From IMG/VR virus record IMGVR_UViG_3300025838_000022, positions 32,001 to 96,000 of that record: a stretch of 64,000 bases of DNA, one strand, 5' to 3'. The stretch is from a virus (Duplodnaviria > Caudoviricetes). The notes below the pieces were generated by a model, which saw nothing but the letters and a program-made list of their open reading frames with translations, did not search any database and was not told the origin of the DNA. Shown piece after piece: positions 1 to 64,000 of the stretch. The position numbers and the translations under genes are program-made. Position 1 is the stretch's first letter; each line of letters opens with the position of its first letter.

Positions 1-768
1 CAGGGTATGACCCGTAACGTCCTGCTGGAAGACCCGCTCACCCCTGGTGTCCCTGTCATGTACGACGTTCTTGACGAGTACGGTCAGGCTTACATTCTTT
101 CCGGTAACGAAGGTGAAGTCCGCGTGACACCCTTCGAAGGTAAGAAGGTTCCAGTCCGTTTGTTCCGTATCGCTACCTTCCCTCAGATTAAGAAGGAAGA
201 CCTGTGGTACCTGCGTGTGAACATCGTTGAGTACGCTCAGGACATGTCGAAGCAGGCAATCATGATGCAGGAAGACGCCCGTTTGATCACGGTGCTCGAG
301 GCTGCCATCAACAACTACGCGGTTGACCCCAACCACGTTGTGTCGCCTAACCACATCGTTAACGAGCTCTCGGGTTACATCACCCCTGACTCGTTGTACG
401 ACCTCGTTGCCCTCATCGAAGTCCACCAGTTGGAAGCTTCGAGACTGTTGTTCAACCCAATCGACTACCGTGACCTCTACAAGTGGGACATCAACCAGAC
501 CGGTTGGGCCTTCAAGGACCGCGTTGTCGCTGGTGAGCGCATCGTTCAGTTCGGTGGTTTCCAAGTTCAGCGTTCGATCGAAGTGCCTCAGGGTACTGTC
601 TACATGACCCCAAGCCCCGAGTTCCTCGGTGTGTTCCCCGTCATGTACTCGCTCGACGTCGAAGAGAACCACACCCCAGAGAAGTTCCACAAGGGTTGGG
701 TCATGGACGAGCTCGTCTCCGAGATCGTTCTCAACCCACGTGGTCTGGGCAAGATCGTTAAGGCTTAG
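1..768 (+). CDS. Major capsid protein (5' end outside window)
   Basis: Frame is open from base 1. The sequence RNVLLEDPLTPGVP...GEVRVTPFEGK...FPQIKKEDL...LNPRG resembles the Bxz1/cluster-C capsid protein as I recall it. Codon usage is strongly biased. Confidence 0.85.
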   Translation, partial: QGMTRNVLLEDPLTPGVPVMYDVLDEYGQAYILSGNEGEVRVTPFEGKKVPVRLFRIATFPQIKKEDLWYLRVNIVEYAQDMSKQAIMMQEDARLITVLEAAINNYAVDPNHVVSPNHIVNELSGYITPDSLYDLVALIEVHQLEASRLLFNPIDYRDLYKWDINQTGWAFKDRVVAGERIVQFGGFQVQRSIEVPQGTVYMTPSPEFLGVFPVMYSLDVEENHTPEKFHKGWVMDELVSEIVLNPRGLGKIVKA

Positions 769-786
769 TCTTAACAAACGTACTAA

Positions 787-825
787 GGCCGGGGAGGTCG
801 GGTCCTTTGAGATCGCTCCCCGGTC
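787..825 (+). terminator. GC-rich stem-loop after the capsid gene (terminator or mRNA stabiliser)
   Basis: GGCCGGGGAG (787-796) pairs with CTCCCCGGTC (816-825), with an inner GGTC/GATC helix. No strong U-tract. Confidence 0.55.
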
Positions 826-918
826 ATCGTACAAAATTCGAATTAAAATCTACAGATTTCCTAGATCTGTTAGCAGTTTGCGAAATGCGCAAATTGCCTT
901 GAAACAAGGAGAAACAAA

Positions 919-1485
919 ATGGCAAGAACAGTATCAAAATCAAGCGACACGGGTTCAGAGAGTACTCCAGTTCCAGTAGTGGACCTGGGTGGACACTTTG
1001 AAGACCACATTCCAGACGCAGCCGACAGAGCAGCAGCACTCCAAAAGCGTGCACCAGTTGCTTTCAAGGAACTGCAGGACATTAAGACTGCAGACTGGAT
1101 TGAGAACTTGATGGCTGGTTCAACAGTGTTTTCTAGCGACAAGGGCAGCTTCAAGCTGAATGGCGCTGGTTACCACGGTAGCATCCAGCCAGTCGCTGAG
1201 GAGATCCGCAAGGATCCATACCTGTTGAGAGCCGTACAACGTGGACGTATTGCCTTCATTACAGCTGAAGAGGCCGAAGGTAAGATCGCTGAACTCAGAG
1301 ATGAGAACAGCACAAGCGAGAGCCACATGGATCACCTCCGTGAAAGCCTCGCTGCAGGAGCTAGCGAAAATACAGGTCTTTACAAGATTCCTCTCCCTGA
1401 CGAAGCAGAGCCTAAGGGCCCAGCTCAGACATGGGAACAGATCTGGAAGAACAGCACCAGTACTCCTAAGCCAAAGAACGTATAA
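919..1485 (+). CDS. Hypothetical protein, head module
   Basis: 188 aa ORF with an AAGGAG Shine-Dalgarno, directly after the capsid gene. Confidence 0.8.
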   Translation: MARTVSKSSDTGSESTPVPVVDLGGHFEDHIPDAADRAAALQKRAPVAFKELQDIKTADWIENLMAGSTVFSSDKGSFKLNGAGYHGSIQPVAEEIRKDPYLLRAVQRGRIAFITAEEAEGKIAELRDENSTSESHMDHLRESLAAGASENTGLYKIPLPDEAEPKGPAQTWEQIWKNSTSTPKPKNV

Positions 1486-1527
1486 CAACCGGTGGACTGA
1501 AAAGCTCCACCTTCATAAGGAGCTTAA

Positions 1528-1797
1528 ATGAGCGATGAGATCAAGAAGACAGTAGAGCCTGTTGTCGAGGCAACTGCCGAGCCATTGGGTGCTGTTATCC
1601 CCAGCGGTACGACGCTTAGCGGTACAACAATCTACAACGAGCCATGGTTCGGTCCTTGGGTCCCACAGACCTTCCCCGGTACCGTTAGCGGTGGCTATGC
1701 ACAGCCTACCTTGAGTGGTAACGGCTGGGCTGGTCAAAACAACAACGGATTCGTTTTCCAAAACGATCAATACAACACAACCGTGAGAGGATTCTAA
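1528..1797 (+). CDS. Small putative virion protein
   Basis: 89 aa, AAGGAG SD, four Ser-Gly motifs. Confidence 0.7.
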   Translation: MSDEIKKTVEPVVEATAEPLGAVIPSGTTLSGTTIYNEPWFGPWVPQTFPGTVSGGYAQPTLSGNGWAGQNNNGFVFQNDQYNTTVRGF

Positions 1798-1798
1798 C

Positions 1799-2518
1799 AT
1801 GGCTACACCAAACCTTCCTAACGAGCAAGCTACAAAGGCTACACTCCGCAGCCTGACACGTGGAGGTGTTACACCAGGTGATGTCAACCCACCAGTTGAC
1901 TATGCCATCATGGTTAATGCCATCTCTACGACCAGTGGAATCCTGGAGCTTTCAGTCCCAACCGGTAACACAAGCTTTGTTATTAGTGGTAGCAATGGTC
2001 TGAACTCTGCAGTGATTACTGGTACCTCTACTGGTACCAACGTCAATGGCCTCATTGCTGCTCTTGCCAACACGGCTCTTAGCGGTCAAACGTTCTTTGT
2101 GAACGCTGGTGGTGCTAACTACTTGAACAACACAACGACAAGCATTATCATTCCTAGCGGTGCTGTTCTGACTGTTGTCAGTGCTACGGGTACGGCTCCT
2201 ACTATTACTGCTGCTTCTGGTACTGGCACCGAAGCTAACGCTTACCCAAGCTACGTTGGTACTCCTAACGCTACTCCAAACTGGGTTGATGACGTAACTG
2301 GTCACTCATACCAGGTTGGCTACGCTGGTCAGCTGGTTGTCAACAATAATGGTACCCTGAGTGGTGCAAACGTTGTCCAAACACAGATCCGTCAGATCTT
2401 CACCGGTAACGGTCCTGACGGTGGTAGCCAGACACAGCAGTACGCTGGTTACCAGGCTACCTACTCGGGTAACTTGTACCAGACTGGTCAGAAGAGAACG
2501 TACCGTCAGCAGAGCTAA
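1799..2518 (+). CDS. Putative virion structural or decoration protein
   Basis: 239 aa, rich in Thr/Gly/Ser/Asn, codon bias like the capsid gene. Confidence 0.7.
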   Translation: MATPNLPNEQATKATLRSLTRGGVTPGDVNPPVDYAIMVNAISTTSGILELSVPTGNTSFVISGSNGLNSAVITGTSTGTNVNGLIAALANTALSGQTFFVNAGGANYLNNTTTSIIIPSGAVLTVVSATGTAPTITAASGTGTEANAYPSYVGTPNATPNWVDDVTGHSYQVGYAGQLVVNNNGTLSGANVVQTQIRQIFTGNGPDGGSQTQQYAGYQATYSGNLYQTGQKRTYRQQS

Positions 2519-2658
2519 TGGAACACGTACCTTTTAATGTAAAGGTAGAAGCAGTAGTTATTAGAACCAATGGCACTCAGGAACAACTGGGTGTCATTGG
2601 TTCTACTACTTTAAAGGATAATAGTGAACACAGTATTGACATCGACAACAAGAAGTAG
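2518..2658 (+). CDS. 46-aa hypothetical protein (not in ORF track)
   Basis: ATG overlaps the upstream TAA (TAATG). Reads MEHVPFNVKVEAVVIRTNGTQEQLGVIG... Confidence 0.6.
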   Translation: MEHVPFNVKVEAVVIRTNGTQEQLGVIGSTTLKDNSEHSIDIDNKK

Positions 2659-3229
2659 CCTCGTCAACGTCATCACAGGTTCTGGCTATTCCTTGAGTGA
2701 GCCAAAATACCTCTCTTTTGGAACTGGCTTAAGTCCTGCTTTACCTACCGATATTGCTCTTGGTAACCCTATTGGCAGTGTTATCTCTGGTACTGTTAGT
2801 ACTCTTTCTACCGTTACATCAGGTGATACGTACTTTTGTACGGGTACTTTCACTGCTAGTGGAATTGTTTCGGTTACCGAGGTAGGCCTTTTTACCAGTC
2901 AGTCTAGTTCAGCTGTAGGATCAATTGCAAGTCAGGTTAACCCTACAGATACCACCATTACAGTGAGCGGCTACAGCGGCTTTCCAGGTACCTTTCCGTT
3001 CAATGTACAGGTGCTTACCGAAGTGATGACAGTGACCTCTGGCGATGGTACAAATGTCTTCAATGTAATTCGTGGTACAAACGGCTCTAGTAGAGTGACG
3101 AGTATTATTCCAACGCTTACCCCAGTTGTAGGACCAGCAGGGTATATGTTCTTGAAAAGTACGTTTTCAGGTATCAACCTATATCCAGGGGATAATCTTC
3201 AATTTAATATCAGCGTACAATTCTCTTAG
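2624..3229 (+). CDS. Virion structural protein (tail or fibre associated)
   Basis: GTG start with AAAGGA SD. Motifs YLSFGTG...TDIAL, VTEVGLF and GDNLQF are typical of phage tail-associated proteins. Confidence 0.7.
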   Translation: MNTVLTSTTRSSLVNVITGSGYSLSEPKYLSFGTGLSPALPTDIALGNPIGSVISGTVSTLSTVTSGDTYFCTGTFTASGIVSVTEVGLFTSQSSSAVGSIASQVNPTDTTITVSGYSGFPGTFPFNVQVLTEVMTVTSGDGTNVFNVIRGTNGSSRVTSIIPTLTPVVGPAGYMFLKSTFSGINLYPGDNLQFNISVQFS

Positions 3230-3236
3230 GATCTAA

Positions 3237-6200
3237 ATGTCTTACCCCACATATACAACTCCTAGATCTATCGCTGGCGCAGCTGCACCTTCTTACCTTT
3301 CTGCAACGCTTGCTAGTGGGTACTCTGCTGGTCAAACAATTACAGTTGGCAATACATCTGGCTGGTATGAGGTAAGCTCGAGTGGCACTGCTACAACAAA
3401 TCCTTTGGGAACTAGCGGTGTATTTACGTTGGTGGTTGATTACGGCCTCAGCACAGAGGAAAAGATCCTGTGCGCATCCGGTGCTATCTCTATTGGTGTT
3501 AATGCAGTAATCCCAGTGTGGACAGACGGTACTTACAACGGCCGTGGCTGGGATGGCACAACATCGGTGGCTCACGCTACGGGCAGTGGCACGAACCCTA
3601 ACGTATTCCTGGTTAGAACCGCGGTAGATGACCTTCAATTCAACACGTCAGCGGCCACGCTTACTAACAACCTTGCCACACTCTCTGGGCAATATGCTGT
3701 CACTTCCGGAATTGTTACAGCACAATCTGGTTACATTTCTACGATCTCAGGTAAGCAAGTTACTGATGAGACAAATATTGCTAGTTTGTCAGGTAGTTTG
3801 GCAACCCTCAGTGGTCAATATGTAATAACCAGTGGTATTGTAACCGGTCACACTGGTTCAATTGCAAGCATCAGCGGTAGCCTTAATACCCTGTCGGGGC
3901 AATTTGTTGCATTGTCAGGCGCCTATGCTGTAACCTCAGGGAACCTCAACACAACAAATGGTAACCTGTCAACATTAAGTGGCCAGTTCGTAACTCTTAG
4001 TGGAGCTTACGCAACCACTTCGGGTAACTTAAACACAACGAACACAAACGTTGCGAACCTTAGCGGTCAATTTGCTTCACTGTCTGGGCAGTATCTGACT
4101 ACATCAGGGATAGTTACTGGGCACACAAGTTCAATTGCTTCAATCAGTGGCAGCCTAAACACCTTGTCTGGTCAGTACGTTGCTACCAGTGGCAGTTTAA
4201 CCACGTTGAGCGGTCAATACGTTGTAACTTCTGGTAGTCTTACAACCCTTTCAGGACAATTTGTTGTTCTAAGCGGTGCATACGCTGCTACTTCAGGTAG
4301 CCTCAACACCGTAAGCGGAGTCGCTTACTCTGCTCTGCAACGCTCTGGTGGTACTATCAGTGGTGCATTGAATATCACCAGCCCCATCCTTGGTGGTGTA
4401 ACTGCTACTAGCGGACAATCTCTTGTATGGAACAGCACACAATGGGTGCCAGCTACCATTAGTGGTGGCAGTGGAGGAAGCGGAATTACTTCACTTACAG
4501 GTGACGTAACTGCATCCGGTACGGGTGCGGTTGCTGCAACACTGGTAGGTACGACTGCTGTTAGTGGTGTAGTAAACACTATTATCAATGTTAACCCCAC
4601 TGTTACAGGAACAGTTGCAAGCCTTGCCACCCTAAGCGGCCAATTCGTTGCGCTTAGCGGAGCATATGCAATAACGTCTGGTTCGTTGAACACCGTAAGC
4701 GGAGTTGCTTATGCTGCTTTGCCAGGCTCTGGCGGCACAATTAGTGGCAACCTTGTAGTTGCTTCTGGTCTCACTGTTAGTGGAACTATAAGTGGAACTA
4801 CTGCTGTTTTTAGTGGTGGCGTAACAGCACAGTACTTATCAGTAAGTGGCATCCCAGGTTCTACGTCTGGTTCTAGATTCGTGGGTGCTATTTCAACTGG
4901 TATTAGTGGCATACCTTACGGTCCTAATTCTGGTACTTATACCGTAGGCGATTTTGTAACTGACCAAGCAGGTAAAATCTGGGTCTGCTATAGTGGCGGC
5001 ACTCCTGGTCTTTGGACTACGACACTTTACAGTCTTCCTATCTATAGAACCTATAGAGGTGGTGTAGGCGCAGCAAATAATGCTAATGGTGTAAGTATCC
5101 CAACGACAGGATCGGGACTCTTGTTAGCACCCAATGAGCAAACTATTTTGCAAATTGGTAATACACAGGGTAATGGAGTTACCTGGACATTACCTTTTAA
5201 CCCTCCAAATGGTAGCATTAATACTTTTATTAATACTAGCAATGGTTACTATACATATCTTTTGCCATCTGGTACGGATACAATTAATGTAAATAACACT
5301 GTTTATTCTGGTACTAGTAGCCCAGGTTTGTACATTGGTCCTGGTGCTTGGTACCAGTTTAGCTATGATGCTTTTGGACAGGGCAGTGGAAAAGGTGTTT
5401 GGTTTGCATTCTCCAGCAACCAGGCTCAATATTTATCTGGTAATTTTTCCAACGTTACAGTTACAGGCACTCTAAACGCTATTGGCCCTACGAATACATT
5501 AAGTGGGACAAATAATTTATTTGGTACAACAACTATTAGTGGTAGTTACGCTTTTTACCCTGCGTTATCAGGTACACCTACAGGAGCTGCAGGCGGTGAT
5601 CTTACAGGTACTTACCCTAACCCAACGTTAGTTGGAACCACAAATGTAAGCGGAATTGTTAACACTATTATCAATGTTAACTCAACGGTGACAGGTACCG
5701 CTGCTAGCTTGACTACGCTAAGTGGTCAGTATGTTGCTACTTCAGGTAGCCTCGCTACACTTTCAGGTCAGTTTGCGACCCTTAGCGGCGCCTATGCAAC
5801 CACATCAGGCAACCTCAATACAACAAATGCCAATGTAGCAAGCTTAAGCGGCCAATTTGCTTCACTTTCAGGACAATACTTAACCACCTCTGGCATCGTA
5901 ACAACAGCAACAGGTAACATTGCATCATTGTCAGGCAGCCTTGCAACGTTAAGCGGACAGTACGTAAGTACTAGTGGTAGCCTTACAACTTTGTCAGGTC
6001 AGTTTGTAACGCTTAGTGGGCAATATAACACAACATCTGGTATTGTTACTGGTCAAACGAGCTCTATCGCGCTAATTTCAGGTAACCTTAACACTGTTAG
6101 TGGTGTAGCTTATGCTGCCCTGCCAGGATCCGGTGGAACTATTAGCGGCAACCTTGTTGTTGCTTCTGGTTTTACTGTATCTGGTACATCTACTCACATT

Positions 6201-6686
6201 GGTAACTCTACGTTTAGTGGTACTCTTACAGTGGCAAGTGCCATTATCAACCCTATCCTTCAGGGTGCTTATGAAGTTGTATCTTACAGTGGATCAACCG
6301 TGCTTAGCGGAACGGCTACTCCAGCTACGCTTAATGCAGCAAACAGCTCTTTCTATTTCTATAACACAGCACCATCTGGTTCATATACTGTGGCAATCAC
6401 TGGTGCTCCAACAGTATCGGGTAGAAGTGCTACATTCGCTCTGCTGGTAAACAATGGTGCAACAGCCTATTTGCCCAATCAAATTACCATCAATGGTGTA
6501 GGCGCTTCTTCTACACTTGCACTGCCAGCCCAGGGATCTACAACTAGTGGTATTACTACCTATTACCAGGGTGGTACGTTGTGGTCATCAGCAGATGCAA
6601 GTACTCTTGACTCTTACACGTTTACTGTGATCTGCACGTCATTTACCCCAACATGGACATTGTTAGCAGGATTGACAAAGTTCTAA
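3237..6686 (+). CDS. Long fibre protein with Ser-Gly heptad coiled-coil segments
   Basis: 1149 aa. Three blocks of 7-residue repeats (LxTLSGQ / YxxTSGx), fibre-type motifs such as AGGDLTGTYPNP, and a C-terminal head-like domain. Confidence 0.85.
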   Translation: MSYPTYTTPRSIAGAAAPSYLSATLASGYSAGQTITVGNTSGWYEVSSSGTATTNPLGTSGVFTLVVDYGLSTEEKILCASGAISIGVNAVIPVWTDGTYNGRGWDGTTSVAHATGSGTNPNVFLVRTAVDDLQFNTSAATLTNNLATLSGQYAVTSGIVTAQSGYISTISGKQVTDETNIASLSGSLATLSGQYVITSGIVTGHTGSIASISGSLNTLSGQFVALSGAYAVTSGNLNTTNGNLSTLSGQFVTLSGAYATTSGNLNTTNTNVANLSGQFASLSGQYLTTSGIVTGHTSSIASISGSLNTLSGQYVATSGSLTTLSGQYVVTSGSLTTLSGQFVVLSGAYAATSGSLNTVSGVAYSALQRSGGTISGALNITSPILGGVTATSGQSLVWNSTQWVPATISGGSGGSGITSLTGDVTASGTGAVAATLVGTTAVSGVVNTIINVNPTVTGTVASLATLSGQFVALSGAYAITSGSLNTVSGVAYAALPGSGGTISGNLVVASGLTVSGTISGTTAVFSGGVTAQYLSVSGIPGSTSGSRFVGAISTGISGIPYGPNSGTYTVGDFVTDQAGKIWVCYSGGTPGLWTTTLYSLPIYRTYRGGVGAANNANGVSIPTTGSGLLLAPNEQTILQIGNTQGNGVTWTLPFNPPNGSINTFINTSNGYYTYLLPSGTDTINVNNTVYSGTSSPGLYIGPGAWYQFSYDAFGQGSGKGVWFAFSSNQAQYLSGNFSNVTVTGTLNAIGPTNTLSGTNNLFGTTTISGSYAFYPALSGTPTGAAGGDLTGTYPNPTLVGTTNVSGIVNTIINVNSTVTGTAASLTTLSGQYVATSGSLATLSGQFATLSGAYATTSGNLNTTNANVASLSGQFASLSGQYLTTSGIVTTATGNIASLSGSLATLSGQYVSTSGSLTTLSGQFVTLSGQYNTTSGIVTGQTSSIALISGNLNTVSGVAYAALPGSGGTISGNLVVASGFTVSGTSTHIGNSTFSGTLTVASAIINPILQGAYEVVSYSGSTVLSGTATPATLNAANSSFYFYNTAPSGSYTVAITGAPTVSGRSATFALLVNNGATAYLPNQITINGVGASSTLALPAQGSTTSGITTYYQGGTLWSSADASTLDSYTFTVICTSFTPTWTLLAGLTKF
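3672..4322 (+). repeat. 31 tandem 21-bp (7-aa) degenerate repeats
   Basis: 651 bp equals 31 heptads, from LATLSGQ to LNTVSGV. Related blocks lie at ~4620-4710 and ~5710-6110. Confidence 0.85.
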
Positions 6687-7423
6687 TGCCATTGGTAACT
6701 ACTTTTGCAGACGATGCTATTCAAGCATTAAGTCGTTTAATCACATCAGGGGGATCATTCTCATCCACGGTTCTTATTGTTGGTGGTGGTGGTGGGTCAA
6801 TCGGTAGCACAAGGTATGGTGGTGGAGCTGGTGGTATGCAAACAATTACACCAACCATCACAATAGGAACTGCCTATACAATTACTGTAGGTTCTGCTGG
6901 AACAACTACAAATGGTGGTAACTCGGTATTCAACACTACAACATCATTGGGTGGTGGTACAACAAACAGTAGTGGTGGTTCTGGTGGTGGTAGTACAAGC
7001 GCAACCAAATATGCTGGTACAGCTGGTCAAGGTAACTCAGGCGGTGCAGGTACCACTACTGGTGTTGGTGGTGGTGGTGGCGCTGGCGGAGCTGGTATAA
7101 ATGGTTTAGCAGGTGTCGGTGGTAATGGCGGCGCAGGACTTCAGAGTTCGATTACCGGAACGGCGGTCTACTACGCCGCCGGTGGTGGTGGCTACGCCGT
7201 TGCAAACCCTGGTTCAGCTGGTACAGGTTGGTCCTCAACTGGATATGGTATGGGTGCAGATGCTGGTACACCGGCCAATGCTACAGCGGGTGTAGTAATT
7301 ATTTCTTTGCCAAATACCTACACCGGGACGCCGACCTCGTCGCTCGTCTACACCAAGACCACTTACACCGGCTACGTTGTGTTTACATTCAGAACGGCGG
7401 GTACAGGAACGGTAACTTTCTAA
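6686..7423 (+). CDS. Glycine-rich tail fibre or tip protein
   Basis: Start at the TAATG overlap (MPLVTTF...). Motifs VGGGGG, YYAAGGGG and GVVII are typical of phage glycine-rich domains. Confidence 0.75.
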   Translation: MPLVTTFADDAIQALSRLITSGGSFSSTVLIVGGGGGSIGSTRYGGGAGGMQTITPTITIGTAYTITVGSAGTTTNGGNSVFNTTTSLGGGTTNSSGGSGGGSTSATKYAGTAGQGNSGGAGTTTGVGGGGGAGGAGINGLAGVGGNGGAGLQSSITGTAVYYAAGGGGYAVANPGSAGTGWSSTGYGMGADAGTPANATAGVVIISLPNTYTGTPTSSLVYTKTTYTGYVVFTFRTAGTGTVTF

Positions 7424-7752
7424 TGCTAGGCAACCGAGGATATTACAGCTCAAACGCCAAGGTGTATGAAGGCTACCGTGGTATACGTAAGCTGCAATCT
7501 TATATATTAAACATCTTGTTGGTTGAATTTGGTAAAGTACAACCATTTATCAATGTTAATAATTATGCATTAGATAACGATCAAAATCTTGATAATGCTG
7601 GCAACTTCACTGCGAATAATGACCAGCCAGGTCTTAATTGGATAGAACCAATAATTCCTGCTAGCGAAGGGTACACCGCAGAAGAAGTCCTGCAACCCAA
7701 TGACTTTACAGAACCTGACTATCCATCTGGCGAAGATGTAGTACCCTCTTAA
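7423..7752 (+). CDS. Hypothetical protein
   Basis: ATG at the TAATG overlap (MLGNRGYY...), 109 aa. Confidence 0.65.
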   Translation: MLGNRGYYSSNAKVYEGYRGIRKLQSYILNILLVEFGKVQPFINVNNYALDNDQNLDNAGNFTANNDQPGLNWIEPIIPASEGYTAEEVLQPNDFTEPDYPSGEDVVPS

Positions 7753-7766
7753 TTTTGCTGTAGATA
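7737..7766 (+). promoter_or_regulatory. Candidate phage late promoter (TGTA-N16-GC-N3-AGATA)
   Basis: The same motif and spacing occur at 12032 and 24053, and with spacing +1 at 33343. Confidence 0.45.
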
Positions 7767-7785
7767 ATAGACCAAAGGAGATAGT

Positions 7786-8337
7786 ATGAACGACACACGC
7801 AATGCACAAGTAGCTTGGGCCGAATGGGGCGTAGCTAATCACCAGCACTTTAATTACTCAGAAGGTGCTGACCGCATGAACGCCATTGGTATCTGGCCTC
7901 CCAAGTTCCCAATCAACACCGACTGCTCTGGTTCTTGCACTCTGTGGGCATTCCTTGCCAATGGTAATGACCCCAACGGCCTTGGGTTTGACCACGAAGG
8001 TTACACTGGCACATTCCTTAGCCACGAAGAGCACCTTGCTCTCTGGGTTAAGAATGCTAAGGGTGTTCTTGTAGAAGACGTTTTGCCAGGTGACTACGTA
8101 GTTTATGGACCCGGAACGGGCGAACACGTAGCGATTATCGTGAAGGTAAACGGCAATGATATCTTGACCGTTTCGCACGGCCAACAAGGCGGACCTGGCT
8201 ACTGCTGGGTTAACACGCCAACAAAGACTCCAAACCCAAACAACTTCCCAGTCGATGGTCGTACCCCACAGACGTTCCTACGCAATGTAACTGACACAAC
8301 AAAGCCTGTTCGCACACCTGCAGACCTTCCAAAGTAG
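7786..8337 (+). CDS. NlpC/P60-family peptidoglycan hydrolase (putative endolysin)
   Basis: TDCSG catalytic Cys, GYTGT, PGDYVVYG...HVAII and SHG motifs. AAAGGAG SD. Confidence 0.75.
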   Translation: MNDTRNAQVAWAEWGVANHQHFNYSEGADRMNAIGIWPPKFPINTDCSGSCTLWAFLANGNDPNGLGFDHEGYTGTFLSHEEHLALWVKNAKGVLVEDVLPGDYVVYGPGTGEHVAIIVKVNGNDILTVSHGQQGGPGYCWVNTPTKTPNPNNFPVDGRTPQTFLRNVTDTTKPVRTPADLPK

Positions 8338-8342
8338 GATAA

Positions 8343-9218
8343 ATGGCACGCCAACGCGTTAATTTTTACTCAGGTGTAATCAGCTCCTTAGCGAGCTCTA
8401 CTGCTGGAGCAACCACAACAATTACTGGTAACGGTTTGGGTGTGGGGTTCCCAGTGCCTAGTGCTGGTAATTACATTCCAATTACTCTTAACCCAGGTTA
8501 TTTTGGTGCTAATAACACCAGTGGCCCTGAAATCGCCTACATTACACCAGGCGGTTCTAGCACGATTGCCAACGTTACAAGAGTAGTTGAAGGATCTGTT
8601 TTCGCTAGCGGTACCAATGTACCATGGGTGGCTGGGCCTGTTTTATCTGACTTTGATGCAAGCAACCTAAGTTCAAGTGGCGTTGTTACTTTTAACAATG
8701 GCCTTGTTGTATATGGTGGCGATTCAATTTATGGCGGTGATGTAGTTCAGCAGGGTAACTTAACTGTCAGCGGTAATGCTACTGTCAGCGGTAATATTAG
8801 CACCAGCGGAACGATCACTGCTAGTGGTGCAACGTTTACTACATCACCGAATGTTACTGGTAAGTGGATGTCAAATACCGCTATCAACCCTACCGGTGTT
8901 ACCACTGGTTATTCAAACCAGGTTGCAGTTAGCGTTAGCGGTTATACCAATTACCTGATTAACTACACCATCAGAGTGGCAAGCTCAGCTAGTAATACAC
9001 AAATTATACAAGCCGCCATCCAAAAAGCAGGTTCAACAATTAGCGTAAATGCACAGCAAACTACTTCTGCTGGAGCAACAAGCACGCTGACGATCTCACA
9101 CCTGGACACTGGAGTCAGTACTGGTGTTATAACTTATGACGGTGTAGTCCTAATTGGTGGATCAGGTTCGACTGCCACAGTTGGTGGAATCGAAATGAAT
9201 GTTATTGGTCTTAATTAA
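8343..9218 (+). CDS. Virion structural or short fibre protein
   Basis: 291 aa, S/T/G-rich, with GNLTVSGN beta-helix-like repeats. Confidence 0.7.
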   Translation: MARQRVNFYSGVISSLASSTAGATTTITGNGLGVGFPVPSAGNYIPITLNPGYFGANNTSGPEIAYITPGGSSTIANVTRVVEGSVFASGTNVPWVAGPVLSDFDASNLSSSGVVTFNNGLVVYGGDSIYGGDVVQQGNLTVSGNATVSGNISTSGTITASGATFTTSPNVTGKWMSNTAINPTGVTTGYSNQVAVSVSGYTNYLINYTIRVASSASNTQIIQAAIQKAGSTISVNAQQTTSAGATSTLTISHLDTGVSTGVITYDGVVLIGGSGSTATVGGIEMNVIGLN

Positions 9219-10081
9219 TGAGAGTCCGCCCTATCCCACAATATGCTGCTGAGCCGCTTGGTATAACAACGTATATCAACGGCGGTTTGGCCGATCCTGA
9301 CAACCAATACGTATGGCTTAACATCACCAATTCTGATAGCGGCACAGTTGTATTGGCATCAGGACAAGCAACCTGGGAAGGTACGGGAACGTATCAATAC
9401 ACTACGAACTCTAGCCAGACTGCAATCCAAGGTAATTACGCAGCTACATGGAACTACACGATTAGTGGTAGCCCAAGAACATACGTAGATAGCTTTGTTA
9501 TTACTGATCAGATGCCATACTGGAGCAATCTAGACACTACTACTAGAGAACTTGTAACAGGCATTGTTCACCGTCTTGACAAGAGCTTTGACAGCACCGC
9601 CGGTGGCCCATATTTGCAAGAACTCAGCCAGAGTGGGTTCTTAATGTACGAAGAAGTTGCCATGGTTATGCAAGACGAAACCATGGACTACATCAACTTT
9701 GAGTTCCAGCCAATTTTTAGTCCAGCTTATGAAGTTGGTTTGAATGCGACTGTACCATTTCCGACTACGTATTATGGCGTTCTGGCTACACAAACGTATG
9801 CCCACTTTTTAAAGCATATTGCTCGCAATTATATTGAACAACCATCACCAACTGGCATGAATGCTGCTTGGATGGATCGCAGAGACTACTACAACCGTTG
9901 GTGGCAGTTGTATCTATTTGATAAAGAAATTGCTGACAAGCAGCTTCGTCAGATGAAGCGTCAGTACATGGTTGGATCTAAGCGAAGCCTTTTGGTCGCT
10001 GGTGGTCTTATCCCACGTATGTTCACAAACCCTGCACGCCCTCACTTCCAGTACGCTGCCGTAAACATGGGTGGAGCATAG
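9218..10081 (+). CDS. Putative head-tail adaptor (neck) protein
   Basis: Lies before the tail genes. N-terminal Ig-like half and helical C-terminal half (FDSTAGGPYL...YIEQP...DRRDY). Confidence 0.6.
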   Translation: MRVRPIPQYAAEPLGITTYINGGLADPDNQYVWLNITNSDSGTVVLASGQATWEGTGTYQYTTNSSQTAIQGNYAATWNYTISGSPRTYVDSFVITDQMPYWSNLDTTTRELVTGIVHRLDKSFDSTAGGPYLQELSQSGFLMYEEVAMVMQDETMDYINFEFQPIFSPAYEVGLNATVPFPTTYYGVLATQTYAHFLKHIARNYIEQPSPTGMNAAWMDRRDYYNRWWQLYLFDKEIADKQLRQMKRQYMVGSKRSLLVAGGLIPRMFTNPARPHFQYAAVNMGGA

Positions 10082-10082
10082 T

Positions 10083-10808
10083 GTGTCAGGTATCAACCCA
10101 CAGCCAGGCCCCGTTGTCTCAGGTAGCGGTGGCTTAAACACTCAGCTCGAGAGTCCTCTTCTTGTTGTTAAATCACGAGAGGCAATCACACAAGTAAACC
10201 AACAACGTTTTCACGATGAGACTTTGCAGTGGTTTGGTGAAGAATGCATTGTACGCTTGCTTTGGCGTGCTGAAGATGCTCAAGCGGGCCTCGTTGGGTA
10301 TTGCCAACAGTGTCAAGATAGTCCTAACCCAAGCAGTCCTGATACTTCTATCCAAAGACGTGTTAGCAATGTTTACAAGCAGACTGGTAATAGCTATTGC
10401 GGTACCTGCTACGGAACAACATTCTCTGGCGGTTTTCAACCCATTTGTTACCACATTTATATGATGGCAGCTGACACAGAAGATGATCGTAGGAACCTTA
10501 GCACTGGTCAGTTCTGGAAGCAAAACCCACGCGTCCAATTCTCATGGTTCCCACAGATTCGAGTTGGTGACCTTGTGGTGCGTGTAGAGAGCTGGAACAA
10601 TGGTTCGCCAACGTCAACCAGCGAGAGATTCCAAGTGAGTTCGGTAGCCCCACAAACCATTAGAACTGGCCCTGGTCCATCTGCTCAATACCCTTATCGT
10701 GTTGGCACGACACAACCATTCACCAATACTCAAATTATTGTTAGTCAACAAACGGTGCTCGAGAACGTTTGGCCTGGTCATCCCTACTACAACGTGCCAG
10801 TTATCTAA
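10083..10808 (+). CDS. Putative head-tail stopper or neck protein
   Basis: GTG start with a GGAG SD. CxxC...CxxCYGT motif as in neck proteins of large myoviruses. Confidence 0.6.
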   Translation: MSGINPQPGPVVSGSGGLNTQLESPLLVVKSREAITQVNQQRFHDETLQWFGEECIVRLLWRAEDAQAGLVGYCQQCQDSPNPSSPDTSIQRRVSNVYKQTGNSYCGTCYGTTFSGGFQPICYHIYMMAADTEDDRRNLSTGQFWKQNPRVQFSWFPQIRVGDLVVRVESWNNGSPTSTSERFQVSSVAPQTIRTGPGPSAQYPYRVGTTQPFTNTQIIVSQQTVLENVWPGHPYYNVPVI

Positions 10809-11329
10809 TGTTTGAAAGCATACCTGCACCAGAACAATTAACAGAACGAATTGCTAGACGTGCAGTGCAAATTGCACAGGTTATTGGTCCACGTAGAACT
10901 AGCGCGAGTTTGAACAGCCTTTTCCCTATTTCTGATAATGGCATAATTGGCTTAGAAGTACCACCAGAGACTGCATATATTTTTGATCTTGAAAATGGCG
11001 TTAAAGCACACGCTATGATGGATTTAGCTGGTAGAGTAATTCCTATCAGAAAAACGGATGGAACAATAGCATTTAGAACAGCTAGTGCTGACAAAATTGG
11101 TACTATACCAATTATTAATAGAAATTTTAAAGACGGTAAAATTCAAACCGTAAAGCGTGAATGGTATTACCCAGAAAAACCAGGACTTCATTTTCTACAA
11201 AAATCATTGAAAATGAGCGTTGATGAATGGAAAAGAACAGCAAACACTAACGATATTGTCAATATGCTTATACAAACAGAGTATAAAGATGATATTAGTC
11301 AAATAGTATATGGAAGACCTGCTATCTAA
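10808..11329 (+). CDS. Putative tail completion or neck protein
   Basis: TAATG-coupled start (MFESIPAP...). W.YPEKPG.HFL motif and gene position. Confidence 0.55.
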   Translation: MFESIPAPEQLTERIARRAVQIAQVIGPRRTSASLNSLFPISDNGIIGLEVPPETAYIFDLENGVKAHAMMDLAGRVIPIRKTDGTIAFRTASADKIGTIPIINRNFKDGKIQTVKREWYYPEKPGLHFLQKSLKMSVDEWKRTANTNDIVNMLIQTEYKDDISQIVYGRPAI

Positions 11330-12006
11330 TGTTTACAACAGCCGTTAAAACAACAATTGTAGAAGCATTAAATGCTGGATTCAACGTGCTCAATTCTGGA
11401 ACGCCTAGTGATACTGGTTTGGATCTCACCCCTAACAGCATTACTATCGAGTATCCACTCGAGCCAGTGCAATGGCCAGCAATTTTTGTACAGTTTAGAC
11501 CAAGCAAGATCCAATGGTCCGGTATTAACCCAGATACATATGCGATTTCTACATCAGGCATTACCATCAGCGGAGTAACCTACTCGGGTCTTTCTGCTGA
11601 TAGAACTGGTTATTTTGAAGGTAGTATTGACTTACAAATCATGGCAATGCACTCTGAAGAGCGTGACCGGCTTTATGACAGCGTTACAAACATGATACTT
11701 ATGGACAATATTAGCGCAGCTAGCACTGCTTTTGTCCAAAGTATTTACAACAATTCCCTGGTTGGTCTGACACTGCTCTTGGATAGCTTTACCCCACTAG
11801 GAGACAGTGTAAGCCCAGGAACTCCATGGAGCCCAGAAGAACTTACTTATGAGGCAAGCGTAAGAATCCGTTGTATTGGCGACTTCTACGAGACCAAGTA
11901 TGACGTTCTTTACCCCGCAATTACCAGCGTTACCGCTTCGGGGCAGATGGTACCAACATACCTTACTCTCTCTGGTTATATTAACCAGAATCTTTACGGG
12001 TTTTAA
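11329..12006 (+). CDS. Putative tail terminator protein
   Basis: Directly upstream of the sheath gene. EYP...WPAIFV...ERDRLYD pattern. Confidence 0.6.
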   Translation: MFTTAVKTTIVEALNAGFNVLNSGTPSDTGLDLTPNSITIEYPLEPVQWPAIFVQFRPSKIQWSGINPDTYAISTSGITISGVTYSGLSADRTGYFEGSIDLQIMAMHSEERDRLYDSVTNMILMDNISAASTAFVQSIYNNSLVGLTLLLDSFTPLGDSVSPGTPWSPEELTYEASVRIRCIGDFYETKYDVLYPAITSVTASGQMVPTYLTLSGYINQNLYGF

Positions 12007-12031
12007 TCCTAATATTTTGTAAAAGAAACAT

Positions 12032-12061
12032 TGTAAAACAGCAATTAATTTGCACAAGGCA
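12032..12061 (+). promoter_or_regulatory. Candidate late promoter upstream of sheath
   Basis: TGTAAAAC...TTTGC-ACA-AGGCA, same spacing as 7737 and 24053. Confidence 0.45.
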
Positions 12062-12075
12062 TTGAAGGAGAATGT

Positions 12076-13653
12076 ATGCCTAGTCCCATTTCAAACTACT
12101 CGATCCCGGGTGTTTATGTTACGCAGTCTGGATCACAGCTAACATCTATTGCTCCAACTGGTCTTAACATTGCCATTGTTGCCGACGATGTCGTTCCAGG
12201 TTACAACACCGACACGTTCTATAACGTTGTTGCAATCAGTGGTATTACCATTGGTCAGCTCAGCGTGCCAATGGTTAACAACAGCTCGACTGGTACTTAC
12301 ACGTCATATTCTGGTTACACAGTTACCTGGGTCAGTGGTACCACAGTTGTTACAGGTACGTATGGTGTGAACTTTAACATTGTTCCTGGAACAACTACCA
12401 ACTCATTCAGTTACATTACAACAAGTGGTGTGACAGCATCATCTGCTCAGGCCCTTCCAAGCGGTACCGTGCAGGTTACTTACGGTCACAACTGGGGTGC
12501 TTACGGTACGTTCTACAACTACAACTCAGCTGCTAACCAAATTGGTACTTCTATCAGCGGTTCAACCATTACGCACCCTTCGCTGCTCGCTACGCAACTT
12601 GCATTCTCCAACGGTGCAGGTAGTGTAACCATTCTTCCAGTCGCAAGACTTGCAACGCTCGGTAGCGGTTCTGCAACCGTTAACGACTGGACAAACACAT
12701 TCACAACAAGCGGTACTGGTAGCAACCCAGTTTACGCATCAACGCTTCCAAACATTGACGTAATTGTTCCGCTTTATGGCCACGTGTACACCAGCGGTAA
12801 CACATATGGCCAGGTGATCCCTTACGGTACAAATACGGTTGCCGGTGCAATTGTTTCTTACCTCGCAACCCAATCTGGCGCTGGTGTGTTCCAACGCGCC
12901 TTCTTTGGTATTGATGGTACAACCAACCAAGTTAACGCTAGCCAAATGCAGGTTTTTGCTAGTGGTATTGGTTCTAGCACAGCCGGTAACAGAATTAGTG
13001 TTCTTTACCCACCACAGGTAAACTACAACCCAGGCTTGAGCACATCAACTGGTCTTACCAATAACAACTTTAACATCCCTGGTTATTACGTTGCTGCTGC
13101 TGTTGCCGGTACTTTTGTTGGTCAAACAAATGTAGCAACTCCAATTACCAATAAAATTATTAATGGGTTTAACTACACTCCAAGTCAAATCTCTTTGATT
13201 GATGCACAGACAAATTACCTGCCTTATGGTATTACAACTATTTTCCAAAAGAGAGACGGAAACTTCTGGATCCTCCAGGGTTTGACAACAAACACAACCA
13301 ACTGGTTGACGCAGGAAATTTCGATTCAAGCAATTGGTGACGCTCTTGCCAACCAGATTAGAACTGCGCTGCAGAACACAAACCTTATTGGTGGTCCGTT
13401 GACGCAGAACACAGCCGGTGCTGCATTGGGCGAAGTCCAGGCACAACTTACCTTGGCAGTGGCAAATGGTTTGATTCAGAGTTACCAGAACCTGTCTTAC
13501 ACGCTTAACCCAGCCACACCAACGACAGTTAACATCTCGTTCCAGTACGCTCCAACGTATCCATTGAACTACCTCCAGGTGGTTTTGAGCCTCAATACTC
13601 AGACTGGTACCGTACTGACCGTTAACCAACAAACCAACCAGGCAACTTACTAG
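12076..13653 (+). CDS. Contractile tail sheath protein
   Basis: N-terminal Y.IPGVY, LAFSNGA, and a C-terminal sheath domain (QGLTT...EISI...YAPTYPLNY). Confidence 0.85.
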   Translation: MPSPISNYSIPGVYVTQSGSQLTSIAPTGLNIAIVADDVVPGYNTDTFYNVVAISGITIGQLSVPMVNNSSTGTYTSYSGYTVTWVSGTTVVTGTYGVNFNIVPGTTTNSFSYITTSGVTASSAQALPSGTVQVTYGHNWGAYGTFYNYNSAANQIGTSISGSTITHPSLLATQLAFSNGAGSVTILPVARLATLGSGSATVNDWTNTFTTSGTGSNPVYASTLPNIDVIVPLYGHVYTSGNTYGQVIPYGTNTVAGAIVSYLATQSGAGVFQRAFFGIDGTTNQVNASQMQVFASGIGSSTAGNRISVLYPPQVNYNPGLSTSTGLTNNNFNIPGYYVAAAVAGTFVGQTNVATPITNKIINGFNYTPSQISLIDAQTNYLPYGITTIFQKRDGNFWILQGLTTNTTNWLTQEISIQAIGDALANQIRTALQNTNLIGGPLTQNTAGAALGEVQAQLTLAVANGLIQSYQNLSYTLNPATPTTVNISFQYAPTYPLNYLQVVLSLNTQTGTVLTVNQQTNQATY

Positions 13654-13662
13654 GAGTAACTT

Positions 13663-14136
13663 ATGGCAAGTTCAAAGTTTCGCGTATTAGGTCACTATAC
13701 GTCATTCATGTACCGAGGCAAAGTTCTCAACTATGCTCAGGTTATCAACGAAGTTGGTCCTCAGCCTGTCGCAAACGTGCAGGTTATCCAGCCCCTCGAC
13801 TCAGCCTACCCAATTGAAATTGCTCTCCCGGGTGCTTTGCAAGCTGGTCGTCTCGAAATTACATTCTTGGAACAATGGAATGCAGAAGTCTGGTCACAGC
13901 TTGGTGGAGAATTCACCACTGCATCTGACTTGCTCGACGTTTTCAAGGCACAGCTGGCTCAGGGCGAAGTCCAGTGTGTAAAGATCATCAATAAGCCTGA
14001 TGGAACTCAACGCAGAATTGTGTACCAGGGCTGTGTCGTAACTAACGTCACCATTGATGAAACTGTCCAGATTGGCTCAATGACAATCCCTAAGACTATC
14101 CAGATTATGTATCGTTCTAGAAAAGAACTCCTGTAG
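13663..14136 (+). CDS. Tail tube protein
   Basis: 157 aa after the sheath gene, with IQPLD..YPIEI and YQGCVV patterns. Confidence 0.75.
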   Translation: MASSKFRVLGHYTSFMYRGKVLNYAQVINEVGPQPVANVQVIQPLDSAYPIEIALPGALQAGRLEITFLEQWNAEVWSQLGGEFTTASDLLDVFKAQLAQGEVQCVKIINKPDGTQRRIVYQGCVVTNVTIDETVQIGSMTIPKTIQIMYRSRKELL

Positions 14137-14149
14137 GAAAGGTAATAAA

Positions 14150-15163
14150 ATGTCCGTACGTTCATACGTTATTCAATTGCAAGCAGGAGTTGGCCAGGCC
14201 CTTCTTCCTGACCACCGTAAGATGCTTCCTGGCGTTCAGTACGTCGTGGATGCTGACACGTTCTCGAGAATCAGTCTCGGTGCTCGCCAGAACGTTATCA
14301 AGGTTGTTTCTGTAAACACAGACAACACGTCTACTAGTGGTACGTTCTACCCAGCACAGACTTCGACTGGTTACAACCTCCAAGCACTTGGTGGTGTTAG
14401 CTTCCAGAACATCTTGTCACAGACAAGCTCTACTCTCAGCGGTATTGCTGGTTCGTTCAGCATTGCTGGTTTTGCTGCACAAGGTGCTTCTGCCGGTGGT
14501 GGTGCTGGTGCCGGTGCTGGTATCGGTTTGCCAAACGCAGTGCTTAGCGGTTCTGCCAACAACTACACGTTGACTGGTCCTGACGGTGCTCGTTATGCAC
14601 TCGTTTACAACGAAACAGGTGCCACCATTTCCGGTGGTTGGTCGACTGTTTGGACAGACTACAACAACCGTTTCGTTGGTGTTGCTGCCTCTGGTGCTGC
14701 TCTGGTTGTTAAGCAAGATGGTTTGGGCACGTCTTACGTGATCAGCTCGAATGTTTCTTACTCCGGTTCAGCTACCAACAACAATGGTACTGTGACTTCT
14801 ATCGGTACTAAGGCCGGTGAATTCGCTGGCATTACTCTTGTCAACCTGCCAGCTAACAACTTTGGATTCATCCAGATTGATGGTATCCACCCCAACGCTG
14901 CCGTTGCTTCCGGTACTCCAGTTGGTACAGCTGTTGGTCTTGTTAGCACCAACACTAACGGTACTCTGGCTGCTCCTACCAATACTACACCATCGGTTTC
15001 CAGCACCCTGGTTGTTTCCGGTACTGCTCTGGCTAACAACATTGCCGGTACAGTCCTTACAACCCCTGCTTCCGGTACTGGTACTGGTCAGTTCTTTGCA
15101 CAGGTTGAGCTCCGTAGCCGCCGCGTCAAGAAGCCTTACGTTCGCTTCCTGAATAAGAACTAG
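14150..15163 (+). CDS. Putative high-copy virion decoration protein
   Basis: 337 aa, S/G/T/A-rich, capsid-like codon bias. C-terminal NNFGFIQIDG segment resembles cement/decoration proteins. Confidence 0.55.
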   Translation: MSVRSYVIQLQAGVGQALLPDHRKMLPGVQYVVDADTFSRISLGARQNVIKVVSVNTDNTSTSGTFYPAQTSTGYNLQALGGVSFQNILSQTSSTLSGIAGSFSIAGFAAQGASAGGGAGAGAGIGLPNAVLSGSANNYTLTGPDGARYALVYNETGATISGGWSTVWTDYNNRFVGVAASGAALVVKQDGLGTSYVISSNVSYSGSATNNNGTVTSIGTKAGEFAGITLVNLPANNFGFIQIDGIHPNAAVASGTPVGTAVGLVSTNTNGTLAAPTNTTPSVSSTLVVSGTALANNIAGTVLTTPASGTGTGQFFAQVELRSRRVKKPYVRFLNKN

Positions 15164-15221
15164 AAATTTAATAAATGTTCTGGTAGGCTGTTGACAAAAT
15201 AGCCCTAGACCTGAAGGTAAC

Positions 15222-15734
15222 ATGACAAACGTTAATAACGAGTTCGACAGCAGTAAAAATGTTGAGACTTTTCCGGACGAGTGGAAGGACGAATTCGAGG
15301 GTCTCTTGTTTGTAGGATATCTACAGCGAGAGATCACTCGAATTCCCTTCCACAAGTTCGTTGTTAGGACTCTAACAATCAATGACAAGTTAGAGATCAG
15401 CCTCTTGACTAAGCCTTACCTCGAGAGTGTTGGCTATGGTCGTGCTTATAAGGCGGCAGTGGTTGCTGCGGGTCTTGTAAGCGTTGATGGTAGAGAACTA
15501 GTACCTAGTAACAAAAACATTAACGTTATTAAGCAAAAGTATGATTATGTAGTCAACAACTGGTATGACACTACCGTTGAGTTGCTTTACAACGAGATTG
15601 AAGCACTTGAAAATAGAGTAATTATTGTACTCCAAGAGTTGGGCATTATTAGCCCAGTAGTTCCAATGAGCATCTTTGAAGATGAAGATGAGGAAATTGA
15701 TATCCCAAAAGATGGGAATCAGACCCTTACGTAG
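15222..15734 (+). CDS. Tail assembly chaperone (G-like)
   Basis: Upstream of the tape measure gene. Carries slippery C CCA AAA at 15704-15710. Confidence 0.8.
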   Translation: MTNVNNEFDSSKNVETFPDEWKDEFEGLLFVGYLQREITRIPFHKFVVRTLTINDKLEISLLTKPYLESVGYGRAYKAAVVAAGLVSVDGRELVPSNKNINVIKQKYDYVVNNWYDTTVELLYNEIEALENRVIIVLQELGIISPVVPMSIFEDEDEEIDIPKDGNQTLT

Positions 15735-16135
15735 TTGAAAAAAGTGAGATTGCCTATGTAACTGGTGTTCTTACTAAACCTGATCTAAATGTTGTGCAAG
15801 AGAAAATTCTCATAACAGTTATTGCACGTAAAAAGAATCAGGAAGCAGATCTAGAGTTAATGCGTTTTGAAAATGCCATGTTGATCAATAACCCTGGCAT
15901 GTATCAAGAGTATATTCGTAATAAGGAAAGTGCTCCTGAAAACGAAGGTGCTGAGTGGAAGGCTCCAGAGACTGCCGAGGAAGCTGCAATACTTCAGAAG
16001 ATGTTTGAAGAAGCCAGCGAATTGGCTAATCAAGCTAATGATGAAAAAGCTGCCAACGAAGATTTTATCAGGCAAGTAGAAGAAATGAATTTGTTTAACG
16101 GTATTGACATAGATCAACTTGGAGGTGATGAATAA
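15704..16135 (+). CDS. Tail assembly chaperone, -1 frameshift extension (GT-like)
   Basis: The -1 frame is open from the heptamer (PKRWESDPYVVEKSEI...) into the 15794..16135 ORF, which has no SD of its own. Confidence 0.8.
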   Translation, partial: PKRWESDPYVVEKSEIAYVTGVLTKPDLNVVQEKILITVIARKKNQEADLELMRFENAMLINNPGMYQEYIRNKESAPENEGAEWKAPETAEEAAILQKMFEEASELANQANDEKAANEDFIRQVEEMNLFNGIDIDQLGGDE

Positions 16136-18849
16136 TGGCACAAAATGATGATTCACTCCAAGTAAATTTAGAATTTACTGACAATACCGCACCACTTATT
16201 CAAGGTATGAGCGCCGCCGCTAGCGTGGCTGGCGAAATGCGTTCCGATATGGAAGCCATCGAGCAGGCCATGGGTAGCATTGCTGATCGTGCGGACGCAA
16301 TGCGAGCAGCTTACCAAGAAAACAGCGAGCTTATTAGCAATATGAAGCAGCTCTTGGAAACAATTGCTAGCATCAACGCAACAAACCAAACAAGCCTTAG
16401 TCAAAATATCCAGCAGATTAACGAAATGCTTCTTCAGACAAGAGGTCTTGGGGGTAACGTCGGCCATGTTATGACCATGCTTGGTATGGCGGGATCTCCT
16501 GGTGTTGGTAGCGTCAATGGTTATTCATACAATAGTAACCAGAGCACCTCTAGTCAGGACTTTAGTGGGTATGTAGGAAGTAGCTACATTAGCACTGGTG
16601 ATTCAACGAGCCCAACTGCCACTCTTGGCGACTGGTTTAAGGGTATTCGTGCTGTTAAGCGTGCTATAAAAAATCCTACTGGCACTGTTGAAGACAATAG
16701 TGCCACAAGAGCAATCCCATTGCCAACAGCCGGTAGTGGTGGAGGCTCAAGGAAACCACCAAGGGTATTAACAACTGGCGGCCCTTCTGGCCCCATGGAC
16801 GATGAGCCAAGGATTAATGATCCTGACTTTAATGAAAATTGGATCGGTGTAGATTTACCAGAAGGTGATTACATTGAACCAGAAGGTGTTTCTAGTCTAT
16901 ATACAGACCAGTTAAAAAACCGTTGGAATAAACTCAATTTGCCATTGGATGCCTCTGATCCAGCATTGATTGCCTATAAAAAAATGAATAGGACTGTCAA
17001 AAATGCTATGGGTCAAGGCCCATTGGGTAAAAAACTTTATAAGAGATGGCAAAAACATCTTGTAAATTCCGGCATCACACCAGAAGCTCTTAGAGAAGCA
17101 ACAGCTTCAATGGGTGCCCCTGAATATACTCAAATAACAGATGAGTATGGCGATTTCATTGATCAAAAGATCAGAACAACACCAGTCCCTGAAGACGTAC
17201 AAGCCCAAACTCTGGACACTGCTAACCAAGTTGCCCGTATTTTTAGTAGTGGTTTGTATGAGTCTCTCGCTAAATTTACTGGTCTTGCTACTGCTGTTAA
17301 AAACGCTGGCGGTGCGATTGGTGACGTTTACTCTGCTGCACAAGGGCAAATGGGTCAGATCAGACAACTTACCAATGCTACTTATATGCAAAATGGAGCA
17401 TTTGGTGAAGTTGACTACGGTCGTACTTTGAACCTGGGTGTCCAATCGTGGATGAAGTCGTGGGGTGGTTTAAACCCATTTTATAATCAAGCACAAGTGC
17501 AATCAGCACAAATGGGTGCAGCCGCTCTTGGTCTAAGAGGCGGTGCCCTTAATGGTTATGTAGACACATCTTTGGATATTGCTCTCCGTCGTTGGGGTAT
17601 GACGCAGGACCAGTTTAATCAGTTCTCAGCACAAGCAATGGGTGCTGGTTATATGACTAACAACTATAACCAATACATGCAGCAATACAATGCTGCCAGA
17701 GACTATGCCAATGGCAATAACAATACATCTCTAGGCTATGCAAACTACGCGTTTAACCAGGGCGCAAACTCTGCTGCTGCTATGGGTATGGGCAATGGTT
17801 ACGCTGCTGCTCGTCAAGGCTACCTCGCAATGCAGTTCGGTGCTGGTAACTATGTTGCTCAAGCTGCTGGTATGACGGGGAATGAACTACAAGGATCAAT
17901 GCTTGGCAATGTTCTTCTTGCACAGAATCTTGGTGTAAGCGTTATGGGCCTTTATGGCAAAGAATTGCAGCTTGGTAAGCAAGGTGGTGCTGGTGCACAA
18001 ACCCAAGCAATGGCGCAAAATGCCAGCAATGAGCAGATCCTTACTTGGGCTGGCATCGATATTAAATCCCAATACAAAAGTCATAGTGATTTTAGTACAA
18101 AGAATGCAAACGCCATTGAACGATTGAATTTTATGTTGAATTCTGGGCAGTTGCCTGCTGCTCTGAGCAAGTACGGTGCAAGCTTCCAGCAAACAGATAC
18201 CTGGGCATGGAGCGTTGTTCAACAACACCAACGTCTTACTCACCCTGGACAAAGTGGCGGTCTTTTGGGCCACATCTTTGGTACAGACCTTGGCCACGCT
18301 TTGAGCAACATTGGTCACGCTGCTGCAGGAGTGCTAGACATACCAAGTGCAGTAATTGGTAAAGTCTACACTGGTGCATCAGATGCAGTAATTGGTATTG
18401 GTGGTGCTTTAGCTGGTCAATCTTTGGCTGAAATTAAGAGTGAACAAAACACTTGGCACCATTACACATGGCAAGATGTTGGAAGTAAAGCGCTGGGTGT
18501 TGGTCATGACTTAATTAATGCTGAACAAGCTGTCAATAGAGACTGGGGTGGTGACGTTAAGAATTGGACTAGAAACGTTGTATCCCAAGGCATCCCAACA
18601 CTTGAGACCGGTGGGGCTAATGTTCTCGCTTCATATGCCACTGGTAGAGATGTTTTAGGTGGTGGAACTTTTGCAAGTCACATACCAGGTTATGGCGGAT
18701 CTGGTGGATCACAACAGTCTATTGAAGTAAATATTCACCCGAATGCTAAACATTTGATTACTGCAGCAGTTAAGTCGGCAACAAATGGGTTTAACAATGG
18801 TCAAGTACCATTGAATAGACAACCTGGTATAAATAGTATAATGGGTTAA
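16135..18849 (+). CDS. Tape measure protein
   Basis: 904 aa, helical, rich in A/G/Q/M, follows the chaperone pair. Confidence 0.8.
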   Translation: MAQNDDSLQVNLEFTDNTAPLIQGMSAAASVAGEMRSDMEAIEQAMGSIADRADAMRAAYQENSELISNMKQLLETIASINATNQTSLSQNIQQINEMLLQTRGLGGNVGHVMTMLGMAGSPGVGSVNGYSYNSNQSTSSQDFSGYVGSSYISTGDSTSPTATLGDWFKGIRAVKRAIKNPTGTVEDNSATRAIPLPTAGSGGGSRKPPRVLTTGGPSGPMDDEPRINDPDFNENWIGVDLPEGDYIEPEGVSSLYTDQLKNRWNKLNLPLDASDPALIAYKKMNRTVKNAMGQGPLGKKLYKRWQKHLVNSGITPEALREATASMGAPEYTQITDEYGDFIDQKIRTTPVPEDVQAQTLDTANQVARIFSSGLYESLAKFTGLATAVKNAGGAIGDVYSAAQGQMGQIRQLTNATYMQNGAFGEVDYGRTLNLGVQSWMKSWGGLNPFYNQAQVQSAQMGAAALGLRGGALNGYVDTSLDIALRRWGMTQDQFNQFSAQAMGAGYMTNNYNQYMQQYNAARDYANGNNNTSLGYANYAFNQGANSAAAMGMGNGYAAARQGYLAMQFGAGNYVAQAAGMTGNELQGSMLGNVLLAQNLGVSVMGLYGKELQLGKQGGAGAQTQAMAQNASNEQILTWAGIDIKSQYKSHSDFSTKNANAIERLNFMLNSGQLPAALSKYGASFQQTDTWAWSVVQQHQRLTHPGQSGGLLGHIFGTDLGHALSNIGHAAAGVLDIPSAVIGKVYTGASDAVIGIGGALAGQSLAEIKSEQNTWHHYTWQDVGSKALGVGHDLINAEQAVNRDWGGDVKNWTRNVVSQGIPTLETGGANVLASYATGRDVLGGGTFASHIPGYGGSGGSQQSIEVNIHPNAKHLITAAVKSATNGFNNGQVPLNRQPGINSIMG

Positions 18850-18851
18850 CC

Positions 18852-19451
18852 ATGACACAGTTATTTATCAACAGTCAAGAAGTAGCAACGTTAACAGACA
18901 GAGTTGCTCAAAAAACATATAGCTTCCCGTTCAATATTAATACAATGAACTGGAACTATGAGCTAAACACTCAAAGCTTTAGTACAATTGGTGGCCGAGT
19001 CACCCAACTTTTGTCAACAAAGATCACAACACTTGTTATCCAAGGAGACGCTGGTAGTAGATACAATCTCCTGCAGCTTTGGGAAAACTACAAGTCGATC
19101 CAGGATGGTCAAACCCAGCACAAAATATCAGCAATTTTTTCTGTGCCAAGCCAACCTGGTCTAGGGTTCTATGTTTGGTTGGAAAACTTCCAAATGGGGT
19201 TCGGCACCACCACAGTTTCTTATGAATACACATTGTATATGGAAGTACAAATAGACGTTGGCCTTCTTGCCACCAACGCTTCAACAGCAGATGCATTAAG
19301 TAGGATTGTTAATAACAATGGTGGAGAGATCGGGTTCAGCAGTCAGTTCACCGGCCTAGACACATCTCTTGTAAACCTTCAATTCAAAGACGTTGAAAGC
19401 GCACTCAGCACGGGTGCAATTTATGGTACGACCAGCACAACACCGAGGTAA
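18852..19451 (+). CDS. Baseplate or tube-initiator-type protein
   Basis: Follows the tape measure gene. TIGGRVTQLLS motif. Confidence 0.55.
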   Translation: MTQLFINSQEVATLTDRVAQKTYSFPFNINTMNWNYELNTQSFSTIGGRVTQLLSTKITTLVIQGDAGSRYNLLQLWENYKSIQDGQTQHKISAIFSVPSQPGLGFYVWLENFQMGFGTTTVSYEYTLYMEVQIDVGLLATNASTADALSRIVNNNGGEIGFSSQFTGLDTSLVNLQFKDVESALSTGAIYGTTSTTPR

Positions 19452-19453
19452 TA

Positions 19454-19648
19454 ATGCAAAACGATATTAACTCAAACAAAATTAGTACTAATTACTCTAA
19501 CTGCAGAATATCAGGGCCCATTTTGCACCCAGATAAACAAGACATTGTGATGAATGGTTTTGCCTGGAGTAGTTCTCTTGGTATGATCCATCAGGTTTCA
19601 CCTATTTCTGACGGGAGTTTGCAGCAATGGCTGGGAACGCAACAGTAA
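19454..19648 (+). CDS. Small hypothetical protein
   Basis: 64 aa with a GAGG SD, fills the gap between genes. Confidence 0.5.
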   Translation: MQNDINSNKISTNYSNCRISGPILHPDKQDIVMNGFAWSSSLGMIHQVSPISDGSLQQWLGTQQ

Positions 19649-20346
19649 CGTTGATTAACGATCAGGGTAACCAACAAAATTACGAGATTTGGATTCAGGG
19701 TATCCAGACAAGCTCGAGCACAGAGTTCTCTGCTGTACAAGTGCGTGATGCTATGCAATGGCAGCCAATTAGACGTGCAGAGCGATTCATTACTTTTCAA
19801 GCGATATGGCCTTTAATTGGTACAAGCAACGATATCCCAGTTGGGTTTGAGGACCTTGATCCACACGATGGTTTTGGCAGAATGAATAAGTTTCAGAATG
19901 CCATCCAATTGCATCAAATTTATGGTGGTATTGGATCTACCAACATACCTATGCTGCTTAACTATTATAACAACTCTGATACTACTTCTCCTATTTACAA
20001 CCCGTTAATTGGTTTGCAAAAAACAAATCTTTATTACAGAGGTTGGATTAAAAACGTAGAAAAACAATACGTTCGTTTTCAAAACTTATTTATTACTAAC
20101 TATAGTATGAATATAATTATGGATAATTATGCAGATACTCCACCAACTATTATTCAACCGCAAGCAAATGTTACTTATGCTCCAACAGCAGCAGACCAAC
20201 TCGCATACGGTTCAAGCTGGCTGAATATTAATGCAATGGCATCAGCGGCAGATAAGATTAACATCACGTACGTACCAGCGTCTGGTACACCCGTATACGA
20301 TTTATCTTCGGCTTCTGCATCTGGGAATGGTACAACAACATCATGA
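19627..20346 (+). CDS. Baseplate-module protein
   Basis: 239 aa, GGGAG SD-like sequence, ATGA overlap with the hub gene. Confidence 0.6.
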   Translation: MAGNATVTLINDQGNQQNYEIWIQGIQTSSSTEFSAVQVRDAMQWQPIRRAERFITFQAIWPLIGTSNDIPVGFEDLDPHDGFGRMNKFQNAIQLHQIYGGIGSTNIPMLLNYYNNSDTTSPIYNPLIGLQKTNLYYRGWIKNVEKQYVRFQNLFITNYSMNIIMDNYADTPPTIIQPQANVTYAPTAADQLAYGSSWLNINAMASAADKINITYVPASGTPVYDLSSASASGNGTTTS

Positions 20347-23255
20347 GTTTTAATCAATCAGGTACTTTTATTTACTCGCCGGATATTAGTGTTGCTATCA
20401 GCACTGTTAACAATGGTGTTATTGACGTATCAGCGGATATTGTCAATTTTCAAATGAGTCGTAATATTAATTCTGTTAGTACATTTAGTTGTACGCTCAA
20501 TAACCCTTTGCGCAAATACAACAGAATGATTAACACGATGGACAGAATCACTGTGTTTTTGAAAAGAACCCAGTTTGTTCAATGCTTTACTGGTCTTGTT
20601 ACGTATGCGCCTATTGAAACTCTGGTGCCAACACCGATCACAATCCAAGCAAGCTGCACACTCTATATCCTTCAGAATACATACTGGGATGACACGCTGC
20701 TTGAATTCCAGCAGCTCCTTCTTAACATGTTTGACCAGACTGCTCAGAGCACTGACCAAACACAAAACGACGGTGGTGTTGGCCAGGCATTGGTAAACGT
20801 TCTCTATAGAGTGGCTGGATGGGACCCAAATGCTATTCACGTGCAAGGAATCCCACCAAAGTTTTTAAGCAATGCTGTCCAAGCATATAAAAACATTATT
20901 ATTTCCAGCGAACTTGACCAAGCTTCTGTCGTTGAACTGGCTGCAGTACTAAGCGCCAATAGCATTACAAGTGGTAAAACAGTAGCGAATGGTGCTTATA
21001 CGTTTAATGGGCTAGAAACTTTAAATAGCAACTCTGCCCCTGATGGCGGTGTTGGTGTTAGCGTTTCTGCTTCTCAAGCAGGTGCATTTATTACACAGCC
21101 AATTGTTAATAGCAAACAAAACTTCCCAGGACCAAATACTCTTAACCCTGTAAACATTAATCAGATCACTCAAGATATTTATTACTGCTCAGCACCATGG
21201 TCTTACTTGTCCTATCAAAATATGAGTGGTTTGACAGACAAACAAAAACAAAAGAATCAGTCAATCATTGATAACGCCAAAAATTGGCTTAGCACTAACC
21301 CAGCTACCGGCAATAATGATGGCAGACTTTTGCTCGTATGTAACCAATCGACAAGCAAAGTTGTTGCTGTGAGAGCAACAAGCATTGCACAGCAACCCAA
21401 CGAATCATTAAAGGGTTACGCTGTATACGCACCCTATGTAAACTTTCTACAGTTACACCCTGGCATCGTTGCTTACCTAAATGGCAAAGTCGGTGATCCA
21501 ACTGCATGGAAGTCGACCATTGATCCAGGTGTAGCAGACATTACTTTCCAATGGGCTGATTCAACAAAAGTTTCTAGTGCAGGCAAACTCCCAGACCTTG
21601 ATTCGCCACAGTCTAAAAACTACCTTACGCCAAACCAAACAAGCCTTGGTGACCCCAGCGTAGTAAACAAAGCTCTTGACGCAATGGTATTCGCACTTGT
21701 AGGTCAGCTTGGTGACTCATATAGCGAGTCAAGTAAAGGTAGAATCAACCCAGGTGCATACGGCACTGGCACTGGATCATTTGACTGTTCAGGTCTTGCT
21801 TCATGGGCTTATAGCAAGATTGGTATCAACTTGAATGGTTGGCCTTACTGTGATACATGGTCACTTTATGGCCCTCAAACAACCCCAGGTCAGAGCCCAT
21901 CGGGTACTTACACGCAGGGCGCAGAACCTGGAACATACGGCCAATGGATTCCGAACACGCAGCAACCACAAAAGGGTGACCTTATTTTCTGGGAAGTGCC
22001 GCTTGATGCACAAGGTGTGCCACCAGGGAATCCTAACCTAAATGCACCGCAGCACGTATCTATTATGGTGGCAAACTTTGGTGATCCAGGGCCCGCAGGA
22101 ACAAAGTTTGAAGGAACAAAAGGAAACCCTGACATTGGTTACCTGATTGAATCGTCTGGCGGTTCACTTGGGCCAAACATTCAACAAATTAGTTGGAGTG
22201 CAATGGCCAATGGCCAATGGCTATACTCAGGCCAGTCATATACAGCTCGTTCTATTGGCTGCCGTAGACCTATTACGTTGCACCCAGCTTGGGGTCAAGC
22301 TGCAATGCAGAACTTTAGCATTATTGCTTCTGCACAATCGAACTCAAACATTGTTGCCCCTGGCACAAGCACAGGTACTAACCCATCGACTGCTGTTGGT
22401 GCTACATCACAGACCGCAGACCCAAATAATGCAAACCAAAGAGCAACAATTAGCATCGCTAACTCGTTTAACAACTTGATGCAAATGCCAAGTTTTGACG
22501 TAAGAGCTAGTTCTATGGTGGGAACACCTCGAGCATTTTTGCTTGACAACCCTGTGATGCAAGATATTACTCAGATCATCGGTGCTGGTTTGCGTCAGTA
22601 TATGAGTGCACCGAATGGCGACTTCGTTGCATGGTTCCCAGACTGGTATGGTGTATACGGTACTGACCCAGTGCTTGAAATTAGTCCTGTAGAGATTATT
22701 GACTTCCAGATCTACCACGATGATACACAATTGGCAACACACGTTGGTATCGTTGGTGACACTAATGGTATTGGTCAGCAAGTCAGCTTTGGAGACTATA
22801 TGACAACCAATGGTATTGTTAGCATCCAAGACGTATCAACAATGAGAATTCTTTTTGGTAATGATTTTAGCCAAAATACTGGTGCTGATGTTGCTGCAAC
22901 GCTTGCTTATACTAAGTTTTTAAATAGATATGGTATTAGACCATTTGTACAAGAACAAAATATGATTCACAGTCATATTATGGAATACATGTACGCTTTG
23001 TACACGTTTATGAATCAATGGTCTAACCAATTCTCGAGTAGTATCCAGCTTACATTCATGCCTGAACTTTATCCAGGCATGAGAGTTGTTATGAACCTTG
23101 ACGATGAACAAGGTGGCACTGTACAATACAAGTTCTACTGTACATCTGTTCAACATTCTGGCGACAGAACAAATGGGTTTACTACACAAGCAACGTTTAC
23201 TGCCCCGATGAAGGGTAATAACATTATGCACTACGGATTGAATATTGGATCATAA
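20343..23255 (+). CDS. Baseplate hub with an inserted NlpC/P60 domain
   Basis: Hub-like N and C termini (FMPELYPGMR...VQHS). Internal FDCSGL...KGDLIFW...HVSI NlpC/P60 motifs. Confidence 0.8.
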   Translation: MSFNQSGTFIYSPDISVAISTVNNGVIDVSADIVNFQMSRNINSVSTFSCTLNNPLRKYNRMINTMDRITVFLKRTQFVQCFTGLVTYAPIETLVPTPITIQASCTLYILQNTYWDDTLLEFQQLLLNMFDQTAQSTDQTQNDGGVGQALVNVLYRVAGWDPNAIHVQGIPPKFLSNAVQAYKNIIISSELDQASVVELAAVLSANSITSGKTVANGAYTFNGLETLNSNSAPDGGVGVSVSASQAGAFITQPIVNSKQNFPGPNTLNPVNINQITQDIYYCSAPWSYLSYQNMSGLTDKQKQKNQSIIDNAKNWLSTNPATGNNDGRLLLVCNQSTSKVVAVRATSIAQQPNESLKGYAVYAPYVNFLQLHPGIVAYLNGKVGDPTAWKSTIDPGVADITFQWADSTKVSSAGKLPDLDSPQSKNYLTPNQTSLGDPSVVNKALDAMVFALVGQLGDSYSESSKGRINPGAYGTGTGSFDCSGLASWAYSKIGINLNGWPYCDTWSLYGPQTTPGQSPSGTYTQGAEPGTYGQWIPNTQQPQKGDLIFWEVPLDAQGVPPGNPNLNAPQHVSIMVANFGDPGPAGTKFEGTKGNPDIGYLIESSGGSLGPNIQQISWSAMANGQWLYSGQSYTARSIGCRRPITLHPAWGQAAMQNFSIIASAQSNSNIVAPGTSTGTNPSTAVGATSQTADPNNANQRATISIANSFNNLMQMPSFDVRASSMVGTPRAFLLDNPVMQDITQIIGAGLRQYMSAPNGDFVAWFPDWYGVYGTDPVLEISPVEIIDFQIYHDDTQLATHVGIVGDTNGIGQQVSFGDYMTTNGIVSIQDVSTMRILFGNDFSQNTGADVAATLAYTKFLNRYGIRPFVQEQNMIHSHIMEYMYALYTFMNQWSNQFSSSIQLTFMPELYPGMRVVMNLDDEQGGTVQYKFYCTSVQHSGDRTNGFTTQATFTAPMKGNNIMHYGLNIGS

Positions 23256-24052
23256 TGAGCGTTTCAGGAAGACAATACGATAGAAACAGTGGCGTGAGAA
23301 GAGTGGTCTTAACCACTGGACCAATTCTTCACCCGCTCAGTAAAGCACCCAATGCTTCGCAAAATTATTATTGCCTTGCCTTGGACATGAAGGGTTTTCA
23401 AGTCCAAATTGACTTGCAAGCTATCCCAGCCGGAGTAACCCTCCAACAAATTCAGCCAAATCAGGTATGGTGGGTAGAGAAGCGAACAACTTTATACAGG
23501 CTTTACTTGTATGGTGGAACAATGGATCCACAAACGCGTCAGATTGATAGTACAGGGTTGTTGCCTAATGATACAACTGCTAAGTATTACGCTAATTACT
23601 ACAGCACTGTAACCCAAACAGCCCCTTTAGCTAATACACCATATGCGACTACCTATAACGTAACATCAGATGCTAATGGTTTCAATGTAGACTCTACGGG
23701 TAGTCAAATTACAGCACAGTATGCCGGAACCTATCAGTTTATCTTTACAGCACAAATCATCAACAATAATTCATCAGGAACTGCCACTAACAATATTAGT
23801 TTTTGGTGCAGAATAAACGGTGTAGATGCACCTTGGAGTGCTGGTGAATACACAAGTTTTTCAAAGGGTGGCGGCGTTACACCAGGTTTGGTAGGAAGTT
23901 GGAATTTTATTGCTGAAATGGAAGCTGGGGATTATCTACAGCTGATGTGGGGCGTAGACAACTCCAGCAATTATTTGCAACTTGTAGCACAGCCAAACCC
24001 ACCATACGGACCAGCTGTGCCGTCTGTAACCATAACAGCACAGCAAATATAA
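23255..24052 (+). CDS. Baseplate spike or tip protein with a C1q/BclA-like C-terminal domain
   Basis: Follows the hub gene. AGTYQF.F..Q...ISFW.RING...AGDYLQLMW jelly-roll pattern. Confidence 0.55.
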   Translation: MSVSGRQYDRNSGVRRVVLTTGPILHPLSKAPNASQNYYCLALDMKGFQVQIDLQAIPAGVTLQQIQPNQVWWVEKRTTLYRLYLYGGTMDPQTRQIDSTGLLPNDTTAKYYANYYSTVTQTAPLANTPYATTYNVTSDANGFNVDSTGSQITAQYAGTYQFIFTAQIINNNSSGTATNNISFWCRINGVDAPWSAGEYTSFSKGGGVTPGLVGSWNFIAEMEAGDYLQLMWGVDNSSNYLQLVAQPNPPYGPAVPSVTITAQQI

Positions 24053-24082
24053 TGTACTACAACCCTTATTTTGCATAAGATA
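24053..24082 (+). promoter_or_regulatory. Candidate late promoter
   Basis: TGTA-N12-TTTTGC-ATA-AGATA, ending 2 nt before the ATG at 24085. Confidence 0.45.
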
Positions 24083-24084
24083 TT

Positions 24085-24534
24085 ATGAAGACGATTACAG
24101 TTAGCAATGGCGATATCCAGTTAAACAATGGTAAAATACAGTTTGTCACAGGCCAAAATAAATTGATTCAAGACATCCAGCTGTGGCTTATGGAGCCTCT
24201 TGGAACTGGTTTTACCACACCAAACTTTGGTAGTCTTCTAGTTGGTATGGTTGGTGGTGCCCAAAATGGTGCCACACAAAGCACCATAACCAATGAAATT
24301 AAAAGAGTATTACAGCTTTACCAGGCTCAACAAGTATATAATCTTAAAAACGCTCAGAACACAGCTACATTGGCCAATTGGAACAGATCTGAAATTATAC
24401 AAAGTATTAATTCTGTAAACGTTTCTGTGCAAAATTCAACTGCAGTAGCAAATGTTAGTTTATTGACATTGGCAAACAGCACAATTAATATTAATGTAAT
24501 TATCAATAGCAATGGAGTCAGTGTAAATGGCTGA
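24085..24534 (+). CDS. Baseplate wedge protein (gp25-like)
   Basis: NGDI...KLIQD...EPLG...PNFGS motif of the gp25 family. Confidence 0.75.
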   Translation: MKTITVSNGDIQLNNGKIQFVTGQNKLIQDIQLWLMEPLGTGFTTPNFGSLLVGMVGGAQNGATQSTITNEIKRVLQLYQAQQVYNLKNAQNTATLANWNRSEIIQSINSVNVSVQNSTAVANVSLLTLANSTININVIINSNGVSVNG

Positions 24535-27040
24535 TACAACAGGTGTACTTGCCAGACTGCAGGCAGCATTATCTATCTATGACCCAACATGGGACGTTAG
24601 CCCAGGTAGCGCCACCTACAAGATTCTGGAGTCTGTAGCGCAAGAGATCGCTATAGCCAATAACAATTCGACGCTACAAACATATAGCTACGATATCAAT
24701 ACAAAGTTCGGTGCCGAGCTTGACGCATTCACCAACCTTTTTGGTGTTTATCGCCAGTTGGGTAAAAGAGCTTCTGGCCTTGTAACATTCTCTACCGGTG
24801 GAACCGCTGCGACCTCCATTCTTGACATCCCAGTGGGTACTCAGGTCGCCGTGCCAATTAGCACTGGGTACGTTTCGGCAGTTTACTTCTCAACAACAGC
24901 CCCAGCCATTATTGGTATCGGTGACACTTCTACTGACGTTCCCGTAGTTGCTACAATTCCAGGAATTGTTGGCAACGTACCGGCTAATACCATCACCAGC
25001 ATGACTAGCACCATTGTTGGTGTTACCACGGTAAACAATGCCAATGCTATGACTGGCGGTATTGATCCTGAGTCTGACACAGCTCTTAGAAGCAGATGGC
25101 AAAATACTGCTTTCAACAACACTACGGGTACTTACGGTAAATATAACCTTACCGCTTTGCAGAACCCGAATGTAACTTACGCCAACTCCATTGGGCCAGA
25201 AACGTTTTACTCTGAGCAGTTGCAGATCAATTCAACGCTCGGTGCAACAGCTAGTGGTGGTACAGCAACATTAAACCTCGTTGCATACAGTGGCATGACT
25301 GTCAATAACGTTACCTATAGTGGTGCCACAACAGTGACTGGTATGACCATTAGTGGAACAACCACTCCAGCATTTTTGCAAACAACTTTAAACGCAATGA
25401 TCTCTGGAGTTTATCCATCCATTGTTCTGAATAGCGGTTTTGCTTATACAGTATCAGGCAACAACAATATTCTTAACCTTGGAGCGACAGGGACATTCAC
25501 AATTAGCACAACGCTGCCTAGCCCGTACCGATTGCTTATGGCCGGTAGCGGTGGCACTGCAACAAACAGCGGCATTACTAGTAGTGGTAACTATTACTTT
25601 TACGACTACGTAACTTCAAACAACCCAGACGTTGGTGTATCTGGTACGCTTTCCTACAATGATGGCAACACCGTCTCAGGTTCGCCTTCATTCTCAGGCC
25701 AATATGCTTTCAACGGTTTGTTGTACCCACAAGGGAATGAACTTATTGGTAACAATATTAATGCTTGGAATCAAACAGTTTATTCTAACAATACTGATTA
25801 TTATTACCCAAGTGGTACGTTAACACCACCTTTAACATTAAACATTATTAATGGGACTAACAATACAAACTTGTTTAATGGTAATACAATCCAAGTAATT
25901 TCAGAATACATTCCAGCTGCTAGTAGAACAATTTCCGTTTCTAGTGGTAACTTTGTGGATATTTTTGTTAATGGTACAACAGCTGCCGTTGCTCAATCAC
26001 AATCTGTTTTTAACACCACTTTTACTTTGTCTTCAGGCAACAATGCAAAGTATTTGAACACAAACTACTATATTCTTGCCAGTGGTGCGATTGCGTCTCA
26101 AAACACTGCTACGTCTAACGACATTTATGTGCCACTTGATTTTCAACCAGTTATCAACTTTCCTAGCCAGTTGAGCACAGCAACAAGCGGTGTTGCAGAT
26201 ACTGTATTTCTTTTCAACCCAACGACTGGCAGCGGAGTAACATACCCAATTGCTCTTAATAGATACCCTTACATTTCTTTCAGTGGTACAGTCGCTTCAG
26301 GATCTGCTGCTTCTGGAACAAACTTTATAAACGTAACGAATGCTAATACATTCCTTTATCCAGGACTTGCGCTTGCGAACAATAACTTGATTGTTTCCGG
26401 ATCTCAGTACTACATCAGTAGCGTTTCTAGCAGTGGTATTACATTGAATAAGAACGTAAGCAGCAGTGGAACTAACGTTGTTTTGAGTGGTAAAGCACTG
26501 GTCTATCCAGTTTACGATAACAGCATCAACCAGAATAGTGTATTCGATACAACGGGATTGGCATTTGTGCCTGGTGCAGGACCGTCTGGCTGGCCAACGT
26601 TGCAATCAACAAACGGTTATATTTCTTACACTTATAACTACAATAGCGATGTTGTATCTGTAGAGAATCTTATCCAGCAGAGTAGGCCAATTGGTGTTAA
26701 TACATTGGTGCACATTGCTTCTTTTATCCCCTTGGTGATCAACGCAACGATCGTTGCTGTCAACGGATATAGCTTGAGCACAATTGAATCAAATATTTAC
26801 AATCAGATTAGTTCTTTGTTCGGTAAGTATTCTTACCTAGGAACAATCTCGTTTGCTAACTTAAACACAAACATTTTGAACGTTCCTGGCGTTGCCAACT
26901 CAAAAGTGACAAGCGTCTCTGTTGTTGCTTATGATGGCACGATTATCAACACGTTCACAAAAGACTTTAACCTTGCTAGTAACCAATTGCCACAACTCAG
27001 CTCGATTAATTTTACGGTTAGAGGGGCAAGCAACTTCTAA
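24527..27040 (+). CDS. Baseplate J-like wedge protein with a large central insertion
   Basis: GAELD.F..LFG..R, GNVPANTI, GGIDPESD.ALR and C-terminal NVPGV baseplate-J motifs. Confidence 0.85.
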   Translation: MADTTGVLARLQAALSIYDPTWDVSPGSATYKILESVAQEIAIANNNSTLQTYSYDINTKFGAELDAFTNLFGVYRQLGKRASGLVTFSTGGTAATSILDIPVGTQVAVPISTGYVSAVYFSTTAPAIIGIGDTSTDVPVVATIPGIVGNVPANTITSMTSTIVGVTTVNNANAMTGGIDPESDTALRSRWQNTAFNNTTGTYGKYNLTALQNPNVTYANSIGPETFYSEQLQINSTLGATASGGTATLNLVAYSGMTVNNVTYSGATTVTGMTISGTTTPAFLQTTLNAMISGVYPSIVLNSGFAYTVSGNNNILNLGATGTFTISTTLPSPYRLLMAGSGGTATNSGITSSGNYYFYDYVTSNNPDVGVSGTLSYNDGNTVSGSPSFSGQYAFNGLLYPQGNELIGNNINAWNQTVYSNNTDYYYPSGTLTPPLTLNIINGTNNTNLFNGNTIQVISEYIPAASRTISVSSGNFVDIFVNGTTAAVAQSQSVFNTTFTLSSGNNAKYLNTNYYILASGAIASQNTATSNDIYVPLDFQPVINFPSQLSTATSGVADTVFLFNPTTGSGVTYPIALNRYPYISFSGTVASGSAASGTNFINVTNANTFLYPGLALANNNLIVSGSQYYISSVSSSGITLNKNVSSSGTNVVLSGKALVYPVYDNSINQNSVFDTTGLAFVPGAGPSGWPTLQSTNGYISYTYNYNSDVVSVENLIQQSRPIGVNTLVHIASFIPLVINATIVAVNGYSLSTIESNIYNQISSLFGKYSYLGTISFANLNTNILNVPGVANSKVTSVSVVAYDGTIINTFTKDFNLASNQLPQLSSINFTVRGASNF

Positions 27041-28008
27041 TGGCTGGCAACCTGTTCCCAATTAATCTTCACTCCACCTTTTTACAGAAGGTGTCTAATT
27101 TCCCTGAACAGGTATACAACTTCAATGACGGTGATAATCTCACTACATTAATGAAAATCCTTTTGGGTAACAGTGGGACAGGGCAGTTAAACAACATTCA
27201 ACTTGTAGCAAGACTTAGTCAGCAACAAATTGAATTTAGTAACTTGGACAACATTCTTGGTATTATTCTTGATATCAGCAGATCTTCTTCTGAAATCTAT
27301 AAGTTTTCTACCAACCCATTTATTGACCAACTGTTACAAACTCAATGGCAAGAAGTAATTACTAAGGATGCTAGCTACCGAGAACGCCTCCTTGGTGCCG
27401 CCGAAGCTTTTCAAATTGGTTGTACGCTTTGGGGGATCCTTACCCTGTGTGAAGCATTAACACAAATGAATTTTTACGTTGTAGAATCCTGGAGAACCCC
27501 CGGGTATGGGCGAGCAATCAACAGCCAAAAAGAAATCGTTTTAATCCCACTAGTTGATAACAATAGTTTTTTTACTTGGGATCAATCAAAAGCTTATTTA
27601 ATTCTACAAACAATACAAAAAATTTTATTTTTTGATATGCAAATTAGCTTTGGTACGCCTATTACAACTTTTACTACGTACTCAGGTGCTAATGTAACTG
27701 TTACTACATCAGGCGTCACTGCAGTGCCGAGTGGGTATTGCAATTATTTTTATCTGCAACCAACAGTTAATAGCACACAAATTTCTACGCCAGCAATCAT
27801 TACTCCTGGTGCAAATACACGATACTGGGTGCAAAACAATGCTAACACGCAAGCCCCATGGTTTGCTCACTTGCAAACACAAGAAACATCTATTGATTTA
27901 ACTGGTAATATTATTTCTGCTACTTCATCTGACAATGCACCTAGTGTTAACCAAAGCATTGCTAATTCTTTGATGGAAGTAACATCTACTATGTATGGTG
28001 CACAATAA
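27040..28008 (+). CDS. Baseplate wedge protein (gpI-like)
   Basis: Follows baseplate J. DASYRERL...GCT..GI motif. Confidence 0.6.
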   Translation: MAGNLFPINLHSTFLQKVSNFPEQVYNFNDGDNLTTLMKILLGNSGTGQLNNIQLVARLSQQQIEFSNLDNILGIILDISRSSSEIYKFSTNPFIDQLLQTQWQEVITKDASYRERLLGAAEAFQIGCTLWGILTLCEALTQMNFYVVESWRTPGYGRAINSQKEIVLIPLVDNNSFFTWDQSKAYLILQTIQKILFFDMQISFGTPITTFTTYSGANVTVTTSGVTAVPSGYCNYFYLQPTVNSTQISTPAIITPGANTRYWVQNNANTQAPWFAHLQTQETSIDLTGNIISATSSDNAPSVNQSIANSLMEVTSTMYGAQ

Positions 28009-31000
28009 TGTCTATTATTCCTAACAATACAGATCCATTAAAAGATTATGTAACACCAAATGTTAACCCACCATTAACTATTAATGGTTTAGTTTTTAAT
28101 AAGATCTACGGTTACACCGGCGTTGTTGATGCATTAAACAATACTACTTCATCATATTATAATGATCCAACAGTTAATACTGTAAGCACAAATAATGGTT
28201 TAATTAGTCTAAATAAAAACATTAACACGTATTGGATTTCTAATACTGATTTTGGTGGTAATAATAGTGCACCAGTTGTTTTAACGTATAATCTTGTTAA
28301 TACAATTTACTACAATAATATTTCTTTTGATATTCTTAACGTGCCATGCTACGTAGAACTCTTGGATAATAATGGCAATAATCTACCAGGAGCTTCTACG
28401 TTCACAATTGTTGGTGGCGATGATATTTTTACCAGAGACAACTGGATCAGATTAAACTATGACGCACCTACCAACCCTTATCCGGCAACAGTTTCGGGTA
28501 CTGGTGGCACAAGCACTTTCTCATACCCCTTGACTGGCTTAACAAGTATTAAAGTCAGAATCACCCGAAACAAGCAGGTGCAGACTAGCAGCGCCGCATT
28601 TGGTCTTGCAAATGTAGCATACTCTGTTGGCCTGCAAAACTTTAGAGTAAAACTAAACGTAAAAGGTTTGTCAGATATCCCATCTGCAGTGGTTAGCGGA
28701 ACTCAAAATATTATCACACAAAACGGTTTTGGGTTTGTAGAAAGCTACGCTTACACAGCCAACAACCAAAGCAATATTTTTGTCAACGACTCAACGTATT
28801 GGAAATCTTCACCGCAACCGACTAAAGACTCTGTTGTTTTCTTTTATGCAAAGATCAGCGACCCCACACCAACTGTTGTAAACCGCTTGTACATCGATCC
28901 TATTTACAGTGGTTGTAAGTTTAACGTTTACTATACGACGCAAAGTACATCCAGTGGGACTGTAGACCCTGGAACTTTTACATGGACACCAATCCAAAGA
29001 GATTTTTCTCTGCGCAAAGGTATTTATAAAATTCCTAAAATTTCATGCACGTATTTGAAGTTTGAATTTACCTCTTTGGTGCCAGAAGCTTATGATTTGC
29101 CTTTTGACTCTGTGAATAGAACCATCAATGTTTTCCCATATGATGTTGAGCAGTACTACGACAACCTTGAACAGGATATCGCCAATGCCAACGCGGTGAA
29201 GTACTCAACATATGGGAACGCAAACCTTAGAACGCAACCACAGAACAGCAATCAGCTGAGTGCTTCTACCGTTTTTGGTGTTTCTAACAATACAATTGGG
29301 TCACAGAGTAATTGGCAAAGCCTTAGTCAACTTAATACGACACAACTTGGTAGCTTTACTACAACTAGTTTATCAACTAGTTCTCAAATTTTTGATCCAA
29401 GCATTAGTTACAAATTGTTAGATTCCAATGGCAATTATAACCAAACTTCTTATACGCAATTCTTGCAAAGACGCTTTTACAATACAAGAGTTCATAGCTA
29501 TGCATCTATCAGTATTAATCAAACATGGCACCAGGCTTACTACGTTGGCATTAGATTTTTAAACTTTTTCTATGAGCAACGGTACGATGACCTACAAGCA
29601 ATCCCAGGCCAGTTGATAGCAAAGAATGCTACAACCAGTGGATTTGTTTCTCAGGATGTTAATTACGTCGGTTTGAACCCTGACGATACGGCAACAACAC
29701 CTTGGTTTTCCACAATTGATACTTTTACCAGCTTTAATATCGCTGGACTTACAACTGACTGGAAAAGTTTTATTACACAGGGTGCTCCATTAAGCCAGGA
29801 TCCAACCATCCTAAATGGTCCAGTCAATGGGAATTTATCTACAGCACAAATTGCCAGCATGGTCGTTGGCTACGGAACGACTCCACAGTACGTCGGGAAT
29901 CTTGGCTCGAGCTCAATTTATTCTGTTTCTGGCACTACAAGTGGACAAACGTATGGTATTAAATCAATCGGGTATAACACAACAAATAATTTGCTAAACT
30001 ACTACGATGCAAACTTCTTGTCTACCAATGGTAACTGGTATGGGTTGGCATCAACAAGCGTAACTGGAACGTCGGTCAACTGGACCCAGACAATCAGTGG
30101 AGCAACCTACAGTGGCACCGCAAGCGGCATTACGGTGAGCGGAGGATCATACGTTGCTGCTTACAACTTTACTTTGCCCAATGTTTACAGCCCAAGCGGT
30201 ACAACGCCATGGACTACGCAACTTGGTAGCTCATCGTTGGGTGTTGTTGGATTCGCCAGTTATGTACCAGCAACAGGCATTAATTATTACTTCTTAACTA
30301 ATGTGCAATCTACTGGAACACAAAGTGTAACAATGTACACGCGTTTTATTAACGCTTCTACAAGCGGTGTTATCGCAAACACTACGGTTACTGGTAGCAC
30401 AGTATCCCTGTCCGCTGCATCTGGGTCTACTGTTATTACAGCAACTGGTACAAACTATAACTCAAGCATTCCAAGCAATACAATCCAGGTTGTGTTGAGT
30501 GGCTCTGCTGCTGTTCCGTATCAGGTATACCAAGCTGGTGTTTTTTCGACGCCAACCACTCAATGGATAAGCCCTTCTGACCGCACAAATATGCGTGTTA
30601 GTGGTGTTGCAAGAATGTTCTTGCCAGTAACAAACTATGGAACATACCGAATTAGTTTGTATGCAGTAAACACAACAGGAACAACAGTTGAAATTGCTTA
30701 CAGAGTGTATCAGGGTAATCAACTGCCTTTGAATACTTGGTTTGATATAGAAGTTTTTAGTTACACGACAATTAACTACACAAGTTTTTATGCTCAAGTT
30801 CAGCAAACTAATACAGCTGTCAATGAGCAATTCTATGTTGCAATGTTGGCTCCTTTCTACCACCCTGTTCGTTATGAATACATCACCCAAAGCGGTGCTA
30901 CTAACTGGCAACCCGTTATCTATGGTGTAAACAACCCGAATGTGTTTATCTCGACTGCCTCAGGATTGCCAGCAAGCGGCATTCAGGTACGCATGACAGC

Positions 31001-31232
31001 ATTGGACCCAAATGTCTACATTTCTGGAGTCAGTGTTGTCCCATACTACAAGCAGAACGCTTATTACGCCGGTCTCGATATCAACTACCTTGGAAATGGT
31101 AAGACAAACGAATGGGAATCGCGTGTCAACGTCGCTAATAAACCATACTTCCAGCTAAACAGCAATTATTACCCGACAAAGTTTGCAATCAACAACATTG
31201 CCAGTACGGTGACACCCTACATCCTGCATTGA
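28008..31232 (+). CDS. Large baseplate or tail protein
   Basis: 1074 aa, beta-rich S/T/N/Y composition, YWKSSPQP motif. Last gene of the virion module. Confidence 0.7.
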   Translation: MSIIPNNTDPLKDYVTPNVNPPLTINGLVFNKIYGYTGVVDALNNTTSSYYNDPTVNTVSTNNGLISLNKNINTYWISNTDFGGNNSAPVVLTYNLVNTIYYNNISFDILNVPCYVELLDNNGNNLPGASTFTIVGGDDIFTRDNWIRLNYDAPTNPYPATVSGTGGTSTFSYPLTGLTSIKVRITRNKQVQTSSAAFGLANVAYSVGLQNFRVKLNVKGLSDIPSAVVSGTQNIITQNGFGFVESYAYTANNQSNIFVNDSTYWKSSPQPTKDSVVFFYAKISDPTPTVVNRLYIDPIYSGCKFNVYYTTQSTSSGTVDPGTFTWTPIQRDFSLRKGIYKIPKISCTYLKFEFTSLVPEAYDLPFDSVNRTINVFPYDVEQYYDNLEQDIANANAVKYSTYGNANLRTQPQNSNQLSASTVFGVSNNTIGSQSNWQSLSQLNTTQLGSFTTTSLSTSSQIFDPSISYKLLDSNGNYNQTSYTQFLQRRFYNTRVHSYASISINQTWHQAYYVGIRFLNFFYEQRYDDLQAIPGQLIAKNATTSGFVSQDVNYVGLNPDDTATTPWFSTIDTFTSFNIAGLTTDWKSFITQGAPLSQDPTILNGPVNGNLSTAQIASMVVGYGTTPQYVGNLGSSSIYSVSGTTSGQTYGIKSIGYNTTNNLLNYYDANFLSTNGNWYGLASTSVTGTSVNWTQTISGATYSGTASGITVSGGSYVAAYNFTLPNVYSPSGTTPWTTQLGSSSLGVVGFASYVPATGINYYFLTNVQSTGTQSVTMYTRFINASTSGVIANTTVTGSTVSLSAASGSTVITATGTNYNSSIPSNTIQVVLSGSAAVPYQVYQAGVFSTPTTQWISPSDRTNMRVSGVARMFLPVTNYGTYRISLYAVNTTGTTVEIAYRVYQGNQLPLNTWFDIEVFSYTTINYTSFYAQVQQTNTAVNEQFYVAMLAPFYHPVRYEYITQSGATNWQPVIYGVNNPNVFISTASGLPASGIQVRMTALDPNVYISGVSVVPYYKQNAYYAGLDINYLGNGKTNEWESRVNVANKPYFQLNSNYYPTKFAINNIASTVTPYILH

Positions 31233-31257
31233 TTTTTAACGAGTTTTGTGCTAGACT
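31229..31257 (+). promoter_or_regulatory. SigA-type promoter, leaderless transcript
   Basis: TTGATT-N17-TAGACT with extended TG. Predicted +1 falls on the GTG at 31264. Confidence 0.6.
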
Positions 31258-31263
31258 TAGCAC

Positions 31264-33126
31264 GTGGCTTCGGACAAAAAAATCTACATACAGAAAAGCA
31301 AGTTGCTCAACGGGGTGTTGAGGTACAGCTCGCTCAATGACGATTTCAAAAAACTATTCCCTCTAGATGGCTACGGAACGCTTAGAAACCGTGACAACAT
31401 CGATCAATTCCACCAGGCTGCTCAGGACAACGGCTATTCGTTAATCTTTGAAGACGACGCTGCTGAGCAAGATTACAACGAACTACGTGAATGTAGCACA
31501 ACCCCATATGAGGTACGTAGCCCGTTCCTGGATGATCACCAGCTTTTCCCATTCCAGCATGTAGGGCTTAATTACGTATGGAAAAGGCTTCACTCAGATA
31601 ACCCACGCGTTTTGGTGCAGTGGGACACTGGTGCCGGTAAGACTTTGCTGAGCTGCTTGACAAGCCAAAAATTATATGATATGAGCGACGTCGATCTCAT
31701 TTTGGTGTTCTGCAAAAAGATCAAGCAGTACGACTGGGAGCAAGAGTTCCGTCGGATGACACACCTTGATGTGACCCGTGTGCCAGAGAAGATGACTCGT
31801 CGCAACCGTCACATGTTCTACAAACAAACCAAGGCCAATGTGCTCGTCCTCAACTACGAGAAGGTTAGGAATGGTAGCCTGACCAGGGTAAAAGGACAGA
31901 GAAAAAAATCTATGTCTTACGACCGCACGGACCTTCTCCAAGTGCTAGAATTAGTTAAAAACAAAAAAGTACTAATCATCATCGATGAAGCACAAAAGAT
32001 CAACAGCGGAGCAAGTCTCCTCGGTGAAGGATTCTTCGAACTAATAAATAAGTCCGAAGGACAGATGATGGCGTTAGCCCTAACAGCTACTCCTTATACC
32101 ACAAGTCCTCTTAACATTCGTAACATCTTCTCAGTGGTTGATCCAAACATCCCAGAAGTAAGTGACATGAAACGTGATGTATTCAAACGTTTCTATGGCA
32201 AAGAGTTTGGTATGTTCAACAACGGTTTTGTCCAGGAACTGTATGTAAAAGAATGGGATAAAGCAAAGCTACCCCTCCTTGGCAAAAAACATGAGAACTG
32301 GACTCATATTGCTATGAAGAGTGACCCGATCATCTCTGCTCAGTTCCCAGAAAGTATCCCAAAGAAGATCGTTTACGAGCTCTCAGAGGTGGACCGTGCA
32401 ATCTACGATTGGGCTGAAGAACAAGCTCGAGAGCGTTACAACCCAGATAATCCTGTAGCTAACTGGGCATATATTGATACCCTCCGTATGGTATGCAACA
32501 CCTCAGCTGGTTTAAGAAACAGCAACGGTAAGTTCGCTAAGGAAATCGTAGACATGTTTGGTGCTGACATCAGTATTGAACACAGTGCAAAGTACCAGCT
32601 CATTGAGAGCAACCTCGAGGCTTATATCGAAGCCGGTGACAAGGTGGTTCTGTTCACTTTCTGGACCAATGGTACCTTGTTCCCATACCTGGAAGCTCTT
32701 CAGAAAAAGTTCCCAGATATCCCAGTGCTACCTATTTGGGGTGTTGGCATGGATAGTGACACCGTTACAAACAACATTAAGACTTTTAACACGGTCAAAG
32801 GACCGGCCATTCTGATCACTAGTGACGTTGGCCAAGAAGGACTAAACCTTTATGCCCCGTATCTATGGAATATTGAAGTACCAAGAACTTACTCGGACTA
32901 CAAGCAAAGGGCTAATAGAATCAACCGAGCAGACTCTAAAAGCAAGGGAATTAGCCACACTTGGATTTATCGAGCGGTGGCTGCTAACACGATTGAAGAG
33001 CGAGCAGATGCCAAAATCTTGCGCCGACGAGACGAAGCAGAAGCAATTCGCGGAGTAGTTGACGAGAACGTCGACATGTATGATACAATTGACCTAACCC
33101 CACGAGGGTTTCTATTTGGAGACTGA
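31264..33126 (+). CDS. SNF2-like superfamily 2 helicase
   Basis: DTGAGKT Walker A, IIDEAQ, LTATP, EGLNL and QRANRINR motifs. Confidence 0.9.
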   Translation: MASDKKIYIQKSKLLNGVLRYSSLNDDFKKLFPLDGYGTLRNRDNIDQFHQAAQDNGYSLIFEDDAAEQDYNELRECSTTPYEVRSPFLDDHQLFPFQHVGLNYVWKRLHSDNPRVLVQWDTGAGKTLLSCLTSQKLYDMSDVDLILVFCKKIKQYDWEQEFRRMTHLDVTRVPEKMTRRNRHMFYKQTKANVLVLNYEKVRNGSLTRVKGQRKKSMSYDRTDLLQVLELVKNKKVLIIIDEAQKINSGASLLGEGFFELINKSEGQMMALALTATPYTTSPLNIRNIFSVVDPNIPEVSDMKRDVFKRFYGKEFGMFNNGFVQELYVKEWDKAKLPLLGKKHENWTHIAMKSDPIISAQFPESIPKKIVYELSEVDRAIYDWAEEQARERYNPDNPVANWAYIDTLRMVCNTSAGLRNSNGKFAKEIVDMFGADISIEHSAKYQLIESNLEAYIEAGDKVVLFTFWTNGTLFPYLEALQKKFPDIPVLPIWGVGMDSDTVTNNIKTFNTVKGPAILITSDVGQEGLNLYAPYLWNIEVPRTYSDYKQRANRINRADSKSKGISHTWIYRAVAANTIEERADAKILRRRDEAEAIRGVVDENVDMYDTIDLTPRGFLFGD

Positions 33127-33133
33127 TACAACT

Positions 33134-33364
33134 ATGAACAAGTATGAACTAATCAAACATGATGTCGAAAAGTTCCTGATCAGCGGTAATATGCACAGCA
33201 CGCTTGTTGGTAAACAGATTACTCTTGGCGGATCAGAACAAAGCACTTTGCAGCAGGCAAAAGAATTTGCTGAATATATTGCTGATTTGATTGAAAAAGC
33301 AGAAAATTACAAAAAAACTTTCAGAACTTCTAGAAAGGGTAATGTAAAACTTAAGGGAAACTAG
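33134..33364 (+). CDS. Hypothetical protein
   Basis: ATG at 33134 with a GGAG SD. Confidence 0.6.
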   Translation: MNKYELIKHDVEKFLISGNMHSTLVGKQITLGGSEQSTLQQAKEFAEYIADLIEKAENYKKTFRTSRKGNVKLKGN

Positions 33365-33475
33365 CTCTAGACAGAGAAGAGAGCTATTGTAAAGCTCCTT
33401 CCTGTAGGGCCTGGTCTTCCTCGGGGGTCGTAGTCGGCGTTCGTCCTTGACTCCCCCCGAGGCCCTACTGGTTTT
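33362..33475 (+). ncRNA. Structured intergenic RNA (leader, terminator or small RNA) upstream of whiB
   Basis: Nested helices GTAGGG/CCCTAC, CCTCGGGGG/CCCCCGAGG and AGTC/GACT, followed by TGGTTTTG. Confidence 0.45.
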
Positions 33476-33486
33476 GTAAAAAAATC

Positions 33487-33924
33487 ATGGCAAATTCCAT
33501 CGACTTAAGCTGGCAACGAGAAGCAGCTTGTAAAAACACCTCATTAGTCAACTATGAGTCGTATTACCCATCCCGTGGCAGAACCTCCGAAGGCAAAGCA
33601 AAAGCTTTGTGCAACACGTGCCCAGTACAAAAAGCTTGCTTAGACCACGCTCTAAAATATGAAGACTATGGCTTCTGGGGTGGTGTAAGTGCTAAGGGCA
33701 GAGAGCGTATGCGTAAGGAATTGGGCATTGAATTGATTGATATTAATTACGAATCAATTATCAAATACGCAAAAGAACGCGAAAAAATTCAAGAAGCTAT
33801 ACAAAATAACAAGATGAAGCGTGGCCCCAAAAGGAAGCCAAAAAACGTTGACAACAGCTTGACATTTGATCCAACAGCTGAATATAATGACATTGATTTA
33901 ACCATTGATGAACTGGAGTATTAA
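33487..33924 (+). CDS. whiB: WhiB-family transcription regulator
   Basis: W..EAAC...AKALCNTCPV..ACL..AL...GFWGG with the four Fe-S Cys. Confidence 0.92.
   Translation: MANSIDLSWQREAACKNTSLVNYESYYPSRGRTSEGKAKALCNTCPVQKACLDHALKYEDYGFWGGVSAKGRERMRKELGIELIDINYESIIKYAKEREKIQEAIQNNKMKRGPKRKPKNVDNSLTFDPTAEYNDIDLTIDELEY
33859..33888 (+). promoter_or_regulatory. Consensus SigA promoter inside the whiB 3' end
   Basis: TTGACA (33859-64), N18, TATAAT (33883-88). Lies 35 nt before the first glycosyltransferase gene. Confidence 0.6.
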
Positions 33925-35210
33925 TGTCTAATAAGATTCGCGTATTGGCTTGGGGTGACTACGCTTGCGGTACTGGTTTTGGTACTGTGATGAAGAACAT
34001 CATGGGAGAGATTCACAAGACCGGCAAGTATGACATCGACGTTGTCGGTGTTAACTACGATGGTGGTCCATATGACACAAAGCTGTGGCCTGGCAGACTG
34101 TGGCCAGCTATCAGTGCTCTTCGCACCCAAGGCCCATACGGTGACGTGTTTGGTAGACAGGTATTCCTAGACCTGCTTGCACAGGGCGACTATGACCTCG
34201 TGTTCGTTGTGCAAGACACCTTTATTGTTTTGCCAATCGTTCCACAGATTCTCGAGCTGCAGCGCAACAAGCCAAACAGCTTTAAGACAATCTACTACTA
34301 CCCATTTGACTGCACACCGCGTGAAGAATGGGTCACCCAGTGTGTTGCCAACTTCGACTATCCGGTTGCTTACACCGAGTATGCAAAGAACGAGAGCCGT
34401 AGCTTTATTGGCGCGTTTGCTGACAATCAACACGTTATTTACCATGGTACGAACACAAAGGACTTCCATCCTTTGACTCCAGAGCAGCGTGAAGAAGCAC
34501 GTAGAAGTATCTTCCCACAGATGCAGGACCGTTTTATCATTACGAACGTGAACCGCAACCAGGGTCGCAAGGATATTTCACGTAGTTTGATGATTCTTAA
34601 AGAGCTTCGCAACCGTGGTTTGGACAAGCCATTCTTGTACATGCATATGCAGGAAACCGACTTCGGTGGCAGTGTCATGCAAATGGCTAGATCAATTGGC
34701 CTGGACCCATCAAAGGACTTCGCCCTTCCAGACCCTAAGCAATTTGGTGCTCACAGTGGATTCCCAATCGAGTTCCTCAACGGTATCTATAACGCAAGTG
34801 ACGCTTACCTCACTACCACCCACGGTGAAGGCTGGGGCCTTAGCATCACAGAGGCAATGGCTGTCAAGCTACCAGTGATTGCACCAGACAACACGTCTGT
34901 ACCAGAAATCCTTGGAGACGACCGTGGCTGGAGAATTCCAAGTGGTCACACACCTTCTCACTGGATCATCAAGGAAAACGACAATGAGCGTATGCGTCCT
35001 TTGATGAGTGTTGAAGATGCTGCTAGTGCAATCGAATACATCATGAACAACCCTGATGATGCTGCTAGACGTGCCGAGAATGCATACCAGTGGATCCAGA
35101 AGACTACCTGGGCTGACGTTTGTAAGCAATGGAAGAACTTGTTCGAGGAAGCAAAGGCTAGCCTCGACAAGAAGCGCAGTTTCTTGAATACGCTTAATCA
35201 AAGCAAGTAA
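33924..35210 (+). CDS. Glycosyltransferase, GT4-like (GT-B fold)
   Basis: TGFG, NRNQGRKD and EGWGLSITEAMA (EX7E) motifs. Confidence 0.9.
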   Translation: MSNKIRVLAWGDYACGTGFGTVMKNIMGEIHKTGKYDIDVVGVNYDGGPYDTKLWPGRLWPAISALRTQGPYGDVFGRQVFLDLLAQGDYDLVFVVQDTFIVLPIVPQILELQRNKPNSFKTIYYYPFDCTPREEWVTQCVANFDYPVAYTEYAKNESRSFIGAFADNQHVIYHGTNTKDFHPLTPEQREEARRSIFPQMQDRFIITNVNRNQGRKDISRSLMILKELRNRGLDKPFLYMHMQETDFGGSVMQMARSIGLDPSKDFALPDPKQFGAHSGFPIEFLNGIYNASDAYLTTTHGEGWGLSITEAMAVKLPVIAPDNTSVPEILGDDRGWRIPSGHTPSHWIIKENDNERMRPLMSVEDAASAIEYIMNNPDDAARRAENAYQWIQKTTWADVCKQWKNLFEEAKASLDKKRSFLNTLNQSK

Positions 35211-35212
35211 AC

Positions 35213-35980
35213 ATGACAGGGTGTTTTAAGATCTTTCACCTTGATTGGATGAAAGAACGACAGCAGCTTTTTGACAATGCCAGAGAGGTGTTGAGCAAAG
35301 AGTATGAAGAGCTGAATAGCCCTAACTTTTATGTAAACTCGCTTGGCGACATCCCAGGTATGCTTGCACAAACACCTGGGCTCAACTTCCACCCAGATGG
35401 TTATTGGGATACAGGTAACCCAGCTATTGGTTGGACTAAGGGTGAGATTCCAATCTTTGTTGCTAACTACGTAGCATGGAAAAACTTCCTAGAAACAGAT
35501 CATGATTTCTTGATCCTGTGTGAAGACGACATTGTATTCCACAGCTACGGTGTGCCGCTGCTAAAGCACTACATGGCCATGCTTCCAGAAGACTGGGACG
35601 TATTCTCCTTCTATTGCCCAACTGGTCAGTACTTTAAGTACCGTGATGAAGAGCACAAAATTGGTGACGGGCCAATCAGTCGTGCTTATCAGGATCACCA
35701 TCTTTTATGCTACGTTGTAAGCCGTAAGGGTGCAGAAAACCTTATTAAAGACGCTGAATCTCACATCATCATGGACCCAATCGACTGGTTTATCTTTTAC
35801 CAGAACGACATCCTGAACGTCTACACTGTTAAGCCAAGAGAAGAGCATGGTGTTATGAGCGTTGAGCTTGACAGCACCGTAGGCCATAGTGTAAGGTGTC
35901 CTCTGCCAGAGCTTGAACCAGACACTAGCCTCCCACTTGTATCACACTGGCAAAGATGGCACGCGAAAAGGGTTAAGTAA
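35213..35980 (+). CDS. Glycosyltransferase, GT25-like
   Basis: GE...AW..F, LILCEDD, YVVSRKGA and PIDWF motifs. Confidence 0.75.
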   Translation: MTGCFKIFHLDWMKERQQLFDNAREVLSKEYEELNSPNFYVNSLGDIPGMLAQTPGLNFHPDGYWDTGNPAIGWTKGEIPIFVANYVAWKNFLETDHDFLILCEDDIVFHSYGVPLLKHYMAMLPEDWDVFSFYCPTGQYFKYRDEEHKIGDGPISRAYQDHHLLCYVVSRKGAENLIKDAESHIIMDPIDWFIFYQNDILNVYTVKPREEHGVMSVELDSTVGHSVRCPLPELEPDTSLPLVSHWQRWHAKRVK

Positions 35981-36852
35981 TGAAGATTGCATACAACGGT
36001 TTTTGGCCACTATTTGATCCAAGTCACAACTGGTTTAACCAAATGTTCCGTGAGTACTTTAAGGGAGAAGACATTGTTTTTAGTGGTGACCCTACCGATG
36101 CTGATATTCTTGTAAACAGCGTGTTCGGCCCAGCTATCACGGATGGTCCAGCTCGGAAGATACTTTACACGGGAGAGTCATTTAAGCACGGCTATACAGA
36201 TGATCAAATTCTATTGGGGTTTGATAGAACCGACGTAGCTAAGCAAAAGTACCGTTTGCCGATCTGGATTGTATTCACTAATTGGTGGCCTGAAACATAC
36301 ACTCCACCATATTATGTTGGTGGGCCAAACTATGTTGTTGACGCTAACAAATTGGTTCTACCACGCACCGAAAAAGAAGTTAATGAGATACTAGGCAGAG
36401 AAAATTTCTGTTGTATCGTTGCGTCTAACCCTGTTGAGAACAGAATCATTGCATATAACCAGCTTTCCGACATTAAACCTGTGGACGGTTATGGCCACAT
36501 CTTTAGGAACCATATTCAAAATCGAAAAGAAGACATTCTAAAACACTACAGCTTTAATATTTGTTTTGAAAATACTATTGTTGATGGCTATGTAACTGAA
36601 AAGCTTTACGAAGCACTGCTCGCTGGTACAATCCCCATTTATTGGGGTGACAAAATGAGCAAAGAAGACTTTAACGAGAAGGCTTTTATTGACTATACTT
36701 CGATGGACTCAATGGATGATCTCGTTGACCACGTAAAAAAGGTTTATGCGTCCAAAGACCTAATGGCAGAATACCTATCACAACCTATTTGCAATGAAGT
36801 ACCAAGCCTCGATGGTCTTTATGAGTTTTTTGATCAAGTTAAGTTAAAATAA
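35980..36852 (+). CDS. GT10 alpha-1,3/4-fucosyltransferase-like protein
   Basis: FNICFENT..DGYVTEKL.EA..AGTIPIYWG signature, plus YTGE and VASNP motifs. Confidence 0.88.
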   Translation: MKIAYNGFWPLFDPSHNWFNQMFREYFKGEDIVFSGDPTDADILVNSVFGPAITDGPARKILYTGESFKHGYTDDQILLGFDRTDVAKQKYRLPIWIVFTNWWPETYTPPYYVGGPNYVVDANKLVLPRTEKEVNEILGRENFCCIVASNPVENRIIAYNQLSDIKPVDGYGHIFRNHIQNRKEDILKHYSFNICFENTIVDGYVTEKLYEALLAGTIPIYWGDKMSKEDFNEKAFIDYTSMDSMDDLVDHVKKVYASKDLMAEYLSQPICNEVPSLDGLYEFFDQVKLK

Positions 36853-36865
36853 TATAAGGTATATA

Positions 36866-37366
36866 ATGGATAGCAAAGTTTTTAAGAAGTATAAATTTGA
36901 TGCAACCGTTTTTTTTGAAACGGGAACGTATCTGGGTAATGCAATTTTGGAAGCCGCTGTAGCAGGGTTTGATGAATTTTATTCTATTGAATTCCACCCA
37001 CCATTTTATGAAGAGACCAAAGAACGTTTTAAGAACAATGATAAAGTGCACCTGTATCAAGGCTCATCAGACAAGGTAATCGCTGAGGTGCTTCCCACTA
37101 TTGAAAAGCGTTGCTTGTTCTGGCTTGATGCTCACGACACATTCCATGTAACAGATGGCAGCTTGCCTACATTTGGTGAGCTTGACATCATCAAAGAACA
37201 CCCTATTAAGAATCACACGATCATCATTGACGACACGCCAGTGTTCTTTGGCGATGGTGTCGAGCTGAACAAGAAACTTCTAGAGATTAATCCTGATTAT
37301 ACAATTGAACGCATTCCAAATGCGACTGTTGAAGATTATATTACTGTCGCTTATATCAAGGAGTAG
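36866..37366 (+). CDS. SAM-dependent methyltransferase-like protein
   Basis: FFETGTYLG, YSIE, GSS, FWLDAH and IIIDD motifs. Confidence 0.65.
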   Translation: MDSKVFKKYKFDATVFFETGTYLGNAILEAAVAGFDEFYSIEFHPPFYEETKERFKNNDKVHLYQGSSDKVIAEVLPTIEKRCLFWLDAHDTFHVTDGSLPTFGELDIIKEHPIKNHTIIIDDTPVFFGDGVELNKKLLEINPDYTIERIPNATVEDYITVAYIKE

Positions 37367-37368
37367 TC

Positions 37369-38196
37369 TTGAAAACCAGTATCGTAGTGACATCAAAAAA
37401 TGATAACTATGGTGGTTATCTAAATCTTCGCGCTGCTTATGCGTTGAATCAAATGCTTAAGGTCTTTGATGAAGTCGTATACGTTGACTGGTGCTCGGAT
37501 GATGACAATAGCTTAATCCACGATGTTAATCTTGATAAAACTGGTCGCCTAAAGCACATCCAGGTTACCAAGAAGGATGTTGCTAATATCAATCCTGATC
37601 TTCTTGAGATACCAATCGTTGAAGTGCTTGGTAGAAATATTGGCGTTAGAAGGTCTAGTGGAGATTGGATTGTGTCAAGCAACATTGACATTCTCCCTGA
37701 TAAACCTAACGTTTCTACACTGAACAAAGACATGATGTACGCAGCGCAACGCAGGAACGTACCACTTGATGTCACATTGAACGCACCAGAAAATTTCTTT
37801 AATTTCCTTCAAGAGAACCGTAACATGTTTGTGCAGGCTCAACGAATTTACGATACACATGCTGGAAGATACGACCCATGGTCTCTTACGGTGTGCTGTG
37901 GAGATTTCCAGCTGGCTCATAAAGATCTATGGCACAAAATGAAGGGCTTTGAAGAGACGCTTCTCTATAGAGATTGCGGTGATAGTAACGTCCTAAAAAA
38001 GGCTACTATTTATGGCAGCGGAGCAGATTTAATCTACTTAGATGTTTTTCACCTTGACCACGATGGTCACTTCTTAAACGTCGGTGGCGTGTCAAAAAAG
38101 AACGATTGGGATGAATCTGTAGGAAACTTTGAGTCTACAACAAATCCTGACACCTGGGGGCTTTCTGATTATCAATTCCATGAGGAGACATTGTGA
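37369..38196 (+). CDS. GT-A fold (GT2-like) glycosyltransferase
   Basis: SKNDNYGG, VDW, RNIGVRR..GDWIVSSNID and GDFQL...KGFEE motifs. Confidence 0.7.
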   Translation: MKTSIVVTSKNDNYGGYLNLRAAYALNQMLKVFDEVVYVDWCSDDDNSLIHDVNLDKTGRLKHIQVTKKDVANINPDLLEIPIVEVLGRNIGVRRSSGDWIVSSNIDILPDKPNVSTLNKDMMYAAQRRNVPLDVTLNAPENFFNFLQENRNMFVQAQRIYDTHAGRYDPWSLTVCCGDFQLAHKDLWHKMKGFEETLLYRDCGDSNVLKKATIYGSGADLIYLDVFHLDHDGHFLNVGGVSKKNDWDESVGNFESTTNPDTWGLSDYQFHEETL

Positions 38197-39098
38197 AAAA
38201 AGTAATTGTAACAACAACTATCAATAGCCCAACGCTAGCTACTAAGAAATTTGCTAAAAAAGAGGGCTGGGAACTTGTAGTCGTTGGTGACACTAAGACT
38301 CCTCACGAAGAATACAAGAACATTAATTGCACGTATTTAAGTCCAAGCGTTCAAGAAGAATTGTATCCGGAGCTGAGTGAAGCCATTGGTTGGAAGACTA
38401 TTCAGCGTAGGAACATTGGGTTCGTATACGCGTATAACATTGGCGCAGATGTAGTAGCCACAGTGGATGACGACAACATTCCTTACGACAGCTGGGGCGA
38501 AGACATCCTCGTCGGCAAAACAATTGAATGTGACCTTTACGAGCCAGTAAACGACGTGTTCGATCCCTTATCAGTTACCAAGGATAATTATGTATGGCAT
38601 AGGGGTTATCCCATTGAATACGTGCCAACAAGACACCGTGTTGAGTACAAGGGTAAAACCCATAGAAAAGTGCTGGTACAGGCAGACCTATGGGACGGTG
38701 ACCCTGACATCGACGCACTGGCAAGATTGTCGCACAAGCCAATTGTAAAATACGATATCACACAGCCATATTGTTCTAACAGAATCTCACCCTTCAATAG
38801 CCAGAATACATTCATCGCCAGGGAAGCACTACCGTACTACTCTGTGTTGCCATTTATTGGTCGAATGGACGATATCTGGGGAGGTTACATCCTACAGCAC
38901 CACTTCCCAGGTTCTGTGGTATACAACAGGGCTTCTGTGTACCAGGATAGAAACGTGCAAGATTTAGTTACCAACCTAGAGAATGAAATCGTTGGCTACC
39001 GAAACACGCTAAGCCTATTAAACGATCTTGAAAACTATAGGAATTACTTGCCAGAAAAATCACTTAATTTCTTGCGCGAGTACGAAAAGCTATTCTAA
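38193..39098 (+). CDS. STELLO/RGP (DUF288/GT75-related) protein
   Basis: VTTTIN, VVVGD.KTP, RNIGF.YA...DDDN, DPDIDA, PFNSQNT and RMDDIW motifs. Confidence 0.75.
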   Translation: MKKVIVTTTINSPTLATKKFAKKEGWELVVVGDTKTPHEEYKNINCTYLSPSVQEELYPELSEAIGWKTIQRRNIGFVYAYNIGADVVATVDDDNIPYDSWGEDILVGKTIECDLYEPVNDVFDPLSVTKDNYVWHRGYPIEYVPTRHRVEYKGKTHRKVLVQADLWDGDPDIDALARLSHKPIVKYDITQPYCSNRISPFNSQNTFIAREALPYYSVLPFIGRMDDIWGGYILQHHFPGSVVYNRASVYQDRNVQDLVTNLENEIVGYRNTLSLLNDLENYRNYLPEKSLNFLREYEKLF

Positions 39099-39817
39099 TG
39101 AACCTGTTGATTCATCAACCATTGGGCCTTGGAGACATCCTGTGGCTGCAACCAATGGTAAATGTATATATTAGCCTTGGTTATGAAGTTTACTTCCCCG
39201 TATCAGACGTATACTATGACATGGTATCTGATTACATTGAGAAGGATCATCTCAACTGGGTAAGGGAATCAGATGAATTCCCAATGAAAAAGTATTATGG
39301 TTCACCATCGCCGGAATTCATTGGGAATGATGTTTACCTGCCAATATCATTCTCAGATAAAATTTTACCCAACTCAGGCATCATGGCGTCTAAGTATTTT
39401 TGGTTAAACATGCCCATTGTAAACTGGCATGATAGCTTTAATATCAATAGAAACTATGAACGAGAAGAGTTGTTGTTAAGAAAATACAATTTGTACGATG
39501 AGTATATTCTTGTCAATAAATCGTTTGCTACAAACCCTATTCATAGAGAAATAAAATTTGTAGAAAAAGCTCCTGTTCATGCGATGAATGTTCAACAGGA
39601 TAAAGATAACGGTTTTCACTTGTTTGACTGGATCGGTGCATTGCAAAGTGCCCAGGAAATTCACACGGTAGAGACCTCTATCTGCTATCTTATTGATAAG
39701 TATTGTACTGAACCAAGCCTTCACATGTATGAGCGTAGGCATGAGGATGGGCAAAGAACTTATTTTAATTCTGTTAACCTAGTTTATAGAAACCCAGGGT
39801 GGATATATGAAAATTGA
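39098..39817 (+). CDS. Putative glycosyltransferase-related protein
   Basis: N-terminal HQPLGLGD and A.EIH.VETS motifs, typical of GT-B-like proteins in glycan clusters. Confidence 0.55.
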   Translation: MNLLIHQPLGLGDILWLQPMVNVYISLGYEVYFPVSDVYYDMVSDYIEKDHLNWVRESDEFPMKKYYGSPSPEFIGNDVYLPISFSDKILPNSGIMASKYFWLNMPIVNWHDSFNINRNYEREELLLRKYNLYDEYILVNKSFATNPIHREIKFVEKAPVHAMNVQQDKDNGFHLFDWIGALQSAQEIHTVETSICYLIDKYCTEPSLHMYERRHEDGQRTYFNSVNLVYRNPGWIYEN

Positions 39818-40205
39818 AGTGTCTAATGGCGAAGTCTTTGACAAGATCGGCATCCTCAAGATCAAGCAAAGAAAAAACGCAGGCAAAGATAAGATGATGG
39901 ATTATAATATCGAGCAGGAACTAAAAGAACTTCAACAAATTGAACCGCCCATCAACGTATGGGCACTTAAGTACATTGAAGAGCTCGAACAAGTCAACGA
40001 AAAGCTTTGGGACGTTGAAGACGAGTTGAGGATTTGTGAGGCAAACCAAGACTTCTCAGAAAAATTTATTAATCTTGCTAGGTCTGTATACATTCTCAAC
40101 GACAAACGTGCTAAGTTAAAGTATGACATCAACATGCTTACAAAAAGTAAGTTTGTGGAGCACAAAATCCTACCTAATTACGAAGGAACATCCTATGACG
40201 TTTGA
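39807..40205 (+). CDS. DUF6165-like protein
   Basis: VSNGE..DK..IL.IK, N..LWD.ED..R and LARSVY.LND.RA..K..IN motifs. Confidence 0.7.
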   Translation: MKIEVSNGEVFDKIGILKIKQRKNAGKDKMMDYNIEQELKELQQIEPPINVWALKYIEELEQVNEKLWDVEDELRICEANQDFSEKFINLARSVYILNDKRAKLKYDINMLTKSKFVEHKILPNYEGTSYDV

Positions 40206-40386
40206 AGAATGGCTAGAGTTCGGCATCAAGAACGGGTATTGCTCAGAACAGTTTTGCGATACTCACGATGGCCCGCCAATGCATGAGAGCGAAGAAAAAG
40301 CCTGGGAATATGGCGGAGATCCTTGCATGCATATGCTAAGATTGGGTACAATTGAAGACTGGAATATATCTACGGAGGAAGAATGA
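40195..40386 (+). CDS. Small hypothetical protein
   Basis: MTFEEWL...C..HDG.P...DPC, with an AAGGA SD. Confidence 0.65.
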   Translation: MTFEEWLEFGIKNGYCSEQFCDTHDGPPMHESEEKAWEYGGDPCMHMLRLGTIEDWNISTEEE

Positions 40387-41378
40387 AAAAGGCATTAGTT
40401 CTTGGAGCAGGTGGTTTTATTGGTAGCCACATGGTTACTCGTCTAAAGAATGAAGGGTATTGGGTGCGAGGCGTAGACCTCAAGCGTCCGGAGTTCAGCG
40501 AAACAACAGCAGACGAATTCGTAATTGGTGATCTTACAGATCAGAGCACTGTTAGCCGTGTGACGTTGGTTAGCGCGATGGAACCATTCGATGAGATTTA
40601 TCAGTTTGCTGCCGACATGGGCGGTGCTGGTTACATCTTTACCGGTGAGCACGACTCTGCCGTTATGTACAACTCAGGTATCATCAACCTTAACGTTGCA
40701 GAACGCGTACGCAAGATCAATAGCTTTACTGACCAGAACAAGACCAAGATATTTTACAGCAGCAGTGCTTGCATGTATCCAGAGCACAACCAGCTCGATC
40801 CAAACAACCCTAACTGCACAGAAGACAGCGCATATCCTGCATCCCCTGACAGTGAGTATGGTTGGGAAAAGCTTTTCAGTGAGCGTCTTTACTTGGCGTA
40901 CAACCGTAATTGCAACATCCCTGTTCGCATTGCACGCTTCCACAACATCTACGGCGTAGAGGGCACATGGAAGGGTGGTAAGGAGAAGGCTCCTGCTGCT
41001 ATGTGCCGTAAGGTTGCCGAGGCTGTTGACGGTGGTACCATTGAGATCTGGGGTGACGGTGAGCAAACCCGCAGCTTCCTCTATATTGACGAGTGCATTG
41101 AGGCTGTGCGCCGTTTGATGAAGAGCGAATTCATGGGCCCTGTCAACATTGGTAGCGAAGAGATGGTTACTATTAATCAACTTGTCGAAACCGTTGCAAA
41201 GGTGGCCGGTAAGAATATCAATGTTAAGCACATTGACGGCCCCCTTGGTGTGCGTGGGCGTAACAGTGACAACACTCTCATCAGAGAAAAGTTAAACTGG
41301 GACTACTCGATGTCACTTGAAGAAGGCATTACTAAGACTTACGAATGGATTGAGAGCCAAATCAAACGCAATGCATAA
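40383..41378 (+). CDS. GDP-mannose 3,5-epimerase-like NAD-dependent epimerase
   Basis: GAGGFIG, AADMGG.GYI, SSAC.YP, YGWEK, EKAPAA.CRK and GVRGRNSDN are characteristic GME motifs. Confidence 0.9.
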   Translation: MKKALVLGAGGFIGSHMVTRLKNEGYWVRGVDLKRPEFSETTADEFVIGDLTDQSTVSRVTLVSAMEPFDEIYQFAADMGGAGYIFTGEHDSAVMYNSGIINLNVAERVRKINSFTDQNKTKIFYSSSACMYPEHNQLDPNNPNCTEDSAYPASPDSEYGWEKLFSERLYLAYNRNCNIPVRIARFHNIYGVEGTWKGGKEKAPAAMCRKVAEAVDGGTIEIWGDGEQTRSFLYIDECIEAVRRLMKSEFMGPVNIGSEEMVTINQLVETVAKVAGKNINVKHIDGPLGVRGRNSDNTLIREKLNWDYSMSLEEGITKTYEWIESQIKRNA

Positions 41379-41384
41379 GGAATG

Positions 41385-41456
41385 GCTCCTATAGCATAGC
41401 GGTAGTGTACGGGACTTTTAATCCTTGAGGCCCTGGTTCGAATCCAGGTGGGAGCA
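41385..41456 (+). tRNA. tRNA-Lys(TTT)
   Basis: Acceptor GCTCCTA/TGGGAGC, anticodon loop CTTTTAA, T-loop TTCGAAT. CCA not encoded. Confidence 0.88.
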
Positions 41457-41477
41457 CCCGAACGAAGCAAACCAAGA

Positions 41478-41505
41478 ACACCTGAGCAAGTGTAAAAACT
41501 GCTCA
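41478..41505 (+). other. Compact H-type RNA pseudoknot between tRNA-Lys and tRNA-Pro
   Basis: S1 ACAC/GTGT, S2 TGAGCA/TGCTCA, loops of 1, 1 and 6 nt (AAAAAC). Confidence 0.6.
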
Positions 41506-41506
41506 A

Positions 41507-41580
41507 CGGGATGTGGCTCAGCTTGGTAGAGCGCCTGGTTTGGGACCAGGATGTCGTCGGTTCAAATCCGGCCATCCCGA
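41507..41580 (+). tRNA. tRNA-Pro(TGG)
   Basis: Acceptor CGGGATG/CATCCCG, anticodon arm CCTGG-TTTGGGA-CCAGG. Confidence 0.95.
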
Positions 41581-41587
41581 CACAGTA

Positions 41588-41659
41588 GCCCTTGTAGCTC
41601 AGTGGCAGAGCATCTGTTTTGTAATCAGAGGGTCGGGGGTTCAAATCCCTCCGGGGGCA
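41588..41659 (+). tRNA. tRNA-Thr(TGT)
   Basis: Acceptor GCCCTTG/CGGGGGC, anticodon loop TTTGTAA, T-loop TTCAAAT. Confidence 0.92.
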
Positions 41660-41702
41660 CGTAGTATAGTATGTACGTACATACACAGAATGAGAGTGCA
41701 CT

Positions 41703-41930
41703 ATGAACTTAAAACAAGCAGCAACAATTATGCTAGAGTTGTGCAAGATTCCAGCTGAACCAAAACTGGTAGCGGCGTTTAGTAATTACTCAGCTAATAG
41801 TATGTGGATTAAGAGTGTGCTAAAGGGTGCAGCCCCTTCGGCAAACACTTTGAATAACCCCGCTTACGAGCAAGCACTCACCGTGTTGCGCGAAAACGGA
41901 ATTGATGTTAATATCTTTGATACCAACTAA
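41703..41930 (+). CDS. Hypothetical protein
   Basis: 75 aa ORF. Confidence 0.6.
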   Translation: MNLKQAATIMLELCKIPAEPKLVAAFSNYSANSMWIKSVLKGAAPSANTLNNPAYEQALTVLRENGIDVNIFDTN

Positions 41931-41943
41931 GTAAGGAAAAGAA

Positions 41944-42240
41944 ATGAAGAGTAGGAATAAGTTCTTACTGGCAGTGCCAGTAATCGTAATTATTATTGTG
42001 TTGGCCATCATCGGCTTCGTGCACATCATTTACCCACAGTGGATCGGTGAGCAAGCAGGTGAATCTGGTTACTTCCAGAAGGCTGTTGGTCTGATCACAG
42101 ACGCACCACACGCAACCGCAGAATTGTTTTACTCAACGGTTGAAGACCTGGTAATCTTGGCCGTAGGTCTTGCCTGGGGTAAGCGACTCTGGCGTAAGGA
42201 ACACAAGAAGTTCGATGAGGAACACGACATCAAGCATTAG
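41944..42240 (+). CDS. Membrane protein
   Basis: TAAGGA SD and two hydrophobic segments. Confidence 0.7.
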   Translation: MKSRNKFLLAVPVIVIIIVLAIIGFVHIIYPQWIGEQAGESGYFQKAVGLITDAPHATAELFYSTVEDLVILAVGLAWGKRLWRKEHKKFDEEHDIKH

Positions 42241-42246
42241 TGCCAA

Positions 42247-42319
42247 GCCCTAGTAGCTCAATGGATAGAGCATCGGAGTTCTAACCCGCAGGTTGCAAGT
42301 TCGAGTCTTGCCTGGGGCA
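42247..42319 (+). tRNA. tRNA-Arg(TCT)
   Basis: Acceptor GCCCTAG/CTGGGGC, D-loop with the A20 Arg determinant, anticodon loop GTTCTAA. Anticodon stem is imperfect. Confidence 0.85.
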
Positions 42320-42344
42320 CGCAGTTGACAAGTAAGGAGAAAGT

Positions 42345-42695
42345 ATGGCAGGATTAGGAACGAAATTAGCTAAGCGTGGCGTAGGCTTTGCTGCTGGATA
42401 TGAGCTTTATCAATTCAGCAAACGAATGAAAAAAGAAAGAGAACGCATGAACGAAGAAGAAAAAAATCCAGTTATCGATGGGGAAACAGTAATTGATTAT
42501 CAGTTTATTTTCTATGAGAAGGCTGTTCTAGAAATTCTAGACACAGTATCAAAGCTCATTGAAAAAGTAATTGAGAATGAAGTCGTAATCGAGGATGAAC
42601 TTTACGCCAAGGCAAGCAAGATCATCAACGTTATGAAGCATGTATTAAAAACAAAAGAGGAAGGGTTAAAGGTTCAAAATGGAACTGAAGCTTAG
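42345..42695 (+). CDS. Hypothetical protein
   Basis: TAAGGAG SD, 116 aa. Confidence 0.7.
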   Translation: MAGLGTKLAKRGVGFAAGYELYQFSKRMKKERERMNEEEKNPVIDGETVIDYQFIFYEKAVLEILDTVSKLIEKVIENEVVIEDELYAKASKIINVMKHVLKTKEEGLKVQNGTEA

Positions 42696-43002
42696 TGTAA
42701 ACATTGGTGCAACACTTCAAGTGAAGAATGCACGCGGTGAATGGGATTGGATCAAGCCCGAGGTTGGTTGTGAGATCAAACTCGTTGACGGTGAAATCAA
42801 GGTGGAATCATTGCCTACGCAGTTCGCTGTCATGTGGGATGAAGTCGTAGGACCTCAGTTCGCAGCTGTAGTGCAGGAGCTTATCAACGAACAGACTCCA
42901 AAGAAGGAAGAAGTCGAAGAGACTACGACTGAAGAGGTTACGACTGAAGAGACTCTCGTAGAAGAAGAGAAGCCAAACGTAGACGAGGATGACTACTACT
43001 AA
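42679..43002 (+). CDS. Hypothetical protein with acidic tail
   Basis: 107 aa ORF overlapping the previous gene. Confidence 0.7.
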   Translation: MELKLSVNIGATLQVKNARGEWDWIKPEVGCEIKLVDGEIKVESLPTQFAVMWDEVVGPQFAAVVQELINEQTPKKEEVEETTTEEVTTEETLVEEEKPNVDEDDYY

Positions 43003-43130
43003 TGTTTGATGACTTCGATGCATTCGTCGAGAAGCATGGCATCAAAGATGATGAGATTGGTGCAGCATTCGCTGCCTGGATGTCAGGTGCAACTGGATGG
43101 GATGGAGACTTTGAAAAGGTGGAAGAATGA
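43002..43130 (+). CDS. 42-aa hypothetical protein (not in ORF track)
   Basis: TAATG and ATGA overlaps at the two ends. Confidence 0.55.
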   Translation: MFDDFDAFVEKHGIKDDEIGAAFAAWMSGATGWDGDFEKVEE

Positions 43131-43681
43131 CAGTAATTGCTGCAGCACTAACAACTGATAATGGCATTGTTATTGTCGGTGACTCGGAGCTATCCACACA
43201 ATTCACTCGTGACAATGATGGATACAGCAAGGTGTGGGTGGATGAGGTAAACGAAGGTTACATTTTTGGTGGAGCCGGTAACCTCAGAGAGCTACAGATT
43301 ATTAAGTACCATGTCGCTTGGCCCTACTACCGTGACATCTACCCTGTAGAAGAGTTCATTGTCAAAGAGGTAGTGCCAAAGATGCGAGATGCATTGGTTG
43401 ACAATGGCGTTAAAATGGAAGACTATGAGAGTTCCTTTATAATGGCGTGGGGCGATAACCTCGTGGTCATCGACGAGGACTTCGGTGTCACTATTCCTCT
43501 TAGCGCAAGGTATGCTATTGGCTCAGGCCAGAGCGAAGCTTTCGGTGCCCTTGGCAACGAAGGTGGTTGGACAAAGAATGACGTTATCGAGGCAGCTCAC
43601 CGCGCCACGGTTACAGCAATTGGAGTCGGCGGTCCTTTGTACGCTGTAGATACCATCGATTTGACAGTGAGACAAGTATGA
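43127..43681 (+). CDS. HslV/proteasome-beta-like Ntn peptidase
   Basis: M-T start (Thr1 nucleophile), VGDS, KV, GGAG and YAIGSG motifs. Confidence 0.78.
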   Translation: MTVIAAALTTDNGIVIVGDSELSTQFTRDNDGYSKVWVDEVNEGYIFGGAGNLRELQIIKYHVAWPYYRDIYPVEEFIVKEVVPKMRDALVDNGVKMEDYESSFIMAWGDNLVVIDEDFGVTIPLSARYAIGSGQSEAFGALGNEGGWTKNDVIEAAHRATVTAIGVGGPLYAVDTIDLTVRQV

Positions 43682-43689
43682 ACTACTAT

Positions 43690-43718
43690 TTGACAATCCC
43701 GTCCCGGGATGCTAGCTT
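43690..43718 (+). promoter_or_regulatory. SigA-type promoter with a dyad in the spacer
   Basis: TTGACA-N17-TAGCTT with extended TG. The spacer contains ATCCCG-tcc-CGGGAT. Confidence 0.7.
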
Positions 43719-43747
43719 TTACATAACAACAAGTAAGGAGACTGCCA

Positions 43748-44437
43748 ATGAAGCAGAACTACATTATGCCCCAGCGGAAGCAACCCGCTACTACCCCACT
43801 CCGGGAAGTAACGGAACCTACGTTTGGGGAACCTACTAAGCCAGCTACTCGTGCCGAGACTCGTCGCAACAGTGCGAATGAGGCTGGCATTATCGAAGCT
43901 GCCGAGACGTTCAGCCTGCTCAACGAGGTCATGTACACCACCGAGATTGGTGAGGTGCGCCCTCTTGAGCCTGTTGAGGTCGACACACTTGCCTCTGAGC
44001 TCGTAGCTGTCCGTAAGGCTAAGGACATCGTTGAGGGACGTGAGTCTGCTCTCAAGACATTTGCCACCGAGGTGATCAACCTTAAGATCGCCATGGATGG
44101 TGAGAGCGCAGCCTCTACCAGCGGATACCTGGTTAGCCCAGAGAACGGCATCAAGTTGTCCAAGGAAGTCTCTGGTGGCAAGCTCACCGTCGACATCGAT
44201 TTGCTCGAGCAGGTGCTTGATGAGGATCAGTTCCGTTCAGTTGTAAACTTTGTTGAGACCCAGATCACTACTACTCGTCCTGATGGCAGCAAGATGGTAG
44301 AAGCAACCAAGGCATACGAGCTGAACGAAGAAGCTCTTGAGAAGGAACTCAAGCTTGGTAACATTGGCATGGAGCAGGTAGTCAAGGCAACCACTCCAGG
44401 CAAGGTACGGTCAGCCTTCTATGTCCGAAGCCTCTAG
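43748..44437 (+). CDS. Hypothetical protein
   Basis: TAAGGAG SD, 229 aa, biased codon usage. Confidence 0.8.
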   Translation: MKQNYIMPQRKQPATTPLREVTEPTFGEPTKPATRAETRRNSANEAGIIEAAETFSLLNEVMYTTEIGEVRPLEPVEVDTLASELVAVRKAKDIVEGRESALKTFATEVINLKIAMDGESAASTSGYLVSPENGIKLSKEVSGGKLTVDIDLLEQVLDEDQFRSVVNFVETQITTTRPDGSKMVEATKAYELNEEALEKELKLGNIGMEQVVKATTPGKVRSAFYVRSL

Positions 44438-44768
44438 AGGACCAAGGAAAAAGCTTCCTCTACGTGACGACGAACTATTGTTCACGACAGCAATGGCTGC
44501 ATCATTCTTTGATCTCACCGCAGACTCGTTAAGGAAAAAAGAAAAATACCTTTACGATGTCTCCGGTGGGGTCATGGAATTTGCCAGGACTGAAGGCGGT
44601 AGACGTAGATATAGTCTAAATGACATACTTAAAATAGCTCATTCGTTGCGTAGAGCTAATAAGATGACAGACAGACAGCTTCGTCTAATCGTATTGCGAG
44701 TAGATGCTTTCAAAGAACCTGTGCTTAAGCATAGGAGAAAGTTCCGAAAAGGTAATAATCCATCATGA
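44421..44768 (+). CDS. MerR-like HTH DNA-binding protein
   Basis: FTTAMAASFFDLTADSLR...RTEGGRRRYS..DI motif. Confidence 0.78.
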   Translation: MSEASRGPRKKLPLRDDELLFTTAMAASFFDLTADSLRKKEKYLYDVSGGVMEFARTEGGRRRYSLNDILKIAHSLRRANKMTDRQLRLIVLRVDAFKEPVLKHRRKFRKGNNPS

Positions 44769-45715
44769 AAAAATGTTTATTAGTATTTGATGGACACAAC
44801 ATATTCATTCGTAGCTTCAGCGGTTTGATGAGACAAGGTCTTACAGCTCCTGATGGATCAGGCACGTGGGGTATCTTTGGTGCGTTTAACGTGGTGGCTA
44901 GTCTTATTAGAAAGTACGAACCTTCTCATGTTCTTATCGCGTTTGACAAAGGACGTAGCGCAAAAAGATTAGCTATTGATCCAGAGTACAAAGCAAACCG
45001 CAAGCGCAACGAGAACAAGCCAACAAGTCCTGTTAATGATGCATTCTCACAAGACTTCAAACCACAGCTGGCCATGTTCCAGCACCTATGTTCGAAGAAT
45101 GGTTTACCATATATGCAGATTCAAGACGTTGAGGCTGACGACATCATTGCTACGGCTGCATTGAGTTTCCAAAACATCTTTGATGACATTGTTATCGTAA
45201 GCGCAGACCACGACTTGCACCAGTTGATTAGAGAAAACATAACGGTTGTCAAGCCAAGCATTAGCTACCGTGACATTGAAGAAGAAGTTTATAACGTAGA
45301 AACGGTAATGGCTGAATGGGGTGTAGAACCCTGGAGGCTGCCTGAGATCTGGGCGTTAATGGGTGACAAGGGTGACAATGTTAAGGGGATCCCAGGCATT
45401 GGACCTAAGAAAGCTACCAAGTTAATAAGCGAACATGGTGATTTAAGCACAGTGCTTAATTTGGATGATCCTAAAATTTCTGAACATGTAGACACAGTGC
45501 TTAAGGCAAAGCGTTTGATCGAGCTTGGTGTAGACGATGAATTGCCATTCCCACCATTGGGTAACTTACAATTCAATCCAATTTCTCAAGGCGATAAAGA
45601 ATCAAAAGACCTAGAGAGGCTGTTAGATTTGCTCGGGTTTGTTCAGGTGAAAGATCGTTGGAAGCAGAATGCACTGTGGCATGATTCACCAAAGTTTGGC
45701 AGGAAGTTAAAATGA
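44765..45715 (+). CDS. 5'-3' exonuclease (PolI N-terminal/FEN-like)
   Basis: DGHN, YKANR, EADD, SADHD and GDKGDNVKGIPGIGPKKA motifs. Confidence 0.92.
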   Translation: MKKCLLVFDGHNIFIRSFSGLMRQGLTAPDGSGTWGIFGAFNVVASLIRKYEPSHVLIAFDKGRSAKRLAIDPEYKANRKRNENKPTSPVNDAFSQDFKPQLAMFQHLCSKNGLPYMQIQDVEADDIIATAALSFQNIFDDIVIVSADHDLHQLIRENITVVKPSISYRDIEEEVYNVETVMAEWGVEPWRLPEIWALMGDKGDNVKGIPGIGPKKATKLISEHGDLSTVLNLDDPKISEHVDTVLKAKRLIELGVDDELPFPPLGNLQFNPISQGDKESKDLERLLDLLGFVQVKDRWKQNALWHDSPKFGRKLK

Positions 45716-46782
45716 CAAACTGGGTAATCAACCCTGAGGTTGACATGGTAACCATCCTGGCAGAGTACGGTAGGTTCTTGGAGAACGATTACCGTATGAT
45801 GATAGAGCACCTGGAAGTGCCAAAAGTTTTCCAAGAGTACCCAGAGTCAACAGAGCGTAAGTTTGTAATCGTTGGTGGCAAAGAGACACCGTGGATGTTA
45901 TCCAAGAGTGTATTCTTATGCCTAAAGCTAGCTGGTGCTGAAAGCGTTGTTGTAACTACGCCTTTTATCGACGAAAGCTTTATGGTACAGAACGTACTAG
46001 ACAACCACTCCAATGGCATTAGAACCAAGTTATTTACTGCTAACAGTGAAGAATTGATTACAAATATGGAGTGGCGTGATGAAATTGAAAACGCTACTGA
46101 CATCGTTGTATTCGGTGACAAGAAGACCATGGAATTCTTCCGTGAATATGAAACCGTTGATAGGCATGTATGGGAACATGGAGAAAACTTTAGCTTCGGT
46201 ATCGTAAGGGAAGAGCACTTAACTCCAACGGTTATCAACCAAATATGTTTTGATTTCTTCTCGTTCTACGGACAAGGTAGTCTTGCACCAAAGTTTTACT
46301 TCGTGCTGGGTCGACTTAAGAAAAGTATTATCAAACAGTTCAGTGCAAACATGCAAAGCCTTTACGCTCCACTTGTCAATGAGTACCGTGAGAAGCTAGA
46401 GCTCACAAGGAAAAGCGACCTCGTCAGCAACATGCTCAACGCCAACTATGCTGCCAAGTATGTCAAGGTTGGTGATTTGCACTCGGACGTTTTGCGTGAT
46501 AACCTCTACGGTGAAGTCTGCCTAATCCCCGTAAATGACCTGGACCAAATCCAAGACTTTATAGATAAATGGCACGACAACATTAGCACAGTAGCTATTA
46601 ACAACAGCGACGATCCCGATGTCTTGGATTTCCTGGAGGATAATCTTATCCTTAGGATCTGTGATGTTGGTGATATGCAGTTCCCAGATTTCTTTGAGCA
46701 ATATCATTCAGTAGACGATTACATTGTTTACGTGAAGATGAGCGAAGAAGAAGAATATGAAGACGATCCATTTTATTGGTAG
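45712..46782 (+). CDS. LuxC/acyl-CoA-reductase-like protein, catalytic Cys apparently replaced by Ser
   Basis: ATDIVVFG...HG..FSFGIV...D...YGQGSLAPK.YFV and a C-terminal RIC.VG.MQ.P follow the LuxC pattern. Confidence 0.6.
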   Translation: MTNWVINPEVDMVTILAEYGRFLENDYRMMIEHLEVPKVFQEYPESTERKFVIVGGKETPWMLSKSVFLCLKLAGAESVVVTTPFIDESFMVQNVLDNHSNGIRTKLFTANSEELITNMEWRDEIENATDIVVFGDKKTMEFFREYETVDRHVWEHGENFSFGIVREEHLTPTVINQICFDFFSFYGQGSLAPKFYFVLGRLKKSIIKQFSANMQSLYAPLVNEYREKLELTRKSDLVSNMLNANYAAKYVKVGDLHSDVLRDNLYGEVCLIPVNDLDQIQDFIDKWHDNISTVAINNSDDPDVLDFLEDNLILRICDVGDMQFPDFFEQYHSVDDYIVYVKMSEEEEYEDDPFYW

Positions 46783-46796
46783 TAAGAAAAGGAAAA

Positions 46797-47063
46797 ATGA
46801 ATAATAAAATTAGACAAAAAATAACAAAGCATGCTGACTCTTTAACGTTCAGAGTCGTTTTAACAATCGGCGTGTTCGTAGGTCTTATCGTATCAATCCC
46901 ATTTGTTGTCGTCGGTTACCCATTTGTGTTATCATGGAACATCGCGACAACGCTGCTGGATTACAAAAGCGATGAAGAAACAGTCAAGACGACCTTTGAC
47001 TTCTTTAATAAGTGGGGCCGTTTCGATGAAAATTTTAACAGTTGGAAGAAGGAAGCAAATTAA
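46797..47063 (+). CDS. Membrane protein
   Basis: AAAGGA SD and a long hydrophobic segment. Confidence 0.65.
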   Translation: MNNKIRQKITKHADSLTFRVVLTIGVFVGLIVSIPFVVVGYPFVLSWNIATTLLDYKSDEETVKTTFDFFNKWGRFDENFNSWKKEAN

Positions 47064-47443
47064 TGAGTGATACACTTTTGTCACAGTCGGGTGATTCAAT
47101 GTTCGAGAGAAACATTGCTATCATTGCGAGTAGAAAGCACGAAGTGCAAGTGTTCAGTGATGGGTTCGTCTACGAGGGTTTCCTCTGTGGCATGGACACT
47201 AACTGGGTACAGATCTATGGCCACGAAGAGAACGACAAAAACAACATTGACACACAATGGAGATTCTTGTTGCTAGCCAAGACCAACGTGTCAGCTATCG
47301 GCCCAACTGGCCGTACCTTGCACGACATCGACGAGGTTACTCGTGAATGGATTAGTAAGAAGATCCAGGTTTTCTCAGACGTTTGTGAAAAGTTCTTGTC
47401 AACGAGAGGAATCAAGAATGACAGTAGAAGAGAAAAGCTTTGA
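47063..47443 (+). CDS. Hypothetical protein
   Basis: TAATG-coupled start. Confidence 0.7.
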   Translation: MSDTLLSQSGDSMFERNIAIIASRKHEVQVFSDGFVYEGFLCGMDTNWVQIYGHEENDKNNIDTQWRFLLLAKTNVSAIGPTGRTLHDIDEVTREWISKKIQVFSDVCEKFLSTRGIKNDSRREKL

Positions 47444-47885
47444 TGGACCTCTAGAGAACTACGACGACGACGATTACGATGTCGTTGTTGAAGTGCAAGA
47501 GATAACCAGCAAAGAAGAGTTAGTAAAAGAGCTAGACTTAACCAGAGCAGATGCCAGGCAACTTCTGTTGTACTTCTGCAGCCGTTTCAAAGAAACACAT
47601 GGCTACGATTACAACGTAGACTGGGTTAAGGAGACATCAATCCTTAAGTCATTCAGGGAACGTTATGGCATTGATGCTGGTCCAATGATCAGACACTTGT
47701 TCGATAAGCACAAGGGCAAGATCAACGATCAGGTTATGACTCTCACAGCCTTTAGCAAAGGTAGCAAGTGGATTCAAGATACCTTGTATATTGAACTGCA
47801 GCAAGATAAGATCAAAGAAGAAAAACGACCAAGTTCAGAAGGGTTAATGAGTACAGATGACTTCCTTAAGCGATTCGCTGTTTGA
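47418..47885 (+). CDS. Hypothetical protein (possible replication initiator partner)
   Basis: GAGGA SD, directly upstream of the DnaC-like gene. Confidence 0.6.
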   Translation: MTVEEKSFDGPLENYDDDDYDVVVEVQEITSKEELVKELDLTRADARQLLLYFCSRFKETHGYDYNVDWVKETSILKSFRERYGIDAGPMIRHLFDKHKGKINDQVMTLTAFSKGSKWIQDTLYIELQQDKIKEEKRPSSEGLMSTDDFLKRFAV

Positions 47886-48657
47886 TTGGCAAAAAGATTA
47901 CGTTGATCTCAAGTATGAGTTCTTAGACGATGACGAAATCGAATACCTAGAGCAGAAGTACCCACAGTTTGAATCGTTCAACAAGCGTGGTTGCCCAACG
48001 TGTGATGACCACACATGCGGTGACTGCAAGATTCAGCTGCAGTTGTACAAGCACTACCTGCGTGCAGGCATTGGTCTAAACTACCAGAAGCTTGATTGGA
48101 CAGACTTCAATGGTGACGAGAAGGCATCTGACCTTGCTCGCATTTATCTGGGCCAGCACAAAGATTTTGTCAAGGGTGGTATGGGCTTGCTCTACCACGG
48201 TACATGGGGCACAGGTAAGACGCTGCTCACTAGTCTTGTTGCCAAAGAGTTAGTCAAGCTGGGATACAAGGTGTACTTTGCTACATTTACCCAGATGGTT
48301 GACGAGTTCACCCGTGGTTGGGGAAGCAACGAAGACAAGGCACGCTTCGAGAGCAAGGTCGTTAAGAGCGACGTGTTCTTCCTGGACGACATTGGTAAGG
48401 AGTTCCGCACCAAGAACAACCTCAGTGAAGCAACCTTTGACCACGTGCTGCGTCAGCGTGCGTTGGACAACCGCCCAACCTTCATCACCACGAACATGAC
48501 GATCGAGGAGTTGAACGAGGGCTACGGTAGTGCTATATTCTCTTTGCTCAAGGAACGTATGATTGTGCATGAGATGACCGGCATTGACTACCGTGAGTAT
48601 GCACGGAACCGCACTCTTGATGAGATCAAGAACGGTACCACCCGCAAAATTATCTAA
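47857..48657 (+). CDS. dnaC: DnaC/IstB-like helicase loader ATPase
   Basis: GTWGTGKT Walker A, FFLDDIGKE Walker B, TFITTN. Confidence 0.85.
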   Translation: MTSLSDSLFDWQKDYVDLKYEFLDDDEIEYLEQKYPQFESFNKRGCPTCDDHTCGDCKIQLQLYKHYLRAGIGLNYQKLDWTDFNGDEKASDLARIYLGQHKDFVKGGMGLLYHGTWGTGKTLLTSLVAKELVKLGYKVYFATFTQMVDEFTRGWGSNEDKARFESKVVKSDVFFLDDIGKEFRTKNNLSEATFDHVLRQRALDNRPTFITTNMTIEELNEGYGSAIFSLLKERMIVHEMTGIDYREYARNRTLDEIKNGTTRKII

Positions 48658-48671
48658 TAGAAAGTAAGAAA

Positions 48672-49952
48672 ATGGACATTGAAAAGTCATTGGTAGCACA
48701 CTTCAGCGACCTCGAAAGCTTTAACGAAATTTGGAATAAGGGTATCCGTAGCGAGCACTTCTTCGACCCAGGCGTCCGAGAGCTGTTTGAATACAGCCTG
48801 GACTACTACGTGCGCAGTGAGTTCAAACAAACGGTTACGCAGGACTTTCTTGAGTCAAAGTTTGATGATTATTTTGCTCGTAACAACTGGCCAGACGAAA
48901 AGTATTTGGTCGGTGTGCTCATTGAAGAGATGGTCACAAAGTATCGGAAGTCCACCACACAGAGTATTCTGCTCAAGGCAGCTAATGCTCTTGAAGAAGA
49001 TCCAGAGGCTGGTATCTCACTAGCTTTGAGCAGCTTGTCAAAGATTCAGAGCGACACTAGCACTCGTGAGCGCATTGAAATCTATGGTGAAGGCTACGAG
49101 CGTCGTGTCAACGATTACATCGATGAAGTGGCTAACCCCATGCGAGACAAGAAGGGAATCTACCTGGGATGGGACCAGCTAAACGATCACATGTACGGCA
49201 TCCAGAAGGGTGAGCTTGCTGTGGTAGTTGGTATCCCCAACGTAGGTAAGTCATGGATTGGTTCGGTGATTGCGCTGGAAGCAGCACGACGCAAGAACAA
49301 AGTGTACTTTGCATCGCTTGAACTTCGTAAAGAGCTGACCCTGATGCGCCTTGACTGCCTTGCCAGCGGTGTGCCTTACAGCCGTTACGAACGTGGACAA
49401 CTGACCCCCAATGAGCTGAAGCGTCTCAAGGAAGCACGTGAAGAGATCATGGAGTTCGGTGAGTACTTGCTTATTGACTCGCCTAGCAAGAAGTCTGAGC
49501 GTACTGTGCTCGAGCTGTACTCCAAGGCTAAGCACTGGGGTGCTGACCTCATGGTGGGTGACCAGTTGTCATGGATTACCAGCGAGAAGAACTTTGGTTC
49601 ATCGAGCAACTACCAGTCTCTTCAGATGGCTGAAGTCATCAACGACGTTGCCTCTGTCAACCGTGAGATGGGCATGGCATCCGTGTGGCTGGCACAGTTC
49701 AACCGTGAAGCTACCAAGAGCAAGAAGGGCCGTGGTGGCCTGGGGAACATTGGTCTGTCATCACAGATTGAACAAGTGGTCGACATCGCCCTTGGTATCG
49801 GTTGCACGGCTGAGATGAAGCGCCAGGAGGCACTGGTTATGGACATCATGAAGTCACGTCGTAGCGACCTCAAGTCATGGATGATGGGGTTCGAGTTGCG
49901 CGACCGTACCAGCTTGAGTATAGTTAGAGAATACGAAGAAGCAGGAGAGTAA
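48672..49952 (+). CDS. dnaB: DnaB-like replicative helicase
   Basis: GIPNVGKS, SLE, AQFNR, IEQ..D and KSR motifs. Confidence 0.88.
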   Translation: MDIEKSLVAHFSDLESFNEIWNKGIRSEHFFDPGVRELFEYSLDYYVRSEFKQTVTQDFLESKFDDYFARNNWPDEKYLVGVLIEEMVTKYRKSTTQSILLKAANALEEDPEAGISLALSSLSKIQSDTSTRERIEIYGEGYERRVNDYIDEVANPMRDKKGIYLGWDQLNDHMYGIQKGELAVVVGIPNVGKSWIGSVIALEAARRKNKVYFASLELRKELTLMRLDCLASGVPYSRYERGQLTPNELKRLKEAREEIMEFGEYLLIDSPSKKSERTVLELYSKAKHWGADLMVGDQLSWITSEKNFGSSSNYQSLQMAEVINDVASVNREMGMASVWLAQFNREATKSKKGRGGLGNIGLSSQIEQVVDIALGIGCTAEMKRQEALVMDIMKSRRSDLKSWMMGFELRDRTSLSIVREYEEAGE

Positions 49953-49954
49953 GA

Positions 49955-50380
49955 ATGCAAACATTTGTTCCATACGCAAATTTCAGTCAGACAGCAAAGG
50001 TGCTAGATATGAAGCGTTTGGGGAAGCAAAGGGTAGAAACGCTGCAGATCATGAAGGCACTGCTAGACCCATCGTACGGTTGGCAGAACCACCCAGCTGT
50101 AAAAATGTGGCGTGGTCACGAGATGTATTTGTTCATCTACCAGGAAGCAATCTGTAACGAGTGGACATCACGTGGTTACAAGGACACTTGCCTTGAGAAG
50201 ACCCGTGCGCTGATTGAACAGCAGAACGTTGGCATTGGCAAGCCATCGTGGTTGGGTAGAGAAGATATTCACGAAAGTCACCGTAGCAACTTGACTCGTA
50301 AGTTCCCTGAATGGTACAGTCAATTTTGGGACGAGTCAGAAGACCTCCCTTACGTATGGCCCGAGGAGGTCTTGGTATGA
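49955..50380 (+). CDS. MSMEG_6728-family pyrimidine-dimer DNA glycosylase-like protein
   Basis: MQTF.P...LD.KRLGKQRVE.LQI, HPAV.MW.G, SHRSNL and YVWP motifs. Confidence 0.85.
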   Translation: MQTFVPYANFSQTAKVLDMKRLGKQRVETLQIMKALLDPSYGWQNHPAVKMWRGHEMYLFIYQEAICNEWTSRGYKDTCLEKTRALIEQQNVGIGKPSWLGREDIHESHRSNLTRKFPEWYSQFWDESEDLPYVWPEEVLV

Positions 50381-50766
50381 TTGTTTGTTCAGACTGCATG
50401 CAGCCAGTAGGTTTGCACAAAGACAATAGAAGTTACTACCACTTGCCACCAATGAAAGATCACTGCGATGTAAACTTTGTCTTTGGTCTCGACCTCGGTA
50501 AAACGCCTAAAACTACTATCAAGATCCTAAGGGAAATTGCAGAAGAAAATAGACAGTTGATTGATCGAATTGATCGTGCCATGGTTCACCTTGAGAAAAA
50601 AGACATTAGCAGTGCAATGGTTACGCTTGAGGGTAAAGATTCACAGCACTGCATAGATTGCGGTGGAAGTTTCTATTTTGAAGATGAGAAACACTATCCA
50701 ACTCATTGCCCCAACGGTTGCTGTTGGCATGGTGTTGATGAAGTATACGAGGAGTGTGAACGATGA
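50377..50766 (+). CDS. Hypothetical Cys-rich protein
   Basis: ATGA overlap, GAGGAGG SD, two CxxC motifs. Confidence 0.65.
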   Translation: MIVCSDCMQPVGLHKDNRSYYHLPPMKDHCDVNFVFGLDLGKTPKTTIKILREIAEENRQLIDRIDRAMVHLEKKDISSAMVTLEGKDSQHCIDCGGSFYFEDEKHYPTHCPNGCCWHGVDEVYEECER

Positions 50767-50836
50767 ATATACAGCTAGCCCATGTTTTGTTGGCATTTTC
50801 TGCTGGTTATTTTTTACGTGCTTTCATTTCAAGACG

Positions 50837-50989
50837 ATGACAAGAGAACAACTATATGAAAAGCACCAACCTATCTTCCAGAACCAAGGTAGGAAAGGTA
50901 ACGTTAATTACTGTTTTGGCTGCAAGGGACCAAACAATACGTTGATCCAAACGTGGCCATGTGATGTTATAAGGGCTCTCGATGCGTAA
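50837..50989 (+). CDS. Small putative Zn-binding protein
   Basis: EKHQP...CFGC...WPCDVI..LDA. Paralog of 62239..62490. Confidence 0.65.
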   Translation: MTREQLYEKHQPIFQNQGRKGNVNYCFGCKGPNNTLIQTWPCDVIRALDA

Positions 50990-51143
50990 GAATGAAAAAG
51001 GTTTCTGGGAATGTAGACTACCCATTAACCCAATGAAACACCCAAGTAAGTTGTATGAACAGGCATTAAACGACCTAAGCCCAAGGGATCGTGAGTTCAT
51101 GGAAAAAATTAAGGACGATTTGAAATGGCTGAAGGACAGCTAA
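50982..51143 (+). CDS. 53-aa hypothetical protein (not in ORF track)
   Basis: Fills the gap before the primase gene. Confidence 0.45.
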   Translation: MRKNEKGFWECRLPINPMKHPSKLYEQALNDLSPRDREFMEKIKDDLKWLKDS

Positions 51144-52144
51144 AAGAGATCTTCGCAGGCCTCGATGCACACGTAGTGCTCCAGGACATGCTTGGCGTGG
51201 GAGAAATCAACGAGAACGGCGATGAGCTGATCCACCGTTGTCCTCTACCATTTGGTAACCACCGTAACGGTGATGCCAACCCTTCATCAAGCCTGAACAA
51301 AGAGACGCTGTTGTTCAACTGCTTTACCTGCGGTGGCGGTAGCGTCATTTGGCTTGTACAGCACTGCTTAAACATAACCCGTGAAGAAGCCATAGCCAAG
51401 CTCATGGGCGAGGTGCGTGGCACAAACATCATCCATGTAGAGGATTTCATCAAGCGTCTAGAAGGCATCTTTGAAGAAGACCACATTGAGCGCAATGATA
51501 TCCCTGTATACAGTGACACGCTCCTTCGTCGTTGGGAGAGAGTGTGTGGCTACCTCACAGACAGAGGTGTGTCAGAGGCGGTGCAGCGGGAGATGCGCAC
51601 GGGCGTGGAGGAGAATCGGTCCGAATTTTCTAAATCCAGCACAGGCGAGCACATGGTGACCCTTGACAGGGTCGTACTCCCTCACTTCATGAATGGCAAT
51701 CTCATTGGTTGGGTAGCTCGCAAGATACAAAACGTCGATGGGGTTCCCAAGTACCGTAATTCCAAAGGGTTCCCTCGTGGAGCATGGCTGTATAATTTGG
51801 ACAACGCCAGGGCGTACGATGAGGTGTACGTTGTTGAGAGCCCCATGAGTGTGCTCGTGCTGAAGAGTAGGGGCATTGACAATGTGGTGGCCACGTTCGG
51901 CGCAAAAGTTGACAAGCAGCAGCTCAACCTGCTCCGCAATTTTTCGAGAGTTAATATCTTTATGGACGGTGACACTCCTGGTCGGATGGCTACGCAGCAC
52001 CTTATAGAAAGTTTAGGAACTTATACAAAATTGTCTATAATTGAGACACCTGACGACGAAGATCCTGCTACACTTACTTCTATCCCCCAACCAATAAGTT
52101 CTTTTGAGTACCAGTTACAGCACTGCTTGACTCGCAGTAGTTAG
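51125..52144 (+). CDS. dnaG: DNA primase (CHC2 zinc finger plus TOPRIM)
   Basis: CPLP..H...PS...FNCFTC, KY.N, VVES and MDGD..G motifs. Confidence 0.88.
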   Translation: MAEGQLKEIFAGLDAHVVLQDMLGVGEINENGDELIHRCPLPFGNHRNGDANPSSSLNKETLLFNCFTCGGGSVIWLVQHCLNITREEAIAKLMGEVRGTNIIHVEDFIKRLEGIFEEDHIERNDIPVYSDTLLRRWERVCGYLTDRGVSEAVQREMRTGVEENRSEFSKSSTGEHMVTLDRVVLPHFMNGNLIGWVARKIQNVDGVPKYRNSKGFPRGAWLYNLDNARAYDEVYVVESPMSVLVLKSRGIDNVVATFGAKVDKQQLNLLRNFSRVNIFMDGDTPGRMATQHLIESLGTYTKLSIIETPDDEDPATLTSIPQPISSFEYQLQHCLTRSS

Positions 52145-52156
52145 AGCTGCTACACT
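52127..52156 (+). promoter_or_regulatory. SigA-type promoter
   Basis: TTGACT-N18-TACACT with extended TG. Confidence 0.6.
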
Positions 52157-52219
52157 CATTAGAAGCAGTACCAAAACCAAAAATACAGCCCTAGGGCTTC
52201 TGAACAGAAAGACACTAAA

Positions 52220-53074
52220 ATGGCATTAGCTAAAGGCATGGCTGCCGTAAAAGCCAGCATTGAACGCTCCCAGCAGGGTAGCGGAGGTCCCAAGACGTAC
52301 GACCAGACCAACTGGTTCTACTGGACCGCAGGAGAGGCCAAGGCCCTCCGATTCCTCACGGACAGCAACGACATCTTCGTTGTGCCAGTTCACGAGAACG
52401 TCCCCACCCACGACGGTAAGAAGAAGACATTCGTCTGCCGTTCGGTGTTCGACGCTAAGTGTGAGCTCTGCGCTCGTGAGAAGGGTACCCCTGGTGCCTA
52501 CCGTCGTGACGTGGGCTACGGCGTTGCCGTGCTCCGCGAAGAAGTCAAGGTTGAAGGTAAAACCACTGGCTACCGTGACGTTACGTCTGAGTACACCGAG
52601 GTTGTTGACGGTAAGACTGTCACCAAGAAGAAGCCATACGTGGGTATTGTTGCCCAGGGCATGCGCAACTTCTGGAACCAGATTGCCGTGATCTCCGAGA
52701 AGTACGGTTCACTCCGTGACCGTGAGATCGAGATCCTTCGACAGGGTGCCGGTACTGACACCACGTACATGGCGTTTGCTCTTCCCGAGATGGTCATCAC
52801 GGACAAGAATGGTAACCCCAACATCGATGAGCGTTACGCTAAGTTCATGCCAGATGTTGAGGCATTCCTTAACCGTATCGGTAGCCAGGAGTACTACGAT
52901 GCTCAGCTGCACGGTATCGTGAAGGAAAAGAGCGACAATAAGTCCTTCACCAACACCAGCTCGTCTGCTAGCTTTGAGTCAGATGACGACGAGTACGGTG
53001 AAGACGAGTACGTCTCGATTGATGAAGAGACCACTGCTGACCGCCTCAAGCGCAAGCTTGCAGCTCAGCAATAA
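52220..53074 (+). CDS. Single-stranded DNA-binding protein (gp32-like)
   Basis: LRFL, H...C...CELC, R.G.G.DTTY, acidic C-terminal tail, strong codon bias. Confidence 0.75.
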   Translation: MALAKGMAAVKASIERSQQGSGGPKTYDQTNWFYWTAGEAKALRFLTDSNDIFVVPVHENVPTHDGKKKTFVCRSVFDAKCELCAREKGTPGAYRRDVGYGVAVLREEVKVEGKTTGYRDVTSEYTEVVDGKTVTKKKPYVGIVAQGMRNFWNQIAVISEKYGSLRDREIEILRQGAGTDTTYMAFALPEMVITDKNGNPNIDERYAKFMPDVEAFLNRIGSQEYYDAQLHGIVKEKSDNKSFTNTSSSASFESDDDEYGEDEYVSIDEETTADRLKRKLAAQQ

Positions 53075-53106
53075 GTTTGCTTAATACCCTCCTCAGGTAA
53101 GCAAAT

Positions 53107-53161
53107 GACTGGTACACCCAGGGTGTTCTCGATGACACTCTGCACCCTGGGTGTGCTAGTC
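53107..53161 (+). terminator. 19-bp hairpin between ssb and dnaE
   Basis: GACTGGTACACCCAGGGTG pairs fully with CACCCTGGGTGTGCTAGTC, including two G-U pairs. Confidence 0.65.
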
Positions 53162-53181
53162 GACTATAGTAAGGACTCGTT

Positions 53182-56100
53182 ATGACAGACAATCTTGTTC
53201 ACCTTCACGTTCACACCGAGCACTCATTTTTGGACGGTCTCTCTACCGTCGATCAATTGGTCAACCGAGTGGTGGACCTTGGCCAAAGTGCAGTGGCCAT
53301 TACCGACCACGGCGAATGCTCTGGTCACCTGCGCCTACAACACGCTGCCGATAAGTCTGGCATTAAACCCCTGTTCGGTATGGAGGGATACTTCACCGAG
53401 AACCGTTTCGACAAGAGCGGTAAGAAGGGTGAGAACTACGACCACATGACCATTGTGGCCATGAATAACCAAGGCTTGGAAAACCTCTGGGCGTTGTCAA
53501 GCTTGGCGTACATTGAAGGTAGCTACTACGGCAATGCTCGCTTTGACTGGGAGCTCCTTGAGAAGTACAACGAAGGGCTTATCGTTACCGGTGGCTGTAT
53601 GGGTGGATGCATTGGCAAACACCTTAAGGATGATGGCAACTACTCCAAGGCTGTAGAGCGCATTGGTCGTTATCAGGCCATCTTTGGTGACCGCTTCCAC
53701 CTTGAACTGCACACCTACCTCGACCCTGAGAGCAACGAATGGAACATGCGAGTGGCAGAGGCTGCCCTCGACTTCAGCGTGCCCATGATTACTGTGAGCG
53801 ATGCACACTACGCAGCACCCGACCAGTGGTATGCGCACGAGCTGATGACTGCTGTGCAAATGGGTAAAACCATGAACGACCCCACACGGTTTAGTTATGG
53901 CCCTAACCAGTTGTGCTTGTTCTCAGAAGAAGAGACACGTAGCCGTTTGAGCTACTTGCCAGAAAGCATCGTTGATCAGGCAATTAAGCGTACGTCAGAG
54001 ATTGCTGACATGTGCGATGCTCGAGTTCCTGGCGCACGCAAGATGCCAGTGTTTTACAACACCGCCAAGATGGACGAGCGCAAGCTACGTGAGACTGCCG
54101 AGGAAGGTTTTAATCGAAAGATCGTTGGCCAAGTGGCCGATGATATTCTACAAAAATACCGTGACCGTCTTGACTACGAGCTAGATGTTGTTATCACCCG
54201 TGGATTCCCGGGGTACTTCTTAACCGTACAAGACATTATTAATTGGAGTAAAAATGAAAACTTTTTGGTTGGTCCTAGCCGCGGTTCAGTCGGCGGAAGC
54301 CTTCTTGCTTACGTTATGGACATCACTGAAGTCGATCCGATCCCCTCTGGCCTTATTTTTGAGCGGTTTCTTAATCCTGAGCGCGTCTCTATGCCTGATA
54401 TTGACATTGATATGCCCAAGCTAGAGCGGGGCATGGTACGTGATTATCTTGAACGAAAGTATGGACGCTACAACATTGCCTCGATTGGCACGCTTAACAC
54501 ACTAGGACCAAAGCAATCAATCAAAGATGCTTGTCGTGGCCTGGGCATTAACAAGGATGACACGCAAAAGATGTGTGACATCATTGACGACGACTGGAAC
54601 ATCAAGAACCGTGGTGCAACATGGGATGATGTCATGGATAAGTATGGTCCTGACTACTCACCATGGATTGCACGTTATCCAAAGCTGTTTGAGAACCTGC
54701 CAGAGTTTGTTAACCACATTCGCCACGCTAGTGCTCACGCTGCAGGTATCGTTGTCAGCAAAGACTCGCTTATTGGTGCCATGCCACTGCGTTACAACCC
54801 AAGCAACGATGATATCCGTACGCAATTCGACATGGGTGACGTTGATGAGCTTGGTTTTGTAAAGATTGACTTGCTTGGTCTTCGTACGCTGAGTACGCTC
54901 ATGGCCGCATTAGACCTAATCAAGGAGAACAACGGTGGCACCTTACCTTTCCGTCATTTCTATGAATGGAATTACGAATGGTCAAAGTATTACGACGACC
55001 CAGCTGTCTGGGACTCAATCGGCACCGGTCACAATATTGGGCTATTTCAAATCGAGACAGGTTCCCTTAGAAGTTTGGTTAAGCGGTTCCAACCACGAAG
55101 CATAGAAGACCTGTGCACCATGATTGCCATCTACCGCCCTGGCATCACCAGAGCTGTGGACTCCGAGACGGGGTTGAACCTGCTCGAGATGTACATGCAG
55201 AAGCGTGAGGGAAAGCGCCCCGTCAAATTTAAACACAGTAAGCTAAGTGCAATACTTGGTGTATCGTACGGAAGCTTTGTTTACCAGGAACAGATCATGG
55301 AAACGTGCGTAGCACTAGCTGGTTACACCATTGTGGAGACTGACCGTGTGCGCAAAGCTGTGGCAAAGTCTAATTATGAAGACATGGTGGAAGAGGCCGA
55401 GATCTTCGTAAAGAAGTGCGTGGAGAACGGTGTCGACGAGGACACAGCAAAGTCTATTTTTGATGACATGCGTGCATTCGGTATGTATGGGTTCAACAAG
55501 AGCCATGGTTATGGCTACTCCATGCTTGCCTACTGGACTGCTTGGATGAAGCACTACTACCCACGTGAATACATGACTGCGTTGTTCCGCACCAACCCAT
55601 CTGACAACGTGGTGTACACACGGGAAGCTCGACGTATGGGTATCCAGGTGCTTGGACCAGACATTAACGAAAGTGGTAGCAATTTTACCTTGACAAAGAA
55701 CGGTAGTATCCGTTATGGTCTGAACAGTGTTAAGTATGTAGCTAACGCTGCAGCCGAGATACAAAAGCTTGGGCCGTTCAAGAGCATGGAAGACTTCATC
55801 GCTCGTGTTCCTACCCGTCGAATTAACAAGCGTGTTATTATCTCTATGATTCGTGCTGGTGTATTTGACAGTATTTGTGGTGACCCCAGGACTGCGCTGT
55901 ATGAATATTGTAAAGACCGTAAAGAGTTCAAAAAGAAAATAAATGAACAATGCCCTGAAGACTGCCCTTATTGTGCTGGACGCGATAACTTTTTTGATTG
56001 TTATGCGACCAACGAAGAAAAGATTGACGATAGAGGAGCAAATGAACAAGAGCTCCTTGGCACTATGGTTAGTATCGATCCCCTGGCTGATTATATTGAT

Positions 56101-56475
56101 GTAATCGAAGAGGAACACAACTTCCCTGGCGAGAAGAAGATGTTCAAGGGTGAGAAGGCTATGATTGGTGGCATTCTCACTCAGGTGAAGCAATTGGTCA
56201 CCAAGAAGGGTAAGAACCCGGGTTCAGAGATGTGCCAGCTTTGGGTAGAGCTTCCTATTACTACCACAGAAGAGGACTTGTTGCTTGATGAAGAAATCGA
56301 AGAGGTCTCTACGAAAGATGAAAGCGTTCAAATCGTGGCTTTCCCCGATACGTACAAAAGAGTCCGAGAAAGCCTTGAGATCGGCACGCCGGTCCTGGTG
56401 GAAGTAGAGAAGCTCAAGGACGGTCTCAGCCTCCGCAACTTGTTCCGGCTTGACAAGCTCAAAGAGACCTGCTAG
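53182..56475 (+). CDS. dnaE: DNA polymerase III alpha subunit
   Basis: PHP motif HLHVHTEHS.LDG, RGS..GS, PDIDID, KIDLLGL and FNKSH. Confidence 0.96.
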   Translation: MTDNLVHLHVHTEHSFLDGLSTVDQLVNRVVDLGQSAVAITDHGECSGHLRLQHAADKSGIKPLFGMEGYFTENRFDKSGKKGENYDHMTIVAMNNQGLENLWALSSLAYIEGSYYGNARFDWELLEKYNEGLIVTGGCMGGCIGKHLKDDGNYSKAVERIGRYQAIFGDRFHLELHTYLDPESNEWNMRVAEAALDFSVPMITVSDAHYAAPDQWYAHELMTAVQMGKTMNDPTRFSYGPNQLCLFSEEETRSRLSYLPESIVDQAIKRTSEIADMCDARVPGARKMPVFYNTAKMDERKLRETAEEGFNRKIVGQVADDILQKYRDRLDYELDVVITRGFPGYFLTVQDIINWSKNENFLVGPSRGSVGGSLLAYVMDITEVDPIPSGLIFERFLNPERVSMPDIDIDMPKLERGMVRDYLERKYGRYNIASIGTLNTLGPKQSIKDACRGLGINKDDTQKMCDIIDDDWNIKNRGATWDDVMDKYGPDYSPWIARYPKLFENLPEFVNHIRHASAHAAGIVVSKDSLIGAMPLRYNPSNDDIRTQFDMGDVDELGFVKIDLLGLRTLSTLMAALDLIKENNGGTLPFRHFYEWNYEWSKYYDDPAVWDSIGTGHNIGLFQIETGSLRSLVKRFQPRSIEDLCTMIAIYRPGITRAVDSETGLNLLEMYMQKREGKRPVKFKHSKLSAILGVSYGSFVYQEQIMETCVALAGYTIVETDRVRKAVAKSNYEDMVEEAEIFVKKCVENGVDEDTAKSIFDDMRAFGMYGFNKSHGYGYSMLAYWTAWMKHYYPREYMTALFRTNPSDNVVYTREARRMGIQVLGPDINESGSNFTLTKNGSIRYGLNSVKYVANAAAEIQKLGPFKSMEDFIARVPTRRINKRVIISMIRAGVFDSICGDPRTALYEYCKDRKEFKKKINEQCPEDCPYCAGRDNFFDCYATNEEKIDDRGANEQELLGTMVSIDPLADYIDVIEEEHNFPGEKKMFKGEKAMIGGILTQVKQLVTKKGKNPGSEMCQLWVELPITTTEEDLLLDEEIEEVSTKDESVQIVAFPDTYKRVRESLEIGTPVLVEVEKLKDGLSLRNLFRLDKLKETC

Positions 56476-56503
56476 TCTGACTTCCAGTAAGAAAGGAGTG
56501 CGA

Positions 56504-56647
56504 ATGTCTCGCAAAATAAACTTAAAGAAGTGGCAATGCCCAAAGTGCAAAGACGAAGTACAGGCGCTAGCCAGTGCAGTTGCACACCGTTGTCCAAGTA
56601 ACAAAACAGCTTTCACCGCATATGTGCTCATCGAGGAGGATGAATAA
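56504..56647 (+). CDS. Small Zn-ribbon protein
   Basis: AAAGGAG SD, WQCPKC...HRC. Confidence 0.6.
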   Translation: MSRKINLKKWQCPKCKDEVQALASAVAHRCPSNKTAFTAYVLIEEDE

Positions 56648-56952
56648 TGCAGTACGCAGACCTAGAGAACAGCAACATCAAGCTGCTGGCCCACGAAGAA
56701 AACGAGTGCATGAGCCCCAGTGCCTGCACGATCCACAACCGCACAGACCACCACATGAGAAGCTTTAAACAGTTTTACCGTTTTGATCGTGGTATCATGG
56801 AGCGGATCTGCAGCCACGGCATTGGCCACCCAGATCCAGATGATTTTAAGATCATCAACGGCAACGACAAAGGTGAGCACGGATGCGATGGTTGCTGTAT
56901 TAGATTTGCAACCGAAGAAGAATACCTTGATTCACAAAAGCATGGTGAGTAG
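56647..56952 (+). CDS. Hypothetical phage protein
   Basis: C.IH...ERIC.HG.GHPDPD...HGCDGCC motif. Confidence 0.75.
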   Translation: MQYADLENSNIKLLAHEENECMSPSACTIHNRTDHHMRSFKQFYRFDRGIMERICSHGIGHPDPDDFKIINGNDKGEHGCDGCCIRFATEEEYLDSQKHGE

Positions 56953-57066
56953 TGCAGATTACAATTGACATTGACCCAAGAACGTATGCTAATATGATGC
57001 GTGAAGCTGTGTATTATAGAATTAACGACCCAGAAGAATTTATCGAAACAAAATTGGAGGAGCTAT

Positions 57067-57438
57067 ATGGCTAAGGATGATAAGTACCAGTACGAAAAGA
57101 ATCCGTGGAAGGATCCATACAAGGACATCTGGAAGAAGGACTGGCACGAGAAGAAGTGTGACTGCAAGAAGTGCTCGCCCGAATGCGAGAGATGCAAATC
57201 AATGTCTGCGCACCCCAGCTCACAGCCAGTTGTAGAGCCAGTGCTCACCGTAGAGGAAGCTCTCGAAGCGTACCGTAAGGCTAAGCTTGCACACATTACC
57301 GCTCAGAACAATGCACGTAAGGCTAAGGAAGCGTTGGCTGCTCTTGATAAGGAGACCATCGACACTTACTCCGCAGAGATTTTGGCTAAGGCTGCTCTCG
57401 AGCGTGCACTGAGCGAAGAGGCCAAGAACAATGGCTAG
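57067..57438 (+). CDS. Hypothetical protein
   Basis: ATG at 57067 with a GGAGG SD. Promoter-like TTGACA...TGCTAATAT at 56965-56995. Confidence 0.7.
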   Translation: MAKDDKYQYEKNPWKDPYKDIWKKDWHEKKCDCKKCSPECERCKSMSAHPSSQPVVEPVLTVEEALEAYRKAKLAHITAQNNARKAKEALAALDKETIDTYSAEILAKAALERALSEEAKNNG

Positions 57439-58546
57439 AGGTACAGACGCAATCGATAAGCTGATTGCTGACCTGAACAAGTTTACCCCTGAGGGATCAA
57501 CCAAGCCGTTGGTCCTTCGGGGTAACAACATTGAAAAGGTCAATGCCATCCCCTGCTTTACTCCTGCCCTGGCATACCTGCTTGGTATCGGTGGGTGGCC
57601 CGAGGGTAAGCTCATTGAGTTCTTCGGTAAGGAGCACTCGGGTAAGACTTCGTTCGCCATCATGGCACTGAAGGACTGCTACGACTATTACAAGGGCGAG
57701 AAAATGGTTGCCATCATCGACCTCGAGCACCGCTTTAACCCTGAGTGGGCAGAGAAGCTTGGTCTGAAGATCGATGAGAACCTCATCGTGGTACAACCAC
57801 CAGACGCCGAGACCGGTACTGATATGATGGTTGCACTTATTAAGAGCAAGCAGATTGGTGCCATTGTCTGGGACTCCGTTGGTGCAGCAGCTACCAAGCA
57901 CAGCATGCAGCAGCTCACAGACAAGAACGACAAGATGGGTGGCAACGCTGCAGTGATGAAGCGTAACGTCCAGACGGTTGCTCCGTTGGCCAACCTCTAC
58001 GGTGTTACCTGCTTCTACTTGAACCAGCTCCGTGCTGACATGGATGGATACAACCGTCCTATGACCCCAGGTGGCCACGCAGTCAAGCATGCTATGAGCG
58101 TACGCATCTACCTACGCCCAGGAAGTGAAAAGTACTTTGACAAGATCAATGGCGAGAACACTCAGGTTGGCAATCCTATCGTTGTTAAGACGGTGAAGAA
58201 CAGCTACGGCCCTCCCTTCCGTGAGGGTTGGACTGACTTCTACAGCCAGCCATGTGTCTACTTGGACCACCCAGGTATTGACACGCGTAGAGACCTTGCA
58301 CGTATGGGTATCCTCTTGGGGGTAGCTAACCGTGCAGGAGCATGGTTCACCTGGCGTGACATCAAGGCGCAAGGCCGTGACTCGTTCTTCGAGCAGATCT
58401 GGAACAGTGGTAAGGCAGACGAGTTCGAGGCAGAGATCATCGATGCCATCAAGAAGGGTTCAGGCATTACAGAGGTTGAAGGCGATGAGTTCTTTGGTCG
58501 CCCTTTGACCGCAGACACTGACGACCTACATGATCCTGAGGTCTAA
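57431..58546 (+). CDS. recA: RecA recombinase
   Basis: GGWPEG..IE.FG.EHSGKT, D.EH, WDSV, NQLR, PGG.A.K and GAWF motifs. Confidence 0.95.
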   Translation: MARGTDAIDKLIADLNKFTPEGSTKPLVLRGNNIEKVNAIPCFTPALAYLLGIGGWPEGKLIEFFGKEHSGKTSFAIMALKDCYDYYKGEKMVAIIDLEHRFNPEWAEKLGLKIDENLIVVQPPDAETGTDMMVALIKSKQIGAIVWDSVGAAATKHSMQQLTDKNDKMGGNAAVMKRNVQTVAPLANLYGVTCFYLNQLRADMDGYNRPMTPGGHAVKHAMSVRIYLRPGSEKYFDKINGENTQVGNPIVVKTVKNSYGPPFREGWTDFYSQPCVYLDHPGIDTRRDLARMGILLGVANRAGAWFTWRDIKAQGRDSFFEQIWNSGKADEFEAEIIDAIKKGSGITEVEGDEFFGRPLTADTDDLHDPEV

Positions 58547-58703
58547 GAACAGTGAAACAAGAAACAGCTAACGTCATGGTCCGCATCGTGATTGAAGCTA
58601 TGCAAGAAGTTGGCGTTACAGACGAGCAACTCGAAAAGATGAGTGAGATTGTGCCAAGAAAATTTAAAGAAGCAACCCTTATTATGAAAGCAGGTATGTT
58701 GTA

Positions 58704-58904
58704 ATGCAAGTTGGAGACACTGTAGTAGACATTAGATCAGTTGGCACCATCGTTGGGGTGTCTAAAGCTGGTAATCCCGTTGTTGAATGGGAGCAAGGCA
58801 CCATTGATTACAGGGATTTCGAAGAAGTCACACCAGAACTATTGGTTCTTGTGAACATGCCAAAGCCGAATGAGGAGCTTGACCCATCAAAGGACACAGA
58901 ATGA
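58704..58904 (+). CDS. Hypothetical protein
   Basis: One of a run of coupled small ORFs (also 58552..58704 and 58901..59074). Confidence 0.6.
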   Translation: MQVGDTVVDIRSVGTIVGVSKAGNPVVEWEQGTIDYRDFEEVTPELLVLVNMPKPNEELDPSKDTE

Positions 58905-59066
58905 TTGAGCACGAAGAAGAATACGAAGGCGTAACCATTTACGTTGATGCTAACGATAGCTGGCCCAGCAACCTTGCTGGAGTTCGTATCCTAGAGCAGA
59001 CAGCTATGCGAATGGAAGACGGTCGAGTTAAGATTATTGGTGACCCAGTGTGGAGTCTTGAGGCCA

Positions 59067-59249
59067 ATGACTGATTACGTACCCAAAAAGTCTACGTGTA
59101 AAAACTGCTTTAGAAAATTTGCCAACACAAACGAAATTATGCAGGGTGCTGATGGCACATGGGTACACACATTTATTAACGGTCAGCACTACCCTACCAA
59201 GTGCAACCTATGGGAAAATTGGGTAGCAGAACCTATGGAGGAATCATGA
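59067..59249 (+). CDS. Small Cys/His protein
   Basis: CKNC...W.H...C...AEP. Similar to 60738..60875. Confidence 0.6.
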   Translation: MTDYVPKKSTCKNCFRKFANTNEIMQGADGTWVHTFINGQHYPTKCNLWENWVAEPMEES

Positions 59250-59605
59250 GCAGTATCGGTAAAGGCAAAGAATCTTTGCTATCAAAATATGAAAAGCCGG
59301 TTGAGCCTACAGAGTTTGAAAAGGTGCTGCAAGAGATCCATGATCTCCACACCAAGAAACAGTCTGATTACGGTCGTCCAGAAGAGGGCGACCCCTTTGC
59401 TAACGTACGTGCCAGCGAAGACTTTGGCATCCCTGGATGGTTGGGCGCCGTAATCAGAGCAAACGATAAGGTTCGCCGCATCCAGAAGTATGCTCGTGGC
59501 GGTACCATGGTAAATGAATCAGTAGAAGATTCATTACTTGACGCAGCTGTTTATTTTATGATAGCCTTATGCCTGTTCAGGGAGCACAATGGAATCAACA
59601 CGTGA
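59246..59605 (+). CDS. DUF1599-like (nucleotide-modification-associated) protein
   Basis: KK..DYG, DK..RI and ESVEDSLLD...Y motifs. Confidence 0.7.
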   Translation: MSSIGKGKESLLSKYEKPVEPTEFEKVLQEIHDLHTKKQSDYGRPEEGDPFANVRASEDFGIPGWLGAVIRANDKVRRIQKYARGGTMVNESVEDSLLDAAVYFMIALCLFREHNGINT

Positions 59606-59852
59606 GAGCATAGAAAAGTGGCTCAAAGAATTTAGAGCTAGAGATAAAGAGCGCACGTCTGTCATTGAACTCGATTTGTCTGATGAAGAGCTTGCGCAGC
59701 TTACTAGAGCCTCAGAAGCACTTGGTATGAGCATTGATGAATACTGTAACTATGCTCTAGAGAAGGCTGTGTTCTCAAAACTTTGCCCAACCTGTCGTCA
59801 GTACCGGCCTGAACGTGATTCTATCTGTAATAAATGTGGTGAGGTTGACTAA
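59589..59852 (+). CDS. Putative ribbon-helix-helix plus Zn-ribbon protein
   Basis: LSDEEL..L...GMSI..Y followed by CPTC...CNKC. Confidence 0.55.
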   Translation: MESTRESIEKWLKEFRARDKERTSVIELDLSDEELAQLTRASEALGMSIDEYCNYALEKAVFSKLCPTCRQYRPERDSICNKCGEVD

Positions 59853-59991
59853 TGGAATATACGACAGGGTACTTGCTTAACCGGATTGGTGAGCTCAACG
59901 ATAAGCTAAATAGGATTGAAGAGATCCTTCTGCTTACTGAGATCAACCCATTGCTAAAGCTCTCAATGATTAATGGCGTGATTGATAAGAA

Positions 59992-60417
59992 ATGAAACGC
60001 AACCTTTGGAAGAAAGTAAAGCGAGAAGGTGACTGCTGGGTGTGGACCGGTAGCACGGCTAACCGTGGCTATGGTAGCATCCACCACAACGGCAGGAACG
60101 GCTACTTGCCTCACCGTTTGTCATGGGAGCTTTTGCGTGGGCCTATCCCTGAAGGACTAGTGCTCGACCACATGTGTCAGAACCGTCGATGTGTGAACCC
60201 AAACCACCTCGACCCAGTGACAAACCGTGTTAACATTCTGCGTGGTAAGAGTATTGCAGCGCAGAACTTCATCAAGACTGAGTGCGTCAATGGCCACCCA
60301 TTTGACAAGAAGAACACAAAAATCAGGAAGGACAATTCTAGATCATGTCGTCAGTGCGAGAGAGATCGTCTAAAGAAATTTCGAGAAAACCAAAAACTAA
60401 AAAAGCATCAAAGGTAA
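59992..60417 (+). CDS. HNH endonuclease
   Basis: CW.WTG...GYG...HR.SW...DH.C.NR.CVNP.HL...N motif. Confidence 0.9.
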   Translation: MKRNLWKKVKREGDCWVWTGSTANRGYGSIHHNGRNGYLPHRLSWELLRGPIPEGLVLDHMCQNRRCVNPNHLDPVTNRVNILRGKSIAAQNFIKTECVNGHPFDKKNTKIRKDNSRSCRQCERDRLKKFRENQKLKKHQR

Positions 60418-60419
60418 AG

Positions 60420-60599
60420 ATGGGCAAAAAGCTAGATAGAGCAATCGATAGCATTTATGCTTTAACTGTTGAAGCATACGGTAAAGTAGAGCACCACGGT
60501 AGCGAGCATGACTTCGGGTACGCTCAGGGATTGACCGAAGCAATGAAAATCTTACGTGAAGTTCAAAGAGACAAGACTATAAAGTTCCCAAGGTTCTAA
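60420..60599 (+). CDS. Hypothetical protein
   Basis: Small coupled ORF, followed by 60599..60760 and 60738..60875. Confidence 0.55.
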   Translation: MGKKLDRAIDSIYALTVEAYGKVEHHGSEHDFGYAQGLTEAMKILREVQRDKTIKFPRF

Positions 60600-60928
60600 T
60601 GGAAACTGAAGGTTATTGGCACAACGAATGCAAGAAGCTCCAGGATGAGCTTCGTCAAGTGTATCAACAGGTTAATTATTATGTTGTTGAGAATACAAAG
60701 CTACGTGAAGAGAATGTAGAGTTAAGGAAGAGCCTAGATGGATTGCAAGAATTGCAATAAAGAATTGAAGCTGGGTTCTAGATGGTTTATCCATAAGGAT
60801 AGCAACGACTCATGGTGCTACCCATTGATCAATCAGTTCTCATGGGAATACAAAATGGCTACACCAAATGAATAGTCCGTGCGTAACCTTGGTTATGCTG
60901 TTAACGTTATAAGGGATAAGGACTTTTA

Positions 60929-61366
60929 ATGTCACTATTTACGCAGCGGTTTAGTCAACGCCAAGAGCGAGAGCTCGAAGAGCAATGGCCTCTTGCACGT
61001 CGCACCGTAGGATCTGGTAACAAGTGGGAGAAGGGTGACCTCTCCACTAAAGAGCAGCACATGATGGAGTTTGTTATCGAAGCAAAGTCCACCCAGGCTG
61101 CATCTTTCAGTATCACCAAGAAAATCTGGGATACTATCAAGGGGCAGGCACAGGATCGTAGCTGGTTGGCTAGGCCAGTGTTAGCGGTACGCTTATATGG
61201 TGCAACCAACCAGAAGGCTGAGTGGGGTGGAGAGATTGCTCATACCCCTGAGACACTCCCGGTAGAATTAGATCTTATCTGTATGGACAAGGATGACTTT
61301 CTTGAGCTATACTATGACTACATACGTTTGAAGGAGCAAGATGCTAGTAACGATGCTAACGAATAA
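60929..61366 (+). CDS. PD-(D/E)xK nuclease, Holliday-junction-resolvase-like
   Basis: QE...GSG...KGD...IEAKST...SFSI motif. Confidence 0.72.
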   Translation: MSLFTQRFSQRQERELEEQWPLARRTVGSGNKWEKGDLSTKEQHMMEFVIEAKSTQAASFSITKKIWDTIKGQAQDRSWLARPVLAVRLYGATNQKAEWGGEIAHTPETLPVELDLICMDKDDFLELYYDYIRLKEQDASNDANE

Positions 61367-61486
61367 GATCGTTGACCTAGTATTTATGGTGCTCGCAGCT
61401 TTTCTTATTGAACGAGTAACTAAAAGGAGAAAGAATGGATGAGCAGCAATTGCAGTTTGATCTAAGATTTGATGACGAGCAAGAAG

Positions 61487-62239
61487 ATGAGTAGTTTTCT
61501 TGAGCGTACGCTAGCTGCGTACCAGAACGACGAGCCTATTACCAAGTACATCGAAGAAGCATTGATGCTTGGTGACGTGTTCCCTGAAGAGTACCCTGTT
61601 AAGGTATTTAACAAGGAACGAAAATTTGATAACATGTATCACCCTTCTTCAGACGTAACAGCGGGTGAGTTGCGCTTATATTATAGGTTCCATCCCGAAG
61701 AAAGGTTAAAATGTCAAGAAGAAAGAATAACACCCACCCTCGCTATGACTTTCCAGGTTGGCTCGGTTTTTCATTCAGTCATTCAGAATTTGCTAATTCA
61801 CATGGGCTTTACTTCGCTAGACAAGGTAGAAGTGAAGTTCAGAAACGAAGAGCGGATGATTGCTGGAGCAGTGGATGTATTGGAGCTCACAACTCCTGAG
61901 GGCACGTTCCTAGTAGACATCAAGAGTACCAACCAGCTTCCCAAGGAAGCGAGCGAGCAATACGCCATGCAGCTCAGAGTGTATCAGGACAACTGCCCTG
62001 GTGCGCCTGACCGCATGGCTTTGCTATTTATTCAGAAGGCTTACCCTCACAAGATCAAGACGATCGAGGTCAAGAAGGACCAGGAAGCCCTGGATAAGCT
62101 ATATGACAAGTGGTCACGTGTGCGCGTAGCCATCAGTAAGAATGATCCTTCTGAACTTAAGCATTGTTGTAATGGCCCTACGGATGAAGTATACTTAGGT
62201 TGTCCCGCACGTAAGATCTGTCACTACTGGAATAAGTAA
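61487..62239 (+). CDS. Cas4/RecB-like PD-(D/E)xK exonuclease
   Basis: HPSS, GS.FH, G.VD, DIKS, QL.VY and C-terminal C...CP..KIC. Confidence 0.8.
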   Translation: MSSFLERTLAAYQNDEPITKYIEEALMLGDVFPEEYPVKVFNKERKFDNMYHPSSDVTAGELRLYYRFHPEERLKCQEERITPTLAMTFQVGSVFHSVIQNLLIHMGFTSLDKVEVKFRNEERMIAGAVDVLELTTPEGTFLVDIKSTNQLPKEASEQYAMQLRVYQDNCPGAPDRMALLFIQKAYPHKIKTIEVKKDQEALDKLYDKWSRVRVAISKNDPSELKHCCNGPTDEVYLGCPARKICHYWNK

Positions 62240-62490
62240 TGACCGCCCAAGAACGCCAAGCCCTACGAGAGAAGCACCAGCCTCAACCGCACACGGAATG
62301 GTTTCCGGTGTGCGCCACCTGCAACACCCAATCACCCTGCGACGTAATCAAGGTATTGGACGCGCTCGATGAGGCAGACCGGCGAGCAGTGGCAAACTAC
62401 GAACGTGGATACGATGACGGTTATAAGGGGTCTGTTGCCGACGCCGAATGGGATCACTGGGCTGATGGAGTGGACGATGACCAACCCTAA
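62239..62490 (+). CDS. Small putative Zn-binding protein
   Basis: EKHQP...CATC...PCDVI..LDA. Confidence 0.7.
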   Translation: MTAQERQALREKHQPQPHTEWFPVCATCNTQSPCDVIKVLDALDEADRRAVANYERGYDDGYKGSVADAEWDHWADGVDDDQP

Positions 62491-62818
62491 TAAGGCCAAG
62501 GGTAGCAAGTGGGAGCTTGACGTTGCTAGATACTTCAATGAGCGTGGTTTCCCAGAAGTAGAACGTCGCTACGGCGCGGGAGCTACCCTAGACAAGGGTG
62601 ACATCAATGGTGTCAAGGATACTGTTGTAGAGGCTAAGAACTGGAAGAAGATCGAGCTGTCCACTATCATGGATGAGGCACTAGTAGAGCAGAATAATGC
62701 TAAGAAGCGGTTCGGCATCAGTGTCATTAAGCGACGCAACCGCAACGTTAAAGACGCTTACGTGGTCATGACTTTAGAACAATGGATCGATTTATATTCT
62801 TTTTTCGTGAATAATTAA
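62477..62818 (+). CDS. Holliday junction resolvase-like nuclease
   Basis: NKAKG..WE..V..Y...D.GDI...VEAKN motif. Confidence 0.82.
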   Translation: MTNPNKAKGSKWELDVARYFNERGFPEVERRYGAGATLDKGDINGVKDTVVEAKNWKKIELSTIMDEALVEQNNAKKRFGISVIKRRNRNVKDAYVVMTLEQWIDLYSFFVNN

Positions 62819-62831
62819 TCATCCAAAGTTA

Positions 62832-62861
62832 TTGATACATTAAATTAATGTAATATATACT
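62832..62861 (+). promoter_or_regulatory. SigA-type promoter in an AT-rich, repeat-flanked spacer
   Basis: TTGATA-N18-TATACT. Confidence 0.55.
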
Positions 62862-62889
62862 AGTATTGATACAAGAGATTGGATGACGA

Positions 62890-63462
62890 ATGAGTTCAAA
62901 TAGTGGTCTGCGCCGTGGCTTAGACTCGCTTACAGAGCCAGAGATGGATGCACCCCATGACGATAAGTTTGGGGATCTTCACCGATTCGTTGTACGGTCT
63001 TTTCGTTGGGAAGGCAAGCCCGAAGAGAAGGAAATGCTCGAGAGTATCGAGCAAGTTGTGGATAATTTCATCGACGAATACATCCAACCGGCTGAAGTAA
63101 TCATTGCCAGATTTAATACAGATAGTGGCCTTACTGGTGCCGAAGGCGACCGTCTATTCCTCAACCTCCAGAGCGCAATCGTTGCAATCGAGGAAGAGGT
63201 TACTAGACGTTATTTAAAGGCACAATTCTCCTACTACATGTTGGATGATAAGTATAACGCAGCTTATGTTAAGCATGCGAAAGGAACAACAAACGATTTG
63301 AATGCGAGAGCCCGTATGGAAACTCGTGATGATCGCTTGTTCTACTTTGTTCAGTATAGCGCATGGCGGATTATTAACGACAAGGTTAATAGTCTAAAGG
63401 CTACGCAAAGACATATACAAAACCAACTGTATCGTAGGGGTAACGGTGGGCAATACTCCTAG
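62890..63462 (+). CDS. Hypothetical protein
   Basis: 190 aa helical ORF. Confidence 0.75.
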   Translation: MSSNSGLRRGLDSLTEPEMDAPHDDKFGDLHRFVVRSFRWEGKPEEKEMLESIEQVVDNFIDEYIQPAEVIIARFNTDSGLTGAEGDRLFLNLQSAIVAIEEEVTRRYLKAQFSYYMLDDKYNAAYVKHAKGTTNDLNARARMETRDDRLFYFVQYSAWRIINDKVNSLKATQRHIQNQLYRRGNGGQYS

Positions 63463-63808
63463 AAAAAGCAGAAAACAAGAAGTCATCCGTGGAAAGATGA
63501 CCTGGCAGATACTCGAGCGTCTTCTCAATAACTACTGGGAATGGCAAGAGGTATACCGCACAACAGGTAACCCGGAATTACAGCTTCTTAACGGTGTCAC
63601 CGTAAACATTTATGACATCCTCAAGGGGATTGACAAGCTGCCGCCGAGACAAAAGCAGGCAGTTGTATTATCATGTTTAGAAAACCGTAAAGAAGTTGAA
63701 GTAGCTAGAATCATGGGCTTTACCAAGTGGTCATCTCAGGTTGGTATGTACAAGAGAAAAGCCCTACAACAACTATGTAACACGATATGGGCTAATGAGA
63801 ATGACTGA
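63446..63808 (+). CDS. Sigma-70 region-4-like HTH protein
   Basis: IDKLPPRQKQAV.L...EVARIMG...V...KAL..L. Confidence 0.75.
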   Translation: MGNTPRKSRKQEVIRGKMTWQILERLLNNYWEWQEVYRTTGNPELQLLNGVTVNIYDILKGIDKLPPRQKQAVVLSCLENRKEVEVARIMGFTKWSSQVGMYKRKALQQLCNTIWANEND

Positions 63809-64000
63809 CGATGGCAGACCTAATCCAGAGCAAGACTTTATTGATTTAGAAGAAAAATATAAGGATCGACTCCCACAAAACTGGGAGGAGATGAGTAGAC
63901 CCTCAAAGCTGGACTGGTTTGCTCACCGTATCCTGCTCGATTTGCGCGAAGAAACTGGTCGAGAAGGCTCAAAAGACTGGGGATTCCTCAGCGATTACCA
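63801..64000 (+). CDS. Hypothetical protein (3' end outside window)
   Basis: ATG at 63801, frame open to the end of the window. Confidence 0.55.
   Translation, partial: MTDDGRPNPEQDFIDLEEKYKDRLPQNWEEMSRPSKLDWFAHRILLDLREETGREGSKDWGFLSDY

What the first reader, a model, noticed from the sequence alone, without database searches (positions are those of the whole stretch)
1528..41378. Candidate virion-wide Ser-Gly O-glycosylation system: a sequon in exposed virion proteins plus a phage-encoded glycan pathway
Seen, by hand count: the dipeptide S-G (often [T/I/V/L/A/Y]-S-G) is very frequent in most virion proteins. There are 7 in the 225-aa tail terminator (including STSGITISGVTYSGL), 12 in the first ~300 aa of the sheath, about 27 in the baseplate-J insertion, and dozens in the fibre. 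There are none in the tail tube, the gp25-like wedge, the C-terminal ~220 aa of the sheath or the C-terminal baseplate-J domain. It is rare in non-virion proteins (about 5 in 1097-aa DnaE, 1 in DnaB). The genome also carries a cluster of at least five glycosyltransferase-type genes and a nucleotide-sugar epimerase (33924-41378). Established: the tube is enclosed by the sheath and the sheath C-terminal domain lies innermost; some mycobacteriophages O-glycosylate virions with their own GTs; Ser-Gly is the acceptor motif for eukaryotic proteoglycan xylosylation. Inference: S-G is an acceptor sequon selected on outer surfaces, giving a dense glycan coat for shielding, stability or adhesion.
Basis: partly seen in the sequence, partly recalled or inferred. 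Interest (0 to 1): 0.88.

Follow-up and report, generated by a model that had tools for sequence, protein, structure and literature searches.

The report
Ser-Gly excess on phage tail proteins
The outer tail, baseplate and fibre proteins of this uncultured lake phage carry two to four times more Ser-Gly pairs than chance allows, and among its relatives this excess occurs only in phages that also carry one conserved sugar-transferase gene. The pairs may therefore be attachment sites for a phage-made sugar coat, but no chemistry has tested this.

Summary
Outside the big fibre, virion proteins have 144 Ser-Gly (SG) against 77 expected, the strongest outlier of 400 dipeptides. Gly-Ser (GS) is at expectation (69/77), and non-virion proteins show no excess (28/32). 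The fibre has 90 against 24, and 54 of those sit in a 7-residue repeat. The excess lies in the protein, not the DNA. It appears in about ten non-homologous proteins and only in outer parts: baseplate-J insertion 27 vs 6, sheath residues 1-300 12 vs 4. It is not virion-wide: capsid, tube, tape measure and hub are not enriched.

T4, Myrna and Finch show no excess. The family-4 glycosyltransferase gene (GT4, 33924-35210) follows WhiB in all 25 relatives that cover that spot, whereas the other glycosyltransferases vary. The sister lineage lacks GT4 (G008 is complete; G007 is a fragment) and lacks the excess; SG is replaced there by TG, NG, DG or AA. This is one evolutionary contrast only. Flanks of distant GT4 homologues show only the baseline.

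Best reading (about 0.45): serine O-glycosylation sites primed by GT4 and extended by the variable transferases. Main rival (about 0.35): a lineage-specific strand-turn and solenoid idiom, with the sugar genes serving another target.

Earlier scan notes report similar SG excesses in other uncultured phages.

The parts
1528..1797 (+). 89-aa SG-rich protein downstream of the capsid gene (4 SG, expected 0.7)
   Evidence: p 0.002; no Pfam or PHROG match
1799..2518 (+). 239-aa SG-rich protein (7 SG, 2 GS, expected 2.5). It is present in GT4-bearing relatives and absent from G008.
2624..3229 (+). 201-aa SG-rich protein (8 SG, 4 GS, expected 3.5)
3237..6686 (+). 1149-aa fibre with 90 SG, 25 GS and 23.7 expected. 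It has two arrays of a 7-residue repeat, x-[YLF]-x-[TV]-[LT]-S-G, which hold 54 of the SG.
   Evidence: Pfam LbR_Ice_bind E 1.3e-20; weak match to the P22 gp26 needle; AF2 fold failed
8343..9218 (+). 291-aa SG-rich protein (10 SG, 5 GS, expected 5.3) with a short run of six-residue repeats such as NLTVSG NATVSG
11329..12006 (+). 225-aa protein directly upstream of the sheath gene (terminator-like by position) with 7 SG against 1.8 expected. Homologues in the GT4-less phages have 0 SG.
12076..13653 (+). Tail sheath. All 12 SG lie in residues 1-300 (expected 4.4); there are none in the conserved C-terminal part.
14150..15163 (+). 337-aa protein after the tube gene (9 SG, 3 GS, expected 4.8)
24527..27040 (+). 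Baseplate-J protein with a 455-residue insertion that holds 27 of its 28 SG (expected 6.1). 24 alignment columns are SG in at least half of 19 relatives.
27040..28008 (+). DUF7297 baseplate-associated protein (4 SG, 0 GS, expected 1.6)
28008..31232 (+). 1074-aa tail fibre or minor tail protein (20 SG, 8 GS, expected 8.2; 15 of the SG lie in residues 601-1074)
33859..33888 (+). The only perfect TTGACA-N18-TATAAT site in the window, 36 nt before the GT4 start
   Evidence: consensus match only; partly kept in relatives
33924..35210 (+). GT4-family (GT-B) glycosyltransferase. It is a core gene that follows WhiB in all 25 relatives covering the spot, at 75-82% identity.
35213..35980 (+). GT25-like glycosyltransferase (weak match); part of the variable island
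   Evidence: Pfam 22.8 bits against a cut-off of 24; phrog_2835 E 8e-8
35980..36852 (+). GT10 fucosyltransferase-like protein; part of the variable island
   Evidence: Pfam Glyco_transf_10 E 9e-21 and FucT_N; homologues in cyanophages
36866..37366 (+). 166-aa ORF in the island with no family match
37369..38196 (+). Divergent GT2-like protein, inferred through homologues
   Evidence: homologues at about 40% identity carry PF00535
38193..39098 (+). 301-aa ORF; a lead to RGP/STELLO-type glycosyltransferase-like proteins
   Evidence: Atlas feature neighbours; PF03214 on 18-48% of members; lead only
39098..39817 (+). 239-aa ORF in the island with no family match
   Evidence: a homologue sits beside GT25 and GT10 homologues in L040
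39807..40205 (+). DUF6165 protein
40383..41378 (+). SDR nucleotide-sugar epimerase/reductase. Its best named match is GDP-L-fucose synthase, far below the cut-off.

Best explanation
The SG pairs, typically [V/I]-T-x-S-G-T at the end of a beta-strand, are acceptor sites for serine O-glycosylation of outer tail, baseplate and fibre proteins.

Proposed mechanism:
- The conserved cytoplasmic GT4 enzyme (33924-35210) adds the first sugar before or during assembly.
- The variable downstream island extends it into a glycan that differs between phage lineages. In this genome the island holds GT25-like, GT10 fucosyltransferase-like and GT2-like genes, an RGP-like lead, and an SDR sugar-nucleotide enzyme.
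- The heptad arrays of the 1149-aa fibre would then form a bottle-brush glyco-fibre.

Shown here: the excess, its serine specificity and direction, its restriction to outer regions, its conservation across the clade, and its co-occurrence with GT4.

Inferred: that GT4 acts on proteins, that serine in SG is the acceptor, and the nature of the sugars.
For: - SG is the top outlier of 400 dipeptides in non-fibre virion proteins (144/77). GS, TG, NG, DG and AG stay near 1, and non-virion proteins show nothing.
- The effect is at the amino-acid level: serine codons come from both codon boxes.
- It arises independently in about ten non-homologous proteins, which points to a factor acting in trans.
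- It sits only in outer or insertion regions, even when judged against local composition.
- All 19 distinct relatives keep 21-32 SG in baseplate J (expected 8-11). 53% of sites are retained, against about 30% for GS or TG. Newly arisen SG (about 11 per protein) outnumber new GS (6-8).
- GT4 is syntenic and 75-82% identical in 25 of 25 relatives. GT4 also occurs in more distant SG-rich phages: G004, G005, G006, G010 and G012.
- The sister lineage lacks GT4: G008 is complete with terminal repeats, and G007 is a 61%-complete fragment in which no GT4 was found. In their outer proteins SG is 1.04-1.27 times expectation, rank 83 and 10. In the fully homologous terminator-like protein the SG positions read TG, NG, DG or AA, so SG is not required by the fold.
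- Of 55 proteins conserved in the GT4-bearing set, only 13 found no qualifying match (at least 40% of query length) in G008. Three of those (hub, baseplate J, tail fibre) do have partial homologues there. GT4 is the only recognisable modifying enzyme among them that occurs in all six contigs; the SDR is also on the list, in 4 of 6 at 22-30% identity.
- T4, Myrna and Finch tail proteins show no asymmetry.
- Precedent: virions of Che8, Corndog and the structural relative Myrna are glycosylated by phage glycosyltransferases (PMC12363180 and PMC11256854, citing Freeman 2023).
- From my own knowledge: GT4 enzymes GtfA and SdgA/B O-glycosylate serines in simple repeats, and in the GtfA systems the extension enzymes are variable.
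Against: - There is no chemical evidence of any glycan.
- G007 and G008 form one sister clade (the node has 63% support), so the co-occurrence is a single evolutionary event.
- The flanks of 54 loci with distant GT4 homologues show only the general baseline: SG at 1.26 times expectation, against 1.23 in GT4-less loci. TJE1 and S-CBS4, which carry GT4 homologues, are also at baseline.
- The capsid protein, the largest exposed surface and the glycosylated target in mycobacteriophages, is not enriched.
- 54 of the fibre SG are one structural heptad, which matches a beta-roll family that ends its repeats in (V/I)SG without glycosylation.
- Where the AlphaFold2 (AF2) model is usable, SG sits at strand-to-turn junctions. 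A purely structural reading predicts this too.
- GT4 shows no specific similarity to known protein O-glycosyltransferases: GtfA 21 bits against a cut-off of 575, SdgA 15 against 800. It also hits the 'GT4-conflict' family.
- G008 has its own GT2 gene in the structural module, so the lack of SG there is not a lack of glycosyltransferases.
Confidence: 0.45

Rival explanations
1. This is a structural idiom only. SG is the preferred strand-to-turn corner of the beta-solenoid, beta-roll and beta-sandwich modules that this lineage uses for its outer domains. The sugar genes, GT4 included, act on something else, such as host envelope glycans (superinfection exclusion or release) or another non-virion target. 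The co-occurrence with GT4 is then shared ancestry.
For: - The fibre repeat is a 7-residue unit ending in SG. It matches Pfam LbR_Ice_bind, whose repeats also end in SG (E 1.3e-20).
- There are short hexa- and pentapeptide SG runs in 8343-9218 and 11329-12006.
- In the AF2 model most SG sit between strands.
- A mild general asymmetry (SG about 1.2 times expectation, GS about 1.0) exists in unrelated phage loci, with or without GT4.
- There is only one phylogenetic contrast.
- The baseplate-J insertion of G007 and G008 is a different, non-homologous module.
- The capsid is not enriched.
Against: - The SG-rich regions are not homologous to each other.
- SG also rises inside folds that are homologous in GT4-less phages, where the same positions hold TG, NG, DG or AA. 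The fold therefore does not demand SG.
- Generic turn pairs (NG, DG, TG) are not enriched in the GT4-bearing phages.
- T4, Myrna and Finch fibres and baseplates show no asymmetry.
- New SG sites keep arising in excess.
Confidence: 0.35
2. Another trans-acting partner selects for SG. This could be a different serine modification (phosphorylation, acylation, ADP-ribosylation) or a decoration or assembly protein that docks on Thr-x-Ser-Gly turns, encoded by one of the small clade-specific genes.
For: About eight further proteins of unknown function are conserved in the GT4-bearing set and absent from complete G008, several of them in the head region. The multi-protein, serine-specific pattern calls for a trans-acting factor but does not name it.
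Against: No kinase, acyltransferase or ADP-ribosyltransferase signature was found among the proteins scanned. GT4 is the only such gene present in all six GT4-bearing contigs tested and the only recognisable enzyme apart from a weakly similar SDR.
Confidence: 0.1
3. The excess is a compositional or counting artefact: serine- and glycine-rich patches, or repeats counted many times.
For: The outer regions are rich in Ser, Gly and Thr. 54 of the fibre SG come from one repeat.
Against: - GS, with the same composition, is at expectation everywhere.
- The excess survives expectations based on local composition and removal of the fibre.
- Per-protein shuffles give p of 0.0003-0.04 in 11 proteins.
Confidence: 0.02

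Closest known systems
Virion O-glycosylation of mycobacteriophages Che8, Corndog and Myrna by phage-encoded glycosyltransferases (Freeman et al. 2023; known here only through the citing papers PMC12363180 and PMC11256854)
   Same: It is an actinobacteriophage. Myrna belongs to the same structural family (sheath 25% identical, same gene order). The phage carries its own glycosyltransferases, and the proposed outcome is a glycan coat on virion proteins.
   Different: - There is no homology between the enzymes. GT4 finds no mycobacteriophage at E 1e-5, and Myrna has no PF00534 gene.
- Myrna's tail proteins show no SG excess.
- The reported targets there are the capsid and tail tube, which are not enriched here.
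- Nothing has been shown chemically here.
Serine-rich-repeat adhesin glycosylation (GtfA/GtfB) and SD-repeat glycosylation (SdgA/SdgB) of Gram-positive cocci (from my own knowledge)
   Same: A cytoplasmic GT4 (GT-B) enzyme would prime serines in short, simple repeated motifs of a fibre-like surface protein. In the GtfA systems, variable extra glycosyltransferases extend the glycan. That matches the layout here of a conserved GT4 followed by a variable GT island.
   Different: - The equivalog models score far below their cut-offs (TIGR02918 21 bits against 575; NF047880 15 against 800).
- No GtfB-like partner was found.
- The motif is SG at strand ends in many folded proteins, not a long disordered Ser-rich tract.
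Lolium perenne ice-binding protein beta-roll (Pfam PF21300, LbR_Ice_bind)
   Same: Both have 7-residue repeats ending in (V/I/L)-S-G. The fibre matches the profile at 73.7 bits against a cut-off of 30.
   Different: The plant protein is a 118-residue monomer. Here the repeats form parts of a 1149-aa phage fibre. The fold is not confirmed (AF2 pLDDT 33), and a weak rival match to the P22 gp26 coiled-coil needle exists.
Autotransporter heptosylation by Aah/TibC (from my own knowledge)
   Same: Serines in the short turns of beta-helix repeats are glycosylated, and the enzyme recognises a strand-loop-strand motif rather than a strict sequence.
   Different: The enzyme family is different (heptosyltransferase, not GT4). 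No homologue was sought or found here.
Eukaryotic proteoglycan xylosylation at Ser-Gly
   Same: The same dipeptide serves as acceptor.
   Different: No GT14-type or xylosyltransferase-like gene and no UDP-xylose synthase were recognised in the cluster. The acidic flanks typical of that sequon are absent; the flanks here are Thr, Val and Ile.

Membership tests
GT4 / Glycos_transf_1 (GT-B) glycosyltransferases | Profile match to PF00534 above the curated cut-off | tested here: met
   44.8 bits against a cut-off of 26.4; also PF13692, PF20706 and phrog_2170 at E 1e-43
Protein O-GlcNAc transferases GtfA / SdgA (GT4 subfamilies) | Equivalog-level match to TIGR02918 or NF047880 | tested here: not met
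   21.2 bits against 574.6, and 15.3 against 800. The matches cover only the generic C-terminal GT-B half.
Mycobacteriophage virion-glycosylation system | Homology of the glycosyltransferase to those of Che8, Corndog or Myrna | tested here: not met
   tblastn of GT4 against 50,697 phage records finds no mycobacteriophage. There is no PF00534 match in Myrna (G019).
Mycobacteriophage virion-glycosylation system | Glycan covalently bound to virion proteins | not testable with these tools
   This needs mass spectrometry or glycan staining of virions or co-expressed proteins.
GT10 fucosyltransferases | Match to PF00852 above cut-off, plus the FucT N-terminal domain | tested here: met
   74.8 bits against 23.9; PF18025 32.2 bits against 27.2
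GT25 (LPS galactosyltransferase-like) | Match to PF01755 above cut-off | tested here: inconclusive
   22.8 bits against a cut-off of 24; supported by phrog_2835 'glucosyltransferase' at E 8e-8
GT2 (Glycos_transf_2) | Match to PF00535 | tested here: inconclusive
   The protein 37369-38196 itself has no Pfam hit, but homologues at about 40% identity carry PF00535.
LbR_Ice_bind beta-roll | Profile match above cut-off, and a beta-roll fold | tested here: inconclusive
   The profile criterion is met (73.7 bits against 30). The fold is not confirmed (AF2 pLDDT 33).
Glycosylation sequon (general) | Motif excess co-varies with the transferase across independent lineages | tested here: inconclusive
   There is one clean contrast within the family. 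There is no excess in the flanks of 54 distant GT4-family loci.
Proteoglycan-type Ser-Gly xylosylation | A GT14-type xylosyltransferase and UDP-xylose supply | tested here: not met
   No such family appears among the cluster ORFs in Pfam, NCBIfam or PHROGs.

The most novel reading that the evidence does not exclude
A two-residue sequon, Ser-Gly at strand ends, is read by a conserved phage GT4 enzyme in a large clade of freshwater actinobacteriophages. Lineage-specific extension enzymes build different glycans on it. The result would be glycan-coated tails and baseplates and bottle-brush glyco-fibres, a bacterial-virus counterpart of mucin or proteoglycan decoration. Similar SG excesses noted by this scan in other uncultured phages may reflect the same mechanism.
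Probability: 0.4. Interest if true: 0.8.

Novelty: new variant of a known kind. Interest (0 to 1): 0.62.

Why it matters
Phage virion glycosylation has been shown only recently, in a few mycobacteriophages, and no simple acceptor rule is cited in the papers I could read.

If Ser-Gly is such a rule, glycosylated phage proteins could be predicted from sequence alone. The role of the very common but unexplained glycosyltransferase genes of environmental phages would become testable. A small transferase-plus-tag pair might also be usable for decorating proteins.

If the excess is purely structural, it is still a clean example of a lineage-wide sequence idiom in phage outer domains. It would also be a warning against reading sequons from dipeptide counts.

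Tried and rejected
- **DNA-level motif:** rejected. SG serine codons spread over AGY and TCN like other serines.
- **Compositional patchiness:** rejected. GS is at expectation and the excess survives local-composition expectations.
- **One shared domain copied into many proteins:** rejected. All-against-all BLAST found no homology between the SG-rich regions.
- **General property of phage tails and fibres:** rejected. The ratios of observed to expected, SG/GS, are T4 1.06/1.09, Myrna 1.08/1.22 and Finch 1.13/1.13.
- **Independent test in phages with GT4 homologues:** gave only the baseline. TJE1 is 1.31 and S-CBS4 1.29. In 54 IMG/VR loci SG is 1.26 times expectation, against 1.23 in GT4-less loci. 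This test is uninformative or negative, because the flanks may lack outer virion genes.
- **AF2 of baseplate J with 17 sequences:** mean pLDDT 57, usable only in part. Exposure could not be computed because no coordinates are returned.
- **AF2 of the fibre repeat from a single sequence:** failed, pLDDT 33.
- **BLAST of the fibre repeat against phage records:** no match.
- **DNA hypermodification as the target of the glycosyltransferases:** no hydroxymethylase-type genes were seen among the replication genes scanned. This is not excluded.
- **Freeman et al. 2023:** could not be read.
- **G007 fibre homologue:** it is a different fibre type, so it gives no information on the heptad.

Full report
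**What the window is.** All genes of interest lie on the + strand.
- The window holds the 3' part of a major capsid gene (7-768).
- A block of small proteins and a 1149-aa fibre follow (1528-7423).
- Next come connector-like genes, then sheath (12076-13653), tube (13663-14136), chaperones, tape measure, hub and a gp25-like gene.
- The tail module ends with baseplate J (24527-27040), a DUF7297 protein and a 1074-aa fibre (28008-31232).
- After these come an SNF2 helicase, WhiB (33487-33924), a sugar-gene block (33924-41378) and replication genes.
- The sheath is 25-29% identical to those of Rhodococcus phage Finch and mycobacteriophage Myrna, and the gene order is the same.
- The genome is a single 122.8-kb contig of about 45% G+C. 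With WhiB, this fits an uncultured phage of low-G+C actinobacteria.

**The observation.**
- Shuffling each protein gives p of 0.0003-0.04 for SG in eleven virion proteins and nothing for GS.
- Pooled without the big fibre, SG is 144 observed against 77.3 expected. This is the strongest outlier of all 400 dipeptides (z 7.6). GS is 69/77, and TG, NG, DG and AG are all near 1. Non-virion proteins have 28/32.
- The excess survives expectations from local composition: baseplate-J insertion 27 vs 6.1, sheath residues 1-300 12 vs 4.4, and each segment of the fibre 3-5 fold.
- The serine codons in SG come from both codon boxes in the usual proportions, so the signal is in the protein.
- No sequence homology links the SG-rich regions.
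- The context is [V/I] at -3, Thr at -2 (3.1 fold) and Thr at +1 and +2, counted after the Gly. This is the alternation of a beta-strand that ends in a turn.
- Two corrections matter. The capsid protein, tube, tape measure, hub, gp25-like protein and chaperones are not enriched, so the feature belongs to the outer tail, baseplate and fibres rather than to the whole virion. Also, 54 of the 90 fibre SG belong to one 7-residue repeat, x-[YLF]-x-[TV]-[LT]-S-G.

**The fibre repeat.**
- The repeat region matches Pfam LbR_Ice_bind, a beta-roll of 7-residue units that also end in SG (73.7 bits, E 1.3e-20).
- It matches the coiled-coil needle gp26 of P22 more weakly (E 4e-4).
- It contains almost no charged residues; residues 801-960 have none. 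With a glycine in every unit, this argues against an alpha-helical coiled coil.
- AF2 on the single sequence failed (pLDDT 33).
- This part of the count therefore has a sufficient structural explanation. That does not exclude modification of the same serines.

**The sugar genes.**
- GT4 (33924-35210) and GT10 (35980-36852) pass the Pfam cut-offs.
- 35213-35980 is GT25-like, just below the cut-off, with PHROG support.
- 37369-38196 is GT2-like through homologues that carry PF00535.
- 38193-39098 has only an Atlas lead to RGP/STELLO-type proteins.
- 40383-41378 is an SDR sugar-nucleotide enzyme.
- The genes abut or overlap by a base, which suggests an operon.
- The only perfect TTGACA-N18-TATAAT site of the window sits 36 nt before GT4.

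**Relatives.**
- Twenty-seven IMG/VR loci with baseplate J at 50-62% identity share the order baseplate J, DUF7297, fibre, SNF2, WhiB, GT4.
- GT4 is present in all 25 loci that reach that far, at 75-82% identity. That is better conserved than most virion proteins.
- The rest of the island is variable. Only L040 shares the GT25, GT10 and 39098-39817 homologues, and G001 has almost nothing after GT4.
- All 19 distinct baseplate-J proteins have 21-32 SG (expected 8-11) and 5-11 GS. The downstream fibre behaves in a similar way, with 14-28 SG against an expectation of 7-10 and GS near expectation in most.
- Serine in SG is somewhat better kept than other serines (0.55-0.57 against 0.41-0.44 identity to the reference).
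- 53% of reference SG sites are retained, against about 30% for GS or TG.
- SG sites unique to a relative (about 11) exceed unique GS sites (6-8).
- 24 columns are SG in at least half of the baseplate-J sequences, against 3 for GS.
- The pattern is therefore a semi-conserved core plus continuing gain, not frozen positions.

**Controls.**
- Tail, baseplate and fibre proteins of T4, given as SG/GS ratios of observed to expected, are 1.06/1.09. Myrna is 1.08/1.22 and Finch 1.13/1.13.
- Forty-two loci of distant relatives, of which only one of the 30 records tested for PF00534 carries it, have a median SG of 1.20 times expectation and GS of 1.00. There is thus a small general asymmetry. No single protein there approaches the values seen here.

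**The natural experiment.**
- A search with the tube protein found intermediate relatives.
- G004, G005, G006, G010 and G012 carry GT4 at 50-64% identity.
- G008 is a complete genome with terminal repeats. It has no GT4 and no PF00534 gene, although it has a GT2 gene inside its structural module.
- G007, a 91-kb contig, also has none.
- In outer proteins, SG is 1.7-2.65 times expectation and rank 1-2 of 400 in the GT4 carriers. It is 1.04 and 1.27, rank 83 and 10, in G007 and G008.
- In the GT4-less phages, TG or NG are mildly raised instead.
- In the terminator-like protein, which aligns over its full length, the six to seven SG positions of this phage read TG, NG, DG, AA or SP in G007 and G008. 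Two are still SG in the more distant GT4 carriers G010 and G012.
- The capsid protein is 96-99% identical across all of these phages.
- Of 55 proteins conserved in the GT4-bearing set, 13 found no qualifying match in G008. Three of these (hub, baseplate J, fibre) do have partial homologues there. GT4 is the only recognisable modifying enzyme among the 13 that occurs in all six contigs; the SDR also appears, in 4 of 6 at 22-30% identity.

**Limits of that experiment.**
- A concatenated tree of seven proteins puts G007 and G008 together as sister to all GT4 carriers, with 63% support for that node. The contrast is therefore one evolutionary event.
- The baseplate-J insertion of G007 and G008 is a different module.
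- Phages that carry distant GT4 homologues do not show more SG than the baseline. This holds for TJE1, S-CBS4 and 54 IMG/VR loci, though their flanks may not hold outer virion genes.

**Structure.** The AF2 model of baseplate J is poor (mean pLDDT 57). In its usable parts most SG lie where a strand ends and a short loop begins. Both readings predict this. Exposure could not be computed.

**Weighing.**
- A serine-specific, directional motif has risen in about ten unrelated outer proteins of one lineage. It keeps being gained, and other residues replace it in the same folds of the sister lineage. This calls for a cause that acts in trans on many proteins.
- The only recognisable candidate present throughout the lineage that carries the excess is GT4.
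- Its layout, a conserved first enzyme followed by variable extension enzymes, resembles the glycosylation systems of serine-rich repeat adhesins (my own knowledge).
- Virion glycosylation exists in related actinobacteriophages (PMC12363180, PMC11256854).
- Against this stand the single contrast, the unenriched capsid, the structural sufficiency of the heptad, the lack of specific similarity to known protein O-glycosyltransferases, and the complete absence of chemistry.
- I put SG-directed glycosylation at about 0.45, a purely structural idiom with unrelated sugar genes at about 0.35, and another trans-acting partner at about 0.1.

**Relation to earlier notes of this scan.** Earlier notes (e1-5705633, e1-5699067, e1-5940044, e1-5946020) report comparable SG excesses beside glycosyltransferase genes in other uncultured phages. 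They are unchecked and do not count as evidence here. They do show that the scan has met this pattern on other DNA. Unlike some of those notes, I do not find that the serine 'almost never' changes; it is only moderately conserved.

Noticed in passing
window 33859-33888: The only perfect sigma-70 consensus (TTGACA-N18-TATAAT) in the 64-kb window lies inside the 3' end of WhiB, 36 nt before the GT4 start. Several relatives have a TTGACA...TAnnnT site at the same place.
   Followed up: partly
window 7-768 and homologues in G002, G003, G004, G006, G008, G010: The major capsid protein is 96-99% identical between phages whose tail and baseplate proteins are only 30-60% identical. This means either extreme constraint on the capsid or recent exchange of the capsid gene.
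   Followed up: no
G008 (L137) 34520-34924, minus strand: The GT4-less complete relative carries a 421-aa GT2-family gene (PF00535, E 5e-13) inside its structural module. It may use a different transferase and a different acceptor motif.
   Followed up: no
G010 (L152-L155), outer virion proteins: The dipeptide Gln-Gly is 92 observed against 35 expected in this relative's outer proteins. I have not located where it lies. It is another strong dipeptide excess.
   Followed up: no
window 3237-6686, protein residues 801-960: This 160-residue stretch of heptads has no Asp, Glu, Lys, Arg, His or Pro at all. The region matches both a beta-roll Pfam family and, weakly, the P22 gp26 coiled-coil needle. 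Its fold is unresolved.
   Followed up: partly
window 6653-7423: A 256-aa protein with 25% glycine (Pfam Gly_rich_2) starts 34 nt inside the 3' end of the fibre gene. Myrna has comparable glycine-rich proteins (gp113, gp114) in the same block of genes between the capsid and sheath genes.
   Followed up: no
In siphoviruses TJE1 and S-CBS4 it sits beside or inside the head-morphogenesis genes.
   Followed up: partly
window 33924, 35980, 38193-38196, 39098: WhiB and GT4, GT25 and GT10, and further island genes overlap by one to four bases. This suggests translational coupling along the whole sugar-gene block.
   Followed up: no
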